A stretch of DNA of 63,996 bases, counting the filler, from Candidatus Hydrogenedentota bacterium (GTDB lineage Bacteria > JBFMHD01), in the NCBI GenBank assembly GCA_040752395.1. It is 12 parts of 12 records of this genome, joined end to end, with 100 filler letters (N's around TTAATTAATTAA, not from the genome) between each part and the next. Parts side by side here need not be neighbours in the genome. Positions count along the whole stretch, not along the records: positions 37,073 to 41,311 come from JBFMHD010000230.1; positions 41,412 to 45,591 come from JBFMHD010000231.1; positions 45,692 to 49,751 come from JBFMHD010000233.1; positions 49,852 to 53,900 come from JBFMHD010000234.1; positions 54,001 to 57,990 come from JBFMHD010000235.1; positions 58,091 to 62,067 come from JBFMHD010000236.1; positions 62,168 to 63,996 come from JBFMHD010000329.1; 5 more parts are not named here. One strand, given 5' to 3'. A program made the translations under genes and the position numbers. The notes beneath the pieces were generated by a model. It was not told the DNA's origin. It was given only the letters and a program-made list of their open reading frames with translations, and did not search any database. Positions 1 to 63,996 of this stretch are shown one piece after another. Positions within the stretch are counted from its first letter, which is position 1. The number at the start of each line of letters is the position of its first letter.

Positions 1-1
1 A

Positions 2-334
2 AAGGGTGATGTTATATTAAACGAACTTTATAAAAGAGATATATATTCTGTTCTTATAGAAGGCGGTGGTAAAACACTTGGAAGGTTTTTTTATGATAAT
101 CTAATTGATAGGGTTTTTGCTTTTGTTTGCCCAATGGTTTTTGGTGGTTCCTCTGCCCCGACACCGGCTTGTAGTGAGGGTATCCTTGATATAAAAGATG
201 CAAGAAAATTTAGACTTGAATCTTCCCAGAGAATTGATGACGATATGTTTTTAATATATAATAGTATAGATTATGATAAATGTATAAACGAGTGGTTAGA
301 AAAACAAAAACATTATTGCGGAAGCGCAGTATAA
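2..334 (+). CDS. ribD: Riboflavin biosynthesis deaminase/reductase, C-terminal part (5' truncated by window)
   Basis: Frame open from base 2: ...LYKRDIYSVLIEGGGKTLGRFFYDNLIDRVFAFVCPMVFGG..., the RibD reductase VLIEGG motif. Confidence 0.85.
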   Translation, partial: KGDVILNELYKRDIYSVLIEGGGKTLGRFFYDNLIDRVFAFVCPMVFGGSSAPTPACSEGILDIKDARKFRLESSQRIDDDMFLIYNSIDYDKCINEWLEKQKHYCGSAV

Positions 335-2202
335 AATACAAGGTCATCGATTACAATATCTGTTTTTGTATTACCAACTATCACAAAACTCATCCCTGAA
401 ATATTATCATCGAGTCTGCTGTTACCGTCTTTGATGCCATCATAAGGGTCCCGGAAAAGTGTGTTTAGCGGAAAGATAAAATCAGACCAACCCTCAAAAT
501 TAATAGGCACCGCTGTATAAAACCAGCGCTCGTTATCCATATCCTTAAGATATACCCTCATTATGTTCTTGCTGTTATCACCTTTTATACGTAACCCAAA
601 GTATTTAACATCTTTTAATGAATAAGGTTTAGCAAAATTTAACGAAGTATAAGCCCAGGCATTTGAGCCAACAGGCAAATGTATAAAATTGATACCCTGA
701 TTAGTGATGTCTTTATAAAGAAATATATTCAATGCTGAAACACCTGTATATTTTTCCTTGAATAATGAGCCTATATCAAAGGGTGAATATGATTCAAAGT
801 TCTCATAGACCTCTTTGTTTAAATTACTAACTAATTTGTCTATACCAGTTTGACCTGATTTTTTGACATAGACGATGGCTAAATCAGCATAAGGAAGATT
901 TTTAATTGAACCATAACCACAAGCAAAACCATAATAACCATACCGAAGTAGGGTTGGAAATTCAAAATTATAGGTACCCTCGTTATTTAATATAATTTCT
1001 GAATTTAAAGGCTGGTTTGAATAATAATCATAAATGGTCAGATAGAGATTCTTAAGTGAGGGTCCTGTGATATGAACAGCTATACTTTCTCCAGAAACGA
1101 CCTCAGATGGCGCGGATATAGAGACTATTAATGATGTATCAAGAACTGGTTCAGTATCTTCCGGCCTTTGCTCTGTGGCTGTAACTTCAGAGTATATTTT
1201 TTGTATAGTATAATATACAGGTCTTGGTCTGCCAAAAATATTATTAATAGTATCAACAACCTCAGTGATCCCGAACCATTCTTCAGGATGCGGGTCGTGA
1301 ATGAATTTATTCTCAGGGGTTCTATTCTGGGGGCTTTTCCACCAGCCGTCAGTCCACATAAATGGGCAAAGCCCAGCAACTTTTGTATTTAAAATTGATC
1401 TCATCATCTTTTCCATCCCATCTGCTTGCTCTTCTAAAGTATTTCCGCCATATCCGCCTTTACCAGGACCCTCTGGTGAAACAGATAACCCAAGCTCTGT
1501 AATAATCAGAGGTTTATCTTTAGCTATCTCTCTTTTTAACCAGTTAATATAGCCATTATATCCCATAGCATAGCGCAGTGTTTCAGGACCATAGGGATAT
1601 ACATTAAAGCAAACCACATCCCAGATGGAAAAATCTATGTAGTCTGTTAGTGGGCAATTGGAGAAAGAGACGAGTGCATCGGTGTCAGCCTCTTTCACAG
1701 CATTTCTTAAGTTAATGAACCTGCGATTAAATTCTTCGGGACCAACATCGATAAGTAAATCACTACGCGGCTCATTCATTACAAGATAAAAAAGGATATG
1801 GTCATATTGTTTATTCTTTTTTATAATATTTTTTATATCATTTAAGATTTTATTCTGGTTATCTTCATCAATAACAAAATACTTATTATAATCGACCCAG
1901 ATACCTTGAATAACCTTTAAGCCATACTCTTTTGCAAGTTCAAGTTCTTCGCCTTTATATTCGCCCCATCCTCTTATGGTATTTGCGTTCATTTCTTTAA
2001 TCATTTCAAAGTCCCAGCGTATTAATTCAGGTTCGAATTTTCGTTCCCAGGGGAGGCTACCATATCTGCAACCCGGCTCCCAGCCAACACCAAGGATATA
2101 AAAAGGTTTATCAGCCACATACAGTAAATTATTTTTGATTGATATATTTTTTGAGAATAAAATAGATGGGAAAATAAGGAAAACGATTACGAGCTTTTTC
2201 AT
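313..2202 (-). CDS. Secreted glycoside hydrolase (GH2-like/clan GH-A TIM barrel) with C-terminal CBM11/CIA30-like domain
   Basis: Signal peptide; MNANTIR, VMNEP (acid/base), IITELG (nucleophile), EEWFGI motifs; C-terminal IKGDNS..D..ERW..F.GW. Confidence 0.75.
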   Translation of the reverse strand: MKKLVIVFLIFPSILFSKNISIKNNLLYVADKPFYILGVGWEPGCRYGSLPWERKFEPELIRWDFEMIKEMNANTIRGWGEYKGEELELAKEYGLKVIQGIWVDYNKYFVIDEDNQNKILNDIKNIIKKNKQYDHILFYLVMNEPRSDLLIDVGPEEFNRRFINLRNAVKEADTDALVSFSNCPLTDYIDFSIWDVVCFNVYPYGPETLRYAMGYNGYINWLKREIAKDKPLIITELGLSVSPEGPGKGGYGGNTLEEQADGMEKMMRSILNTKVAGLCPFMWTDGWWKSPQNRTPENKFIHDPHPEEWFGITEVVDTINNIFGRPRPVYYTIQKIYSEVTATEQRPEDTEPVLDTSLIVSISAPSEVVSGESIAVHITGPSLKNLYLTIYDYYSNQPLNSEIILNNEGTYNFEFPTLLRYGYYGFACGYGSIKNLPYADLAIVYVKKSGQTGIDKLVSNLNKEVYENFESYSPFDIGSLFKEKYTGVSALNIFLYKDITNQGINFIHLPVGSNAWAYTSLNFAKPYSLKDVKYFGLRIKGDNSKNIMRVYLKDMDNERWFYTAVPINFEGWSDFIFPLNTLFRDPYDGIKDGNSRLDDNISGMSFVIVGNTKTDIVIDDLVFYTALPQ

Positions 2203-2261
2203 TAAATAGATTTTTAATTTATTTCAAAGCCTTTGTCAAATAAAGGTTTTTCATTTTTCAT

Positions 2262-2290
2262 TTGACGATACAAACGAGAATAAATATAAT
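2262..2290 (+). promoter_or_regulatory. Sigma70-type promoter of the MNT-HEPN-argC unit
   Basis: TTGACG-17 nt-TATAAT, 17 nt upstream of the ATG at 2308. Confidence 0.7.
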
Positions 2291-2307
2291 ATAAATGTTT
2301 TTGTTAT

Positions 2308-2649
2308 ATGGTTATTAACAAGATTGATAATATTAAGACAAGATTTGAACGAGAGATTAGAGAGATTGTTGATGCAATAAAAACAAAATATAAACCACAA
2401 AAAATTATCCTTTTTGGATCGTTCTCATCAGAGGAGATTAATGAACACTCTGATATAGATTTATGTATCATAAAAGAGACTGATAAACGTTTTATAGATA
2501 GGATAGGTGATGTCCTTGATATAATTGATTCATCTTTTCCAGTTGAAGCTGTTGTCTATACAGTGGAAGAGTTTGATAGGATGAAGAGAGAAAAAAACCC
2601 TTTTATAAATGAAATTATAAAAAAAGGCAAGATTCTCTATGAACAATAA
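2308..2649 (+). CDS. Minimal nucleotidyltransferase (MNT antitoxin-like)
   Basis: IILFGS...SDIDL motif, 113 aa, overlaps the HEPN gene. Confidence 0.85.
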   Translation: MVINKIDNIKTRFEREIREIVDAIKTKYKPQKIILFGSFSSEEINEHSDIDLCIIKETDKRFIDRIGDVLDIIDSSFPVEAVVYTVEEFDRMKREKNPFINEIIKKGKILYEQ

Positions 2650-3061
2650 TCAAGAACTTTTCAAAAGATGGTTTGCATCATCAAAAGATGATTTAGATGC
2701 AGCAAATTGGATGATGGAGGGTGGATTCTATCATAATGCTTGTTTTTTTTCACAACAATGTATAGAAAAAGCTCTCAAAGCATATCTTTATCTTCAGGGA
2801 GAAAGAAATATCTGGGGACACAGTACCTATTTAGTTGCATTATCCTGTTGTAATTACAATGATAATTTTAGCACTTTTTTTGAGGATTTCAAAAAGATAG
2901 ATCGATTTTATATACCAACAAGATATCCCAATGGTATACCAGCAGGTACACCGCGTGAAAACTATATAAAATCAGATTCTTTATATGCTATATCTATTGC
3001 TGAAAAACTTATCCAGTTTATTAACTCGATTATAACAGATGCCAATTCTGTCAAGAGGTAA
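2639..3061 (+). CDS. HEPN domain protein
   Basis: ACFFSQQCIEKALKAYL, WGHS, YIPTRYPN motifs; paired with MNT. Confidence 0.85.
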   Translation: MNNNQELFKRWFASSKDDLDAANWMMEGGFYHNACFFSQQCIEKALKAYLYLQGERNIWGHSTYLVALSCCNYNDNFSTFFEDFKKIDRFYIPTRYPNGIPAGTPRENYIKSDSLYAISIAEKLIQFINSIITDANSVKR

Positions 3062-3066
3062 CAGCT

Positions 3067-4116
3067 ATGATAAAAGCAAGGGTTATCGGTGCGTTTGGCT
3101 ATGGCGGGATCGGAATTATTGAACTTCTTTCTATGCATAAAGAGGTAAAGATTGTTTCTTTATGCGATGTCGAATTTATAGGGAAAAGAGTGTCAGATGT
3201 TTATCCGCATCTGAGAGGATATTGTGATATCGTTGTTTGTGAGTTTAAAAATGAGATAAAGAAAGAAGCTGATATAACTTTCTGTGCAACACCTGATAAA
3301 GTGGGAATGGGCTACGCAGAAGATATTATCGCATCAGGCTCAAAACTCATTGATTATAGCGGAGACTTCAGGTTCGATGATTTAGAGACCTATAAAGAAT
3401 ATGCAACAAGACTCGGACTCAGCACAGAGCATAAGGCTTCTGAGTTGCTTGATAAAAGTGTATATGGGTTAACTGAGCTTAATAGAGAGAAGATAAAAAA
3501 GGCATTGATTGTTGGTAACCCTGGTTGTTTTGCTGTATCGTGTATATTAGGATTATATCCGTTATTTAAAAACGATTTTATTGATAAGAGTAAAACTATA
3601 TGTGATTGCAAAACAGGGGTATCAGGTGCTGGTAAGAAACCAAGCCCACAGTTTCATTTCCCGAATAGATATGAAAATATGAACAGCTACAGATTAACAG
3701 GTCATCAGCACGTGATGGAGATAGAGAAGACATTAAGCGATGTTGCAAGCAAGGATGTTAAAGTGGTATTTACGCCACAGGTTGTGCCTGTTTGCCGAGG
3801 AATAATGTCAACCCTCTATGTTAACCTTTTAAAAGAGATCGAAGAAAAAGAATTGATTGAATTATATAAAGAAACATATAAAGATTCTAAATTTGTTAAA
3901 ATAGCAGAAGATTTTATTCCTGACAATAACCTGACAAGACAGACAAATGATTGCTATATTAAACCTACGCTTGATAAACGAGCAGGAATAGTTCGCATAA
4001 TCTCGCATATAGATAATCTTATGAAAGGTCAGTCCGGTTCAGCACTTCAGAATATGAATGTAATGTTTGGGATAGATGAATCCCTGGGTTTAAATATAGT
4101 AAATAAACAACCGTAG
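3067..4116 (+). CDS. argC: N-acetyl-gamma-glutamyl-phosphate reductase
   Basis: GAFGYGG, IDYSGDFR, GNPGCF, GVSGAG, IDNLMKGQSGSALQNMN. Confidence 0.95.
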   Translation: MIKARVIGAFGYGGIGIIELLSMHKEVKIVSLCDVEFIGKRVSDVYPHLRGYCDIVVCEFKNEIKKEADITFCATPDKVGMGYAEDIIASGSKLIDYSGDFRFDDLETYKEYATRLGLSTEHKASELLDKSVYGLTELNREKIKKALIVGNPGCFAVSCILGLYPLFKNDFIDKSKTICDCKTGVSGAGKKPSPQFHFPNRYENMNSYRLTGHQHVMEIEKTLSDVASKDVKVVFTPQVVPVCRGIMSTLYVNLLKEIEEKELIELYKETYKDSKFVKIAEDFIPDNNLTRQTNDCYIKPTLDKRAGIVRIISHIDNLMKGQSGSALQNMNVMFGIDESLGLNIVNKQP

Positions 4117-4144
4117 GATAATTTTAACGTGACTACTCAGTTAT

Positions 4145-4391
4145 AGGTGATATATAGAGGCAAGAACCAAGATAACGGAAAGAAAGACAACGAAAGAGGC
4201 ACAAAGGCACAAAGTATGAAAAAGATAGGACTTAGGAGTTCGTAATAATAGAGCCGAGCTCCGAGCTCCGAACTCAGAACTTTTTCAAGAAGAGTCAACA
4301 TAAGCGCGGGTTGTGCTCTACACTGTTGTGTTATTGGGTTCTTGGATTATTGCGTTTTTGCGCTCTACACAAAGCATGAAAAACTAAAGAT
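4145..4391. repeat. Composite heptamer/hairpin repeat copy (runs into contig end)
   Basis: GAGGCAAG..GATAACGGAAAGAAAG, GGCACAAAGGCACAAAGTATGAAAA, CCGAGCT tandem units, TGCGCTCTACAC module. Confidence 0.85.
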
Positions 4392-4491
4392 NNNNNNNNN
4401 NNNNNNNNNNNNNNNNNNNNNNNNNNNNNNNNNNNTTAATTAATTAANNNNNNNNNNNNNNNNNNNNNNNNNNNNNNNNNNNNNNNNNNNN
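4392..4491. other. Artificial contig linker (others at 8863, 13308, 17698, 36973, 41312, 45592, 49752, 53901, 57991, 62068; 100 nt each)
   Basis: N-run + TTAATTAATTAA (six-frame stop) + N-run. Confidence 0.98.
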
Positions 4492-4787
4492 GGTACAGGC
4501 TACGGGCTACGGACTACAGCCGGCTGGAGCCCCCTCTGAAAAGTCTTGAGTCTTGAGTCTTGAGTCTCGAGTCCTGTTTTGACTCACGACTTGCGACTTG
4601 TGACTCACGACTCTTTTCATATCATCTTTAGTTTTTCATCCTTTGTGTAGAACGCAATAACCCAAGAACCCAAGAACCCAATAGTGTAGAGCGCAAACAG
4701 CGCTCATGAGTACTCCTTCGTTATCTTTCTTTTTCTTTCCTCAACCTCAACCTTAACCTTTTCTTTCTTTCAGTTATCTTACTTCTT
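4492..4787. repeat. Composite heptamer/hairpin repeat copy (contig start)
   Basis: GGCTAC tandem + CAGCCGGCTG, (GAGTCTT)n..(GACTCAC)n, AACCCAA tandem, AACCTC/AACCTT tandem. Confidence 0.9.
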
Positions 4788-4878
4788 AGAACGTGTGAAA
4801 TAATCATCATTAATACCGGGCAACTCTTTTATTATCAGCCCCTGTTTTCTGAAAAAGTCTAATTTTTTCACACGTTCT
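4788..4878. mobile_element. Possible MITE with 13-bp terminal inverted repeats
   Basis: AGAACGTGTGAAA ... TTTCACACGTTCT, no ORF, sits inside a CTTCTTA tract. Confidence 0.45.
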
Positions 4879-4943
4879 CACTTCTTACTTCTAAATAAAG
4901 AGGCACAAAGTAGTAGGAGCGGGTTTATCCGGCCATAAATAGA

Positions 4944-7900
4944 CTACTGTAGTTTTATAAGTATCATACTGGAACGTGGGGGTAATGAGAGATTCAATGC
5001 TCCAGCGGTTGATGGGTCATAGATTACAAGTTTATCAGTGTTCCAGTTGATGATGTTTCTGGATAGACCATCTACTATTTTGCTTATAACCGTGTAATCA
5101 GTCGATTGTATCGCATCAAACCATAGACAGTTATTTGTAGTTAGTTTGAAGGTATGACCGCTATCTGAAACATTTAAAATCACATATATTTCTTCATTCT
5201 GATACGACCTTTTAAACCCGAATATTCCTTTATCATCATCAGTAAGCACAACCTCAATATCTCCGTATCTTAATTCAGGATACGTATGTCTTATTGCTAT
5301 AAGTTTTCTGTAATAGTTTAGAAGGTCAGGATTGACTGTATCTTGAGGATTTTCGTACGGTTCTAAATCCTGCCATAGCATCGGTTTACGGTCACTCGGG
5401 TCATCTGCACCCCACATTCCTGCTTCATCACCATAATAAATCATTGGTGCACCGACAAAAGTCATCTGGAAAGTTATAACCTGTTTTGAAATTCTGTAGT
5501 CCTCAGCCGTAGGTTTACTTTCATCAAACATATCGCCATCACATACACGGTTGCCTGCTTCAAAATCGTGTCTGTTCGGATTTCTTACTGACGAATGGAA
5601 TCGGTTGGTATCATGGCTACCAAGAAGATTCTGCAGCACATAATAAGTCTGCGGTTTATACCAGGTAAAATATTCTTCAAGTTTATGTTTAAGTATAGAT
5701 GGTTTATATTCACGGTCTATGAAAAAACGGACACATAAATCAGTGAACGGGTAATTCATATTTGCATCAAATGCTATACCATTTAACCAATCCTGTGCTG
5801 GATGCCATATCTCGCCTGTAAGATATGCATCGGGATTTATAGATTTAACAAGTTTACGCCAGTCTTTCCAGAATCTGATATTTACCTCTTCAGGTACATC
5901 CAGCCGCCAGCCATCGATACCATCGTCCGGGTCACCATCGTTATCAGGGTCCATCCAACGTTTAGTTATGTTGAATATAAATTCGCGTGGTCCACAGACC
6001 AGACCATTATCGTCTTCTTTAAATGCAGGCAGTGACTGGAACCCGGCCCAGCCTTCAACCTGTACAGGAGGACCCCAGTCAATAATGTTGTACCAGTCAC
6101 GGTATTCTGACTTTATACCTTTATCAAGAATATTGCGGAACGCAAAAAACTCGCGACCTGTATGATTGAAAACACCATCGATAATAACCTTTATACCCTG
6201 TTTATGACATTCTTCAATAAGTTTCAGGAAAAGTTTATCAGTAGGAGTGAACTGCCAGGTTTCAGGGTCAAGTGTCTCGCAAAGATTTTTGTTGTCACCT
6301 TTGTAACCGAAATTATCGTCAATATGACGGTAATCCGAAGCATCATATTTATGATAATCTACCGCTTCAAAAACAGGGTTGAAATATATGGCATTTATCC
6401 CGAGGTCTTTCAAGTATTGTAGTTTATTAATAACTCCTTGTAAATCTCCACCATAACGTCTTTTCCATACATAATCGAAAAAGTTGCTGTTTTCTCCGGC
6501 TGAGGTATAAGGTTTATACCAGTCGCACGTCCAGGGTACAATATATGTACCTGGTTCATCCGGGTCATTTGAAGTGTCTCCATTCCTGAATCGTTCTGGG
6601 AAAATCTGGTACCATACAGCATCTTTCGCCCAGCCCGGAAGAATAAGATTGGCTCTACGTCTCACTATAAACATATCATCCTGGCCAAACTTTTTTAATA
6701 ATCTCTGTTTTTTGCCATAATAAAACTTTTTCCCTGTAGAACTATCCACAAGTTCAAATATATACTGCAAATGTGTACCGGTATATATATTCTGCAAATT
6801 TGCTGAATAGTAATCATTATCTAACACTGTCTTTAATTTTTTTAGCGTGATCTTTTTACCGGTTTTAAGAATCACGTTTACAGATGAGAATTTATTTACA
6901 GGCAGGTCGATACCTAATTGTATAAAATCAGTATTAACGGGGTTAAAATGTTCAAAATTACGGGGGTTATGCGATATAACAGGTTCCCTTTTTTTACCTG
7001 ATTTAACAAGTATACCAGAGTTATATTCACCACGACCCTGACCATCGTCTATACGAAGGTTCGGGTCAGCAGTCAAATCTTCTAACCATATCTCTCCATT
7101 GACCACAAATTTGTAATGATACAATCCAGGTGCCAGAGATAGCACCATGCTGAAACTTCCATCAGAGTTTTTTGCAAGAAAGTTTGCGGTTTTATTCCAG
7201 CCGTTAAACGTGCCTGCTATGGCTACATTTTTTATTTCTATATTTTTTAGTCTGATATCCTGTTCGGGATTATAAACAAACTTAACACCAGGAAAAGTAT
7301 TACAGGTTAAACGTTGCAGTTTCTCTTCATAAGTCCATTGCACCACATAGTTTTTTTGTACGTATTTTATTACACGCGGATGGAACAGACTTTTAAGGTC
7401 TCCGTTTTTCACAAATTTGAAAATATAAAAACCAGACTGCTTCGCAAATTCGCTTATCCATACGTATCTGTCAGGACCGGTCTCTCGAAACAATGTTTCC
7501 GAGTCATCAGGGGCAAGAGAACCCAACCGCGAAATACAATGATACCTGTCCTTGATAGTAACCGTGATTAGATTGTTTTTACTCCAGCCATATTTATCCC
7601 TGACTCTGAGATGAAAACCGTATTTACCTGCTACAGGAAAACGGATTAAAGCTTTACTGTTTTCCTGTAATATATTAACTTTCTCAGGGTTTGATACGAG
7701 TTGTTTCCATTCTATTTCTTCAATAGGCAGGATAATATCCAGTCTTTGAATCTTGTCATCAGCCATTATTACCGCATTTCTACCACAAGACATAGACGCA
7801 TCGAATACAAGTAGCTCACCTGTGTTCAACACTTCTTTATATTTATTCACACGGGCCAAAGGCTCGGTGTTATAAGAGGTTTTAAGTTCCAGATAGTCTA

Positions 7901-8327
7901 TGTTTATTGGTGTTTCGTAAAATTGTAGTTCTATAATATGACGACCTTCTGGAATATTAGTCGATATACTCGAGATTGACCATTTGTCCCAGGCCGTATG
8001 AGGTACACCGAGTTGAGGGAACTCTATACTGCTTATATATGTTCCGTCGATGTACAATTTATGCATTGCCGGTTTTCCCATTGAGTTCGCATATCTTACG
8101 CTGAGTTCATATATATCAGAGACAGGAACATTCACGTCAAATCTTACACTTACTCCTTGACGGTCGAACCTGTCAACAAACCCGCGACCTGAATACCCCG
8201 AATGGTTAGTATTCACGCCTGCTTCCACAAGTTGTGCCTCCTCAGCTTCGTATAAATAATTGTCACCAATCAAATATACAGGTGGTAATAATAATAAAAG
8301 AAAAGAAAATAAAATCTTATATTTCAT
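4944..8327 (-). CDS. Secreted multidomain GH13 (neopullulanase/cyclomaltodextrinase-like) with CBM6/35-like, PKD-like and CBM48-like domains
   Basis: WYQIFPERFRNGD, GGDLQG, DGVFNH, DGWRLDV, GEIW, LGSHD; N-terminal YEAEEA..GYSGRGFV; AGTFNGW..YKFVVNG. Confidence 0.92.
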   Translation of the reverse strand: MKYKILFSFLLLLLPPVYLIGDNYLYEAEEAQLVEAGVNTNHSGYSGRGFVDRFDRQGVSVRFDVNVPVSDIYELSVRYANSMGKPAMHKLYIDGTYISSIEFPQLGVPHTAWDKWSISSISTNIPEGRHIIELQFYETPINIDYLELKTSYNTEPLARVNKYKEVLNTGELLVFDASMSCGRNAVIMADDKIQRLDIILPIEEIEWKQLVSNPEKVNILQENSKALIRFPVAGKYGFHLRVRDKYGWSKNNLITVTIKDRYHCISRLGSLAPDDSETLFRETGPDRYVWISEFAKQSGFYIFKFVKNGDLKSLFHPRVIKYVQKNYVVQWTYEEKLQRLTCNTFPGVKFVYNPEQDIRLKNIEIKNVAIAGTFNGWNKTANFLAKNSDGSFSMVLSLAPGLYHYKFVVNGEIWLEDLTADPNLRIDDGQGRGEYNSGILVKSGKKREPVISHNPRNFEHFNPVNTDFIQLGIDLPVNKFSSVNVILKTGKKITLKKLKTVLDNDYYSANLQNIYTGTHLQYIFELVDSSTGKKFYYGKKQRLLKKFGQDDMFIVRRRANLILPGWAKDAVWYQIFPERFRNGDTSNDPDEPGTYIVPWTCDWYKPYTSAGENSNFFDYVWKRRYGGDLQGVINKLQYLKDLGINAIYFNPVFEAVDYHKYDASDYRHIDDNFGYKGDNKNLCETLDPETWQFTPTDKLFLKLIEECHKQGIKVIIDGVFNHTGREFFAFRNILDKGIKSEYRDWYNIIDWGPPVQVEGWAGFQSLPAFKEDDNGLVCGPREFIFNITKRWMDPDNDGDPDDGIDGWRLDVPEEVNIRFWKDWRKLVKSINPDAYLTGEIWHPAQDWLNGIAFDANMNYPFTDLCVRFFIDREYKPSILKHKLEEYFTWYKPQTYYVLQNLLGSHDTNRFHSSVRNPNRHDFEAGNRVCDGDMFDESKPTAEDYRISKQVITFQMTFVGAPMIYYGDEAGMWGADDPSDRKPMLWQDLEPYENPQDTVNPDLLNYYRKLIAIRHTYPELRYGDIEVVLTDDDKGIFGFKRSYQNEEIYVILNVSDSGHTFKLTTNNCLWFDAIQSTDYTVISKIVDGLSRNIINWNTDKLVIYDPSTAGALNLSLPPRSSMILIKLQ

Positions 8328-9024
8328 AATTATCCTATTTAAATTGAATGAACAAATAAATCAAATGAAAAAAGTTAAAAAAAGTTGCTTATTTCTGTGG
8401 TCCAGGTATAATAATTTTTAAGACATCAGATGTTAGACTTCAGAGGGCAGAGGACGGAAAACATAGAAGAGAGGTAATGTTGAATACGTGTACTGTTAGG
8501 TATATAAAAATAGGTTTTGTTTATATTGGACAATTGGTGTAATGGCCATAAGTAATACCAGAGGTAAAAAACACTGAAAGAAAGTAGAGCGATGCTTGAG
8601 GCTGTATTACAGTAAATGCTCAAAGCGTATGGAAACCAAATAAAGAGCTCTCTGTTGGCAGAATTCTTTTAGAACAGATACGTGTCGAGATGGTATAATT
8701 GTCAGTAAAAAAGTAGCAAAAAGTTACAATTTAAGTGTTTCATCCGGAGTCGTGCATAAACGAATTACTTCGCAAAATATGCCAATCAGGGAGGATAAAC
8801 GAACCAGTTCGGTTATTTTAAGTTATACGCCATATGGTGCGACACTTTTACAAATCATTCATNNNNNNNNNNNNNNNNNNNNNNNNNNNNNNNNNNNNNN
8901 NNNNNNTTAATTAATTAANNNNNNNNNNNNNNNNNNNNNNNNNNNNNNNNNNNNNNNNNNNNTTCTGAATTTTTTTCAACAAAAATTCAGAAAGTTATTA
9001 AAATTGTTAAATAATACTCCAGAT

Positions 9025-9241
9025 AGAGGTGATATATAATAGAGGCAAGAAGCAAGAGGCAAGATAACGGAAAGAAAGATAACGAAAGAAGCACAGAGGC
9101 ACAGAGGCACAAAGGCACAAAGTATGAAAAGAGTCGTGAGTCGCAAGTCGTGAGTCAAAACAGGACTCAAGACTCAAGACTCAAGACTTTTCATAGGGGG
9201 CTCCAGCCGGCTGTAGCCTGTAGCCTGGAGACTGTAGCCCG
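9025..9241. repeat. Composite repeat copy with internally inverted modules
   Basis: AGGCAAG module forward, then GAGTC/GACTC and GGCTGTAGCC modules reversed relative to the copies at 44576 and 45369. Confidence 0.9.
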
Positions 9242-9305
9242 AAGAGATCTTTTTCTTTACTTTTAACTTTTCATGGGAGAGGGGGTAATTTAAGGAGGTT
9301 TTTTT

Positions 9306-10367
9306 ATGAGGTTATTTTTTATTTTGTGTGTAGTAGTTTGTCTTGGCATTATCTTGCCAGGGGATTTATGGGCTGATACATGGGCTCATGATTACCCCAA
9401 AGGCAAGGTTGATGCTTTTGTGGGTGATGGCCCGGATTCTGACTGGGGTGATTTTTACAAAGCGATAGTTGGTGATGATGGCAACAAGAATCTGGCGTGG
9501 AATCTGCCTACCAGCGCAGCTGACACATTTGTTTTCATACCAAATGGCGATGGAACCTGGTCATGCACTTTTTATTATTCACCAGGATATATGATCAATC
9601 AGATAGCTTTGTTATGGAGCGCAACTGGTGGTGTCTGGAGCTGGAGCACATCTTATGATTCTGGCAGTACATCGGGTCGTTGGTGGAGTGACCATGATAT
9701 AACGAATTATACTATTCCAAGTAATGCCACAGGCTCCTGGGTCGTGATGATTAACTGGGTTGATAACCCGTGGTCACTTGGAACATCGAATATGCTGATA
9801 AACCCTGATAGCGGCAGGATATTTGTTAACTGGCAGATACAGGGTACCCCGGATGTCGATGCTGCAATAGCTGGCGCGAATTATGGGTACAAACTCTTTC
9901 GTTGTCACGATTGGGATGGCGATAATAATCCAGATGAAGGGTTTAGCGTGATCCCTGAGGATACATATCTCTCGATGTATAATAGTTTAGTGAGCAAGGT
10001 TACTATTAGTGGTAATAACTATATAAGATATATTGATAATGATGAAACTTATACCCAGGCTGGTATACAAAGTTTAACAAATAATGATACGTATTTCTAT
10101 TATGTTTATGTAAAGGATGCGTATGATACATGGGATACAAGTGTAATAGTTTCTGAGGTGCCTGCTGGCTACATTCCTGTTATTTTCAAGGTAGAGAATG
10201 AAGAAATCAAGTGGTATGATATAAAGTGGTATATCGAGGGTGCTGATTGGAGTGTAATCCAGAAGCAGGATGGTAAAGCATACGTCACGCCTTATTACAA
10301 GGGTAAACGTATTCCTGGTATAAAGCATGAGGTAAAAGTATTTGCAGTTTCACCAAGAGAAACTTAA
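9306..10367 (+). CDS. Secreted protein with FN3-like region; probable paralog of the N-terminus of the downstream protein
   Basis: AAGGAGG RBS, signal peptide, DTWA / SPG / LTNNDTYFYYVYVKDAYDTW similarity to the 10670 ORF. Confidence 0.7.
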   Translation: MRLFFILCVVVCLGIILPGDLWADTWAHDYPKGKVDAFVGDGPDSDWGDFYKAIVGDDGNKNLAWNLPTSAADTFVFIPNGDGTWSCTFYYSPGYMINQIALLWSATGGVWSWSTSYDSGSTSGRWWSDHDITNYTIPSNATGSWVVMINWVDNPWSLGTSNMLINPDSGRIFVNWQIQGTPDVDAAIAGANYGYKLFRCHDWDGDNNPDEGFSVIPEDTYLSMYNSLVSKVTISGNNYIRYIDNDETYTQAGIQSLTNNDTYFYYVYVKDAYDTWDTSVIVSEVPAGYIPVIFKVENEEIKWYDIKWYIEGADWSVIQKQDGKAYVTPYYKGKRIPGIKHEVKVFAVSPRET

Positions 10368-10451
10368 CGAGCGAGGGGCCGGTTTCTGGTTTAATTTTTT
10401 ATAAATTTTGGTGGGGCAATTGTTTAATAAACATTATTAGAGTGTTGTCTG

Positions 10452-10586
10452 TGATTCAGACACTGGACATCAGACATAAGATTATAGACTTTATTTATGC
10501 AGGAGATTAGCGACATTGGAGAAGCCATCAGAAGTATAGGTAGGTTTAGTCTAAGATCTGATGTCTATAGTCTACTCTCTGAATCA
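10452..10586. repeat. CAGAC/GTCTG heptamer hairpin element (second copy 48569-48667)
   Basis: TGATTCAGA..TCTGAATCA ends; TTCAGACACT and GTCTACTCTCTGAAT shared with 48569-48668. Confidence 0.6.
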
Positions 10587-10669
10587 TAGTATTGTATTAT
10601 TGCGTATGGGAACGTGTGTTAAATAGCCCTGTCAAATTTTATAAATAATAGCCGACACCAGAATAAGAG

Positions 10670-13307
10670 ATGCAAAATTATATTTTTAAATCTTATTTTT
10701 TATTTATTAGTTTGTATCTTTTTCGCTATTGCATTTCTTTTTTCTTGATCCCACGTGTCTCTTGGTTTGGGCTGGTTTGGAACCCGCCCCTACGCCGGTT
10801 TCTTGCCTCTTGCTTCTTGCTTCTTTCGTTATTTTTCTTTTCTGTTATCTTGCTTCTTGCTTCTCCTTTACACGCTACTATAACCGATACCTGGGCTAAT
10901 ATCCCTAAAGTATTGTTTGGAGATTTCTTTCCTGATTCTGGTACCTGGCAGAATTATCCGATTACAATGACAGGACCAGATACTGAGGGCAGATGGAATG
11001 TTACACTTCAGTTATCGCCTGGCGCATATTTTGAGTATAAATTCGCTGCTTTAATAAATAACGATACCAAATGGGAACCTAATTTTGCGACCGCTTCGGG
11101 TAATAGAGAAATAACCATAGAGGATGATGGTACTGGCAAGATGGTGGTTTATCATAATTTTGCCGATACACCTTCTGTACCATCTGGTGTTATAGCCCAG
11201 CCTGGTAATCAGATGGTAATTTTAACCTGGTCATCGCCTGCTGATAATTCGCGCTGGGATGTGCAGTATGGTGGCGGTTATAATATTTATATCTCAACTA
11301 CTGCTGCCGGACCGCCCTGGACCAAAGTTAATACAGATACTATCTTTGCTGATACTGATGGAACACAATCATATACGATTACTGGTTTAGTGAATGATAG
11401 TTCTTATTATTTTGTCCTCGAATGTTTTGATGCATATTTTGATACCTGGGGACCACTGTATAGCGGGTATTCAGACATTAAAAGTGCAACACCATCGTTA
11501 CCTGTACTTGTATATTTCAGGGTTGATATAGGTCCTATTGTTCCAGGAGCAGGTATGTTTTTAGCCGGGACATTTAATTCCTGGAGCAGGACTGACAGCC
11601 CAATGACACAGATCGCTACGGGTTTGTGGGAAGAGACTGTTTATTTACAACCATACTGGACATATGAATACAAATATGTTTTAGATGGCGCTGAGACTGG
11701 CTGGGAACCGAATTATAAACACCTATTTCAATATTACGATCCGCTCGCTGAATCTGTGGCAGTATGTGGTGAATTTAATAGCTGGAATCTAAGTTCTGCT
11801 GTGTTAATGAGAAGAGATAATAGCGGCACCTGGTCAGCTGAAGTAGAACTAAGCTCAACCCAAGATGAATATAAATTCGTTATAAACGGTGAGTTTGAAG
11901 CTGGTAATAATAGAGTGGTATCCAATCCGAATACTAATAGAGTAATAGTTCCGACTTACTATATCGGCGATACAGTGCTTGATGATTGGGCTTGTGGACC
12001 TGACCCACCACAGAATTTTACTGCTATCTCATATGATACTAATTCGATTTATTTAGAATGGGAACTACCATCATATCCTGATAGATTAGACCATTACCAG
12101 TATAATCTATATAGATTAAAAGAATCAACAGATACTCTTTTTACGTTAATCGATACTTTACCTGTAAGTACTCTAAATTATCTTGATACAGGACTTATCA
12201 CAGGTGAGACTTATTATTATGTCATAACATCTCTTGATACAGGTTATATTGAATTAGAAGGGAACATCTCGAATGTAGTAACAGCTGTGCCGAGAATACC
12301 TGTTCCAGTTTATTTTTATGTTGATATAGGTCCAACTGACCCTGATACATTAGCCTGGGCATCAGAGGTAAATAACTGGAGTACAAGTGCTGATACCATG
12401 CAAAAAGTATCAACCTCGGTATGGCGTATTATGAAGATGTTACAGCCGGGTAATACTTATGAATATAAATACGTAATGGATAATGGTAATTTATGGGAGC
12501 AGGATTACAAGGTAAAGTTTGAGTATAATGATTCTACTTGTTGGAAAGTTGAGGTAGCAGGCGAGTTTAATGGCTGGGATACTGCAAACGCATATTTATT
12601 AAGAAAAGAATCAGGCACAGATACCTGGGTCACAGAAGTAAGCGCCACTACAGGACAGGGATATAAATATTTAATCAATGGAGTATATGAAGGAGGGAGT
12701 AATCGTACAGTGAGTTATGGTGGCAGTAATCGCAGTGTTACTATCAGTATGAATGGAGATACTTTTTACGATGACTGGAGCGGATTGCCTGATACACCAG
12801 CAGGTATCCAGGCTACAGGCGCAGGTGATACAAGTATTTTATTAACATGGTATTTTACTGATAATAAAGATACATACGACCATTATAAAGTTAGAATCTA
12901 CAGAAGCAGCGATACTGTTTATATTGATTCAGGCTATCAATTAATAGCAGAACTACCTTATGATACCATAAGTTTTATAGACAGCGGATTAAATTACGGC
13001 GAAACTTATTACTATAGGTTTACTGTTATTGATACTGGTAGTATTGTTCAGGAAGGAGCATTCTCAAAAAGGATTACTGGAATACCATATACCCCGGTCT
13101 CTGTAATATTTTATGTAGATATAGGTTTCAGGACTCCAGATACAGTAGCACTTGCCGGTCAGTTCAATAATTGGAGTCCGAGTGCAAATATAATGGATAA
13201 GATAGAGACAGGGTTATATGTAGAGACGATATTATTACAGCCAGGGTTATCGTATGAGTACAAGTATGTGATGAAGATATGGGAGCAGGATTACAAGGTA
13301 AAGTTTG
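10670..13307 (+). CDS. Large secreted FN3 / CBM20-CBM48-like repeat protein (3' truncated by gap; start uncertain)
   Basis: Repeated AG.FN.W ... YEYKYV..G.WE..NR modules alternating with FN3 (P..P..L.W..Y..YR..GL..GETYYY). Confidence 0.85.
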
Positions 13308-13442
13308 NNNNNNNNNNNNNNNNNNNNNNNNNNNNNNNNNNNNNNNNNNNNTTAATTAATTAANNNNNNNNNNNNNNNNNNNNNNNNNNNNNNNNNNNNN
13401 NNNNNNNGACAAAATGGTATAAAGCTTGCTATATATTTTAAA

Positions 13443-13555
13443 GATTGAAAGATTAAATGATTGAAGGATTGAAAGTCTTCAAGAGGCACAAAGGCACAAA
13501 GTATGAAAAACCAGATGTTTGTTTATCTTGCTTCTTGCTTCTTTTCATAGGAGGT
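13443..13555. repeat. Composite repeat copy ending at the pilin RBS
   Basis: GATTGAAA octamers, GGCACAAAG module, TGAAAAACCAGATGTTTGTTTATCTTGC (reverse complement of 40848-40875), then TTTTCATAGGAGG. Confidence 0.8.
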
Positions 13556-13560
13556 TATGT

Positions 13561-13977
13561 ATGTTAAAAATCTTTAAAAAAGAAGGGTTCACACTGGTAG
13601 AACTTTTAGTCGTTGTAGCTATTATAGGTATCCTTGCTGCAACCGCGTTACCAAAACTATTAGAGCAGCTTGACGTGGCAAGACGTGGAACCTGTAAGGC
13701 AGATATCGGCTCTTTTAATTCTGCAATCCAGGTCTATAGCGTTGATATAGTAGATTTTCCTGATAATCTTGAGCAACTTACTACAACCTGGATAGCCTCA
13801 ATACCTAGGGATCCCTGGAACAACGCTTATATCTGGACAGGTACAGCTGGTCAGCAGACAGACGATTATTCAATTGCTAGTACAGGTGGTGGTTCAGGTG
13901 TTGCTGGTAATCCTAAAAAGAAAGGCTGGGATATAATTTATACTTACACTGAGGGTGAAATAGAAGAGTACCAATAA
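13561..13977 (+). CDS. GspG-like pseudopilin / type IV pilin
   Basis: KEG|FTLVELLVVVAIIGILA prepilin cleavage motif; DPWNNAY; AGGAGG RBS supports the 13561 start. Confidence 0.88.
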   Translation: MLKIFKKEGFTLVELLVVVAIIGILAATALPKLLEQLDVARRGTCKADIGSFNSAIQVYSVDIVDFPDNLEQLTTTWIASIPRDPWNNAYIWTGTAGQQTDDYSIASTGGGSGVAGNPKKKGWDIIYTYTEGEIEEYQ

Positions 13978-14020
13978 TATTTTTCAATATTAAAAATTTG
14001 TTATAATCAAATATATATTA

Positions 14021-14056
14021 AAAAAAGCAGGTTAATAAATTTGACCTGCTTTTTTT
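14021..14056 (+). terminator. Intrinsic terminator after the pilin gene
   Basis: AAAAAAGCAGGT...ACCTGCTTTTTTT hairpin followed by a U-tract. Confidence 0.75.
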
Positions 14057-14103
14057 GTTTTTAAATATTGCTGATTTACATTTAATTTGTTTTATTATTA
14101 ATA

Positions 14104-15828
14104 ATGATACTTTTTATTTATTTTATTTCTTTACTTATTGCAGGTCAGCGATATCTAACCGGTGAATTCATTTATGTTATCGCCACTTCTCTACTTATAT
14201 TATATATATTTTACAATACCAGAGAGCGAGAAATTAAAATAAATACGAATATTCTGGTTATTTCTGGATTATTATATTTTTTTTCATTAATATCATTTTA
14301 TCCTTTCATTCATTTAAGACTCGAGATTAAAGGAATTTTCTATATATTATTTAATATTATTTTCTTATTGTTGATGGCATCGCAGTGTGGGGCTAATAGT
14401 ATCAGTATAGACTATTTAAGGATATCTTTAAAAAGGATAGTCATAGTTGGGGTTATTCTTGGGTTATTTTTTATTAAAGAGATATTTGTCAACCCGAATT
14501 TTTTAGCGATATTAGTATTAATAGGTGTTATTATTGAATCTCATAATTTATATGAGAAAAGAGCCAATACCATAATATCTGTAATTTTATTAATAGTTTA
14601 TTTTTATATTATCTTTAAGCTCAATTCTCGAGGGGTCTATTTAATATTAATTATGCTCTTATTATTTAAGATAAATGATATTTTAAAAAAGGGTCGATGG
14701 GTTATAACACTTGGTTTATTAATTATACTTATACCGATAGCGGTTTCAGTTTTGTTTTTAAAAGCAGGGGAGCCCTTGTCTTTTAAGAGATTTCTCATAT
14801 ACACTCATTCAATAGATACTTTAAGAGAATCGCCTGCGAGAGGTTTGGGGCCTGGTGGATTACAGGGTATAGCAACAATAAAGAATTTTGTTTATGATAC
14901 GGATATAGTTTTCAGGAATTTAAAGAAATTCAGTGATGCGCATTCGAGTGTTATTAATTTATTTTTAGCACTTGGTTTTATCGGTGGTAGCGTTATTTTG
15001 TCAGAATTAGTTATTCTTTTTAGAAGTATATTGAATTTAAAAAAGGATTGGTTATTTTATGTTGTTTTAGCGATAATTTTTAATTCTATTTTTGATATTA
15101 CATTGAGTTGTAAATTAATACTCTCGATATTTATTATTTCAATTGCTTTGTTAATAAATAATAATGGGTTCCCCAGAATCAGAATCTCAAAGAATATATT
15201 AAAAATTTTAATAATATTTATACTTATTATTTCTTTATACATTTTTTTCTCTGATTATCTCTGGCAATGCTTTCAACAAACAGATTCTACCTGGCATCTT
15301 ACTCAAATCCCTGGCTTTTCCCCCTGGAACGAATTGTTTTTATATAATAATGCCGTGCTCTCTTATAATAATGGAGATTTTAATAAGGCTGAGGATTATA
15401 TAACAGGATGTGTAAAATTAGCGCCCTTAGATAAAGAATATAATTTTTTATTAAGTGAGGTTTTGTATAAAAATAAAAAACCATTTGAATCTATAAAAAA
15501 CATTAAAAGAATAGAAAGAGAAAATATTTTTTTGTATGATTTATTTGAGAGAGAGGCCTTGTGTTTTTTAAGTCTCGGAATGAATGAAAAAGCATTAGAG
15601 GTGTTAAATTATATAAGCATAATAGAGCCATACGCAACCTTGCCAGGGTATTTTAAATATAATATTACTAAAAATAAAAAATATTTATATAAAACCATTT
15701 ATTCTTATTACATAATAAATAACTTTATTAATAAATACAATTATAAAGATGACAGATTACATAGGTTTAGATTCTTTGCACAGACACAAATAAATGATAT
15801 GATGGAAGAAATAAAAAATGACGACTAA
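14104..15828 (+). CDS. O-antigen ligase-like (Wzy_C) membrane protein with C-terminal TPRs
   Basis: Multi-TM; NPN, SRG, GLGPG, DAHS motifs; TPR-like C-terminus. Confidence 0.7.
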   Translation: MILFIYFISLLIAGQRYLTGEFIYVIATSLLILYIFYNTREREIKINTNILVISGLLYFFSLISFYPFIHLRLEIKGIFYILFNIIFLLLMASQCGANSISIDYLRISLKRIVIVGVILGLFFIKEIFVNPNFLAILVLIGVIIESHNLYEKRANTIISVILLIVYFYIIFKLNSRGVYLILIMLLLFKINDILKKGRWVITLGLLIILIPIAVSVLFLKAGEPLSFKRFLIYTHSIDTLRESPARGLGPGGLQGIATIKNFVYDTDIVFRNLKKFSDAHSSVINLFLALGFIGGSVILSELVILFRSILNLKKDWLFYVVLAIIFNSIFDITLSCKLILSIFIISIALLINNNGFPRIRISKNILKILIIFILIISLYIFFSDYLWQCFQQTDSTWHLTQIPGFSPWNELFLYNNAVLSYNNGDFNKAEDYITGCVKLAPLDKEYNFLLSEVLYKNKKPFESIKNIKRIERENIFLYDLFEREALCFLSLGMNEKALEVLNYISIIEPYATLPGYFKYNITKNKKYLYKTIYSYYIINNFINKYNYKDDRLHRFRFFAQTQINDMMEEIKNDD

Positions 15829-17335
15829 AGATTTTATAGTATCTATTTTAATATCTTTAGGGCTTTTTCTTATATTATTGTCCTGGCCATCTTATAATTA
15901 TTCATTTGATTCAGTTGCATTTATGATACATCATAATCTTTCCTATCAAAAAGATGCAATATATTTTGAACACTTACATCACCCATTAAAAGATATCATA
16001 GGTAGCTTAATTTTATTTCTCTTTAGAGAAATGGGATATTATGGAGAACTCATCACTATTTACCAGTTATTTATAAGTTTTATTTCCTGTATAACTCTGG
16101 CTTTATTTTATTTATTAGTAAGAAATTATGGCTATAATCTGATAGATTCACTGATATCTACTTTATTTATCCTCTGTTCTTATAGTTATTTTTATTTCAG
16201 TACCCAGTATGAAATCTATATACCTGCGATCCTTTCTCAGGTTCTTTTTTTTAGAGCTATATTATCAAAAAATACAATTTTTATTATTTTAACTGGTATG
16301 TTATTGCCTTTAGTACATCAAACCCAGTTGATAATATTAGTAGTATCTATTGTTTCTGGTATGTTGTATAAAGAGAAATACTACCAGGCAATCTTCATCA
16401 GTCTTTTAGTGTACTCTTTAATTATTACAGGTATTATATTTTATGTTCAGGAAAATATAAGAATTAAAGTACTATTAGGTCATTTACAAGCAAGTGATAG
16501 TTTATATCAAATAAGCTTAATTAATATTTCAAATGGTATTAAATCTCTTGGAAAAATATTTATATATAATTCAAATTATCAAATCATAACTGGCTTAATT
16601 GTTCTTTTATTTATCGTATGGATATATATATATAAGGAAGAAGTTAACAGAAAATTGTTTAGATTGATAGTGGTTTTATATTTAGTATTTTTATTTATCT
16701 GGGATAGGGGTGGTAGCGAAATATGGGTACTTTTACTACCAATATTAGCAATCAACCTTAAATCGGTAATTATAAATAGAGGTATAAGATATATAATAGT
16801 TACCTTTATAATAATCTTCGGAATGATTAATATTAAATATGGGATAATACCTGATTCTATTAAAGCTAATAACAAAGCATTATTACAGAGTGAAGCTATT
16901 AATAAGAAAATAGATAGCGAGAGTTTAATTTTATTATCAGGCTTGAATTTTGATGAATACAATATAGGTAAGGTTTATATACCGTATTTTAGCAAAAGGA
17001 AGATTTTAATCCTTGATTGGGTGATTGAGAATAATTTATGGAAGGAAGTATTGGATAGATACGAATATTTATATATTCCAGAGTATATATATAGTAATAT
17101 GGAAAGATATTCTTCTATAATTGAAAACAGACATTTTCTTTCTAAATCTACAATTTACAAAACTTTACAAAGGTATAAACCTATAGAAAGGGTAGATTGT
17201 GCTGGCTTGATATTATATAAATGCAAGAGAGAGTATACTGCTCCCCTGATTAGAATGGTCAGGTCAAAATGTGCCGAAAATTTACTAAAAAATGTCTCGA
17301 CAAACGGGGAGCACTACAAGAGAATGTATGATTGA
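15818..17335 (+). CDS. Polytopic membrane protein, GT-C-like
   Basis: Multi-TM with N-terminal FDS and HHPL motifs and a YEIY motif. Confidence 0.55.
   Translation: MTTKDFIVSILISLGLFLILLSWPSYNYSFDSVAFMIHHNLSYQKDAIYFEHLHHPLKDIIGSLILFLFREMGYYGELITIYQLFISFISCITLALFYLLVRNYGYNLIDSLISTLFILCSYSYFYFSTQYEIYIPAILSQVLFFRAILSKNTIFIILTGMLLPLVHQTQLIILVVSIVSGMLYKEKYYQAIFISLLVYSLIITGIIFYVQENIRIKVLLGHLQASDSLYQISLINISNGIKSLGKIFIYNSNYQIITGLIVLLFIVWIYIYKEEVNRKLFRLIVVLYLVFLFIWDRGGSEIWVLLLPILAINLKSVIINRGIRYIIVTFIIIFGMINIKYGIIPDSIKANNKALLQSEAINKKIDSESLILLSGLNFDEYNIGKVYIPYFSKRKILILDWVIENNLWKEVLDRYEYLYIPEYIYSNMERYSSIIENRHFLSKSTIYKTLQRYKPIERVDCAGLILYKCKREYTAPLIRMVRSKCAENLLKNVSTNGEHYKRMYD
17279..17318. repeat. 40-bp dispersed REP-like repeat (inverted copy at 36061-36100)
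   Basis: 39/40 identity to the reverse complement of 36061-36100; GTAG-initiated. Confidence 0.8.
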
Positions 17336-17697
17336 AGAGAAGAAGTTTTTATCTTCTATTTTTGCAGGATTTTTTTTCTTTTATTTAATATTTTGCCAGG
17401 GGGTAAGAACAGGGGATTGCCTTCTGACTTATACTGTATGTAAGAATTTAATTACTCGTGGAACAACTACTACTGATTGGGGAATACCTGAGATGACGTT
17501 TAAGGGTATAGATGGTCGAAACTACAGCAAGTTTGGTATAGGTATGTCACTTATTGCCATACCTTTTTATTATGCAGGTGATTTCTTTTCAAGATTCTGC
17601 AAAGGTGAGACAGCTAAAGAGGTTATGCGACACTGGTTTTGCTCTCTTTTAAGTATTTTTTCAGCTGCTTTGACAGTTGTAGTAGCATATCTTATTT
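17328..17697 (+). CDS. Membrane protein, GT-C-like (3' truncated)
   Basis: GIDGRNYSKFGIGMSLIAIPFY motif; TM segments. Confidence 0.55.
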
Positions 17698-17856
17698 NNN
17701 NNNNNNNNNNNNNNNNNNNNNNNNNNNNNNNNNNNNNNNNNTTAATTAATTAANNNNNNNNNNNNNNNNNNNNNNNNNNNNNNNNNNNNNNNNNNNNCAA
17801 TATTTGTAAAAATATTATAATTTGTTATATATAGTAATGAAATGGAGGTAATGGTT

Positions 17857-18256
17857 ATGTTCGCTCGTCTCGTTAAATCTAAAAATAAAAGTTATGTAGT
17901 TATTGTCGAATCTTATAGAGATAAGAGAAGATTGGAAATTGAACTAAAGAAACACTCTATTGAATACTCGCCGGAAAAGATAAGAGAAGCATTAAATGAA
18001 TTACAGTTCTCTATAGTAGAGATAAAGAATGAGATATTCTTTATTCGTTCAAAAATAGAAGGCCTTGCAAATGATATATTAAGGATATTAAAGATAAAGA
18101 TACCTCCAACTATAACAATATCAGCAGATTTTTATTAATGCTATTATTCTAATAATATCAATAATAATTAGGGTTTGTAGTGAAAACTTTTTGGACCTAT
18201 ACCCCAATTTTATCCTCATTTTATTATAATTACAATTTAAAACTGTCAAACTCAGG
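17857..18256 (+). pseudogene. IS1634-like transposase remnant, internally deleted, with right end
   Basis: N-terminal MFARLVKSKNKSYVVIVESYRD joined to C-terminal YSPEKIREALNELQ..ILKIKIP; downstream CTGTCAAACTCAGG resembles an IS end. Confidence 0.6.
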
Positions 18257-18420
18257 AAAATATTAGCCCGATACTGTGATAACATCGACTTTCCTCCCTC
18301 TGAATAAAACTGAAAGTAATGGGAATGAAAAACCGCAAACTGTCTTTGCTGTTGACTTTTTACTGTGTTTTCATTATTCTCTGTGAGTGAAATCAAAGTT
18401 TCATGGACAGGTATAACTGT

Positions 18421-18846
18421 ATGAACTTAAATGATATTCGATGGGTTCAGAGATTCAATAATTTTAATAAAGCACTGGAACAACTTACCGAGGCCGTGGA
18501 ATTATCAAGACAGAGAGAGTTATCAAAACTTGAAAAACAAGGGCTAATACAGTCATTTGAATATACTCACGAACTTGCATGGAATACAATTAAAGATTTT
18601 CTGCTCCACCACGGAACACAAAATATTTATGGTTCAAAAGACGCAAGCCGGGAAGCGTTCAATAAAGGATTGATCCAAAATGGTGAGGTATGGATGGATA
18701 TGATAATCAGCTGTAACAAGACCACCCATACATACGATGAAGCTACCGTAAGTGAGATTGTGAATACTATTATCAATTCATATTTCCCTGAATTTGTTGC
18801 TTTGAAGCATACCCTTAATAAATTAAAAGAGAAAGAGTTGGTATGA
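18421..18846 (+). CDS. HI0074-family nucleotidyltransferase substrate-binding (HEPN) protein
   Basis: DIRWVQRF, GLIQSFEYTHELAW, WMDMI..N.TTHTYDE. Confidence 0.88.
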   Translation: MNLNDIRWVQRFNNFNKALEQLTEAVELSRQRELSKLEKQGLIQSFEYTHELAWNTIKDFLLHHGTQNIYGSKDASREAFNKGLIQNGEVWMDMIISCNKTTHTYDEATVSEIVNTIINSYFPEFVALKHTLNKLKEKELV

Positions 18847-19163
18847 ATAACGGTCTTGATGAACGGACGATTGAACAGATACGGTCAGTTTTATCCTGTT
18901 TCAAATCAATTAAAAAGGTTGTGTTATATGGTTCCAGGTCAAAGGGCAATTTCAAGAAAGGTTCTGATATCGATCTTGCTCTCTATGGCAAAGAACTGAC
19001 ATCAAAAACAGTTAATGAAATAGCAGACAGGCTCGATGACCTGCTTCTACCCTATAAGTTTGACCTCACCATTGTTTCCAGTATAACCAATCCTGATTTG
19101 ATAGACCATATCAACCGAGTGGGAATTGTATTATATCCAGTTTCAGAAAAAATTGGTAGTTAG
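18843..19163 (+). CDS. HI0073-like minimal nucleotidyltransferase
   Basis: LYGSRSKGNFKKGSDIDL, LPYKFDL, HINRVG. Confidence 0.88.
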   Translation: MNNGLDERTIEQIRSVLSCFKSIKKVVLYGSRSKGNFKKGSDIDLALYGKELTSKTVNEIADRLDDLLLPYKFDLTIVSSITNPDLIDHINRVGIVLYPVSEKIGS

Positions 19164-19228
19164 TCATTACCATATTCAGGTATATTAAAAATGGCTTTCT
19201 TATTGTTTCTTATCATAGGAGTAGATTT

Positions 19229-20794
19229 ATGGTTATTAAAAATATCGCAGTGATAGGTGCGGGTTACTGGGGTAAAAATCTTGTACGTGTAATGAATGAA
19301 CTTGGTGTTTTACGAAAAATATGTGATAAAGACAATAACATCCTGACACGTATGAAAACTCAATATAAAAATATAGATATTACTAATAACTACAAAGAGG
19401 TTCTTGAGAATAAAGATATTAATGCTGTTGTCATAGCAACACCTGCTTCAACGCATTATAATCTTGTTCAGGAATCACTTATTGCTGGTAAAGACGTACT
19501 TGTGGAAAAACCTCTGGCATTAAAACTTGAAGATGCGCAGGAACTCGTAGATATTGCTTGCAAAAACAACAGGGTTTTAATGGTTGGTCATATTCTTCAA
19601 TATCATCCAGCAGTAAAGAAACTTAAAGAGTTAATTTTTTCAGGTTATCTTGGCAAACTTCAATACATATATTCAAACAGGTTAAACATAGGAAAATTAA
19701 GAACCGAAGAGAACATTCTCTGGAGTTTCGCACCGCATGATATATCCGTTATATTATCAATTACCCAGGAACTCCCTCTTCGTGTTAATGCTTCAGGGGA
19801 AGCGTATGTACAGAAGGATATTTATGATGTCACATTAACGGTATTAGAGTTCCCATCACAGGTTAAAACCCACATCTTTGTCTCCTGGATTCATCCTTTC
19901 AAGGAACAACGGCTTGTTGTTATAGGGAGTAAGAAGATGGTTGTATTTGACGATACAAGCGTTAATGAAAAAGTTGTTATTTATCCACATACCATTGAAT
20001 GGCGAGATGGTAAAATCCCTGAGACACATATTGCGGAAAAAGAGGTTATAAGCATAGAAAAAAGTGAGCCTTTAAAATCTGAATGCGAACATTTCCTCTC
20101 CTGTGTACATAACAGAACACAGCCATTAACCGACGGTCTTGAGGCTATCAATGTTCTGCGTGTCCTGCATCTTGCCGAAAAATCGTTAAAATCGTCTGGC
20201 AGCTATTTTTCTTCAAAAGAACAGGATGAATATTACATCCATCCATCGAGTATTCTGGATGATAATGTAGAGATTGGGAAAGGTACAAAAATCTGGCATT
20301 TTTCTCATATATTATCAGGTTCAAGGATAGGTAAGAATTGCAACATAGGACAGAACGTTGTTATAGGGCCGGAGGTTATTATAGGAGATGGTTGCAAGAT
20401 TCAGAACAACGTTTCTGTATACAAAGGCGTAACACTTGAGGATTATGTATTCTGTGGCCCGTCCTGTGTCTTCACCAATGTAATCAATCCCAGATCAGAG
20501 ATTCGCAGGATGGACGAGCTTAAACCAACGCTTGTCAAAATGGGTGCATCCATCGGCGCTAACGCTACTATATTATGCGGTAATGTTATTGGTAAATACA
20601 GTTTTATTGGGGCTGGTTCAGTAGTTACAAAAGATGTTCCTGATTATGCTCTTATTTACGGTTCACCTGCAAGAATCAAAGGTTGGGTCTGTGAATGCAG
20701 TGAAAAGTTGAATTTTGAGAATAACAGAGCCTGGTGCAAAATCTGTGGTAAAAAATACACCATGTCAGATAATATAATTACAAGAATACAATAA
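19229..20794 (+). CDS. Gfo/Idh/MocA oxidoreductase fused to hexapeptide N-acetyltransferase (WbpB/WbpD-like)
   Basis: GAGYWG, VEKP; then IWHFSH, KIQNNVSVY, VFTNVINPRS and a C-terminal Cys cluster. Confidence 0.85.
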   Translation: MVIKNIAVIGAGYWGKNLVRVMNELGVLRKICDKDNNILTRMKTQYKNIDITNNYKEVLENKDINAVVIATPASTHYNLVQESLIAGKDVLVEKPLALKLEDAQELVDIACKNNRVLMVGHILQYHPAVKKLKELIFSGYLGKLQYIYSNRLNIGKLRTEENILWSFAPHDISVILSITQELPLRVNASGEAYVQKDIYDVTLTVLEFPSQVKTHIFVSWIHPFKEQRLVVIGSKKMVVFDDTSVNEKVVIYPHTIEWRDGKIPETHIAEKEVISIEKSEPLKSECEHFLSCVHNRTQPLTDGLEAINVLRVLHLAEKSLKSSGSYFSSKEQDEYYIHPSSILDDNVEIGKGTKIWHFSHILSGSRIGKNCNIGQNVVIGPEVIIGDGCKIQNNVSVYKGVTLEDYVFCGPSCVFTNVINPRSEIRRMDELKPTLVKMGASIGANATILCGNVIGKYSFIGAGSVVTKDVPDYALIYGSPARIKGWVCECSEKLNFENNRAWCKICGKKYTMSDNIITRIQ

Positions 20795-21065
20795 AAAAGT
20801 CCATTGTTTTGGAAAAATCGGCATATTTTATGTTCGCACCATCAAGACAGCTTCAACAGGTCTCTTTTAAAACCTCATTTTTTAAAGACAGCTCTAAAGT
20901 CTAAAGAACGGGTTTTGTGACCCTTTTTACATTATATTGATTATATTGAAATCACAAAAATAAAAATTGAAAAAATTAGCCGTGTCGCACTAATTTAGAC
21001 AAGTCAGGACCCGGATGACAACCTTATAGTAGCAGCACTGATAGTTGCATTCTAAAAATTCTTTA

Positions 21066-21869
21066 TCATTCCAGTTCGTATCTTATGGCAATTTTAAAAC
21101 TTAGTTTGATGTGTTTAAGTATGTGCGGGACCGGATGAAATGGTGCAACGCGGGTCACAGTTTCGATGGCTGATTTGTCCAGCAGATCGTATCCTGAACT
21201 GGATTTTATTACTGTATTCTCTATGTATCCGTCCCTGATTGTAACCACAAGTTCCGTAACACCTTCCTCGTTATTCTCTCTTGCTTCCTTCGGATATCTT
21301 TTATTGTTCTCTATTCTCTGTTTGATGAATGCTAAATAGTTTTTTCCTGCATCTGTCTGCAATAACTGAGAAACATCCGGAACATCCAGCATTACATGCT
21401 GATTATCTATATTCACACCTCCTTTACACTGCTCAACATTTTTTGAAGTATGTGGTTCAGGCATTAAAGTCATAACGGATCTGGATACGTTGTGGTTGTA
21501 ATTCATTACTACAGTATGTTTTATGGTTTCATCAATTTTACATTGTTCTTTATTCACAACTATTTTTTCAACACGGTCAAATTGTTTGTACACTACTGTT
21601 TCTGGCTGGTTCTGTATAACTTGTCTCTTTGCATTATTAATAGAATAGATGTCTGCAGTTATTAATGTTGAAATGTTGTTAATGTTTGGAGAAAAAGGGA
21701 CAGGTTCGATATTTTCTATATTTATAAACAACTCGATATCTTTTCTTATCTCTGCTAAAGTTTTATCTATCTTAAACGGACATAGCAAAATCAGCAGATG
21801 AAACAGTAAAGAGAGTGATAACGTGATTTTCAATACATTATTTGGTTGAAGATGATGTTCTGTTAACAA
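21066..21869 (-). CDS. tonB: Energy transducer TonB
   Basis: N-terminal TM with SLLFH; C-terminal YPKEARENNEEG..SSGYDLLD. Confidence 0.85.
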   Translation of the reverse strand: MLTEHHLQPNNVLKITLSLSLLFHLLILLCPFKIDKTLAEIRKDIELFINIENIEPVPFSPNINNISTLITADIYSINNAKRQVIQNQPETVVYKQFDRVEKIVVNKEQCKIDETIKHTVVMNYNHNVSRSVMTLMPEPHTSKNVEQCKGGVNIDNQHVMLDVPDVSQLLQTDAGKNYLAFIKQRIENNKRYPKEARENNEEGVTELVVTIRDGYIENTVIKSSSGYDLLDKSAIETVTRVAPFHPVPHILKHIKLSFKIAIRYELE

Positions 21870-22710
21870 TTTCCTTTACCCTCTTGTTCTCTCCACCAAG
21901 ATTAACATATTTTCTGTAATAAAATAATGCTTTCTCCATATCGGATTTATGGAACTCGTAACAGACGCCGAGGTTGAAGTAGGATTCCCTGGAATCTGGT
22001 TTCAGTTCTATTGTCCTGTTAAATTCTTTGATGGCATTATCAAACTCATTTTTTCTGTAATATATTATTCCTAAACCATAATGAGCTTCGGCAATTTCTG
22101 AGTCATATTTAATTGCTGTTTCATATTCAGCCAGTGCCTCGGTGTCTTTTCCGGTTTTAAGATATATTTCAGCAAGATTATAATGAGCCAGGGCAAACTC
22201 AGATTCAACCGATACTGTCTGCCTGTACATTTTCATGGCTTCCGTATCATTCCCGGCATTTTCGTAAATAGCTCCTAAATTATAACAAGCGTCCGAATAA
22301 CCGGGATAAATCGATATAGCTTTTAACAACAGTTGTATTGCCTGTTCAGTATTACCGAGTTTGTTCTGCAATAAACCGTAAGAATGATATGCAAACGCAT
22401 AATTTGGGTTCAGTTCACAGGCTTTCTCGTAATGCTTTGATGCTTTGTTATATTGGTCAAGATATGTATAGACCATTCCAAGATAATAATGTGCTTCTGC
22501 ATAACAGGGATAAATGTTTATAGCTTTTAAAAACATCTCTTCTGCCTTTTCATATTGAGCTTTGTTAAGATGGGATATCCCATGATTAAAATACCGGGAT
22601 GATGGGTCTGCATATGCAGGAATAATAAATAAAAATAGGAATGTTAATAATGTTGATAATGTTAGAATGTTTGAGAATAATGTTGGAATGTTTGTAATGT
22701 TTTTTTTCAT
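21838..22710 (-). CDS. TPR repeat protein
   Basis: Several AHYNLG-type TPR repeats after an N-terminal signal/TM. Confidence 0.9.
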   Translation of the reverse strand: MKKNITNIPTLFSNILTLSTLLTFLFLFIIPAYADPSSRYFNHGISHLNKAQYEKAEEMFLKAINIYPCYAEAHYYLGMVYTYLDQYNKASKHYEKACELNPNYAFAYHSYGLLQNKLGNTEQAIQLLLKAISIYPGYSDACYNLGAIYENAGNDTEAMKMYRQTVSVESEFALAHYNLAEIYLKTGKDTEALAEYETAIKYDSEIAEAHYGLGIIYYRKNEFDNAIKEFNRTIELKPDSRESYFNLGVCYEFHKSDMEKALFYYRKYVNLGGENKRVKEIVNRTSSSTK

Positions 22711-22712
22711 TT

Positions 22713-23129
22713 TTAATTAGAACCTCCTTTTTTTGTTGATATGGTAATACCCGAAGCACCGGCTTTACGGGCTATATCCATAACACGTACCGCAAGGTCA
22801 AGCGGTATCTGGTTATCTGCTTTTATTGTTATGTGATTTATTTTTTTTATATCAATTTCATTGCTTAATATAGAAAAAAGGTTGTCTATCATAACCTTTT
22901 TATCACCAAGATAGACTTCTCCTTGCTGTGATATAAAAATTAATATTTCTTGAGTCCGTTCAATATTTGCAGTTTCAGCTTGGGGTAAAGTTATTTTTAT
23001 TCCCGGATAAATGATAAAATGTGCGGTCAGCATAAAAAATAAAAGCAGCAGGAATACAACATCAACAAGCGGTGTTATATTAAGATACAGAAACGTTTTT
23101 TTCTGTCTTAACAATAATTCCTGGTCCAA
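22713..23129 (-). CDS. exbD: Biopolymer transport protein ExbD/TolR
   Basis: LNITPLVDVVFLLLLFFM; KAD; VMDIARKAG. Confidence 0.9.
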   Translation of the reverse strand: MDQELLLRQKKTFLYLNITPLVDVVFLLLLFFMLTAHFIIYPGIKITLPQAETANIERTQEILIFISQQGEVYLGDKKVMIDNLFSILSNEIDIKKINHITIKADNQIPLDLAVRVMDIARKAGASGITISTKKGGSN

Positions 23130-23151
23130 AATTTTCCTCCGATCAGTTAAT

Positions 23152-23239
23152 TAGTCCACTGTCCACGCTCAACGGTCCACAGTATGCAGTTGATGATCCA
23201 CTTTCTTTCTGTGGACTATGGACTGTGGGCCATGGACTA
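23152..23239. repeat. TAGTCCA...TGGACTA heptamer hairpin between exbB and exbD
   Basis: 4 NNGTCCA-type units, spacer, 4 TGGACNN-type units. Confidence 0.85.
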
Positions 23240-23725
23240 TTAGTGTTCTATCTTCTCCCTCACGGTCTCTTTAATCAAAATAGCAATACCATCAGCTTTA
23301 CCTTCAAAATAATGATAAAATAACGATGTCGGTATAGCAACTGAGAGACCGGCTGCTGTGGTAAGTAATGCCTCCCAGATACCACCTGCAAGCACGCTCG
23401 CATCCACACCACCACCAAGATTCTGGATTACAATAAACGCTTTTATCATACCGAAAACCGTGCCAAGAAGACCAAGTAACGGCGTTACGTTGGCTATAAC
23501 AGCAAGACCACGTAGATTTTTTTCGAGCAAACGAACTTTTTGCGACCCTGTTTTTAGTATCTCTTTTTTATTCTCCAGATTCTGCAGATAATCAATAAAT
23601 TTCTGTAATCCTTTTGACTCTTTCCAGAAACAATAAGCTCTTTCCAGTATGATACCCACGGCTATAATGGAACATATAAAGATAGGTATCATCAGTATCC
23701 CGCCTTTAGATAAAAATTCTATCAT
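23240..23725 (-). CDS. exbB: ExbB/MotA/TolQ proton channel (short form)
   Basis: PLLGLLGTVFGMIKAF, GGIWEALLTTAAGLSVAIP. Confidence 0.9.
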   Translation of the reverse strand: MIEFLSKGGILMIPIFICSIIAVGIILERAYCFWKESKGLQKFIDYLQNLENKKEILKTGSQKVRLLEKNLRGLAVIANVTPLLGLLGTVFGMIKAFIVIQNLGGGVDASVLAGGIWEALLTTAAGLSVAIPTSLFYHYFEGKADGIAILIKETVREKIEH

Positions 23726-23726
23726 A

Positions 23727-25730
23727 TCACAACACCTCTCTTACGATTCCTGCTATATTTTCAGCCTTAAGATTCTCCAGCCGGTAATATGCCGCACACA
23801 TTACTTCAGAGAGTTGTTTAAGTTTTTCAAACCTCAAGAACCCATTTTCTGTATCAATCACAATCGATTTTATGCCTGAAGATTTTATCTGTTCTGCAAC
23901 TCGGATGGATTCGGAGAATGCATCAATATTCTGGCTCATACTTACGTTGGCTTTACCGTCGGATATAAGTACAAGCACAGGTTTTATGTTTTTGTCCCTG
24001 TTAAGTTCGTTCTGAATAACTTTGAATCCCTGCATCAATCCTTTGGATAACGGTGTCTTTCCTCCTGTGGGTAGTGATTCAAGAGTTTTTTTTGCCATCT
24101 CAACACTGGAGGTGGGATTAAGTACAACTTCTGCACTATCTCCTTTAAACGCAACAAGTCCCACTCTGTCTCTTTTTTGATAAGAATCTATAAGAAGCGA
24201 AAGTATCGCACCCTTTGTTTCAATCATACGCTGGTTTACTCCCATTGAACCGGATGAATCCAGTATGAAAACAATCGTGCTTCCTATTTTTCTGGCTCTA
24301 ACCTTGTTTTGTATATCCTGCTGCTTTATTATTAGTCCACTGTTCACGGTCGATGGTCCACGGTCTTGCTGCGGACTGTGGACTATGGACTGCCGACTAA
24401 TTTGATGCGGTGCTGCAGCACGTATGGTTGCATCTATGGCTATATCCTCAACTTTACCGTTTGCGTTCCTGCTCCTGGTATACCGTCCCTGTCTGGTATT
24501 AGAGGTAGTAGTGCTGCGTCTTCCTGTACCTGTTTTAGGTTCTTTATCTTTTACGAATGTAAAGGATTTCACTTTGAAAGTGTCGCCTGAAGGAAAATTT
24601 GTTTCAGTATTATTATTCGGGTTATGCTCTGGTTTATTTTGCTGGCTATTATGAGAATGATTATTATTTTTATTGTGATTAGTATTATTATGCTCGTGTT
24701 TATGTTTTTCTATTGATTTATCAATTTTATCAAGGTTTATTTGGGGTTCCTGAAATGGTTTGCGTCTCATCCGATGGTACATCACCAATTCAGCAGCTTC
24801 TTTCACGTCTTGTTCAGTAACATTTGTTCTGCCATGATACGCAGCTATTGTGCTTGCAACCTTGAGCATAGATATATCAGCTCTGTGTCCATCCACTCCC
24901 ATATCAACACAGATCGAAGCAATAAGTTTTACAGTCTCGTCTGAATATTCAACCTCAGGGAAAATATTAATCCCCTTGATAATAATCTCCTGCAATTTTT
25001 TCTCTTCCTCAGCCCATTTTCGTTCAAAACTATGTGGGTCTTTCTCATACTCTAAAGTTCTGCTCACAATCTGCATTCTCATTTCTATATCCTGAATACC
25101 CTCCACTTCTACGCACAGTCCGAACCGGTCCAGGAGTTGAGGCCGTAGTTCCCCCTCTTCCGGGTTCATAGTACCTACAAGAATAAATTTTGCAGGATGA
25201 GAATACGATACACCTTCTCTTTCGATAATGTTCACTCCCATAGCTGCAGAATCAAGCAGTATATCCACAAGATGGTCGTCAAGCAGATTGATCTCGTCAA
25301 CATAAAGTATGCCTCTATTCACCTGAGCGAGAATGCCAGGTTCAAACTTTTTCTCGCCAGTTTTGATTGCGGATTCTATATCCAGTGTACCGATTATCCT
25401 GTCTTCGGTAGCGCCGAGTGGTAGATCTACAACCTGCATTTTTCTTTTCAATACAGGTAGCTGTTCACTAGTACGTTTTCTCTCAGTGCAATTATGACAC
25501 ATCTGATCAAGTTTTACCGGGCTGCAATGGAATGGACAATCTGCTACAACTTCTATTTCTGGAAGAAGTGCTGCTAAAGCCCTTGCAGCGGTTGATTTAG
25601 CCGTACCTTTCTGGCCACGGATAAGTACTCCGCCTAAATGCGGATTGATAGCATTTAGAATCAGAGATTTTTTCATCTTTTCCTGACCAACGATAGCAGT
25701 AAACGGAAACACAGTTTTTCTACAACTCAT
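23727..25730 (-). CDS. ChlI/ChlD-fusion chelatase ATPase subunit (AAA+ and vWA)
   Basis: FPFTAIVGQ, GQKGTAKST, LYVDEINLL, MNPEEGELRPQLLDRFG, His/Asn-rich linker, DSSGSM; RBS supports the 25730 start. Confidence 0.9.
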   Translation of the reverse strand: MSCRKTVFPFTAIVGQEKMKKSLILNAINPHLGGVLIRGQKGTAKSTAARALAALLPEIEVVADCPFHCSPVKLDQMCHNCTERKRTSEQLPVLKRKMQVVDLPLGATEDRIIGTLDIESAIKTGEKKFEPGILAQVNRGILYVDEINLLDDHLVDILLDSAAMGVNIIEREGVSYSHPAKFILVGTMNPEEGELRPQLLDRFGLCVEVEGIQDIEMRMQIVSRTLEYEKDPHSFERKWAEEEKKLQEIIIKGINIFPEVEYSDETVKLIASICVDMGVDGHRADISMLKVASTIAAYHGRTNVTEQDVKEAAELVMYHRMRRKPFQEPQINLDKIDKSIEKHKHEHNNTNHNKNNNHSHNSQQNKPEHNPNNNTETNFPSGDTFKVKSFTFVKDKEPKTGTGRRSTTTSNTRQGRYTRSRNANGKVEDIAIDATIRAAAPHQISRQSIVHSPQQDRGPSTVNSGLIIKQQDIQNKVRARKIGSTIVFILDSSGSMGVNQRMIETKGAILSLLIDSYQKRDRVGLVAFKGDSAEVVLNPTSSVEMAKKTLESLPTGGKTPLSKGLMQGFKVIQNELNRDKNIKPVLVLISDGKANVSMSQNIDAFSESIRVAEQIKSSGIKSIVIDTENGFLRFEKLKQLSEVMCAAYYRLENLKAENIAGIVREVL

Positions 25731-25759
25731 AATAATTTCCTCCATTATTAATCCACAAT

Positions 25760-26239
25760 TAGTCCACGGTCGATGGTCCACAGTCCACAGAAAGAGTTCT
25801 GACCATAGTCTGTGGACCATTGAGTATCAACTATTTTATTGATTTTCTTAATGCCTGTAACATTTTGATAATTGTTTCTAACTCCGTATATAATTTTTGA
25901 AATTCATCTTGAGTCAGTAAATTTCTTCTTTTACCAATATATAAACAACTAACAACTTCAATTCCTGAACGAATTGCATATCCAATAAACTGTCTGAATT
26001 CTGCATTTGTTTGTCCTGTAGAAGCTTCTGCTATATTTAATGCTATTGAATCATCAGCTCTTTTAATCTGGCTTATTAAAATATATAATTCTTCTTTAGG
26101 AAATTTCCTGGTTAGTTCATGAATCTGATAACTAAATTCATTTGCTTTTTGCCATACTTCCAACTTTTCAAATTTAAACGCCATTTTTGCTTTCTCCTTT
26201 ACCATGGACTGTGGACTGTTGACTGTTGACTGTGGACTA
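25760..26239. mobile_element. Four-helix-bundle gene cassette bracketed by inverted GTCCA heptamer arrays
   Basis: Left arm TAGTCCACGGTCGATGGTCCACAGTCCACAG (25760-25790); right arm TGGACTG TGGACTG TTGACTG TTGACTG TGGACTA (26205-26239). Confidence 0.55.
25831..26184 (-). CDS. Four helix bundle protein (23S rRNA IVP / Avd-like family)
   Basis: FEKLEVWQKA..FPKEELYILISQIKRA..SIALNIAE..F.QF..YA..S..EV; AAGGAG RBS. Confidence 0.92.
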   Translation of the reverse strand: MAFKFEKLEVWQKANEFSYQIHELTRKFPKEELYILISQIKRADDSIALNIAEASTGQTNAEFRQFIGYAIRSGIEVVSCLYIGKRRNLLTQDEFQKLYTELETIIKMLQALRKSIK

Positions 26240-29200
26240 TTATATCAATACTTCCACCCTGATATTCTTGTGTAATATCTCCCATTTTTTCTTCCATCCA
26301 GCCCTCAATCTCAAGAAAAGTATGATTCAATCCTTTTAAAACGTCCGGGTCTGCGTTCCATAATCCTCGTTGTTCAGCTTCAAGGAACCGGCGTGCAAGT
26401 TCCTCAAGTGCCCAAGGATTATTCCTTTTAAAAAAATCACGCATCTCGTCATCAAGTACATATTTTTTTGTCAGTTCATCAAACACCCAGTCGTCAACAA
26501 CATCGGAGGTAGCATCCCAGTGGTAAACCATTACAGCTTTATGTGCCATGTCCTGTGCTCCTTTATATCCATGTTTTTTCATTCCATCAATCCATTGCGG
26601 GTTAAGTAATTTTACCCTGACAATCCGTTCTATCTCTTCTCTTAATTCACGGATTGTCGGATTAGCCGGGTCTTTTGTATCTCCCCAGAGCACTTTCGGG
26701 ATCTGGTTAGTGAGTGCTCGTACTGCTGAGGTCATCCCTCCCTGGAAATCGTTATAACAACATCTGAGGAGATCAGTTTCATCTGTTTCCATCTTATGGA
26801 ATACTGTGGTTATTTTTTTTAGATTATGTACAAATTCACTGTAGCACTCTTGTCCAAAAATATTCTCACCGTATGCAAAACCACCGTGTTCTATAAAGGT
26901 TTCGCCAAGATCATTTACTGTTTTCCATGCGCTTGCTGCAAGCATCAATTTTACACCGCAACCGTAAGCACCAGGTTTTGCTGCAAATATTCTGAAAGTT
27001 GCAGCACGAGTAATCGCCTCATCATTAATATATGATTTATTTTGTGTTACGGTTCTTTTATATTCGTTAACATTTTTGCGTATATAATTTTGTGTCTCGT
27101 CTTCGTCAAGATTGGCAATCATTACAACAGTATTATCAAGCAGTTCTATTAAATTTGGCAAAGTATCCCTGACTATCTCACTTGTTCTGACTATAACATC
27201 TATACGTGGCCTATTTAATTCCTGTAATGGGATAGCCTCAACCCCTGTTACTACTCCTCCTTCATTCCAGATAGGTCTTGCCCCCATGAGATACAGTATT
27301 TGTGCCAGTTGTTCACCGTCAGCACGATATGCATCTATACTCCATAATACCATCCCGATTTTTTCAGGGTATCTGTTCTCAATTGTCATAGATTTTTTCA
27401 GTATTTCGTCAGCTAATTTCATACCGATTTTATATGCTACTTTTGTCGGAATTTTTCGTGGATCAATACTGAAAATATTTCTGGCTGTAGGTAAAACATC
27501 GGTCTTACCGCGAGTTAATGTACCACCCGGACCAGGATCGATATATCGTTTATCCATCGCATCATTTACTCTGGGAATCTCTCGTTCTGTTTTCATCAGG
27601 TCTGGATAGAGGATATCTTTAATCCACATTAGAATAGAAAATAACCTGTTTATTTTTAATCTATTAAATTTTACTTTTTTAAATTGAGCGGAAATAAAAT
27701 CTTCATCTATGTAATTATTAGTTAATAAATTCTCTATGATAGTTAGTGCAATTCTTTCGCTTTCAGCAATCAACTCTGTGTTCTGTTTTTCAATAACTTC
27801 ATCATAGTTATGACCCAATATTTCAAGAATGCATCTCCTGATTGATGGCAGGTTTCCATCATATTTGAGGATTGATAGTATCATCTTTGTGGTTTTTTTT
27901 ATATCGTGTGTTTTACTCAATATATGCAAGCCATCGTTGATATTAGAATCTCTGAGGATAAATAATTTGTCATGCAACTTTTGAATTACTTCGTCTTCTT
28001 TCATCTTTTGAGCCGGATATTTTTCACAGGTAGGAAATAATCTAAATTTTATAGCAAGATTGCATATCTGTTCAAAAAGCAACTTTCTCCTTAATTCTTC
28101 ATTTAACATAGCAGCATTATTGTATTGCAAAAGCAGGTCGTCCAGTTCAGCAAGTTCGTCATATAATTCAGCGGACTGCATATAAGGGATAATATGGTCA
28201 GTTATAACAGCATAAGCCCTGCGTTTTGCAATAATTGCCTCATTGGGATTTTTGCATGTATAAATATAAATATGCGGAACATTCCCTGTGATTATTTCAG
28301 GGAAACAATCCGAACTCATTCCGCAGGATTTACCGGGTAGAAATTCAATGTAGCCGTGAGTTCCTGTTGAAATAATTATATCCGAGGTTTCCTGTATCCA
28401 TTTGAAGGTTGCATAACATTGATGAGTAGGTGGTATCACAGGGTTATGCAGTATTTTACAAACCTCGCCATCACAGCGTGCACCATAACAGCCACGTTTT
28501 GGCTCTGCCATTATTTTTATATTCCCAAAAGTTAATCCAGTAATCACGATTTTATTGTTATACACCATACTCTGTCCTGGGGGTTCACCCCAATTATCAA
28601 CCATTTTTTTTCTATTGGCTTCAGATAACTGGTTGAAATATTCAGCATATTTATCCTGATCAATAAAGGTTATAGCACCACCTTTATTAACTATTTCATC
28701 TATGGTTGTCCACCTGAACTCGCTGACTGCTTTTTTATTTATGAATTCATCCGACAGAGATTTCCCGTGTTCCGGTATATTTTCTATATTATAACCCTGG
28801 TCAGCCATATACTTCATTAATCTGACTACACTTTCAAATGTATCAAGTCCAACAGCTCCACCGAGAGAAGCCTCAACCCCAGCGCAGGGGTTATTGTGAA
28901 GTAAAATAGTAACTTTTCGCTGACTTTTTGGTAATTCCTTCAGCTTGAGCCAATTCTTTATACGCCTTACAAAAAATTCAAGCCGTTCTTTTATCGGTAT
29001 CTGTATTGAATCGTAATCTTCTTTATTGTCTGACTCTCTTGCAAATATAACTGTAGGTTCTATAGTACCATTAAATTCGGGTTGGGCTACCCAGTAAATC
29101 TGGTTTATTGGCGTAATTCCCTGTGCACTTTTTTCCCATTCTTCTTCTGTTCTACCAGTCGAACAAACCGCCTGGAAAACAGGTACATCTATAATATCAA

Positions 29201-29585
29201 GTACTGTCTTATTATTATCTGATTTTATATCTTTGAGATACAGGAAAGAAGAAACACAGTTGATTATGGCATCGGTATTTTTTAATAGTTTTAAATCCAC
29301 GTTATAGCCAGGACAATCCGTATCTGAATATGCCTTGTGTTGCGAAAATACAGGTACAGGAATTATATTATTTTTTTCAAGCTCCAAAATCAATGCATCA
29401 ATCCCGCGTAAATTTTTCCTTAATATCAGGGAATGAGAAAAAAAGATACCGACTTTATGAAGAGTTTTACCTGTAAAATCTATTGGTTTCTTTTTTCTAT
29501 ACCAGTTTAAATATTTGGTAATATTCTTAAAAATTATTTCACTTTCAGGATAATAAAATCCTGTGAATGGTATTTTCTGTTTCAT
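26199..29585 (-). CDS. cobN: Cobaltochelatase subunit CobN-like
   Basis: PEFNG, GTHGYIEFLPGK, LPTARN, RPRIDV, LLNPQWIDGMKKHGYKGA, NPWALEE. Confidence 0.9.
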   Translation of the reverse strand: MKQKIPFTGFYYPESEIIFKNITKYLNWYRKKKPIDFTGKTLHKVGIFFSHSLILRKNLRGIDALILELEKNNIIPVPVFSQHKAYSDTDCPGYNVDLKLLKNTDAIINCVSSFLYLKDIKSDNNKTVLDIIDVPVFQAVCSTGRTEEEWEKSAQGITPINQIYWVAQPEFNGTIEPTVIFARESDNKEDYDSIQIPIKERLEFFVRRIKNWLKLKELPKSQRKVTILLHNNPCAGVEASLGGAVGLDTFESVVRLMKYMADQGYNIENIPEHGKSLSDEFINKKAVSEFRWTTIDEIVNKGGAITFIDQDKYAEYFNQLSEANRKKMVDNWGEPPGQSMVYNNKIVITGLTFGNIKIMAEPKRGCYGARCDGEVCKILHNPVIPPTHQCYATFKWIQETSDIIISTGTHGYIEFLPGKSCGMSSDCFPEIITGNVPHIYIYTCKNPNEAIIAKRRAYAVITDHIIPYMQSAELYDELAELDDLLLQYNNAAMLNEELRRKLLFEQICNLAIKFRLFPTCEKYPAQKMKEDEVIQKLHDKLFILRDSNINDGLHILSKTHDIKKTTKMILSILKYDGNLPSIRRCILEILGHNYDEVIEKQNTELIAESERIALTIIENLLTNNYIDEDFISAQFKKVKFNRLKINRLFSILMWIKDILYPDLMKTEREIPRVNDAMDKRYIDPGPGGTLTRGKTDVLPTARNIFSIDPRKIPTKVAYKIGMKLADEILKKSMTIENRYPEKIGMVLWSIDAYRADGEQLAQILYLMGARPIWNEGGVVTGVEAIPLQELNRPRIDVIVRTSEIVRDTLPNLIELLDNTVVMIANLDEDETQNYIRKNVNEYKRTVTQNKSYINDEAITRAATFRIFAAKPGAYGCGVKLMLAASAWKTVNDLGETFIEHGGFAYGENIFGQECYSEFVHNLKKITTVFHKMETDETDLLRCCYNDFQGGMTSAVRALTNQIPKVLWGDTKDPANPTIRELREEIERIVRVKLLNPQWIDGMKKHGYKGAQDMAHKAVMVYHWDATSDVVDDWVFDELTKKYVLDDEMRDFFKRNNPWALEELARRFLEAEQRGLWNADPDVLKGLNHTFLEIEGWMEEKMGDITQEYQGGSIDIIVHSQQSTVHSPW

Positions 29586-29587
29586 AT

Positions 29588-30550
29588 CTACATTACTCCT
29601 CTTATCATCAGGATACATATTATAAATAATAACCTGGTACTAAGTCCAAGCATTGTAGAAGTGGTTACAATTTTAACGCCAAGAGAGAAGCCGAAGATCG
29701 AGGTATATTTTGCAAGACCGCCTCTTAAAACAAATATCGGTAGCATCAGGAAACTGCCGAGCAGACAAGCAAGCATAGCGTCTATCTCGACAATCTTGCC
29801 ATCATTAATCATAGTACCGATTGTTGTAGCACCAGCAATGGGACTAAAGATATAAGTGCCCACCGGGAGGGCTATTTCATCAGGTAGACCTAAAATATCA
29901 GTAACTGGTACAACGACTTTTTCAATGTAAGATATAACCCCGGAATTAATACAGCAGAAAATAACAAACGTTATACAAACATACATAGTAGCCAATTTTA
30001 AGAATATTTTTAACTGTTGAAAATATGACAATCTATGTATCTTATTCTTTTGTAAAAAATTGTTGTTATATTTTTGCGATTTATCTGCTCCTGTGTATCT
30101 CAACCTGGTCTTAATAACAATAAATATCAATATCATAATACTTGAAGATAAAAAACAAGTGAAATAGACCAGTCCAACTTTGAGACCTAATATGGGGATA
30201 ATAACCGGCATCTGATATGTGAAAGATTCTTTGATGTATACAGAGATAGAATTAAACAGAGCTCCAAGATAAGTCTGATATTCAGTCAGTATCCCTTTTT
30301 TATTCAGGTCAGAAAGCATAATATTACCGCTGAGTAACGACCCTATGGATATAACAAAAGTAAACGCAACTTCTCCTGGCAATCTTAACAATGGAACAAG
30401 AAATGAGCCTATTTTACCTATTCTATCGAGAATGCCTCTATCAATCAGGCCCCAGGTCGCTGATATAGAGATAAACATAATTAGCAAAGTTCTGGGTACA
30501 AAATCGAGCATATCAGCAATAGAAATGTTAATAACGTTTATAATGTTCAT
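29588..30550 (-). CDS. Nucleoside-recognition (Gate) domain membrane protein
   Basis: Two homologous hydrophobic halves with LLRLPGE / ILGLPDE motifs; start uncertain. Confidence 0.6.
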   Translation of the reverse strand: MNIINVINISIADMLDFVPRTLLIMFISISATWGLIDRGILDRIGKIGSFLVPLLRLPGEVAFTFVISIGSLLSGNIMLSDLNKKGILTEYQTYLGALFNSISVYIKESFTYQMPVIIPILGLKVGLVYFTCFLSSSIMILIFIVIKTRLRYTGADKSQKYNNNFLQKNKIHRLSYFQQLKIFLKLATMYVCITFVIFCCINSGVISYIEKVVVPVTDILGLPDEIALPVGTYIFSPIAGATTIGTMINDGKIVEIDAMLACLLGSFLMLPIFVLRGGLAKYTSIFGFSLGVKIVTTSTMLGLSTRLLFIICILMIRGVM

Positions 30551-31338
30551 AATGTTTTTACACATAGGGGGATGATATTTAAACATCCTGTTTTATCACG
30601 CAATATTTCAACATTGACCCCATATACATCGAATATATTCTGTTCATTAAAAACCTGCTCAGCCGTACCGCAGACAAAAATTCTGCCAGACTTTAAAATA
30701 ATAACTCTGTCACTGTATCTTGCAGCAAGATTTAAATCATGAGACACCATAACAATAATCAGTCCGTTATTCTTACAAAGTTTTACCAAAAGTTCCATAA
30801 GTTCTATTTGGTAGTTTATGTCAAGATGGAGTGTAGGTTCATCGAGCAAAAGAACAGACGGTTCCTGTGCCAGTGCCCGGGCTATGACCATACGCTGAAA
30901 CTCACCACCGCTTAATTCTGTAATAAGTCTTGTCTCAAGATGTCGGATATCACAGAGATCAAGCGAATGTCTCACGACCTCATAATCTTTTTTTGATTCA
31001 GATTCAAATGTACCCAAGTGCGGATACCTACCTATAAGAACAGTATCAAAAATAGTGAACGGGAACTGCGAGGATGAATTCTGCGGTACCACGCCAATTT
31101 TCCGGGCGATGGCTTTCTCGCCAATGATACTGATATCCTCTTTATCAAGATAAACCGCACCTGTGTAAGGTTTAAGAGTATTGTTGATGCATTTTAACAG
31201 TGTGGTTTTCCCTGAACCATTAGGTCCAACTATGGTAAAAAATTGTCCAGAGTCAACCTGAAAGGTTATGTTATCGAGAGCCTTGAAACTGTCATAATAA
31301 AATGTAATGTTGTTAATTTTTATAAACATAGTTATCAA
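30547..31338 (-). CDS. Cobalamin/Fe-siderophore ABC transporter ATPase
   Basis: GPNGSGKTT, LSGGEFQR, LLLDEPT, SHDLNLA. Confidence 0.92.
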   Translation of the reverse strand: MITMFIKINNITFYYDSFKALDNITFQVDSGQFFTIVGPNGSGKTTLLKCINNTLKPYTGAVYLDKEDISIIGEKAIARKIGVVPQNSSSQFPFTIFDTVLIGRYPHLGTFESESKKDYEVVRHSLDLCDIRHLETRLITELSGGEFQRMVIARALAQEPSVLLLDEPTLHLDINYQIELMELLVKLCKNNGLIIVMVSHDLNLAARYSDRVIILKSGRIFVCGTAEQVFNEQNIFDVYGVNVEILRDKTGCLNIIPLCVKTL

Positions 31339-31365
31339 AATTTGTAATGTTCATAATGTTTTTTT

Positions 31366-32379
31366 TCAAAACCCCATTGTTTTTTTTCGTGTTCGCAAAA
31401 GAAAGAGAAAAAATGGTACACCTAAAATCGCTGTTATGATTCCAACCGGCAGTTCAGTAGGTGAAATAATCCGTCTTGCAAAAGTATCCATCCATACAAG
31501 CAGAATGCCACCTGCGAAAGCTGATGCAGGAACCAGTATTCTGTGGTTCGGTCCCACAAACATCCGCATAATATGAGGTACAATAAGACCAACAAAACCT
31601 ATAACCCCTGAGACAGAAACAGCAGCAGCGGTTATAAGTGATGATAAAACAAGTATTATCTTGCGTGTGGTTTCAAGTTTGACACCAACATTCTGTGCCA
31701 CCTCTTCACCCAGCATAAGTGCATTCAGTTCACGGTTGAACAGATAAAGGATAAACGTACATGGTACTATTACTGAAAAAGATACCAGTACATTGTACCA
31801 GTCAGCTTTCCATAAACCGCCCATAAGCCAGAACACTATCTCCCGCAGATTGCTTTCAGAAGCATAATATTGTGTAAATGAGACCATTGCTGAGAAAAAA
31901 AGTGAGACAGCTATACCGGCAAGAAGTAATGTTTCCACAGGAACCTTGCCTTTCACCCGTGCGATGTAATAAACACAAAAAGCGGTTAATAATGAAAACA
32001 AAAATGCGCCAGGTACGATTAACAATCTGGTCCATCCAAAGATAATAATAACCGATGCACCGAAAGATGCACCTGAAGCTATGCCCACGATATATGGCCC
32101 TGCCATCGGATTCCTGAACATACTCTGCATAGCACACCCGCTAACAGCAAGCGCCATACCTACAAGTATGCCAAGTAGCACTCGTGGTATCCTTACGCTC
32201 ATAATAATTGCATATACATTGTGGTCCCATGTAATTGATACAGGTATCCCGAGTTTATAGAAAATTATCTTAAATATGTTTTTGCAGGAGATGTCTACCG
32301 GTCCCTGTATTAAGCTGAGTATTACCGTGAATACAAAAAGGATTAAAAGAAAAAACATTATCGAACTATTATTTTTCAT
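31366..32379 (-). CDS. FecCD/BtuC-family ABC permease
   Basis: RIPRVL, FRNPMAGP, GFVGLIVPH, ELPVGIITAILGVPFF. Confidence 0.92.
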   Translation of the reverse strand: MKNNSSIMFFLLILFVFTVILSLIQGPVDISCKNIFKIIFYKLGIPVSITWDHNVYAIIMSVRIPRVLLGILVGMALAVSGCAMQSMFRNPMAGPYIVGIASGASFGASVIIIFGWTRLLIVPGAFLFSLLTAFCVYYIARVKGKVPVETLLLAGIAVSLFFSAMVSFTQYYASESNLREIVFWLMGGLWKADWYNVLVSFSVIVPCTFILYLFNRELNALMLGEEVAQNVGVKLETTRKIILVLSSLITAAAVSVSGVIGFVGLIVPHIMRMFVGPNHRILVPASAFAGGILLVWMDTFARRIISPTELPVGIITAILGVPFFLFLLRTRKKTMGF

Positions 32380-33229
32380 TTTGAAATAATCCTGGGTGAA
32401 ACCATTGAGCGAACTGTTTGAGCCCCTCAATACATCTGGGTGAATAATTGGTAAAATACACAGGTGATTTATAGACTCTGTTGTTTTTAATGGCATTTAT
32501 GTTCTGCCAACCACTACGTGACCTCAGTTCTGAAACACTAACACCGTATTCTTCCACAATAATTACATCCGGGTTTTTTGAGATAATGTATTCATTACTT
32601 AGCACAGGAAAACTCACAGGTTCATTTGCAGCAATGTTTATACCACCTGCGTATGTAATAAGGTCGTGAGTCAATGAGCCACGTGCTCTGGTTCTACCAA
32701 GACTTCCTGCCTCGAAATAGACAAGCGGTTTTTTAGAAAGTTTTTCAACCTTGCTACAGATAAAATCTCTATCTTTCTCAATTAAACCTGCAATCTCTTC
32801 TGCTTCGGCTTCTTTATCAACAAGTTTACCAAGGTCTTTAACAAGCCGGATTACGTAATCAAGGGTGCAGGTTGAAACTACAAAAACCGGGATACCATGG
32901 TCCTTGAAAATCTTAGAGTTTGAACTATCGCATATAACAATATCAGGCTTAAGTCCGAGTATCAGTTCAAGATTGATACTGCCAAAAGGTCTGCCTACAG
33001 CGGTTTTTGATACTGCTTCCAACGGATACTGGCAGCTTGAACTTACACCTACCACTTTATTCCCGACACCAAGTAGAAAAAGTATCTCAGTTGCTGGATT
33101 AGAAAGAGAGACAATCCGCTGTGGCACATCAGGTTTTGAAAATGTAGGAGCAGGTTTATACTGTAATCTCCATATAATTAAAAATATAAAAATAATGAGA
33201 ATACATACCCCGATCAAAACCCTGCGCAT
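32369..33229 (-). CDS. BtuF-like periplasmic binding protein
   Basis: PQRIVSLS..TEILF.LG, E.I...KPD, NPDVII, AIKNNRVY. Confidence 0.88.
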   Translation of the reverse strand: MRRVLIGVCILIIFIFLIIWRLQYKPAPTFSKPDVPQRIVSLSNPATEILFLLGVGNKVVGVSSSCQYPLEAVSKTAVGRPFGSINLELILGLKPDIVICDSSNSKIFKDHGIPVFVVSTCTLDYVIRLVKDLGKLVDKEAEAEEIAGLIEKDRDFICSKVEKLSKKPLVYFEAGSLGRTRARGSLTHDLITYAGGINIAANEPVSFPVLSNEYIISKNPDVIIVEEYGVSVSELRSRSGWQNINAIKNNRVYKSPVYFTNYSPRCIEGLKQFAQWFHPGLFQNEK

Positions 33230-33249
33230 ACTACTTTCTCCTGTTATAT

Positions 33250-33351
33250 TAGTCCACAGTCCACGGTTCACGGTCTTACTGTGGGCTTTTTTCTTCTAGC
33301 TGCGGACTATGGTCTGTTGACCGTGGACTATGGACTGTGGACTGTGGACTA
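33250..33351. repeat. TAGTCCA...TGGACTA heptamer hairpin; its first unit supplies the receptor stop codon
   Basis: TAGTCCACAGTCCACGG ... TGGACTATGGACTGTGGACTGTGGACTA. Confidence 0.85.
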
Positions 33352-35643
33352 AAATGTGGTCTCCACATTCACGCCCCAGGTTCTGCCGCTCTGTTTATAG
33401 TATTCATAATACTCCTTGTCAGCAATATTGTCACAGCTGAGTGATACTTTTACATTTGGAATCGGCACATACCATAGTTTTGCATCAACAACCGATATCT
33501 TGTCATACGCACCGAACACTCCGGAAACAACATCAGAATTGTCGTCTTCATAATATATCTTGTCCCTATACCTGTATACAGTACAACAGCCGAATCGGCT
33601 GGTATTATAATCCAGCATAAGGTTGTATGAAACTTCTGGTATACAAGGAAGCTGTTTACCTACAATACCAGTATTATACGGATTTGAGGTTACTTTTGTT
33701 TTTGTTTGTGTATAGTTTCCAGACAGGGTCAAATTTTTCCCAAGTTTCTGCTCTATCTCCAGCTCAAAACCTGAAGACTCTGCTTTACCTATATTGTCTT
33801 TTTTTGTCATTTTAGCATTTACATTAACAGTATCATAACTCGTACCATAGTCTGCATTGATTGCAGTCACTTCGCTACTTGTCATCTGACGAGTGTAGAT
33901 ATAGTCCTTCATCCGGTTATCAAAATAACTCAATTTGACTGTAGTATTAACACCAGGCTGCCACTCAGTGCCTATATCAAATGCACGTACTTTTTCTGGT
34001 TCGAGGTCAGGGTTACCGCAGATGGCGTAAGTGGTATAGAACGTGCGTTTATACAAATCATAGCAAGATGGCGTATTGAACGCTGAACCATAAGAAGCCC
34101 TGAATATCAAATTGTTCGACGGCGTATATACAAGAGATAGCCTGGGTGAGATATCGTGTTCAGTGCGTGAGGTAAAAGATTTCTGAAGATAAGCACCGGA
34201 CTTCAAATATTTCTGAAACCCGTCATATGTCTCCCAATCATCGTATCTTGCACCGAGATAGACCGTGGTTTTTTTGTTCAGAATAAATTCGTCTAAAAGA
34301 AATAAACCATATAGTTTGGACTTGCCTTTATAATTATCTGATACCTCTGTCTTGCTATCCAGATTTTTCCAATCATTGAGATTCCATTTTTCACTATCAA
34401 GTTCATCTCTGCGCCAGTTGCCGCCGAAAGTTAAAAAATGTCTTTTATTTAACCGTAAATCAGTCTGGATATCCACAAGATAGATCCATTGAGGGTTCTC
34501 CATCACATAATCCGTACTGGTGGAATTATAAGCAAACCAATAAAACTGTTTACCATACCCGAGACTGAGTTTAATGTCTCCCCGTTTTAGTCCACTGTCC
34601 ACGGTCCATGGTCCACGGATACTTATATCTCTTTTTAAAGTAAGATTATACAAATGTGTTGGACAGCCACCGTAAGTAGAAGTAAAATATTCATCATATA
34701 TTGTAATCTTTTTTACAGTACCATTATCGTTAATATACGCGGTAGTATCACCCCATTCATCAGCACCATCGGAAATCCGTTTCAGATATGTGTGACCATT
34801 GCGGTAACCATACTCGTAATCAGTATAGATATAACTCAATGTTAGTTGAGTAATGTCACTCATATCATAACTCAGTTTAACATTGTATGCTTCATCCTCA
34901 TAATAATTGTCGCCCACATCACCCACAAGATATTTTTCGGCACCTGAGCTATCCTGGGTCTTTATCCATCCGGTAACACTTTCAACATTCCCCGCGGCAT
35001 TAGTAGCAGATACAGTATAGAAATTGTTTATATATCCGTCTATCTTTCTCAGTCTTGTTGAGAGAAAGAACCCAAGTCTATCTTTTTTTCCGCTTAACCC
35101 TCCATCAAGTAGTCTGGTATTATATGATTCATACCCAGTGCTCAGATGAACCTTCAATTTATCTTCAGGTATCTTTGTAATAATATTTACCACCCCGCCC
35201 ATAGCATTATCGCCGTATAGAACAGAATAAGGTCCACGAACAACTTCGATGCGGTCAATCTGTTCCATAGTTATGGGTATTCTTCGCCAGTCAATAACAG
35301 GCACACCGTCGACCAGGATAAGATTCCTGTTATATCCGTACAAACCTCGAATGTTGATGGTTGGCATAATATCCTGTGGTTTAGTTCTTTTATTAAACAC
35401 CCCTGGAGTTAGTCCTACAACCTGGTCAACAGATTTAACATTTATGCGTGAAATATCATCAGATGTTATCACTGTAACACTTGCTGGTGATTCCCTCACA
35501 GGTTTTTCTGTTCGGGTTGCAGTTACCACAATTTCTTCCAGTTCATAAACTTCAGGCTTTGTATCTTCGTTATACGAAAACACAATTGTCGGGTGAAAGA
35601 TGAACGTCAAACAAAAAATAAAAAGTACCGTAACTTTAGACAT
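33349..35643 (-). CDS. TonB-dependent outer-membrane receptor (BtuB-like)
   Basis: EEIVVTATR TonB box, IDRIEVVRGPYSVLYG..AMGGVVNIITK plug, GNPDLEPE, terminal F. Confidence 0.93.
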   Translation of the reverse strand: MSKVTVLFIFCLTFIFHPTIVFSYNEDTKPEVYELEEIVVTATRTEKPVRESPASVTVITSDDISRINVKSVDQVVGLTPGVFNKRTKPQDIMPTINIRGLYGYNRNLILVDGVPVIDWRRIPITMEQIDRIEVVRGPYSVLYGDNAMGGVVNIITKIPEDKLKVHLSTGYESYNTRLLDGGLSGKKDRLGFFLSTRLRKIDGYINNFYTVSATNAAGNVESVTGWIKTQDSSGAEKYLVGDVGDNYYEDEAYNVKLSYDMSDITQLTLSYIYTDYEYGYRNGHTYLKRISDGADEWGDTTAYINDNGTVKKITIYDEYFTSTYGGCPTHLYNLTLKRDISIRGPWTVDSGLKRGDIKLSLGYGKQFYWFAYNSTSTDYVMENPQWIYLVDIQTDLRLNKRHFLTFGGNWRRDELDSEKWNLNDWKNLDSKTEVSDNYKGKSKLYGLFLLDEFILNKKTTVYLGARYDDWETYDGFQKYLKSGAYLQKSFTSRTEHDISPRLSLVYTPSNNLIFRASYGSAFNTPSCYDLYKRTFYTTYAICGNPDLEPEKVRAFDIGTEWQPGVNTTVKLSYFDNRMKDYIYTRQMTSSEVTAINADYGTSYDTVNVNAKMTKKDNIGKAESSGFELEIEQKLGKNLTLSGNYTQTKTKVTSNPYNTGIVGKQLPCIPEVSYNLMLDYNTSRFGCCTVYRYRDKIYYEDDNSDVVSGVFGAYDKISVVDAKLWYVPIPNVKVSLSCDNIADKEYYEYYKQSGRTWGVNVETTF

Positions 35644-36060
35644 GTTAAAAAACCCTTCTTTAACTTGAGTTTTAGCTCATAAAAATATATCAATGGGTAC
35701 AGATGCATATCCTGTTTTTACCTCGTTCTCGACCCTCCACCACAAAATCAATAGATTTAACCAGAGTTAAAACTGAGTAACACATTTTTTATTTTTGTAA
35801 TATATGTCAATTGTGATGTCAATTAATATTTTTCAGAGACCTCTTTTTTAGCCACTTATTGTGATAACATTTCCCCGTGCTGCCACGTTTGCGGTTTTAA
35901 TAAAACCTGATTTTGACAGTTGAAAATATAACTACAATAAAATCAGTATAAAATTGCCAGTGAATTTTAGAAGTTTACACTACCGGCGGTATTTTTAGAA
36001 AAATTTGAAGAATCAAAACTTTTCATTGATTAGGGGACGGAGTTGACTTGGTTCACTTAA

Positions 36061-36100
36061 TGTAGTGCTCGCCGTTTGTCGAGACATTTTTTAGTAAATT
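36061..36100. repeat. 40-bp dispersed REP-like repeat
   Basis: Reverse complement of 17279-17318 with one mismatch. Confidence 0.8.
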
Positions 36101-36241
36101 AAAGATAGATAAAATTGATAATGATATCAAATTTTACGAGACAAAAAATTGAGTTTGAAACAAAGGTTTATGAGTTTGAGCAGGAAAATCTGCTCTGGGA
36201 GCGTAAATTACGAAAGTTCCGGCGCCAGATAAATATTTAAA

Positions 36242-36778
36242 TTACCATTTTGTAAGTACTTCATAAATAGGCCCATCTTGTGTCAGAGTACTTTTATAAA
36301 GAACTATTTCCGGGTTATTTATCCTGTCATTTAAAAAATAATCTTTTTTTGTTTCATAGTATTTGAGAAATTTGGCTATTTTCATTCTTATGGCAGGCTT
36401 GATTTTTAGTCTTCCAAGAGTTAAATGGGCTGTATAATCTATCTTTTCATTTTTTTCTAAATTTAAAAGAAACTCCGTCAACCAATTGTTCTCTTGAATT
36501 ACATCTACTATAAAAACTACTCTATCCCTTCTATCAAATCTACTTAGCTGAGTCAAAATTAGTTTTCCCCTTTTTATCCCTGGAGTAATATTATTTATCT
36601 TCAGTTTTATATTATTCAGTTCTTCATCACTTATTTCACCATAAAATTTTAATGTTATGTGAAGGTTCTCTAATTTGGTCCACCTGCATTCAGGTAATTT
36701 TATTTTAAACTCTTTAATTATTTCAGATGCTTTATTTCGTATATCCGGGGTTACTGGTACCCCTAAAAATACTCGCAT
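36242..36778 (-). CDS. thpR: RNA 2',3'-cyclic phosphodiesterase (2H family)
   Basis: NLHITLKF and AHLTLGR HxT motifs; S.LT..GPIY. Confidence 0.88.
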   Translation of the reverse strand: MRVFLGVPVTPDIRNKASEIIKEFKIKLPECRWTKLENLHITLKFYGEISDEELNNIKLKINNITPGIKRGKLILTQLSRFDRRDRVVFIVDVIQENNWLTEFLLNLEKNEKIDYTAHLTLGRLKIKPAIRMKIAKFLKYYETKKDYFLNDRINNPEIVLYKSTLTQDGPIYEVLTKW

Positions 36779-36837
36779 AGTTGTCTCTCATAATAGTTGT
36801 CTGTTTAGTTGCAAAAATATACACTTCCTTGCCGTAT

Positions 36838-36910
36838 CTTTCAATCTTTCAATCTTTGTGCCTTTGTGCCTCTGTGCTTCTTGCCTCTTGCTTCTAATAT
36901 ATCATCTCTT
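36838..36910. repeat. Short composite repeat copy
   Basis: CTTTCAAT, CTTTGTGC and TCTTGCC/TCTTGCT tandem units. Confidence 0.75.
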
Positions 36911-37168
36911 TTAATATTCGAAGGTGGCAGTGCCACAAACCAAACTTCTATATGATGGTTTTTGACGCAATGNNNNNNNNNNNNNNNNNNNNNNNNNNNN
37001 NNNNNNNNNNNNNNNNTTAATTAATTAANNNNNNNNNNNNNNNNNNNNNNNNNNNNNNNNNNNNNNNNNNNNTTGGCAACAAAATTTACGCTTCTTACGG
37101 CCATAGTTCGCTGCCTCTATATGGCATAGCAGTTTCCAGACGGCAGAATGGGTTAAGGCACTGCCTTA

Positions 37169-38338
37169 TTAGTAATCTTCGAAAGCATCGACCAATCTCT
37201 CATCAGGAACAACCGGTTGAACTATATAATATTCATCACTTTCTAAGAGATTTATAATCCTTCCTTTTTTAACCCTCTTATTATTTTCATCGAGAAGGAC
37301 TTTAACCACCGGTCTTATAGGTGAGACTTCATTTGAACCTACAACAAGACAGGTTTCACCTGTGTTAAGTTTAACAAAACTGCTTAGGGGGAATAATGAA
37401 ACAAATCGGACAAAAGATTTCATAACATCCGGGTCAAATATGAGATGAGCATTTCTGATAAGATGACTCATTATATCGTATGGCAGATACCTGCCTCTGA
37501 ATTTACGTTCAGAATTCATAGCATCAAAAACATCACATACAGCAACTATTTTTGCGTATAGATTTATTTTATCACCTTTCAATCCCTGTGGATAACCAGA
37601 ACCATCTATTCTTTCGTGGTGTTGATATACAATATTTATTATTTTAGGGTTAGTTATCCTCGAGGTCTGTAAGATGTCGTTACCGAATATAGGATGTTTT
37701 TTAATATGAAAAAACTGATTTTCATCGAGAATTTTATCTGAGTCCCAGATATCACGAGGTATCACGCACATACCTACATCGTGAAGTAAAGCACCCTCCC
37801 CTATTTCAAGAAGTTCTTCTCTTTTAAAACCCATAGTAATACCAATAAGTATACTTAAAACAGATACATTCAAAGAATGGGTATAAAGATAATTCTTATA
37901 CTTTTTTATATTAATCATAGCTACGAATATTTCTTTATTCTGCATAGCTTCATCAACAAGTTTTACAGTTACTTTTTTAATTTTTTCAACATTTATCTGT
38001 TCTCTTTTCTTTTCCTGTAGATTGGATAATATCTCTTCAGCAACTTTTAAAGCAGAACTATGTACTTCTCTAACAATTTTTTTACCTAACTCAACAGCAA
38101 CGGGTCTGTATTCAAAACCTTGAACTTTTTTAATGATTGATCTCTTTTTTAAATCACTAACAATTTTTACAAATCTTACGTTCCAGTTTAATAAATGATT
38201 AATTATATCTCTTGTAATAATCGAGCCTGCATCAATAAGAACAGTGCCATCGTTTGAGAATACAGTTTCAGCAACAATCATACCTTCTTTTAATTCAGGT
38301 ACATAAACGAGTTTATTATATGCGAGTTTATCTATCAT
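37169..38338 (-). CDS. HD-GYP domain phosphodiesterase
   Basis: HSLNV, LLHDVG, HHERIDGSGYPQG, DVFDAM. Confidence 0.92.
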   Translation of the reverse strand: MIDKLAYNKLVYVPELKEGMIVAETVFSNDGTVLIDAGSIITRDIINHLLNWNVRFVKIVSDLKKRSIIKKVQGFEYRPVAVELGKKIVREVHSSALKVAEEILSNLQEKKREQINVEKIKKVTVKLVDEAMQNKEIFVAMINIKKYKNYLYTHSLNVSVLSILIGITMGFKREELLEIGEGALLHDVGMCVIPRDIWDSDKILDENQFFHIKKHPIFGNDILQTSRITNPKIINIVYQHHERIDGSGYPQGLKGDKINLYAKIVAVCDVFDAMNSERKFRGRYLPYDIMSHLIRNAHLIFDPDVMKSFVRFVSLFPLSSFVKLNTGETCLVVGSNEVSPIRPVVKVLLDENNKRVKKGRIINLLESDEYYIVQPVVPDERLVDAFEDY

Positions 38339-38344
38339 TTTTAA

Positions 38345-38536
38345 TCACCTGTGATATTTCACAAAATTTTTAAAGGACCTGTCATATGTTTTTTCGCCTT
38401 CTTTAGTAAAAAGACAGCCTGGTATTTCACCCCTGTCACGATGGTTCTGAATGCATAGGCAACACATCCCACGATAATCACACCTATAAGTGCAGGTGCA
38501 GAAATCTATATTTTTTTCTTTTTGACATTCAATCAT
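38345..38536 (-). CDS. Small Cys-rich protein (DUF6485-like)
   Basis: C.CTY.C...G.CC.C..H...GEIPGC.F..E.E.TYDRS. Confidence 0.75.
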   Translation of the reverse strand: MIECQKEKNIDFCTCTYRCDYRGMCCLCIQNHRDRGEIPGCLFTKEGEKTYDRSFKNFVKYHR

Positions 38537-38543
38537 TATAAAC

Positions 38544-38690
38544 CTCCTCTGAAAAACGCTGTAACTCTAATGACATCAAGTAGAAGCAAGAAGCAAGATA
38601 ACGGAAGAAGTGAGAGGTATCAGGACAGGCTACAGGCTACGGACTACAAGCCGGCTGGAGCAAAAAGCCCGGAGCCTGAAAGCTAATATA
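38544..38690 (-). repeat. Composite repeat, SD-ending copy
   Basis: Minus strand ends TTAGAGTTACAGCGTTTTTCAGAGGAG directly before the start codon. Confidence 0.9.
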
Positions 38691-38700
38691 TCATCAAAAG

Positions 38701-39810
38701 TTAAAGAACATCACATGCTGCCAAAACATCCTTGATAGCAAGGTTTTCAACGACTCTATATCTGCCAATGTCTTCAAGCAAAACTAATCTTAATTTCCCA
38801 TCAATATTTTTTTTATCTTTTAATATTATATTCTTAAATAAAATTTTGTTAAGTTTTAATTTTAGTTTTACAGGCAACCCCATTTTTTTTATCAATTGAT
38901 AAATCCTGTTAAAACAATCATCATTTATATAACCAAGGCTTTTTGACAAATTAGAGGCTGCGATGATGCCAATGGCAACAGCCTCACCGTGCGAGATTCC
39001 TTTAAAATCTGTAAGTGATTCAAAGACATGAGCAAAAGAATGTCCAAGATTAAGGCTAACCCGTAAATTTTTCTTATCAAATTCATCTCTACTTACTATA
39101 TCAGCCTTAAATACGCAGCATCTCTTAATAATATATTCAACAGCGGTTAAATCTTTATTCAAAATTTTATTAAAATTAATATCAAGGTATTTAAAAAAAG
39201 ATTTATCAAAGCATAGAGCATATTTAATAACTTCTGCGAGCCCGTTTCTATATTCATCCATCGAGAGCGTTTTAAGAAATTGAGTATCTATAAAAACAAG
39301 TCTCGGTTGATAAAACGTACCAACCATATTTTTATATTTTTCGTAATTAACACCTGTTTTACCACCAACACTACAATCAACACAAGCAAGCAGTGTTGTA
39401 GGGAAATAGAGTAAATTAATACCACGTTTGTAAGAGGATGCAACAAAGCCTGTAATATCACCTATTACGCCGCCACCAAAAGCTAATATTGTGTCAATCT
39501 GTTTATTGATATTAAAAATAAAATCAAGTATTTTCTTATAATTCTCAAAAGATTTATGTCTTTCACCACGTTTTAAAAGATAAGTATTGATATTAAAACA
39601 TTTACACAGAGACTTACGTAATTTATCGCCCCATAGGGTATTAACATAGCTATCAGATATTAAAACAGCATTCTTACCCAGTCCTTTGCATTCATTATGA
39701 AGTATTTCGTTATCAAGATGATTAATGATTCTGGTCAATCGATTAAGGATATTAGAGCCAATAAAGATTTTATAAGACCTTTCCCCTAAATTAACAGCTA
39801 TTTTTTTCAA
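38701..39810 (-). CDS. aroB: 3-dehydroquinate synthase
   Basis: GGGVIGDITGF, PTTLLA.VD.SVGGKTG, LNLGHSFAH, HGEAVAIG. Confidence 0.95.
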   Translation of the reverse strand: MKKIAVNLGERSYKIFIGSNILNRLTRIINHLDNEILHNECKGLGKNAVLISDSYVNTLWGDKLRKSLCKCFNINTYLLKRGERHKSFENYKKILDFIFNINKQIDTILAFGGGVIGDITGFVASSYKRGINLLYFPTTLLACVDCSVGGKTGVNYEKYKNMVGTFYQPRLVFIDTQFLKTLSMDEYRNGLAEVIKYALCFDKSFFKYLDINFNKILNKDLTAVEYIIKRCCVFKADIVSRDEFDKKNLRVSLNLGHSFAHVFESLTDFKGISHGEAVAIGIIAASNLSKSLGYINDDCFNRIYQLIKKMGLPVKLKLKLNKILFKNIILKDKKNIDGKLRLVLLEDIGRYRVVENLAIKDVLAACDVL

Positions 39811-40133
39811 GCTTGTTCTTCCACCACGGCGAGTATAAACTTCAGGTCATCAATCAACTCATTTTTATTATATTTAGAAGCTGATTCTTTATCTTCTTTT
39901 ATTTTTTTTCTTGCACCCTGAATTGTAAATTCTTCTTCATATAGAAGATATTTAATTTTGTTTATAAGGTCTATGTCTTTTTTTCTATAGACTCGCTGAC
40001 CACCTTTATCTTTCTCTGGTCGTAGTTGTTGAAATTCAGTTTCCCAGTATCTGAGAACATAGGGTTTAATGCCTGTAATGTTCGATACTTCGCCTATCGA
40101 ATAAAAGAGTTTTTCATTTTTAAGTTGTTCCAT
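39807..40133 (-). CDS. MerR-family regulator (ihfA-associated type)
   Basis: KLFYSIGEVS..YVLRYWETEF..LLYEEEFTIQGA. Confidence 0.9.
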   Translation of the reverse strand: MEQLKNEKLFYSIGEVSNITGIKPYVLRYWETEFQQLRPEKDKGGQRVYRKKDIDLINKIKYLLYEEEFTIQGARKKIKEDKESASKYNKNELIDDLKFILAVVEEQA

Positions 40134-40138
40134 AGTAG

Positions 40139-40470
40139 CTCCTCTGAAAAACGTTGTAACTCTAATGATATCAAGTAGAAGCAAGAAGCAAGATAACGAA
40201 AGAAGTGAGAGGTGTCAGGACAGGCTACTGGCTACGGACTACAGCCGGTTGGAGCCCGAAGCCAAAAGCCTGCTGAAAAGTCTTGAGTCTCGAGTCTTGA
40301 GTCTTGAGTCTTGTTTTGACTCACGACTCTCGACTCCCGACCCCTAATATACCCCATCCCCTATGACCCATCCCCTAATATCCTTTGTGCCTTTGTACCT
40401 CTGTGCCTTTCCCTCCTGTCTTCTAATTTTGAATTTTGAATCTTGAATCTTTGACTCTTTGAATCTTTCT
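40139..40470 (-). repeat. Composite repeat, long SD-ending copy
   Basis: Nearly colinear with 62201-62515, including the CCCCTAA/CCCCAT module. Confidence 0.92.
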
Positions 40471-40478
40471 TTAAGTAA

Positions 40479-40775
40479 CTATTTTTGTTCTTTTGGTGTA
40501 CTATTTATAAGTTCCTGTTTAAGTTGACGTCCAAGTTTAAATCTTACAAGATATCGTGGTTTCAACATCAGGCTTTTACCTGTTTTAGGGTTTCTACCTT
40601 TGCGTGCGTTCGTCTTTTTTATATAAAATTTACCAAAATTAACTATGCGTACAGGTTCCATCCTTAGCAGTGATTCTTGTATTACCTGAAAAAAGACTTC
40701 ACAAGCTTTTTTTGCGTCTTCGTATTTTAAACCTGTGGACTCTTCTACGCGTTTAATTAAATCAGCTTTTGTCAT
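40479..40775 (-). CDS. IHF/HU DNA-binding protein (probably IHF alpha)
   Basis: MTKADL, NFGKF, RKGRNPKTG; adjacent MerR-type gene. Confidence 0.88.
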   Translation of the reverse strand: MTKADLIKRVEESTGLKYEDAKKACEVFFQVIQESLLRMEPVRIVNFGKFYIKKTNARKGRNPKTGKSLMLKPRYLVRFKLGRQLKQELINSTPKEQK

Positions 40776-40784
40776 CAGATATTC

Positions 40785-40875
40785 CTCCTCTGAAAAACGT
40801 TGTAACTCTAATAATATCAAATAGAAGCAAGAGGCAAGAGGCAAGAGGCAAGATAAACAAACATCTGGTTTTTCA
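40785..40875 (-). repeat. Composite repeat, SD-ending copy filling the gpsA-IHF spacer
   Basis: Starts at the gpsA stop (TGAAAAACCAGATG) and ends TTTTTCAGAGGAG. Confidence 0.9.
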
Positions 40876-41311
40876 TCCAAACTCGCTTTTTAATTCTCTT
40901 TTCATAAGTGAATAAAGAGATTTTGATGGTGGAGCGTTTTCATATAAAACTTTATAAACTTCTTCAGTAATAGGCATACTTAAATTCAATTCTCTGGCTT
41001 TAAGATAAACGCCTTTTACACAATAATAACCCTCCGCGACCATTTTCATTGATTGTATAACTTCCCTCGGTTTTCTACCTTTACCTATCTCTTCACCAAG
41101 ATATCTGTTTCTTGAATATTTGCTTGTTGCTGTTACCACAAGGTCACCGAGTCCGGATAAACCAAAAAATGTTTCTTTTTTTCCACCCATTGCCACACCA
41201 AAACCAACGAGTTCTTTAAGTCCCCGTGTTATCAATGCTGCTTTAGAATTATCACCAAACCCAAGTCCATCAGAAATACCACAAGCTATAGCAAGTATAT
41301 TCTTAACACCA
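40873..41311 (-). CDS. gpsA: NAD(P)H-dependent glycerol-3-phosphate dehydrogenase, C-terminal part
   Basis: KNILAIACG, GLSGLGDLVVT, SRNR, VAEG, MPITE. Confidence 0.93.
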
Positions 41312-41411
41312 NNNNNNNNNNNNNNNNNNNNNNNNNNNNNNNNNNNNNNNNNNNNTTAATTAATTAANNNNNNNNNNNNNNNNNNNNNNNNNNNNNNNNN
41401 NNNNNNNNNNN

Positions 41412-42941
41412 AAATTTTTTTAAAATTTCTACAATACCCTTAATATCAAACATATCATAATTAATCGCTCTCTCATTATACCATTCTTTATCTTCCTTTA
41501 TACCACCTGCTGCTATACCTAATTTTGTAATCTCGTTTTCCTTATTAAAAACATTGCCTATCTCAAAAAATCCTGTTTGTTTTTGTTTAGCATTAACATT
41601 ATTATTCAAAACTCTCAGTAGGTTTATACTTAAATTATTTCTTAAAACTCTCTCATCAAAAGATAATGGGTTTGCAAGATAAACTAAATCAAAAGAAAAT
41701 AGTCTGGCAAAAGATTCGGATATAAAGCTTGAGGTTAATGATTCATTATATCCTGCTTTTAACATCAAATCTCTAATACCATCCCTGAAATTGTACCATC
41801 TATAAGGTTCGTTAAACCATCCACCATCCATCTTGCGACGTGGTATATATGGTAATGTATATTCAAGTTTATCATACCCATAAACCCTTAATATTTCCTC
41901 TATAATATCCATCTCTCCATCGATGTCGGGTCTAAAGGATGGCACTAATACTTCGAATTCATCGCGTAAAAGTGTTGTTACAAAGCCTAATCCATGAAGT
42001 ATTTTTATAATTTCTTTTTCTTGTATCTCTCTACCTACAATCCGGCATAAGGTAGCTTTATTTAATATAACTTTTTTTTCAATAATTTTATGAGGGAATA
42101 TATCATAGAGCGGTTCAATAATCTCTCCACCTCCTATCTCTTTTATCATCTCAGCGCACAATAGTATCGCATCAATAAGTCCCGCGATATCAACGCCTCG
42201 TTCAAATCTAAAAGAAGAATCACTTGCTACCTTATGTAGTTTTGTAGTTTTTCGTATAGACGAAGGTAAAAAGTACGCGCATTCAAGAAATACATTTTTA
42301 GTTTTAAAAGTGACTGATGTCTCCTCGCCTCCCATAACACCTGCTAAAGCTACGGGTTTATTTTTATCAGCTATTACTAATTCAGTCCCTTTTAGTTCTA
42401 ATTTTGTTCCGTCAAGCAGCAAGATATTCTCCTGTGGTTTAGCAGTTCTTACTATAATCTTCTCTCCCTCTATTAAATCCCAGTCAAATGCATGCATCGG
42501 ATGATTCATTTCAAGCATTATATAATTTGTTATATCTACTACATTATTTATAGGTCTTGAGCCTGCTTTTTCTAATCTTTTTTTCAACCATTCTGATGAT
42601 TCTTTAACCTCAACACCTCTGAGTAATAAACCATCATACCTTGGACAATCTTCTTTATTTTCTATAATTACCGAACCTGTATTTCTGATTAACGGTTTGT
42701 ATTTACTTTTTTTATACGAGAGCTTTTTATCAAAAAGTACTGCGAGTTCTCTTGCTATGCCTTTTATGCTTAAAGCATCCGGTCGATTTGGTGTTATATC
42801 AAGCTCCAGTATAATATCATCTTTAACCTGTTCGACCTTAGAGACTTCTATACCAGCCATTGTTAGTCTTTTACTTATCCCATCAACAGGTATATCTTTT
42901 AAGTCAATAAAATCGTTAAGCCATTCTAAAGGAATGCGCAT
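41412..42941 (-). CDS. pheT: Phenylalanine-tRNA ligase beta subunit (3' truncated; lacks the B2 OB domain)
   Basis: ITPNRPDALS, INNVVDITNY, HAFD, LAGVMGG, RFERGVD, PSFRPDI. Confidence 0.93.
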
Positions 42942-42946
42942 ATCTT

Positions 42947-43975
42947 TTAAAATGTAACCTTTTTAAACTGGTTTAAAAACTCCAGATGGTTTTCATAAAA
43001 TAGTCGTATATCATCGATTCTATATTTAAGCATTGTGACTCGTTCTACACCGAGTCCAAAAGCAAAGCCGTTGTAAATCCTGTTATCATAGCCTACATTT
43101 TTTATTACCGCTGGATGAACCATCCCTGCGCCAAGTATCTCAATCCATCCTGTCTGTTTACACATACCACAACCTTTATTCCCGCAGAAAATGCAAGAGA
43201 TATCAACCTCAACACTCGGTTCTGTGAACGGGAAAAAACTTGGTCTGAACCTGATCTGTACCTTTTCTTCAAATATATCTCGTGCAAAATATAAAAGCAT
43301 ACCCTTTAAATCAGGCATAGATACGTCTTTATCAACAAACAATCCTTCAACCTGATGAAATATGGGGTAATGTGTAGCATCAGGTTTGTCAGACCTGAAA
43401 ACTCTACCAGGTACAACCACACAGATAGGTGGTTTATAAGATTCCATAATTCTTATCTGTACAGGCGAGGTATGGGTTCGAAGTAATCTACCGTCTTGTA
43501 GGAAGAACGTTGCCTGCATATCACGTGCAGGATGCCACACTGGAAAATTTAATGCAGTAAAATTATAATAATCTGTCTCTATCTCAGGTCCTTCAGCTAT
43601 ATGAAAGCCGAGTCTTTTAAATGAGGCAAGAATCTCTTTCATCGTTATAGAGATCGGGTGGCTATATCCTATATCATATTTTCGTTCAGAAAGTGTTATA
43701 TCAACTTTTGATACTTTTAATTCCTTTTTTTCTATCTCTAATCTTTTTTTATTAAATATCTCTTCTATCTCTTTTTTTAAGATATTACACAATCTACCAG
43801 CCTCGGGTCTTTCATTTAAGGGTAGCTCAGGGATACTTTTCAGCAATTCGCTGACTTTACCCTTTCTACCCAAAAACTGATAATATAGTCTTTGAAATTC
43901 AGTTTTAGATTTAGTTTTATCAAGTTCAGATAAGACCGAATCTTTTAATTTTTTAATCTCCTGTTTTATCAGCAT
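42947..43975 (-). CDS. pheS: Phenylalanine-tRNA ligase alpha subunit
   Basis: HPARDMQATF, LRTHTSPVQ, FHQVEG, FPFTEPS, GFAFGLGVER. Confidence 0.97.
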   Translation of the reverse strand: MLIKQEIKKLKDSVLSELDKTKSKTEFQRLYYQFLGRKGKVSELLKSIPELPLNERPEAGRLCNILKKEIEEIFNKKRLEIEKKELKVSKVDITLSERKYDIGYSHPISITMKEILASFKRLGFHIAEGPEIETDYYNFTALNFPVWHPARDMQATFFLQDGRLLRTHTSPVQIRIMESYKPPICVVVPGRVFRSDKPDATHYPIFHQVEGLFVDKDVSMPDLKGMLLYFARDIFEEKVQIRFRPSFFPFTEPSVEVDISCIFCGNKGCGMCKQTGWIEILGAGMVHPAVIKNVGYDNRIYNGFAFGLGVERVTMLKYRIDDIRLFYENHLEFLNQFKKVTF

Positions 43976-44324
43976 TTATTTTATCCTTTGCTATCTCTAC
44001 AAGTCTTTTAAATGCCTCCTTATCAGAGATAGCCATCTCAGATAGCATCTGTCTATCAATCTGCACGCCTGCGAGTTTTAGCCCATACATAAATTTTGAA
44101 TAAATAATATCATTTTCTCTACACTCAGCATTGATTCTTATAATCCATAGTCGTCTGAAATCTCGTTTTCTTCTACGTCTATCACGCCATGCGTAACGTA
44201 GCGCCCTTCGCATAGCTTCTCTTGCTGTTTTATACAGCTTACTTTTACCTGCATAAAACCCTTTAACCTGCTGAAACAACTTTTTACGTTTCCTTTTAGA
44301 AGGTGACCCTTTTACTCTAACCAT
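43953..44324 (-). CDS. rplT: 50S ribosomal protein L20
   Basis: RDRRRRKRDFRRLWIIRINA. Confidence 0.97.
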   Translation of the reverse strand: MVRVKGSPSKRKRKKLFQQVKGFYAGKSKLYKTAREAMRRALRYAWRDRRRRKRDFRRLWIIRINAECRENDIIYSKFMYGLKLAGVQIDRQMLSEMAISDKEAFKRLVEIAKDKINADKTGD

Positions 44325-44363
44325 TGTCGTACTCCTTTCGAGAAAGAAGCAAGAAGGCGGAAA

Positions 44364-44561
44364 TTATACTCCGGGTAAAACCATTTTTACTCTTTTGTAA
44401 TCACTCTTACTAATAATACCCGAGCGTCTCAAATTTCTTTTTCTATTTTTACTTTTTGATGTCAGTAAATGACTTTTATAAGCTTTACATCTTTTAATTT
44501 TTCCTTTAGCTGTTATTTTAAACCTTTTTTTAGCACCGCTGTGGCTCTTCATTTTTGGCAT
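44364..44561 (-). CDS. rpmI: 50S ribosomal protein L35
   Basis: [21 protein letters not shown]. Confidence 0.97.
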
Positions 44562-44575
44562 CAGTGTAAAACCTC

Positions 44576-44790
44576 CTCCTCTGAAAAACGCTGTAACTCT
44601 AATAATATCAAATAGAAGCAAGAAGCAAGATAACGGAAGAAGTGAGAGGTGTCAGGACGGGGTACAGGCTACGGGCTACGGACTACAGCCGGCTGGAGCC
44701 CCCTATGAAAAGTCTTGAGTCTTGAGTCTTGAGTCCTGAGTCCTGTTTTGACTCACGACTTGCGACTCACGACTCACGACTCTTTGACTC
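44576..44790 (-). repeat. Composite repeat, SD-ending copy between infC and rpmI
   Basis: Near-identical to 45369-45591. Confidence 0.92.
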
Positions 44791-44801
44791 TATAGACCGA
44801 T

Positions 44802-45359
44802 TCAGTGGTTAATGGGTGTAACCGTGGGTTTTGATTCTCTGTGTTTTGCGCTTCTTGGTTTTGGCATCAAAACCATTATCATCTTCCTTCCTTCCATATC
44901 AGGCTTTTTTTCAACATCAGCGATATCCTTTAACTCATCTTTTATTCTTTCAAGTATCGCTCTGCCGAACTCAAGATGCGTGACCTCACGACCTCTAAAG
45001 TTTACAGTTACTTTAACTTTATCTCCCCGACCGATAAAATTTATAATATGTCTTTTCTTGAATTCGTAATCATGTTTTTCTATAGTGGGGCTGAATGTCA
45101 TCTCTTTTATCTTAACAAAGGTTTGTTTCTTTTTGCTTTCTTTTTCCTTTTTTGTCTGTTGATACTTGTATTTCCCAAAATCCATTAATTTACAGACCGG
45201 GGGTTTAGCGGATGGCGCTACTTCAACAACATCTACACCCAGTTCTTCAGCCTTTTCTAAAGCTTCTTTTATTGAGACAACACCTATCTGTGTCCCATCA
45301 TCACCTATTAGTCTTACCTCCTTATCTCTAATCTGTTCATTTATCCTTACTTTTAATAT
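44802..45359 (-). CDS. infC: Translation initiation factor IF-3 (probable non-canonical ATA start)
   Basis: RINEQI, VRLIG, PPVCKLMDFGKYKY, KVKVTV.FRGRE; no in-frame ATG after the RBS. Confidence 0.95.
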   Translation of the reverse strand: MLKVRINEQIRDKEVRLIGDDGTQIGVVSIKEALEKAEELGVDVVEVAPSAKPPVCKLMDFGKYKYQQTKKEKESKKKQTFVKIKEMTFSPTIEKHDYEFKKRHIINFIGRGDKVKVTVNFRGREVTHLEFGRAILERIKDELKDIADVEKKPDMEGRKMIMVLMPKPRSAKHRESKPTVTPINH

Positions 45360-45368
45360 AAACACCAC

Positions 45369-45591
45369 CTCCTCTGAAAAACGCTGTAACTCTAATAATA
45401 TCAAATAGAGGCAAGAAGCAAGAAGCAAGAAGCAAGATAACGGAAGAAGTGAGAGGTGTCAGGACGGGGTACAGGCTACGGGCTACGGACTACAGCCGGC
45501 TGGAGCCCCCTATGAAAAGTCTTGAGTCTTGAGTCTTGAGTCTCGAGTCCTGTTTTGACTCACGACTTGCGACTCTTTTCATATCATCTTT
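45369..45591 (-). repeat. Composite repeat, SD-ending copy upstream of infC
   Basis: Same module order as 44576-44790; runs into the contig end. Confidence 0.92.
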
Positions 45592-45691
45592 NNNNNNNNN
45601 NNNNNNNNNNNNNNNNNNNNNNNNNNNNNNNNNNNTTAATTAATTAANNNNNNNNNNNNNNNNNNNNNNNNNNNNNNNNNNNNNNNNNNNN

Positions 45692-45836
45692 CTTTCTTTC
45701 CGTTATCTTGCCTCTTGCTTCTTGCCTCTAATTATGGCGTAAATATATCCTGCGGAAGATGGATACCATTTTCAGCAGGATATATTTACGCCATAATTAG
45801 AGGCAAGAAGCAAGAGGCAAGATAACGGAAAGAAAG
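45692..45836. repeat. Perfect 62-bp inverted repeat at contig start
   Basis: 45692-45753 is the exact reverse complement of 45775-45836. Confidence 0.9.
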
Positions 45837-45903
45837 ATAACGAAAGAGGCAAGAGGCAAGAGGCAAGATAAAGAAACCTCACCAAAAACAGGGTGGAATA
45901 GCT

Positions 45904-46914
45904 ATGCCGATGTCACAGGTCCTTTTAATAGTCGTTTTTCTAATACTTATATTGGGAGTCGTTCCTGTTTTAGTAATCCGTATAAAGAAACGGGGAGATG
46001 AAAGTTTAAATAAATTAAAGAGTATGATACAGCCATATACTGATGCTGATTATTTCAGAAAGCTTGAACGTGACCAGGCTATGCTGAGTGCTGATTTTGG
46101 CGAACGAAAACAAGAAAATTTATTTCAAAAACTTTCAGCTACGTTTGGAAAACTTTTTTTAATGGAGAAGTATCAGGAAAAACTTTTGAAAAAATTAGCA
46201 AGAGCTGGAATGAAATGGAAACCAAGCGAGTTTATATTCCTGAAATTCTGTATAGGTGTTGGTGCTATGCTTTTTGGTTTGATATTTTTGAGAAGTTTGA
46301 TCTGGATGTTGGGCTTTGGGTTTATAGGTTGGTTATTCCCTGATATTATTGTATGGAAAAAAACAGGCGCACGAATAAAAGCGTTTAATGACCAGCTTGT
46401 TGACGCTCTTGTTATGATGTCTAATTCTATGAAAGCTGGTTATTCTTTTTTACAAGCACTGGACCTTGTAGCAAGAGAAAGTCATTATCCGATGAATGAT
46501 GAGTTTAAAAGAGTTTTAAGGGAAACAGGTCTCGGTGCTCCTATTGAAGATTCTTTTGCAGGGCTTTTAGACAGAGTGCCAAGCGAAGACCTTGATTTGG
46601 TATTAACAGTGGTTATGATTCAGCGACAGATCGGTGGCAATTTAGCTGAGATACTTGATAAAATAGCGCATACTATCAGAGAAAGAATAAAACTTCTGGG
46701 ACAGATACAGGCACTGACTGCTCAAGGCAGAATGAGCGGTATCGTTATTACAGCACTACCATTCGCATTATACTTTATTATGCATTTGCTTGAACCCGAG
46801 AAAATGAGCACCTTATATAAAGAAAAAGTTGGCTGGGTATTGATTGCAATTGGACTAATTATGCAGAGCATAGGTGCGGTCGCTATTAAAAAAATTATAA
46901 GTATAGAAGTCTGA
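45904..46914 (+). CDS. tadB: Tad pilus assembly protein TadB (T2SS F family)
   Basis: DAL..MSNSMKAGYSF.QA, IQRQIGGNLAEIL, ALTAQGRMSG. Confidence 0.9.
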   Translation: MPMSQVLLIVVFLILILGVVPVLVIRIKKRGDESLNKLKSMIQPYTDADYFRKLERDQAMLSADFGERKQENLFQKLSATFGKLFLMEKYQEKLLKKLARAGMKWKPSEFIFLKFCIGVGAMLFGLIFLRSLIWMLGFGFIGWLFPDIIVWKKTGARIKAFNDQLVDALVMMSNSMKAGYSFLQALDLVARESHYPMNDEFKRVLRETGLGAPIEDSFAGLLDRVPSEDLDLVLTVVMIQRQIGGNLAEILDKIAHTIRERIKLLGQIQALTAQGRMSGIVITALPFALYFIMHLLEPEKMSTLYKEKVGWVLIAIGLIMQSIGAVAIKKIISIEV

Positions 46915-46932
46915 TATTAGGGTTAAAAGATT

Positions 46933-47943
46933 ATGCAGATTGTGCTTGCTATAATATTTGTTTTATGCCTGGTTGTTGCGGGTGTGACGCTATTTATTGG
47001 TAGAACTGCTTTAGAGGAAGAGGGTAAAAAGGATATATTTTCTTTAATAAAAACTATTATTTTACGGATCGGTGAAAATAAAGCAAAAAAGAGATTAAGA
47101 GAACTTAAAACATATTCTGGTGCTGTGGCTGGTGAATCGAAAAAGGGAGTTAAGGATGAACTTGATGAACCATTTTATGACAGAGTTATTAAACCGATCT
47201 TACAAGCGATGGAAAAGAAGATGTCAGGCAAAGAAAAAGCTGAAAAAGATAGAGAACTCGCTGATTTGCTTGTTATGGCAGGTAACCCAGGAAATCTTAC
47301 CCCGGGTCAATTCAAAGCTTTAAGGATCCTATTAATAGTTGTAATTTTTGCGTTTGGGATGTTTTTCTGTCTGATACTTCGTTTAAACCCCAGATTTATT
47401 CTTATAGCTTCAGTTGCACCAGCCGGGTTTGGCTGGGTTATGCCTATGTTTGTTCTTAAAAGCAAAGTTAAAAAAAGACAGAAAGCAATAAAAAGAGCGT
47501 TACCTGATTGTCTTGATTTACTTACTGTGAGTGTAGAAGCCGGGTTAGGGTTTGACCAGGCGGTTCAAAAGGTTATAGAAAAAGCTAAAAACGCGCTCAC
47601 TGATGAATTTAACAGAGCATTGCAGGAAGTAAAGATGGGAAAACAGAGAAGAGATGCCTTGCGGGATATGTCTAAACGTGTCAAAGTTGATGAACTTGAT
47701 ACTTTTATCTCTTCAATAATTCAGGCTGATTCACTTGGTGTTAGTATATCGAATGTACTTAGAATCCAGAGTGAACAGATGCGAGTTAAAAGAAGACAGC
47801 AAATCGAAGAACAGGCTATGAAAGCACCGCTTAAAATGTTATTCCCAATGATTTTATTTATATTCCCAACAATATTCATAGTTGTTTTTGGTCCGATTGG
47901 CATATATGTTTATAAACAGCTTTCTAAATATGGGATGATGTGA
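46933..47943 (+). CDS. tadC: Tad pilus assembly protein TadC
   Basis: LPDCLDLLTVSVEAGLGFDQA, KAPLKMLFPMILFIFP. Confidence 0.9.
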   Translation: MQIVLAIIFVLCLVVAGVTLFIGRTALEEEGKKDIFSLIKTIILRIGENKAKKRLRELKTYSGAVAGESKKGVKDELDEPFYDRVIKPILQAMEKKMSGKEKAEKDRELADLLVMAGNPGNLTPGQFKALRILLIVVIFAFGMFFCLILRLNPRFILIASVAPAGFGWVMPMFVLKSKVKKRQKAIKRALPDCLDLLTVSVEAGLGFDQAVQKVIEKAKNALTDEFNRALQEVKMGKQRRDALRDMSKRVKVDELDTFISSIIQADSLGVSISNVLRIQSEQMRVKRRQQIEEQAMKAPLKMLFPMILFIFPTIFIVVFGPIGIYVYKQLSKYGMM

Positions 47944-48287
47944 AGAAGACATTTAGATTATATAAAGAAGATAATACTTTGCTTATATCACAAATCGAAA
48001 AAGCAGATTCTTTCCTTGAAAGACTTAAAGGTTTAATGTTCAGATCCAATATAGATGATGATTATGGTTTATGGATAGAGCCCTGTAACTCTATTCATAT
48101 GTTAGGTATGCGATTTAGTATCGATGTTATATATATTGATAGCGAATTACGTATCTTAAAACTCGTAAAGAATTTAAAGCCTTATAGATTTTCGTTTTGT
48201 TTCAATGCGCACTCTGCTCTTGAAACAAGGTCAGGATTTGTAGCTAAAACAGGGCTTTGCCTCGGTGAAAAACTAAAAATAATTTAA
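47940..48287 (+). CDS. DUF192-family protein
   Basis: ADSFLERLKGLM, PCNSIHM.GMRF.IDV. Confidence 0.85.
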   Translation: MKKTFRLYKEDNTLLISQIEKADSFLERLKGLMFRSNIDDDYGLWIEPCNSIHMLGMRFSIDVIYIDSELRILKLVKNLKPYRFSFCFNAHSALETRSGFVAKTGLCLGEKLKII

Positions 48288-48568
48288 AGCTACTAAAAAA
48301 TAGCCAATAAATAAATAGACCAGAACCTGTAACAACATTTGTGTCCTTTTCCCGACTTGTCAAAACCGATTTTCTCAAAATATAGTTATTGTAATATCAA
48401 GGGATTATAAAGAGGTTTCTGAAAAAGTCGTTTTTTCAGGCACAAAGTTTTTTAATGCTGGAATGATCCCGTGTCTCTGTCTTTCCGATTATTCCGTGGT
48501 AATATTTCTTTTCCGATTTATTCGGGTTAGGGGTACCGTGATAAAAAATAATCTATTTTGGACTGTGC

Positions 48569-48667
48569 TTCAGACACTTGAGATCAGATTCTTAAAAACG
48601 CACCTAAAGGTACTCACTACAAAGGCTTTAAGTCTGACGTCTGATGTTCTGGAGTCTACTCTCTGAA
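48569..48667. repeat. CAGAC/GTCTG hairpin element with a nested REP-like core
   Basis: Ends shared with 10452-10586; internal CACCTAAAGGTACTCACTAC (reverse complement starts GTAG). Confidence 0.55.
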
Positions 48668-48674
48668 TTAGGGT

Positions 48675-49367
48675 CTATTTAGAATATTTATCAAGTGTCT
48701 TAATCAGGTCTTTAACTTTTTTCGGATTTTTTAGATTAGATTCTCCAAGAAGAACATCTCGTTTAGATATTTCCTGGTCATAATAAGATTGCGAGAATTT
48801 TTCAGCATAAGTGATCGCACAACCTTTAACGCTTATACCTGCAAACAGTCCCTTTGCTTTTGCATAAGAGATTATTTCAGCCTGGAGTAACAGGTCGATA
48901 TCAGCATCTCGGACATCGCCAACCTCACCAATAGCTACAGCTAAATCCATTCCTAAAGTTGTCTTTTCATTAAGCAGTGCTTTAATACCATCTTTTGTCA
49001 TAAAAAAGAAGATAATGTCCATAGATTTAGCGCCAATCTGGAAACCGAAACTGCCGCCGCTCATAGTAAAGAAGAGGGGTGATTTCCAATTACCTGCATC
49101 ATCTTTAGCAATTATGAGTCCTTCACCGAATTGACCGCCGAATATAAAACTTGCTTTAAGAACATTAGGGAATACAGCGATAGCCTCACACTTTTGAAAG
49201 ATACTTTTCGGGATTCTGCTCTCAGGGTCTTTCATCACCTCATCAATAATTGAAGTGGCTTTACCTATAATTTTGTTACCTTTAGCAGTTCCTTCTTCTT
49301 TTGCAGAAACCGACTGCAAAGAAAAAACAAAAATCGCAAGAACAAAAAATAGAATTAGTCTTTTCAT
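48675..49367 (-). CDS. Lipid-binding SYLF/Ysc84-domain exported protein
   Basis: IP..C.AIAVFP..KASFIFGG..GEG, GGSFGFQIG, SYAKAKGLFAGIS. Confidence 0.88.
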   Translation of the reverse strand: MKRLILFFVLAIFVFSLQSVSAKEEGTAKGNKIIGKATSIIDEVMKDPESRIPKSIFQKCEAIAVFPNVLKASFIFGGQFGEGLIIAKDDAGNWKSPLFFTMSGGSFGFQIGAKSMDIIFFFMTKDGIKALLNEKTTLGMDLAVAIGEVGDVRDADIDLLLQAEIISYAKAKGLFAGISVKGCAITYAEKFSQSYYDQEISKRDVLLGESNLKNPKKVKDLIKTLDKYSK

Positions 49368-49375
49368 AAACTAAC

Positions 49376-49468
49376 CTCCTCTGAAAAACATTGTAACTCT
49401 AATAATTCGGGCTACGGGCTACAGGCTACGGACTACAGCCGGCTGGAGACAAAAGCCTGTAGCCTGCA
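49376..49468 (-). repeat. Composite repeat, short SD-ending copy
   Basis: SD module joined directly to the GGCTAC module; AAGCAAG module absent. Confidence 0.88.
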
Positions 49469-49698
49469 GTTTTTTATCTTTTACAAATATTGGTTAAATT
49501 TGGCAAGAAAAATTTTAAAGAATTTTATATCCCATTAGTCTTTAAGAGTAGAAAAATTTATCAGCGAGTCTTGACGGCTTTACAAAAAACAGTGTAGATT
49601 TTATTCGATTGTGGTGCTGCGGTTAGAGTGCCAATGGATGAGATAATAAAGAATTATCAAAACAAGAATAATGTAAAAAATTAATGTTATTTATTCAG

Positions 49699-49751
49699 GG
49701 CTATGATGGAAATGAGCAAAAAAGGTGTTTTTGCTCATTTCCATCATAGCC
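49699..49751. repeat. Perfect 24-bp hairpin at contig end
   Basis: GGCTATGATGGAAATGAGCAAAAA-AGGTG-TTTTTGCTCATTTCCATCATAGCC. Confidence 0.85.
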
Positions 49752-49852
49752 NNNNNNNNNNNNNNNNNNNNNNNNNNNNNNNNNNNNNNNNNNNNTTAAT
49801 TAATTAANNNNNNNNNNNNNNNNNNNNNNNNNNNNNNNNNNNNNNNNNNNNT

Positions 49853-50146
49853 CTTTCAAAACAAGAGTTCTTACATTTTTACAATATTGCTTCTTTACTT
49901 AAAAATTATAACTGTCTTACCGAAGCTCGTGATACTTTTAAAAGACTCTTAGAAATTATTGGTAAAAAAAATGTCGTATTGCGAGGCAAAATCTTATTTC
50001 ATCTCGGCGAGATCTCTTTAAGACTGAAGAACAAAAAGATGGCTTTTAAATATTTGAAGGAATCGGTAAAAGCTTATCCGAAACATATAAAAGCACAAGA
50101 GTATTTAAAAGATCTACTCTGCTGCCAACCTGGTTCTTCATATTAA
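49853..50146 (+). CDS. TPR-like C-terminal fragment (5' truncated)
   Basis: Open frame ...ILFHLGEISL..AFKYLKESVKAYPKHIKAQEYL. Confidence 0.6.
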   Translation, partial: LSKQEFLHFYNIASLLKNYNCLTEARDTFKRLLEIIGKKNVVLRGKILFHLGEISLRLKNKKMAFKYLKESVKAYPKHIKAQEYLKDLLCCQPGSSY

Positions 50147-50152
50147 ATTAAT

Positions 50153-52129
50153 TTATAGTTTTGAGAATCTGATAAGAAAATCGATACCTGACAGACAATG
50201 AACAAGCGAGCCAGGGGATAAATTTACAGTGTTTATAACACTGATTAAGTCATTTCTTATTAATTCAGTATTAAAATAGTCTTTTAAATAATTCTCATTT
50301 CCAGAAATTTTTTGATAGAAGTATTGACCAAGATATTGCTGCAACCATTCCCTATCCGGTGTAGAATATCCTTTCTTATCAATTCTTGAAAGTATGGTTG
50401 CCGGAACAATATTTTTCATACTTTGCCTGCTTATATATTTAGTAAGACCTTTATTGAGGATATATTCGTCCGGCAAACTGTTTATAAACTCAACCAGTCT
50501 GTAATCCAGAAACGGCACACGCGCTTCAATAGAATGAGCCATAGATATCGTATCTTCATATCTAAGTAATGCCGGCAGCATAATTAAGGTCAGGTCATTG
50601 TACAGATAATTCTTGAGAGGTGACTCAAACTTTTGTTTAAGTCGAAAACTGTAACTATCTTTATTTAATACCAGATATTTACTGCACTTTTTCTCAACAT
50701 TTTCACCTTTAAAGTTTTTGACAACCAACCAGTCGTTGCAGTAATTGTTTTCATACATCATTAATAAATCGTTGGTTAAATACTTAAAAATATCAAAAAA
50801 TCTGGGAACCGCTTTAAATAATTTGTAATAACCCAGAGCATATACAGAGTCATCATAATCCAGCCCATAGTTATCACAATATATCTTTGCCTGATCTCTA
50901 CGTAAGTTTCCTATATGATAAGAAATATACCCGGTATATCCTGATAGCAATTCATCACCTCCCTGACCATCCAGGGTCACTTTTATGTTGTTTGCGGCAA
51001 TTTCTCTCATAACCATATACTCGCTGAAACAACTCGCTATAATCAGCATTTCATCAAAGTGGTTAAGCATATTTTCATAATGCTGAAGTAAATCATCCTT
51101 AGTAATAAATATCTTGTAATTCATTATTGATTTTTCTTTAAGCAGGTGGTCAACCCAGCAGGATTCATCAACATAATCATATCCTGCACAGTATGAAAAA
51201 GTTTTTATTTTTTTTTCTGTAGAAAACATATCGGAGATTATGGAGACCATACTTGAGGAATCCAGTCCACCACTAAGACAGGAAGCCACTTCCACATCAG
51301 AATTCTTCAAACGGATATTAACGGAATCGACCAGCAGTTCACGATATTTTTTACAAGCTTCATTAAAAGATATACCAGTATCTATACTGCCATTTATATC
51401 CCAATACCTGTATATTTTTATACCAGATCTGTCAAGAACCAGATTGTGAGCTGGTAATAATCTATAAATCCCATCATACAATGTTTCCTCACAATAATCT
51501 CTGACCCCTGAAGCAAGATATTCGAAGAATAATCTGATATTTAGTTCTTTTCTTACCACTTTATTAAACAATATAGTTCTTATCTCTGATGAAAAAATAA
51601 AATAATGTCGATCATAGTAATAATAAAGGGGTTTAATACCGAACCTGTCGCGTGAACAAAAAAATGACATATTATTCAAATCAAATAAAGCAAAAGCCCA
51701 CATACCATTAAATCTATTTACACAATCATACCCATACTCTTCATACGAATGTGCTATCACCTCGGTATCCGTCTTGCTTCTGAATATATGCCCCCTTTTT
51801 AACAATTCCTCTCTTAATTCAATATAGTTATAAATTTCGCCATTATATACAACAAACACTGTATTATCCTCATTGCTCAAAGGCTGTAATCCTCTATAAG
51901 AGAGATCAATAATAGCGAGTCGGGTATGTCCCAGACAGAAATTGACAGGTTCCATAGTTGTCAGCTCGTTATGATAATGTAGTGAATATCTTCCGTTCGT
52001 GTTTGCCTCTAATACACCGATACCATCAGGTCCCCTATTCTTGAGCGCAGAGTTCATCTTTAATAAAGTCATTCTGTTATGGGTGTCTAAATTACGTTTA
52101 AAACTAATTATACCGTTAATTCCACACAT
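50153..52129 (-). CDS. asnB: Asparagine synthase-like glutamine amidotransferase (probably glycan amidation)
   Basis: MCGI, RGPDG, RLAIIDLS, YNGEIYN, LSGGLDSS, DGQGGDE, EARVPFLD. Confidence 0.9.
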   Translation of the reverse strand: MCGINGIISFKRNLDTHNRMTLLKMNSALKNRGPDGIGVLEANTNGRYSLHYHNELTTMEPVNFCLGHTRLAIIDLSYRGLQPLSNEDNTVFVVYNGEIYNYIELREELLKRGHIFRSKTDTEVIAHSYEEYGYDCVNRFNGMWAFALFDLNNMSFFCSRDRFGIKPLYYYYDRHYFIFSSEIRTILFNKVVRKELNIRLFFEYLASGVRDYCEETLYDGIYRLLPAHNLVLDRSGIKIYRYWDINGSIDTGISFNEACKKYRELLVDSVNIRLKNSDVEVASCLSGGLDSSSMVSIISDMFSTEKKIKTFSYCAGYDYVDESCWVDHLLKEKSIMNYKIFITKDDLLQHYENMLNHFDEMLIIASCFSEYMVMREIAANNIKVTLDGQGGDELLSGYTGYISYHIGNLRRDQAKIYCDNYGLDYDDSVYALGYYKLFKAVPRFFDIFKYLTNDLLMMYENNYCNDWLVVKNFKGENVEKKCSKYLVLNKDSYSFRLKQKFESPLKNYLYNDLTLIMLPALLRYEDTISMAHSIEARVPFLDYRLVEFINSLPDEYILNKGLTKYISRQSMKNIVPATILSRIDKKGYSTPDREWLQQYLGQYFYQKISGNENYLKDYFNTELIRNDLISVINTVNLSPGSLVHCLSGIDFLIRFSKL

Positions 52130-52259
52130 TGTTAGTCGAATATTAAAGAAATCCATAAAATAATCAACGATAATTTACAAACCAGAATCAGGTTATATAC
52201 TATTGAAAAATTTTATTCCTGACAAATTATCTTCTAAAGATGATTTCAAACCAGTAAGG

Positions 52260-53900
52260 TTAGCAGGTTGTTAGTGTCACAGAGTTCTCAAATGTTTTAT
52301 GTATCTTTGTGATAATAGTTAAAAACAGTATATAAAAAGGTAGCAGCAAACTATTGAATACTCTTTTTAAAACGTTTCCGGGATTATACTTGATTGATAC
52401 CTGGCACATATCAAGTCTGGGCGTTAGCCCTATTTTTCTCCATCTTTTTAACGGTAATATTGAAATAAATAAGTTTATCTTAAAATATGTAGCCTGTGCC
52501 TCGTTGTTATAAGGAACAACTATCAAATCATATCCTTTGCTTATACGTGGTGCAAGAAATAAAAGATTTTTCCAAAAACGAAAATACCCTGGATCTATTA
52601 CGATAATATCATTTATTCTCTCGTCTTTCTCATAAATTGATTTAAAATTTTTCTGACACACAAGGTCAACCTTTGCTTCTGGAAACATAGCTTCAATTTT
52701 AGATAAAATCAACGATATATGTCTGTGATACGATACCCTGAGAATCAATATTTTTTTAACGTTTTTGAATAAATTTATATTTTTATCAATATTAACGTAT
52801 CTTAAATTGGTAGCTGACTGGCTAAACTTTATCTGTTTTAATAAAAATGTATTAAACCTTTGAGACGACCGTTTTCTTCTAATATATGCCAGCAGTATGC
52901 TCGTAATTCTGAGCTCATCTATATTATCGTGACCTTGCTCATTGAAAATCTTACTAAATAGTTCCCGATAAAAAAAGTAGATATCAACAAAATTTTTATT
53001 ACCCGTTTCTCTTTTATATCGTACACAACTGCCAACAAGAAAACAAAAGATAGTAATAAAAACAGATATATTGCGTATCTCATTATGACTAAAAAATTCA
53101 TTCCGCATTACCGGATAAGGATTCAATACTTCGTATTCATCCCAGTCATCGGTTCTTAACCAGCCATTTTTTCTGGCTAAATTATACAGCTCAGTTCCTG
53201 GAAATGGAGTAGTTATAGCGAATTCTGGATACTCGGTCTCTATATCGGCGATTAAATTCAGGGAGTCTATAAGTTCATTATATCCTTCACCGGGATTCCC
53301 GAACATCATTAGAGTTGTGGTCTGTAGCCCAACATTATGAATCATTGTATTGAGTATCTTAACTGTTTTAACGTTTATACCTTTGCGTATGTTTTTAATA
53401 ACCTGCTTGTTACCCGACTCAACTCCTAAATCAATTCTCTGGCATCCTGCTCTTTTCATCAATTTTAGTATTTCAGTTGATAAATCTACAACTTTTGAAT
53501 TAACTGCCCAGGTGATATCCAGGTTCTTTTCAATCAATAGATTGCAAAACTGCCGCAGACGTTCTAAATCAAAAGTAAACACCTCATCGACGATAAAAAA
53601 GTTTCTAATCCCTTGAACATTAACAAAATATTCAATCTCTTTAACTATCTTCATCGCACTGCGATAGCGGTATCCTTGAAAAACGCTATGAGATGCGCAA
53701 AAAAGACAGTTATACGGGCATCCCCGACAAGTACATATCGAGATCCCATGTCCAGTTACTCCACTGTATCTTTCCTCTGGTGGACTAACCATATATTTCT
53801 CAACTGGCAAAAGATGCCAGGCAGGCATAGGTAATGAATCGAGATCCGAGATCAATTCTCTCGGCGCATTTTTGATTATCTCTCCATTGTTTCTATAAAC
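52260..53900 (-). CDS. Radical SAM protein (B12-binding class-like) with GT9-like C-terminal extension (5' truncated)
   Basis: LPMPAW, RGCPYNCLFC, GVESG, PFPGT; C-terminal KKILILR..FPEAKVDLV..YDLIV. Confidence 0.8.
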   Translation of the reverse strand, partial: VYRNNGEIIKNAPRELISDLDSLPMPAWHLLPVEKYMVSPPEERYSGVTGHGISICTCRGCPYNCLFCASHSVFQGYRYRSAMKIVKEIEYFVNVQGIRNFFIVDEVFTFDLERLRQFCNLLIEKNLDITWAVNSKVVDLSTEILKLMKRAGCQRIDLGVESGNKQVIKNIRKGINVKTVKILNTMIHNVGLQTTTLMMFGNPGEGYNELIDSLNLIADIETEYPEFAITTPFPGTELYNLARKNGWLRTDDWDEYEVLNPYPVMRNEFFSHNEIRNISVFITIFCFLVGSCVRYKRETGNKNFVDIYFFYRELFSKIFNEQGHDNIDELRITSILLAYIRRKRSSQRFNTFLLKQIKFSQSATNLRYVNIDKNINLFKNVKKILILRVSYHRHISLILSKIEAMFPEAKVDLVCQKNFKSIYEKDERINDIIVIDPGYFRFWKNLLFLAPRISKGYDLIVVPYNNEAQATYFKINLFISILPLKRWRKIGLTPRLDMCQVSIKYNPGNVLKRVFNSLLLPFYILFLTIITKIHKTFENSVTLTTC

Positions 53901-54000
53901 NNNNNNNNNNNNNNNNNNNNNNNNNNNNNNNNNNNNNNNNNNNNTTAATTAATTAANNNNNNNNNNNNNNNNNNNNNNNNNNNNNNNNNNNNNNNNNNNN

Positions 54001-54232
54001 GAAGAAGTGAGAGGTATCAGGACAGGCTACAGGCTACAGCCGGCTGGAGCCCGAAGCCCGGAGCCTGCTGAAAAGTCTTGAGTCTTGAGTCTCGAGTCCT
54101 GTTTTGACTCACGACTTGCGACTCACGACTCTTTTCATATTATCTTCAGTTTTTCATACGTTGTGTAGAGCGCAAAAACGCAATAACCCAATAACCCAAT
54201 TATCTTGCCTCTTTCGTTATCTTGTCTTTATC
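54001..54232. repeat. Composite repeat copy (contig start)
   Basis: GGCTAC, GAGTCTT/GACTCAC, TGTAGAGCGC/AACCCAA modules, reversed GATAAC module. Confidence 0.9.
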
Positions 54233-54233
54233 T

Positions 54234-56162
54234 TTACAAAGCCAACGGCAATATAATTGTAAAAGTAGAGCCTTCTCCTTTTTTACTTTTTACTTCTATC
54301 CTCCCATTGTGAAGTTCAACAAGTTTTTTTGTAATAGAAAGCCCGAGACCCGAACTTTCTATATCAGTATATAAACCTGTCTCTATCCTTGTAAAACTCT
54401 CGAAGATTTTATCTCTATCATTTTCAGCTATGCCTATTCCTGTATCACTGACTGATATATGTACAGAATTATCTTTTATATAACAATCAACCCCAACATT
54501 GCCAGCGGGTCTGTTATATTTTATAGCATTTGAGACAAGATTTGTCAAGACCTGAACTATTCTATCTTCATCACCGTTGATAAAGATATTTGAGGAAGTA
54601 TACTTTTTTATTAAAGAAACCTTTTTTTCAGCCGCGAGAGCCTCGTAGGTTAATAAAACTTTATCAATTATTTTTATAATGTCTAATTTTCTTACTCTGA
54701 GTTCAAGTTTATTAACCTCTATTCGCTGGAGATCCAGAAGAGTCGTGATAATTCTTGTCAATCTATCAGTCTCCTGTTTGATAATAGATAAGAAATTGTT
54801 AAATATCCCCCTATTATAATCATTTAAGAGTGAGATAAGTGTCTCGGTATAAGATTTAATGCTTGTTAAGGGTCCTCTCATCTCATGGCTTACTGTTTGA
54901 ATAAATTCAGTCTTTGCTCTATTTATTGATTCTAATTTAGAAACAGTATTTTGTAATTCTTTGTTTAAGAATTCAATAGCTGTATTATGGTCGCGTAATT
55001 CTATATATAAAATAAGATTTGCAATCCCCAGAGATAAAGTACCTGCAATAGTAATAAAACTCTTAATTTCATCTTCTTTGAAATCTGTATTTTTTTTTAA
55101 GAATAAAACCGAGTTTAGTTTCTGATTATAATATATAGGTATATAGATGTCCGGTCTTGAAACCTGTAATAATGAATTATCCGGTACAACTTTTCTATCA
55201 ATAAAATCTGAGATCTCAGCACCTGTACTGTATTTTTTTTTAAATCCTTTTAATTTATCGTCAAGGCCATAAAATCCAATTGAAACTAATTTATAAAATG
55301 AATTTAATTTATTGGTTATCTTTTCATAAAATTCATCAAAAGATCTTACCTCAAGCATAATTTTCGATAAATCATAAAGAACCCTGAATTCTTCCAGCTT
55401 AACTTCTAACTCCCTCTGTATAAGTTCAGTCTTTATATAAAAATTTGCAAGTTCATCAGCTAATGCTGCCTGGTCTGTAACATCAAAAAACATACAGCCT
55501 ACACTATCATTATCAATCTTAAATAAATAAATATCAAATATAGAATCAGCTATTTTACAACCACTATATCGAAAAGATTTATCTTTGAATGCTATGTTCA
55601 ACCAGTCACTTATTATTATGGGATTGTCTGTTAAAAAAGAGCTTAAAGATATTGAAAATTTTTTATTATACTTTATAATATTACCTCTTTTATCAAAAAA
55701 GAGACCCGCAACTGGTAGGTTCTCAAAAAAATCGCCAAAAATCCTTTCTTTAAGAATATTATAATGTTTCCAGTTAAGATAATCATATAAAATCTTATCG
55801 TGATCAAAACAGAGTTTTAAACCTGATGCTTTTTCAGGCTCTATTAATATAATCTTTTTCGCATCATCATCTGCAAGAGGTTCTCCTCTTCCTTTTGCTA
55901 TATATACTGTACTTATTGTATGAAATCTTTTGTCTCTATCTGGTTCTGAATATACGCCTAGTAATCTTAAATCAGTTATATCAAGTGATGTCTCTTCTTT
56001 GGCTTCACGTATAGCAGCAGATTCGGCTGACTCACCATAATCAATAAACCCACCGGGTAAAGCATAACCATAGGGTTCGTTTCTTCTTTCTATTAATATT
56101 ATCTTATTATCCATTTCTATTATTATATCAACAGTTGGATAAGGATTCTTGTAATCTCGCAT
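54234..56162 (-). CDS. Nudix hydrolase fused to a sensor histidine kinase (PAS-like, GAF-like, HisKA, HATPase)
   Basis: Nudix box GGFIDYGESAESAAIREAKEET; SHEMRGPLT, NLVSNAIKY, DTGIGI, GLGL, GEGSTF in one ORF. Confidence 0.85.
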   Translation of the reverse strand: MRDYKNPYPTVDIIIEMDNKIILIERRNEPYGYALPGGFIDYGESAESAAIREAKEETSLDITDLRLLGVYSEPDRDKRFHTISTVYIAKGRGEPLADDDAKKIILIEPEKASGLKLCFDHDKILYDYLNWKHYNILKERIFGDFFENLPVAGLFFDKRGNIIKYNKKFSISLSSFLTDNPIIISDWLNIAFKDKSFRYSGCKIADSIFDIYLFKIDNDSVGCMFFDVTDQAALADELANFYIKTELIQRELEVKLEEFRVLYDLSKIMLEVRSFDEFYEKITNKLNSFYKLVSIGFYGLDDKLKGFKKKYSTGAEISDFIDRKVVPDNSLLQVSRPDIYIPIYYNQKLNSVLFLKKNTDFKEDEIKSFITIAGTLSLGIANLILYIELRDHNTAIEFLNKELQNTVSKLESINRAKTEFIQTVSHEMRGPLTSIKSYTETLISLLNDYNRGIFNNFLSIIKQETDRLTRIITTLLDLQRIEVNKLELRVRKLDIIKIIDKVLLTYEALAAEKKVSLIKKYTSSNIFINGDEDRIVQVLTNLVSNAIKYNRPAGNVGVDCYIKDNSVHISVSDTGIGIAENDRDKIFESFTRIETGLYTDIESSGLGLSITKKLVELHNGRIEVKSKKGEGSTFTIILPLAL

Positions 56163-56212
56163 AAGATACCCCTTTGTTGCTTCGCTTTATTGTAAATTCT
56201 GTGCCAATTCGC

Positions 56213-57073
56213 TCATAGGGTTCTTATTAAATTTACTATTCTATCGAGGTCATCATCTGAATAAAAGTCTATCTCAATGCTACCTTTATTTTTCCCTCTT
56301 ATAATCCGAACACCGGTACCAAAGATTTTCATTATCTCTTCTTCAAGAGAGAGTATATTGGGGTCTTTAGTCTTTGAGAGTTCAATTTTGTCTTTATCTT
56401 TTTTTCTTCTCTTTTCTTTTGGATATACTATGTCTTCTAAACTTCGGACCGATAATTGATTATTAATTATATTATTTGCTATTTCTATAATTTTAGCATG
56501 GTCTTCAATAGCAAGCAATGAACGTGCATGACCTTTTGTGATTCTACCTTCTTTTATGTATGCCTTTACCTCCTCTGGTAAATTAAGTAATCTTATAGTA
56601 TTAGTAATATGCGACCTACTTTTACTTATTATCTTTGAGATTTCATCATGGGTTCTATTAAATTCATTGGTAAGACGTTCATAAGCAAAGGCTTCATCAA
56701 TAGGGTTTAAATCCTCTCTTTGAATATTTTCAATTATAGATATTTCAAGCATTTTTTCATCATTTATATCAAGTATTTTACAGGGAACCTCTTTAATTCC
56801 TGCTATAGAAGCTGCTCTTAATCTTCTCTCGCCAGCTACAAGTTCAAAGGTATCACCTTGTTTTCTAACAATTAATGGTTGTAATAGGCCATTTACTTTA
56901 ATAGAATCAGCCAATTCTTTTAACTCTTCTTCATTAAAGATTTTTCTTGGTTGATAGGGGTTAGGTAAAACATTTCCAATCGAGACAGTAACAATGTCTT
57001 CTTTTGGACTATCTTTATCTTTAAACTCACCTAATAGAGTTTGAATACCTCTACCAAAACCCTTATTAATCAT
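56213..57073 (-). CDS. parB: Chromosome partitioning protein ParB/Spo0J
   Basis: PNPYQPRK.F, GLLQP, AGERRLRA, ENIQREDL. Confidence 0.96.
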   Translation of the reverse strand: MINKGFGRGIQTLLGEFKDKDSPKEDIVTVSIGNVLPNPYQPRKIFNEEELKELADSIKVNGLLQPLIVRKQGDTFELVAGERRLRAASIAGIKEVPCKILDINDEKMLEISIIENIQREDLNPIDEAFAYERLTNEFNRTHDEISKIISKSRSHITNTIRLLNLPEEVKAYIKEGRITKGHARSLLAIEDHAKIIEIANNIINNQLSVRSLEDIVYPKEKRRKKDKDKIELSKTKDPNILSLEEEIMKIFGTGVRIIRGKNKGSIEIDFYSDDDLDRIVNLIRTL

Positions 57074-57827
57074 AATCGATCACTTCCTTTATAAAATTTT
57101 TAAAAGCCTGACTGGCTTTTGACTTAGGATTCAACTCCCAGACAGTTATGCCCATGGAAGATGCTTTAGCGATGTTATAATCTCTTGGAATAATACTTTT
57201 AAATATTTTATTATTAAATTTAGCTTTTAACTTATTATAAACTTCAGTATAGTAATCGATATTTTCATCGAGCATACTTACCAAAACCCCCATCACATTA
57301 AGGCCAGTATTACTGTTCTCTTTTATAATAGAATATATATTACCCAGTTGAGAGAGGCCATCTATGGTATAATATTCACAGAGTGCTGGTATTATCAGAT
57401 AATTAGATGCATTAAGGGAGTTAATTGTCAACATACCGAGCGATGGAGGGCAATCAATAATAATATAATTATATACACTATCAATGTCCTCTAATATCTT
57501 CTTTAATAATTTATCTTTATCTTCTTTTTCAAATGATTCTATTTCAAATGCTGATAAATGGATATTTGATGGGATTATATCCAGGTTATTTTTCCTTGTA
57601 AAATATATAGATGATTTAATATTACTAATTTCTAATAGTGCTTCATAGATTGTGGGAGACAAATATTCTTTTTTAAGACCCAAACCTATAGTTGAGTTAC
57701 CCTGTGGATCCATATCTATTAATAATACCTTTTTATTATTTTCAGATAAACCATAAGCTAAATGAATAGCTGTTGTTGTCTTTCCTACACCGCCTTTTTG
57801 ATTGGCAATACAGATATTTTTTGACAT
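57066..57827 (-). CDS. parA: Chromosome partitioning ATPase ParA/Soj
   Basis: NQKGGVGKTT, IDMDPQGN, IDCPPSLG. Confidence 0.95.
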   Translation of the reverse strand: MSKNICIANQKGGVGKTTTAIHLAYGLSENNKKVLLIDMDPQGNSTIGLGLKKEYLSPTIYEALLEISNIKSSIYFTRKNNLDIIPSNIHLSAFEIESFEKEDKDKLLKKILEDIDSVYNYIIIDCPPSLGMLTINSLNASNYLIIPALCEYYTIDGLSQLGNIYSIIKENSNTGLNVMGVLVSMLDENIDYYTEVYNKLKAKFNNKIFKSIIPRDYNIAKASSMGITVWELNPKSKASQAFKNFIKEVIDYD

Positions 57828-57833
57828 ATTCAA

Positions 57834-57862
57834 ATATTACGTAAACTATAAATTTTTGTCAA
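57834..57862 (-). promoter_or_regulatory. Sigma70-type promoter of parAB
   Basis: Minus strand TTGACA-17 nt-TAATAT. Confidence 0.6.
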
Positions 57863-57885
57863 GAAAAAAAATAAAAAAATTTGTA

Positions 57886-57901
57886 TGTTTCACGTGAAAC
57901 A
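57886..57901. promoter_or_regulatory. parS centromere site
   Basis: Perfect consensus palindrome TGTTTCACGTGAAACA just upstream of parA. Confidence 0.95.
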
Positions 57902-57905
57902 TTAC

Positions 57906-57989
57906 CTAATACATCTTTTTTAAATATTTGATCTTTCTTGGATATCTTTTATCTGTCTTATATCTTTTTTTTATTATAAATATATAACC
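57906..57989 (-). CDS. rsmG: Probable 3' end of 16S rRNA methyltransferase RsmG/GidB
   Basis: IIKK...TDKRYPRK C-terminal motif and position upstream of parAB. Confidence 0.5.
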   Translation of the reverse strand, partial: GYIFIIKKRYKTDKRYPRKIKYLKKMY

Positions 57990-58090
57990 TNNNNNNNNNN
58001 NNNNNNNNNNNNNNNNNNNNNNNNNNNNNNNNNNTTAATTAATTAANNNNNNNNNNNNNNNNNNNNNNNNNNNNNNNNNNNNNNNNNNNN

Positions 58091-58876
58091 GTCTTACATC
58101 TTGTGCATATTTATTTGAATACGCTACTCAATAGAGAAAGATGTGAAATAAGGGAATCATTTATCCCGCCAAATTGGAATCAATGCATAAAAGATAATCA
58201 AGGTTGGGATGAATACTGGGCTAATAAAAACAAATCAGCCTTGTTAATATACGATTTGATTGCCGCATTCTATAGGAAATATATTATTAAAAAATCGCTA
58301 AACTATTTTATTATGAAATATTTTATTAAGGATGCAAAAATTCTGCATGCAGGTTGTGGAAGTGGACAGGTAGATATTGACATAATAGGGAAATATTCAA
58401 TAACTGCATTAGATATATCGACCGAAGCTTTGGCAATATATAGAAAAGTAACTAAAGGCCATTGTAATCTTTTGCATGGTTCCATATTTGCAATCCCTGA
58501 GCCTAATGCAACTTTTGATGGCATATATAATCTTGGCGTAATGGAACATTTTACTGAAGGCGAGATAAATAACATATTAAATGAATTTAATCGCGTGCTA
58601 AAACCAAATGGCAAAATAATATTATTTTGGCCTCCAGAATTTGGCATAAGCGTCGTATTTTTAAAGTTTATCCGACACTTCATGAATGTCCTATTTAAAG
58701 AAAATATAAAACTACATCCAGATGAAATAACAAAAATTAAGTCAAAAAGACAAGTTAAACATTTATTATTAAAAGCAGGATTCTCATTGATTGAATATTA
58801 TTTTGGCCCAAAAGATTTATTCACACATGTTGTTGTTGGCGAAAAATTAAATAAGGATGGTTGCATTGAAAAATAA
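58091..58876 (+). CDS. Class I SAM-dependent methyltransferase (probably 5' truncated)
   Basis: ILHAGCGSG, ALDIS, FDGIYNLGVMEHF, RVLKPNG. Confidence 0.85.
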   Translation, partial: VLHLVHIYLNTLLNRERCEIRESFIPPNWNQCIKDNQGWDEYWANKNKSALLIYDLIAAFYRKYIIKKSLNYFIMKYFIKDAKILHAGCGSGQVDIDIIGKYSITALDISTEALAIYRKVTKGHCNLLHGSIFAIPEPNATFDGIYNLGVMEHFTEGEINNILNEFNRVLKPNGKIILFWPPEFGISVVFLKFIRHFMNVLFKENIKLHPDEITKIKSKRQVKHLLLKAGFSLIEYYFGPKDLFTHVVVGEKLNKDGCIEK

Positions 58877-59331
58877 TATAGAGTTTATTGAAGTATATTG
58901 TCCCATTTGCTCATCTTGTGATTATAACGTTCTATACTTAGATACTCTTGGCCATGATTTTCCTTGTTTTGGTTATGATTTTAGTCCGGAACATAATAGG
59001 ACATACCGGATTGTTAAATGTAATAAGTGCGGTCATGCATATAGTTCGCCAAGACCTAAATACATATATCAAAACTACCAAGATGTTGAAGATAAGGTCA
59101 TTAGATAAATTATTTAATGACAATGGGTATCAAAGATTATATATGGGCAAATATCCCTATGTAATGACATTTAGATCAATTGCAAAATCCTTAGCCAGAT
59201 ATCCTCTAATTGGGAGAATTGCGAAAAAAGCATTTAATATCCCTTATCTGACAAGTAAAAAAATTACTATTTCGCTGCCTGGTGAAATGTTCGCTATTTA
59301 TAAAAAAGTTGGGAATATAAATGAACTATAA
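58857..59331 (+). pseudogene. Zn-ribbon methyltransferase remnant, central part deleted
   Basis: N-terminal CPIC...IVKCNKCGHAYSSPRP followed out of frame by C-terminal SLDKLF...GEMFAIYKK; no SAM-binding core. Confidence 0.6.
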
Positions 59332-59383
59332 AACAGATAAATAGGAGAAAAATGGCGGAATAGTATTTTTGCTTTGAAAAAAG

Positions 59384-61234
59384 ATGTCTAATATTGTAGA
59401 AAAAATGAGAAATAATATCGGCCGATTTGAGGAATGGCTTGAGCATAATTACTGGTATAGCCTGGTTGTAATATTCTTGTTTTATTTATTTTTTCATTTG
59501 CATGGTGTTATATATTTAAGTGGTTATATGTGTTCTATTTTCCCCCTTAATGCGTTGTATATATCCAAAACATTGTTATTTAAAGACAATGTCTTAAATC
59601 CGGCATTGTCATCGGTTTATATTTCTCCTTCCAATGGGCTTTTTATCTACCCTCCAGGGATTTATCTTTTAACAAAATATTTAGGAAATGTAAGGAATAT
59701 ATTTTTATTTCTATTCCTCTTTCAAATATTTGTGCCATTTTTGATTTTTAAGCTCTGCCGTAAAATGGCATCTGTTTTTGTTTCAACGGTTGCTTCTTTA
59801 ATATCTATTTCCTACTTTGCAATTACAGGTTGGTGGGCTCCTGATTTTATTATTCAGCCGATAATGTTGCTTGTCATATTGATACTATGGCCAATTGTGG
59901 AAGGTAAAGATAAAGGATCAATTGTAAGATATATATCCGCTGGATTATTAACCGGATTGATTATGATATTAAAGCATAATATAGCTATATTTTTTACTTC
60001 GCTTTGTTTGACAATCATATTTATTAATGCTATTGTTAAGGCAAAAGATAAGGCTCAAAATTATAGAAGGTATATATTATATATTGCATTAATAGCGTAT
60101 GCCTGCTATGGCTTTGTCTTTGGCATGAAACTGTTATATTTCGATGAGATTATATTTTATTTAATTCCTTATTCTATTTATGTGTCAGCATTATTTTATT
60201 GGATCAAAAAAGATGGGTCTCTAGAGATTGATTTGCCAGTATTTATAATGAATATATTGATATATATATCGTCATTATTGATTATTCCAGGCATTATCTT
60301 TTTATGGATTGGGAGCGTAGTCGGATATTCACGATATTTGTATTCGCTTTTTGGAATGGGTCTAAAATATTTGCATATTTGGAATGAGGGAATTGTTGGT
60401 ATATTAAATACATATTTTAGGCTTCAAGAGCCTTTTTCTTTCAAAACCATTGCAAGGATTGTAAAATATACTTCGTTGTTTTGTGGCCCATTTATAATAT
60501 CTTGCTATGCGGCAATAAAATTATTCAAATACAGGCAAATAGAGATTAAGGCTAAAAAATGGTTTATTATAGTCTCAATCGCTGTTATGGGAATGTTTAT
60601 GTTCTTTCCTTTAGAAGGGTATCATATATTAATGACTAAATGGTTTATTTTTCTCTTCTTACTATTATTTCTTATTAAGGAGATGTCGCTTGAAAATAGC
60701 ATATTTTATAAGATAATATTGATATTAGTCATCCCTATTACTTTATATCCATTACGCTTTATTAAGCCAGCGAAGGTCTTAATTGGCATCCCAGAAATAC
60801 ATAATGTCATCGGTTTCCCGATAGATAATGATCTGGAAAAGGCATTGAATGATCAGATAATGGTTATTAAAAGGAGCATAAAAGGTGGCTCATATTATGT
60901 AATTGATTCTTCTGGTGCTAGCTTAACACCGCTCCTAGCATTGATAGATAATCATTATCCCCAATATTTCATTGAAATGAGGAAAGGAATTATGGAAAAA
61001 AAATCCGTTGATGCTATAATTTTTGATCTTAAAAAGGTTCAATATGCTTTGGTTAATGCAGAAGACTATAGAAAATATTTAAATAAAACTTCTAAAGATC
61101 CATATATGGTAAAAATACTCAATTATCTTAATAAAAAATATAAAGTTATAGATCAATACAAGGCACCTGATGTACCACTTCCATCTACTTACCAGATATT
61201 GAGTTTTTTGATTTTTGAAAAAAGAAAGGAGTGA
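59384..61234 (+). CDS. Polytopic membrane protein (GT-C-like)
   Basis: Many TM segments, YPPG motif, soluble C-terminal domain. Confidence 0.6.
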   Translation: MSNIVEKMRNNIGRFEEWLEHNYWYSLVVIFLFYLFFHLHGVIYLSGYMCSIFPLNALYISKTLLFKDNVLNPALSSVYISPSNGLFIYPPGIYLLTKYLGNVRNIFLFLFLFQIFVPFLIFKLCRKMASVFVSTVASLISISYFAITGWWAPDFIIQPIMLLVILILWPIVEGKDKGSIVRYISAGLLTGLIMILKHNIAIFFTSLCLTIIFINAIVKAKDKAQNYRRYILYIALIAYACYGFVFGMKLLYFDEIIFYLIPYSIYVSALFYWIKKDGSLEIDLPVFIMNILIYISSLLIIPGIIFLWIGSVVGYSRYLYSLFGMGLKYLHIWNEGIVGILNTYFRLQEPFSFKTIARIVKYTSLFCGPFIISCYAAIKLFKYRQIEIKAKKWFIIVSIAVMGMFMFFPLEGYHILMTKWFIFLFLLLFLIKEMSLENSIFYKIILILVIPITLYPLRFIKPAKVLIGIPEIHNVIGFPIDNDLEKALNDQIMVIKRSIKGGSYYVIDSSGASLTPLLALIDNHYPQYFIEMRKGIMEKKSVDAIIFDLKKVQYALVNAEDYRKYLNKTSKDPYMVKILNYLNKKYKVIDQYKAPDVPLPSTYQILSFLIFEKRKE

Positions 61235-61413
61235 AAGCAATATCAATTACTACGACATCTTTTGGAGAAAAATGGCTGAATGCTTTGAAAGAAAAGGGCT
61301 ATCAGATTATCACAAACTTCTATGGAAGAAAACTTGAAAAAGATGAGATTTTGGAAATCTGCAAGGATTCTGTTGGTATTATCGCAGGAACGGAAAAAAT
61401 TATCAAAATTTGA
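61231..61413 (+). pseudogene. Truncated phosphoglycerate-dehydrogenase-like gene
   Basis: ITTTSFG..N.YGRKL..E.....GIIAGTE, then a premature stop. Confidence 0.6.
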
Positions 61414-61457
61414 ATTTGTCTTCTAATCTACTTAAAAAACTTGAATAAACTAAGCTA

Positions 61458-61486
61458 TTGACAAAATATTTATTCCAAAGTATAAT
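61458..61486 (+). promoter_or_regulatory. Consensus sigma70 promoter
   Basis: TTGACA-17 nt-TATAAT. Confidence 0.75.
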
Positions 61487-61568
61487 AAAAATGAATGGAA
61501 AATAAATCTAGGATTGAAATGGAAAGACAAGCAATGGAAAATCTACTTAAAGGTTTGGAGGTAGAATT

Positions 61569-62067
61569 ATGAAAGTAGTCGTTTTTGGAGGAGCTGGTTT
61601 TTTAGGCAGTCATGTAGCTGATGTTTTAACTGAACAGGGTCATCAGGTTATAATCTTTGACTTGGTTAAATCACCTTATGTTAAAAATGGCCAAGATTCA
61701 GTGATCGGAGACATTACTGATATGGATAAGGTTCATCAAGTGGTTAATGGATGTGATTTAGTCTATAATTTTGCTGGAATAGCTGACCTTAATGAGGCAA
61801 AGAAAGACCCAGTGGCGACAGTAAGAAATAATATCCTAGGCACAACGATAATTCTTGATGAATGCAGAAAGAATAAGGTAAAGAGAGTAATCTTTGCCAG
61901 CACCCTTTATGTTTATAGCAAAGCCGGTTCGTTTTATAGAAGCAGTAAGCAGGCTTGCGAACTACTGATTGAGAATTATCATGAAATTTATGGCCTTGAT
62001 TTTACCATTCTGCGTTATGGCTCTCTCTATGGCCCTAGGGCTAATGAGAGCAACTGGATTTACAATA
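61569..62067 (+). CDS. NAD-dependent epimerase/dehydratase (3' truncated)
   Basis: GGAGFLGSH, YRSSK, LRYGSLYGP. Confidence 0.9.
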
Positions 62068-62167
62068 NNNNNNNNNNNNNNNNNNNNNNNNNNNNNNNNN
62101 NNNNNNNNNNNTTAATTAATTAANNNNNNNNNNNNNNNNNNNNNNNNNNNNNNNNNNNNNNNNNNNN

Positions 62168-62195
62168 CAGCTGCCCCAGTAATAACTGCTCGCAT
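62168..62195 (-). CDS. Start of a Rossmann-fold protein (truncated by gap)
   Basis: MRAVITGAA after an AGGAG RBS. Confidence 0.5.
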
Positions 62196-62200
62196 ATAAT

Positions 62201-62515
62201 CTCCTCTGAAAAACATTCTAACTCTAATAATATCAAGTAGAAGCAAGAGGCAAGAAGCAAGAAGCAAGATAACGGAAGAAGTGAGAGGTATCACGACGGG
62301 GTACAGGCTACAGGCTACGGACTACAGCCGGCTGAAGCCAAAAGCCAAAAGCCTGCTGAAAAGTCTTGAGTCTTGAGTCTCGAGTCCTGTTTTGACTCAC
62401 GACTCTCGACTCCCGACCCCTAACCCCTAACCGCCGCCCCCTAATATACCCCATCCCCTATGACCCATCCCCTAATATCCTTTGTGCCTTCTCCTCCTGT
62501 CTTCTGTCTTCTAAT
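62201..62515 (-). repeat. Composite repeat, long SD-ending copy
   Basis: SD, AAGCAAG, GGCTAC, GAGTCTT/GACTC and CCCCTAA modules. Confidence 0.92.
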
Positions 62516-62599
62516 AGGGATAAAAATATTATAGAATTTATACGTTATGTCAATCTATATAAATTTTTCTTTGTAATGCCTCAGTTATAGGTGGAATGA

Positions 62600-62743
62600 A
62601 GAAGCAGGAGACAGATAACGGAAAAGAAAGGTTAAGGTTTAGGTTGAGGAGCGGAAAGAAAGATAACGAAAGAGGCAATAAGCAAGGTAATGGAAGACTG
62701 TTGTATGACCGGAAAAACTTTGTGCCTTTGTGCCTTTGTGCCT
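62600..62743. repeat. Composite repeat copy
   Basis: GATAACGGAAAAGAAAG, AGGTTA/AGGTTG tandem, CTTTGTGC tandem. Confidence 0.75.
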
Positions 62744-63497
62744 CAAAACGTAGATGGTCTAACATTAACAAACTCCACCGAAAACTGAGGGAATACTTTT
62801 CTTTTTATATATTTTTTTGTTTTGTCGTAATTTAATGGGTCGTAATTCAAGAGTGCAAGTATAGCATACTCTGCTCCTACTGTACTTAAGTTGCCAGATT
62901 TAGGAGTATTATATTCGTGACCTATCGGAACATCAGGTTTTGTAGCATAGGGATTTGTTTCAAGATAAAGCATATTTAATAATGCCCAGGCATCTATATT
63001 ATGTTCTGTTGAATAAATCTCAGTAAAACTCGGATTGTTTTCGTCCCAGTTAACCCTCTGGTCTTTCTTATTCTTTTTATCACCAGGTGTCCCAATTGGT
63101 ATGGCACCGATTCGATAACTCCTCCCAACCGCCTTATGCATTCATTGTTAATGTAGAAATCAATGATTGCTCTTACTCTTTTAATATCACCTGTAGCCAG
63201 ACAAGCCAGACTCACTAAAGAAGCATCATAAGTTATAGTCCATCCCCTAAACCGTGAATCGCCGATATGACTGTACGGTAACTGATATTTTGAATCAGAG
63301 TTATGAATTATCCAATTGTAAAATCTAATAGCATATTCTTTAGAATTGTTATCTGATGCTTTCTGCGATAACTTAAAATAAACTAAAACGAATATGCTTG
63401 CGGAGAATAAAGCCATCACAAATAACAATCTGTAAAATTTTTTATTCAAATGTAGCATCCACTTTATTACATCAAATTTTTCTTGTAAGTTCCCCAA
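62743..63497 (-). pseudogene. Fragmented exported glycosidase-like gene
   Basis: Signal/TM plus ITYDASL in one frame, STEHNIDAWA and a C-terminal tail in another; appears deleted and frameshifted. Confidence 0.5.
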
Positions 63498-63873
63498 TAT
63501 TTTTTATATAAATAGAAAGCCTTTCTTAATTGTCGTTCAAACGGGCTATGTTTGCCAGTACCCTGAGATACTATTCCAAACCATTCTTCATGTCCTCTGC
63601 CGTCAAAAAAAGGAGCAGCCCAGGTGCTTTCAGTCTCATGCCTTAATCCTCTCAAATCAGGACTCGATGTGTTTTTCCACCATTCATCAAGATATTCAAA
63701 TATACAACCTCCTATACTATTCCCCACCCTATTTCCGGCAGCTTGATTTAACACAATGTCTCTCAAAGCATTAAGGTGATATTCAGCTTGAGCTGTTTCA
63801 TTTGGTCCTTTATTTTCATAATAGGCATCACAACCATATTCTGTTATCATTACGGGTCTATCAAAATTTGGAG
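63467..63873 (-). pseudogene. C-terminal remnant of a GH2-like hydrolase related to 313-2202
   Basis: DRPVMITEYG, DEWWK, HEEWFGI, R.LRKAFY; the 5' part is missing although the contig continues. Confidence 0.65.
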
Positions 63874-63996
63874 CTGATAGAAAAATTGTGTTTATTATAA
63901 AAGGTGAAAAAGATATATTATATTTTACAAAATTTTACAAAAAATTTGAGGAGGTAGGAAAACCATGTCAAGAAAACCTAAAGACTGGGGAAGAGA

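Follow-up and report, generated by a model that had tools for sequence, protein, structure and literature searches.

A 27-31-nt module, here called H, occurs in nearly identical form before 7 unrelated genes in the stretch of DNA analysed here (the window, about 64 kb), and it carries the sole Shine-Dalgarno site of all 7 downstream genes, 5 to 14 nt before the start. H is the gene-proximal end of a hairpin mosaic made of 7-nt repeats. We consider it probable, at about 0.6, that H is a copied leader and ribosome-site cassette that has spread by recombination among intergenic repeats; we infer the copying from similarity only, having observed neither presence/absence polymorphism nor target duplications nor a donor copy.

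The terminal module and its position relative to gene starts

The window consists of 12 contigs of about 4 kb, and each of the 11 joints contains a 12-nt all-frame stop linker with 44 Ns on either side. H has the sequence (ATTA)TTAGAGTTACARYGTTTTTCAGAGGAG. Exact matches to the 27-nt TTAGAGTTASARYGTTTTTCAGAGGAG were found at 7 positions in the whole window, all on the minus strand (38544, 40139, 40785, 44576, 45369, 49376, and 62201), compared with none in 100 shuffles of the window (0.00 expected), in agreement with the original prediction of seven copies with a near-identical end. The copies were spread over 4 contigs, and 24 of the 27 aligned positions were invariant among the 7 copies. A search of the window allowing up to 7 substitutions in 27 positions recovered the same 7 copies and no decayed, reversed or gene-less ones.

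The similarity in the alignment stopped at GGAG, and the base that followed was G, C or A. The distances from the last G to the start codon were 7, 5, 9, 14, 9, 8, and 5 nt in coordinate order, which confirmed the predicted junction 5 to 14 nt before the starts. The offset between TTTTTCAGA and GGAG was zero in all 7 copies as well as in a copy from another assembly (L001, see below). The copies and the related elements are listed here, with D referring to the GGCT-heptamer palindrome, F to the (CTTGCTT)n array and H to the terminal module.

38544..38700 (minus): leader of the DUF6485 (Cys-rich) gene, occupying the aroB-DUF6485 spacer; modules D, E, F, G, and H; GGAG ends 7 nt before ATG 38536
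40139..40478 (minus): leader of merR, the longest copy; GGAG ends 5 nt before ATG 40133
40785..40875 (minus): leader of the HU/IHF gene, short; only F, G, and H after a ATGAAAAACCAGATG-starting module; GGAG 9 nt before ATG 40775
44576..44785 (minus): leader of rpmI in the infC-rpmI spacer, full (hairpin, D, E, F, G, H); GGAGGAGG and then ATG 44561, 14 nt past the first GGAG
45369..45591 (minus): leader of infC, full, with the distal end cut by the contig end; GGAG 9 nt before an in-frame ATA at 45359
49376..49470 (minus): leader of the Ysc84/SYLF gene, minimal; D palindrome joined straight to H; GGAG 8 nt before ATG 49367
62201..62490 (minus): leader of a truncated ORF, full; GGAG ends 5 nt before ATG 62195
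13519..13560 (plus): pilin leader; ATGAAAAACCAGATG module and (CTTGCTT)n array, then TTTTCATAGGAGG; ATG 13561
4492..4640 (minus): contig-cut element; hairpin, internal connector TTTTCAGAGGGG, and start of D; gene-proximal part missing
54001..54135 (minus): contig-cut element, cut inside module E; expected H region missing
9131..9240 (plus): hairpin and D copy, in the same orientation as the gene at 9306

Each H was located in a gene leader or an intercistronic spacer and was co-oriented with the downstream gene (7/7). The earlier statement that all copies share one orientation therefore holds relative to each downstream gene, which is the only sense in which it is meaningful since the window is a concatenation of contigs; across contigs it is an artefact of the joining. 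Six of the downstream genes were assigned by Pfam, as anticipated, to the DUF6485, MerR, Bac_DNA_binding (HU/IHF), L35, IF3, and Ysc84/SYLF families, and they have no common function. The designation of the seventh as a Rossmann-fold gene was a guess, since the ORF (MRAVITGAA...) contains only 11 codons before the contig ends at 62168. We infer that infC starts with the in-frame ATA at 45359. The copy in the rpmI leader sits inside the essential infC-rpmI-rplT-pheST cluster, and the presence of the module in essential operons was thus borne out.

Predicted ribosome sites of -8 kcal/mol or stronger were obtained for 16 of 48 starts, including those of all 7 H genes, and sites weaker than -5 for 24 of the 48, using a 16S tail motif that was not derived from this genome. 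Given that the conserved end is the only candidate site and stands at a working distance, H probably supplies these genes with a working ribosome-binding site, as originally proposed.

A mosaic of hairpins with a shared connector

The description of the element as a dispersed repeat was correct for the repeated H end but not for the whole, which is no single unit: H is the terminal module of a mosaic in which some modules are skipped. The distal extent of the H-bearing copies ranged from about 75 to 345 nt. The merR copy, which occupies the entire 345-nt ihf-merR spacer, begins with octamer and GGGGAT-type arrays, followed by a GAGTCNN/GACTCNN hairpin and then by D, E, F, G, and H. In the HU/IHF copy, the TGA stop of gpsA was located within the ATGAAAAACCAGATG-starting module. 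Modules E, F, and G were missing from the copy at 49376, where the upstream DNA was unique and AT-rich, and modules were also skipped in L001. The variation in distal extent, together with the skipped modules, points to a mosaic build. The D module has a core, CAGCCGGCTG, flanked by GTAG-bearing heptamers, with the GTAG tag repeated on both sides of the palindrome. After the element at 9131..9240 came some 65 nt of different leader sequence with its own AAGGAGG. A separate foldback with long inverted arms was observed at 45692-45850, without H.

The 12-nt core of the connector, TTTTCAKAGGRG, had 12 matches in the window, compared with 0.09 expected. All 8 AGGAG forms preceded gene starts, including that of the pilin gene, whereas all 4 AGGGG forms were located at internal joints before a D module, with no gene there. 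Since the connector TTTTCAKAGG is also used internally before GGGG, the G-rich end belongs to the repeat and is not merely the gene's own site. The pilin leader had been singled out as a case reached through a different module, and this was upheld: TTTTCATAGGAGG follows the (CTTGCTT)n array 6 nt before ATG 13561 and represents the connector core without the first half of H.

The identity among copies was 95.1% for H, 95.5% for module E, and 95.0% for the hairpin loop. Two families of longer matches were identified, of which D2 (38544-38648 versus 40139-40243) showed 95% identity over 105 nt, and D3 (44614-44768 versus 45421-45575), which represents the rpmI and infC copies, 99% identity over 155 nt. 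Variants were common to neighbouring copies. The sharing of variants, the near-identity of the infC and rpmI copies and the fact that H is no more identical than E or the hairpin loop all suggest recent copying, as judged from the sequences.

Assembly context and copies in other genomes

At least 4 contig ends (4492, 45591, 54001, and 62168) fell inside the repeats. As the assembly is interrupted at these repeats, copies that do not lie near gene starts may be under-represented in it. The high fragmentation, with contigs of only about 4 kb, and the contig ends within repeats are also what would be expected if collapsed or chimeric joins had placed a single copy before several genes. We consider such an artefact highly improbable, since the copies differ in heptamer counts, point variants, and the modules present, 5 of them lie deep within contigs with unique sequence on either side, and the junction between H and the gene spans only about 40 nt. 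Moreover, the genes on both sides of the rpmI copy retain the canonical infC-rpmI-rplT-pheS-pheT order, which indicates that the assembly is right across at least one copy, and the same D+H arrangement before an ORF was recovered in an independent assembly.

This latter locus, L001, was identified by a scan of genome contigs, which revealed at least one true copy outside the window, on contig C128 of MAG210. It has the D+H arrangement, with an identical module before a small ORF. The rest of G001, the genome with which C128 was binned, contained no window-type modules, and its IF3 protein was only 50% identical to the IF3 protein of the window; C128 may therefore be mis-binned, and G001 was left out as an empty-site comparator. 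The heptamer arrays in G001 end at a variable distance of 3 to 11 nt from native ribosome sites. Two matches with 1 mismatch in 40 further genomes around G001 both lacked module context and were attributed to chance. So were 9 loci from a metagenome scan with the module minus GGAG, none of which had upstream modules or a following AGGAG. Viral contigs gave no matches to the module, and neither empty alleles, target duplications nor close relatives were found in the genome-contig scan, the 40 genomes around G001, the metagenome scan, or the IF3 comparison. Insertion or gene conversion through Shine-Dalgarno microhomology, as originally proposed, is thus hypothetical.

No transposase, integrase, or Y1 domain was detected among the 54 ORFs of the window in a domain scan, as the original prediction had stated, and no duplicated flanks were seen by eye at the H-bearing copies. 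A different origin would be a non-autonomous single-strand hairpin element of the REP/RAYT or IS200/IS605 (PATE) type, inserted in one orientation beside CTCC, with GGAG being the native site that the element merely abuts. The GGAG junction is indeed exact and has a constant polarity in all 8 copies (the 7 in the window and L001), and the base after GGAG varies, as in native sites. The H-bearing copies have neither terminal inverted repeats nor target duplications, an absence that fits the REP/RAYT and IS200/IS605 transposon class. The element is also hairpin-rich, its D module is a GC-rich palindrome with GTAG repeats in the arms, and 2 fragmentary Y1_Tnp matches were present in G001 (28.5 and 20.9 bits). 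However, these fragments were found in a distant genome and not beside repeats, and the window ORFs encode no Y1 transposase. In 5 of the 7 copies the nearest hairpin lies more than about 60 nt from the GGAG junction, with E, F, and G intervening, and the distal end is not fixed. The internal, gene-free use of the connector before GGGG further assigns the purines to the repeat. We therefore regard insertion of such an element next to native sites as unlikely.

Predicted structure and expression signals

The leaders had been described as structured, and the predictions agreed: the folding z-scores of 2 full leaders were -2.65 and -3.14. AGGAG was predicted to be paired in 5 of 7 full-length leaders, a pairing that covariation cannot test since the H-bearing copies are near-identical. 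The main hairpin was not called as a terminator in a terminator scan, and the hairpins carry only a 4-U run. A TGATATTAT-type stretch, with a likeness to an extended -10 element as read by eye, was located directly upstream of the U-run and AGGAGG in 5 of the 7 copies. A scan with the sigma-70 consensus identified CTGACA-17-TATCTT (9/12) in 3 of the 7 copies and nothing else, and promoter-like sites were not enriched (38 found, compared with 42.7 in shuffles), nor were terminators.

No Rfam family matched the window at the curated gathering thresholds; at E<=1, the region 44540-44810 gave only 2 matches, to an unrelated miRNA family, scoring about 20 bits where the threshold is 100. This result bears on the proposal that H has not been copied but is a selected cis-regulatory leader, in which one RNA-binding protein, small RNA, or specialised ribosome recognises a site that co-regulates growth-related genes. 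Such selection could account for the 24 invariant positions out of 27 and for the identical module before the small ORF of L001, and a similar role was proposed for the TAACTGA heptamers before the start codons of unrelated genes in Beggiatoaceae, in the part of that report available to us (PMC4679880). Apart from the Rfam result, it is countered by the conservation of H, which is no better than that of the upstream modules, not all of which can be operators, and by the downstream genes, which lack a common function. The variants common to neighbours and the long flanking identity also indicate copying rather than site-by-site selection, which makes a purely regulatory origin quite improbable.

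Two coding roles for the module were considered and rejected. For a coupled mini-ORF starting with ATGAAAAACCAG, a frame that ran uninterrupted until a stop within or close to the ribosome site was present only in the IHF and pilin leaders. An N-terminal extension, for which 4 of the 7 copies have H in an open frame continuous with the gene, was rejected because the frames differ and because the N-termini of L35, IHF, and MerR are standard. ORF callers were seen to start genes at upstream TTG codons, which extends them into these repeats.

Comparison with known repeat systems

No published description of H or of a Shine-Dalgarno-carrying mosaic repeat was found in a limited, word-based literature search. 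Putative mobile promoters (PMPs; Nijveen, Matus-Garcia & van Passel 2012, PMC3575422) are a related system, in which non-homologous genes of a single genome are preceded by highly similar DNA. To qualify as PMPs, sequences between -150 and -50 relative to the starts of genes with non-paralogous coding parts have to share 80% identity or more over 50 nt or more (PMC3575422). The H-bearing copies showed 95% identity over 105 nt (D2) and 99% over 155 nt (D3), with different Pfam families downstream, which places them in this operational class. The PMP definition leaves out the last 50 nt before the start and disregards the ribosome site, whereas the identity observed here includes the Shine-Dalgarno core. 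The unit here is, unlike PMPs, a mosaic of heptamer hairpins.

Direct repeats of the heptamer TAACTGA have been described in Beggiatoaceae, some Cyanobacteria, and Bacteroidetes (MacGregor 2015, PMC4679880). According to the portion of that report available to us, they are located in forward orientation directly upstream of the starts of unrelated genes, including ribosomal-protein operons, and their mechanism of mobility is not known, although a translational role was proposed (PMC4679880). The H family resembles them in preceding unrelated genes, a ribosomal-protein gene included. However, the same portion describes the TAACTGA repeats as pure tandem heptamers that overlap and replace the ribosome site, with a Shine-Dalgarno sequence in only about 10% of such spacers (PMC4679880), whereas the heptamer arrays of the H family are located further upstream, and the last 27-31 nt form a unique, non-tandem module with a canonical AGGAGG. 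TAACTGA itself was not enriched in the window (11 occurrences).

Mycobacterial interspersed repetitive units (MIRUs) are summarised in one source as small, gene-oriented repeats within operons, placed at start codons with downstream expression preserved, and as having an internal ORF coupled to the gene via a -4 nt stop/start overlap (PMC12548453). Compared with MIRUs as summarised there, the repeat described here ends 5 to 14 nt upstream of the gene and is Shine-Dalgarno-based. We defined MIRUs by this internal ORF with -4 nt coupling and by tandem units of 40-100 nt; no common frame ran through H into the start, and the frames differed among copies. The copies also differ from MITEs of the Correia/Nezha type, since the ends of the H-bearing copies are unrelated, the distal end is variable, and terminal inverted repeats are absent.

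BOX elements are likewise mosaics of short intergenic modules and palindromes. REP/BIME elements are found mainly downstream of genes or between convergent ones, their orientation alternates, and they are not known to supply ribosome sites. As far as the excerpts available to us describe them, REP/BIME elements and GTAG-tagged palindromes are mosaics of short modules and palindromes in intergenic DNA, as here (PMC3733652, PMC2817692), and the GTAG-tagged palindromes constitute a REP super-family (PMC3733652). We took a REP to be an imperfect palindrome of 20-40 nt with GTAG at one end. The D palindrome is GC-rich and has GTAG-bearing arms, but the GTAG is repeated on both sides, and no RAYT was seen in a search for the Y1_Tnp domain among the 54 ORFs of the window.

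Proposed mechanism and implications

If H is a copied leader and ribosome-site cassette, its U-run and AGGAGG would constitute a strong ribosome-binding leader, and the TGATATTAT-type stretch may act as an extended -10 promoter, in which case the 5' UTR would be about 30 nt long. The hairpins upstream, which have heptamer arms and precede TTTTCA, may represent partial terminators or mRNA-stabilising structures, and the pyrimidine modules (CCTCTC, CTTGCCT) could pair with the ribosome site in read-through RNA. The cassette would spread by copy-and-paste, via recombination or template switching between intergenic repeats, with the abundant upstream repeat modules providing homology at one end and the ribosome-site GGAG serving as the junction at the other. 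Copies would persist because the gene is left with a working ribosome site.

A bolder version of this scheme, which we find doubtful, is a self-propagating, non-coding gene-start cassette that homes to the ribosome site. Its homing would proceed by single-strand hairpin transposition next to CTCC or, alternatively, by template-switching at the fork with resolution at GGAG. Such a cassette would overwrite or capture initiation regions, including those of infC and rpmI, and would be tolerated because a strong ribosome site, and perhaps a promoter and a terminator, is left behind.

In model bacteria, the leaders of the IF3-L35-L20 cluster form gene-specific autoregulatory structures. If the repeat family truly supplies the signals for translation, and perhaps those for transcription, it has given unrelated housekeeping genes, those of this cluster among them, a standard set of expression signals. 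For annotation, the repeats are a warning that ORF callers may extend genes into them. Heptamer-hairpin repeats occur at gene junctions in several uncultured lineages but have been little described, and the H family adds to them an example that uses a Shine-Dalgarno site. If our reading is true, it would represent a naturally occurring equivalent of the synthetic insulated RBS cassette and a route by which repeats may enter essential operons at little cost.

The SD-Bearing Module Precedes 7 Genes

The degenerate 27-mer that represents H, the gene-proximal module with the Shine-Dalgarno (SD) core GGAG, had 7 exact matches in the window, all on the minus strand, compared to none in 100 dinucleotide-preserving shuffles, in agreement with the original prediction of 7 copies. 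The H pattern is real and non-random. The same 7 sites, and no others, were returned when up to 7 substitutions were allowed on both strands, which shows that the window is free of decayed, reversed, or gene-less copies. In the alignment of the 7 loci, the stretch from TTAGAGTTA to GGAG was fully identical except for 3 adjacent positions (C/G, G/A, and C/T), and the identity stopped immediately after GGAG, as had been claimed. The downstream genes were named from sequence reading and a Pfam scan, and the distances from GGAG to their starts fell within the 5 to 14 nt range noted earlier.

H copies in the window (all minus strand), downstream genes and gap after GGAG
38544: DUF6485, start ATG at 38536, gap 7 nt
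40139: MerR, start at 40133, gap 5 nt
40785: HU/IHF, start at 40775, gap 9 nt
44576: L35 (rpmI), start at 44561, gap 14 nt (GGAGGAGG)
45369: IF3 (infC), putative start at the in-frame ATA 45359, gap 9 nt
49376: Ysc84/SYLF, start at 49367, gap 8 nt
62201: ORF beginning MRAVITGAA, start at 62195, gap 5 nt

Unusual start codons are frequent in IF3 genes. The Pfam scan agreed with the predicted gene identities except for the ORF at 62201, which is cut after 11 codons, so that its "Rossmann" identity is a mere guess. We also noted that mechanical ORF calling made merR, ihf, rpmI, and infC (39807-40184, 40479-40880, 44364-44621, and 44802-45428) begin too early, at TTG codons of the CTTGCTT arrays within the repeat, which probably gives rise to wrongly annotated starts in this genome.

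The window contained 22 runs of exactly 44 N, forming 11 pairs that each enclose a 12-nt all-frame stop linker (4392-4491, 8863-8962, 13308-13407, 17698-17797, 36973-37072, 41312-41411, 45592-45691, 49752-49851, 53901-54000, 57991-58090, and 62068-62167). The pieces between these joints were 4.0 to 4.4 kb in descending order of size, with the exception of one piece of 19.2 kb and the last piece, which is cut. The window thus appears to consist of concatenated contigs of a draft assembly, which makes gene order across the joints meaningless. Since the 7 copies are located on 4 contigs, their reported common orientation holds only in that each copy is co-oriented with its own gene. At least 4 contig ends were located inside the repeat (4492, 45591, 54001, and 62168), indicating that the repeat breaks the assembly, and its copies are probably under-counted; that the H pattern itself is an assembly artefact is unlikely.

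Mosaic Structure of the Repeat

The alignment and repeat comparison identified H as the final module of a mosaic. The recurrence of H was as described originally, but the description of a single dispersed repeat needs revision, since H terminates a mosaic and some copies skip modules. The full copies, upstream of rpmI, infC, merR, and the ORF at 62201, had the following structure.

Modules of a full copy, in gene direction
Part 1: G-rich and octamer arrays, optional
Part 2: long imperfect hairpin, (GAGTCNN)n, loop, (GACTCNN)n, then TTTTCA
Part 3, module D: GC-rich palindrome built around CAGCCGGCTG, its arms consisting of GGCTNNN/GTAGCCN heptamers
Part 4, module E: CCTGAYACCTCTCACTTCTTYCGTTATCTTG
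Part 5, module F: 2 to 4 CTTGCYT heptamers
Part 6, module G: CTAYTTGATRTYA
Part 7: H

The upstream reach differed between copies: the IHF copy contained only F, G, and H, following a module ATGAAAAACCAGATG... that contains the gpsA stop codon, and in the Ysc84 copy D was joined straight to H. The 12-nt core TTTTCAKAGGRG occurred 12 times in the window, compared to 0.09 expected. The 8 AGGAG versions corresponded to the 7 H copies and the pilin leader (13542), where a different module reaches the ribosome site as predicted, and all were located 5 to 14 nt upstream of a start. All 4 AGGGG versions were located inside elements, with module D following immediately. The purine-rich end therefore represents a connector of the repeat family itself, one version of which doubles as a ribosome site.

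Related modules were also observed elsewhere. The module ATGAAAAACCAGATGTTTGTTTATCTTGC, which includes the TGA stop of gpsA, was common to 40858-40880 and 13498-13530, and opens a mini-ORF of 15 to 19 codons in the IHF and pilin leaders, with the stop within or close to the region of the ribosome site, an arrangement that may be due to chance. A long MITE-like foldback without H (45692-45850) was located upstream of a T2SS-F-like gene, with inverted E/F-type modules flanking a perfect 23-nt inverted repeat (arms 45731-45753 and 45775-45797, 21-nt loop). CTTGCYT arrays and a CGTTAT-type module were present at 10800-10864, in the 5' portion of a long ORF (10670-13363) for a CBM48/CBM20/fn3 protein; either this gene actually starts further downstream, or its coding sequence tolerates the repeat.

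Divergence and Proposed Spread of the Modules

H was not better conserved than the other modules, and the copies are either recent or homogenised.

Mean pairwise identity of the modules
H: 95.1% (7 copies)
E: 95.5% (5 copies)
Hairpin loop: 95.0% (7 copies)
D core: 90.0% (10 hits, some being the palindrome read on both strands)

The variable letters of H were common to copies of one contig, and the infC and rpmI copies (family D3), 793 nt apart, were 99% identical over 155 nt. Together, the equal divergence of the modules, the variants shared between neighbors and the infC-rpmI identity point to copying or gene conversion, above all between neighbors, rather than site-by-site selection, and an operator of the regulon type is unlikely.

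The strongest alternative would be a single-strand hairpin element akin to REP/RAYT or IS200/IS605 that inserts beside CTCC. Such an element accounts for the exact, polar junction at GGAG and for the absence of inverted ends and duplications, but it is less likely, in that 5 of the 7 copies have no hairpin near the junction, the distal end is not fixed and none of the 54 window ORFs scanned encodes a transposase, in line with the original prediction. The best reading, with a probability of roughly 60%, is a copied leader and ribosome-site cassette, whose mobility and function we infer, and which would spread through recombination or template switching between intergenic repeats. It is supported by the junction at zero offset, by the fact that the connector is also used internally, by the mosaic with skipped modules, by the equal divergence and by the neighbor-shared variants.

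Predicted Function of the Leader

For 48 gene starts, we calculated the duplex energy between the preceding 25 nt and a 9-nt 16S-tail motif from outside this genome; the infC start coordinate was off, with its ribosome site still within the scored stretch. The H genes accounted for 5 of the 6 strongest energies and for 7 of the 16 sites at or below -8 kcal/mol, whereas 24 of the 48 starts were weaker than -5. H thus provides unusually strong predicted ribosome sites, while about half of the genes have weak ones. In addition, 5 consecutive U precede AGGAG at a distance of 3 nt.

Two full leaders folded better than shuffles (z = -2.65 and -3.14), consistent with the structured leader proposed earlier. 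AGGAG was predicted to be paired in 5 of 7 full-length leaders, with CCTCTC in module E or CCTCTT in module F, and unpaired in those of merR and Ysc84; the copies are nearly identical, so that covariation is unable to test this pairing. With its trailing TTTTCA, the large hairpin resembles a terminator, but a terminator scan did not call it, and it has only 4 U. The evidence for a promoter was weak: a consensus scan identified CTGACA-17-TATCTT (9 of 12) in 3 of the 7 copies, with no enrichment of promoter-like sites in the window (38 vs 42.7 in shuffles). By eye, module G contained a TGnTAT(T/C)AT stretch about 26 nt before GGAG in 5 of the 7 copies, but not in the Ysc84 copy or in the copy from another genome, L001. 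This stretch resembles an extended -10 and, at that distance, would be compatible with a 5' UTR of about 30 nt.

Other Genomes and Other Heptamer Families

At least one true H copy was identified in the genome collection, at locus L001 on contig C128 of MAG210 (G001), where a 24-codon ORF, which overlaps the start of the next gene, begins 9 nt after D and H. The rest of G001 contained no window-type modules, and its IF3 was 50% identical to that of the window, compared to 55% for the best among 31 genomes searched; contig C128 may be mis-binned. None of the 9 matches in a metagenome scan was real, a viral contig scan gave no matches, and both matches in 40 genomes neighboring G001 were due to chance.

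G001 had its own heptamer hairpin family, (TTACCAR)n/(YTGGTAA)n, with 134 matches, compared to 8 for the reversed control. Of the 30 loci retrieved (L055-L084), 11 were inspected, and the other 19 overlap the same contigs. Of 29 array ends, 9 stopped 3 to 11 nt short of a GGAGG-type site and a start whose ORF spans at least 40 codons, representing 9 of 12 hairpin elements by our own count. The short arm typically stopped 3 to 11 nt short of a native GGAGG and start codon, for example in the infC-rpmI spacer at L081 (G001:C156). The infC-rpmI spacer was measurable in 21 of the 30 loci, with lengths between 7 and 442 nt and a single mis-call, and several of these spacers held heptamer hairpins specific to the genome immediately upstream of the native ribosome site. 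Judging from these arrays and spacers, hairpins beside ribosome sites seem to be a habit of the wider group. What is distinctive here is the fixed, unique terminal module fused to the ribosome site at zero offset.

G001 also contained a Y1-transposase-like gene, apparently split by a frameshift (L086, G001:C146:1-900; Pfam Y1_Tnp, 20.9 bits), and a second Y1_Tnp fragment at the end of contig C132 (28.5 bits), neither flanked by heptamer arrays.

The 19-kb contig of the window (17798-36972) contained no H-family modules and a different heptamer family, with GTCCACN/GTGGACN hairpins (for example at 23130-23240, 24332-24399, 25759-25795, 26205-26240, 33230-33351, and 34587-34618). The arrays ended in GGACTAAT..AAC..., a short distance upstream of the GGAG-type sites that belong to exbD and to the genes for a periplasmic binding protein and a 23S-IVS protein. 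Given the same logic with a different heptamer, this contig may derive from another organism in the bin. Two toxin-antitoxin-like pairs, of a nucleotidyltransferase and a HEPN or substrate-binding protein, were located at 2308-3061 and 18403-19163.

Comparison With Known Systems

By their operational definition (PMC3575422), the H-bearing element qualifies as a putative mobile promoter, and its mosaic build is like that of BIME/BOX elements. Its position and polarity are similar to those of the TAACTGA repeats (PMC4679880), but these replace the ribosome site, whereas the H element carries a canonical one. Like MIRUs (PMC12548453), it spares downstream expression, but it lacks their coupled ORF at -4 nt. 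Word-based searching of the literature did not yield any report of a comparable terminal module with an SD site. The H element can be grouped with intergenic mosaic repeats or mobile promoters, both of which are already known, and its interest lies in that the repeat reaches the ribosome site of essential genes.
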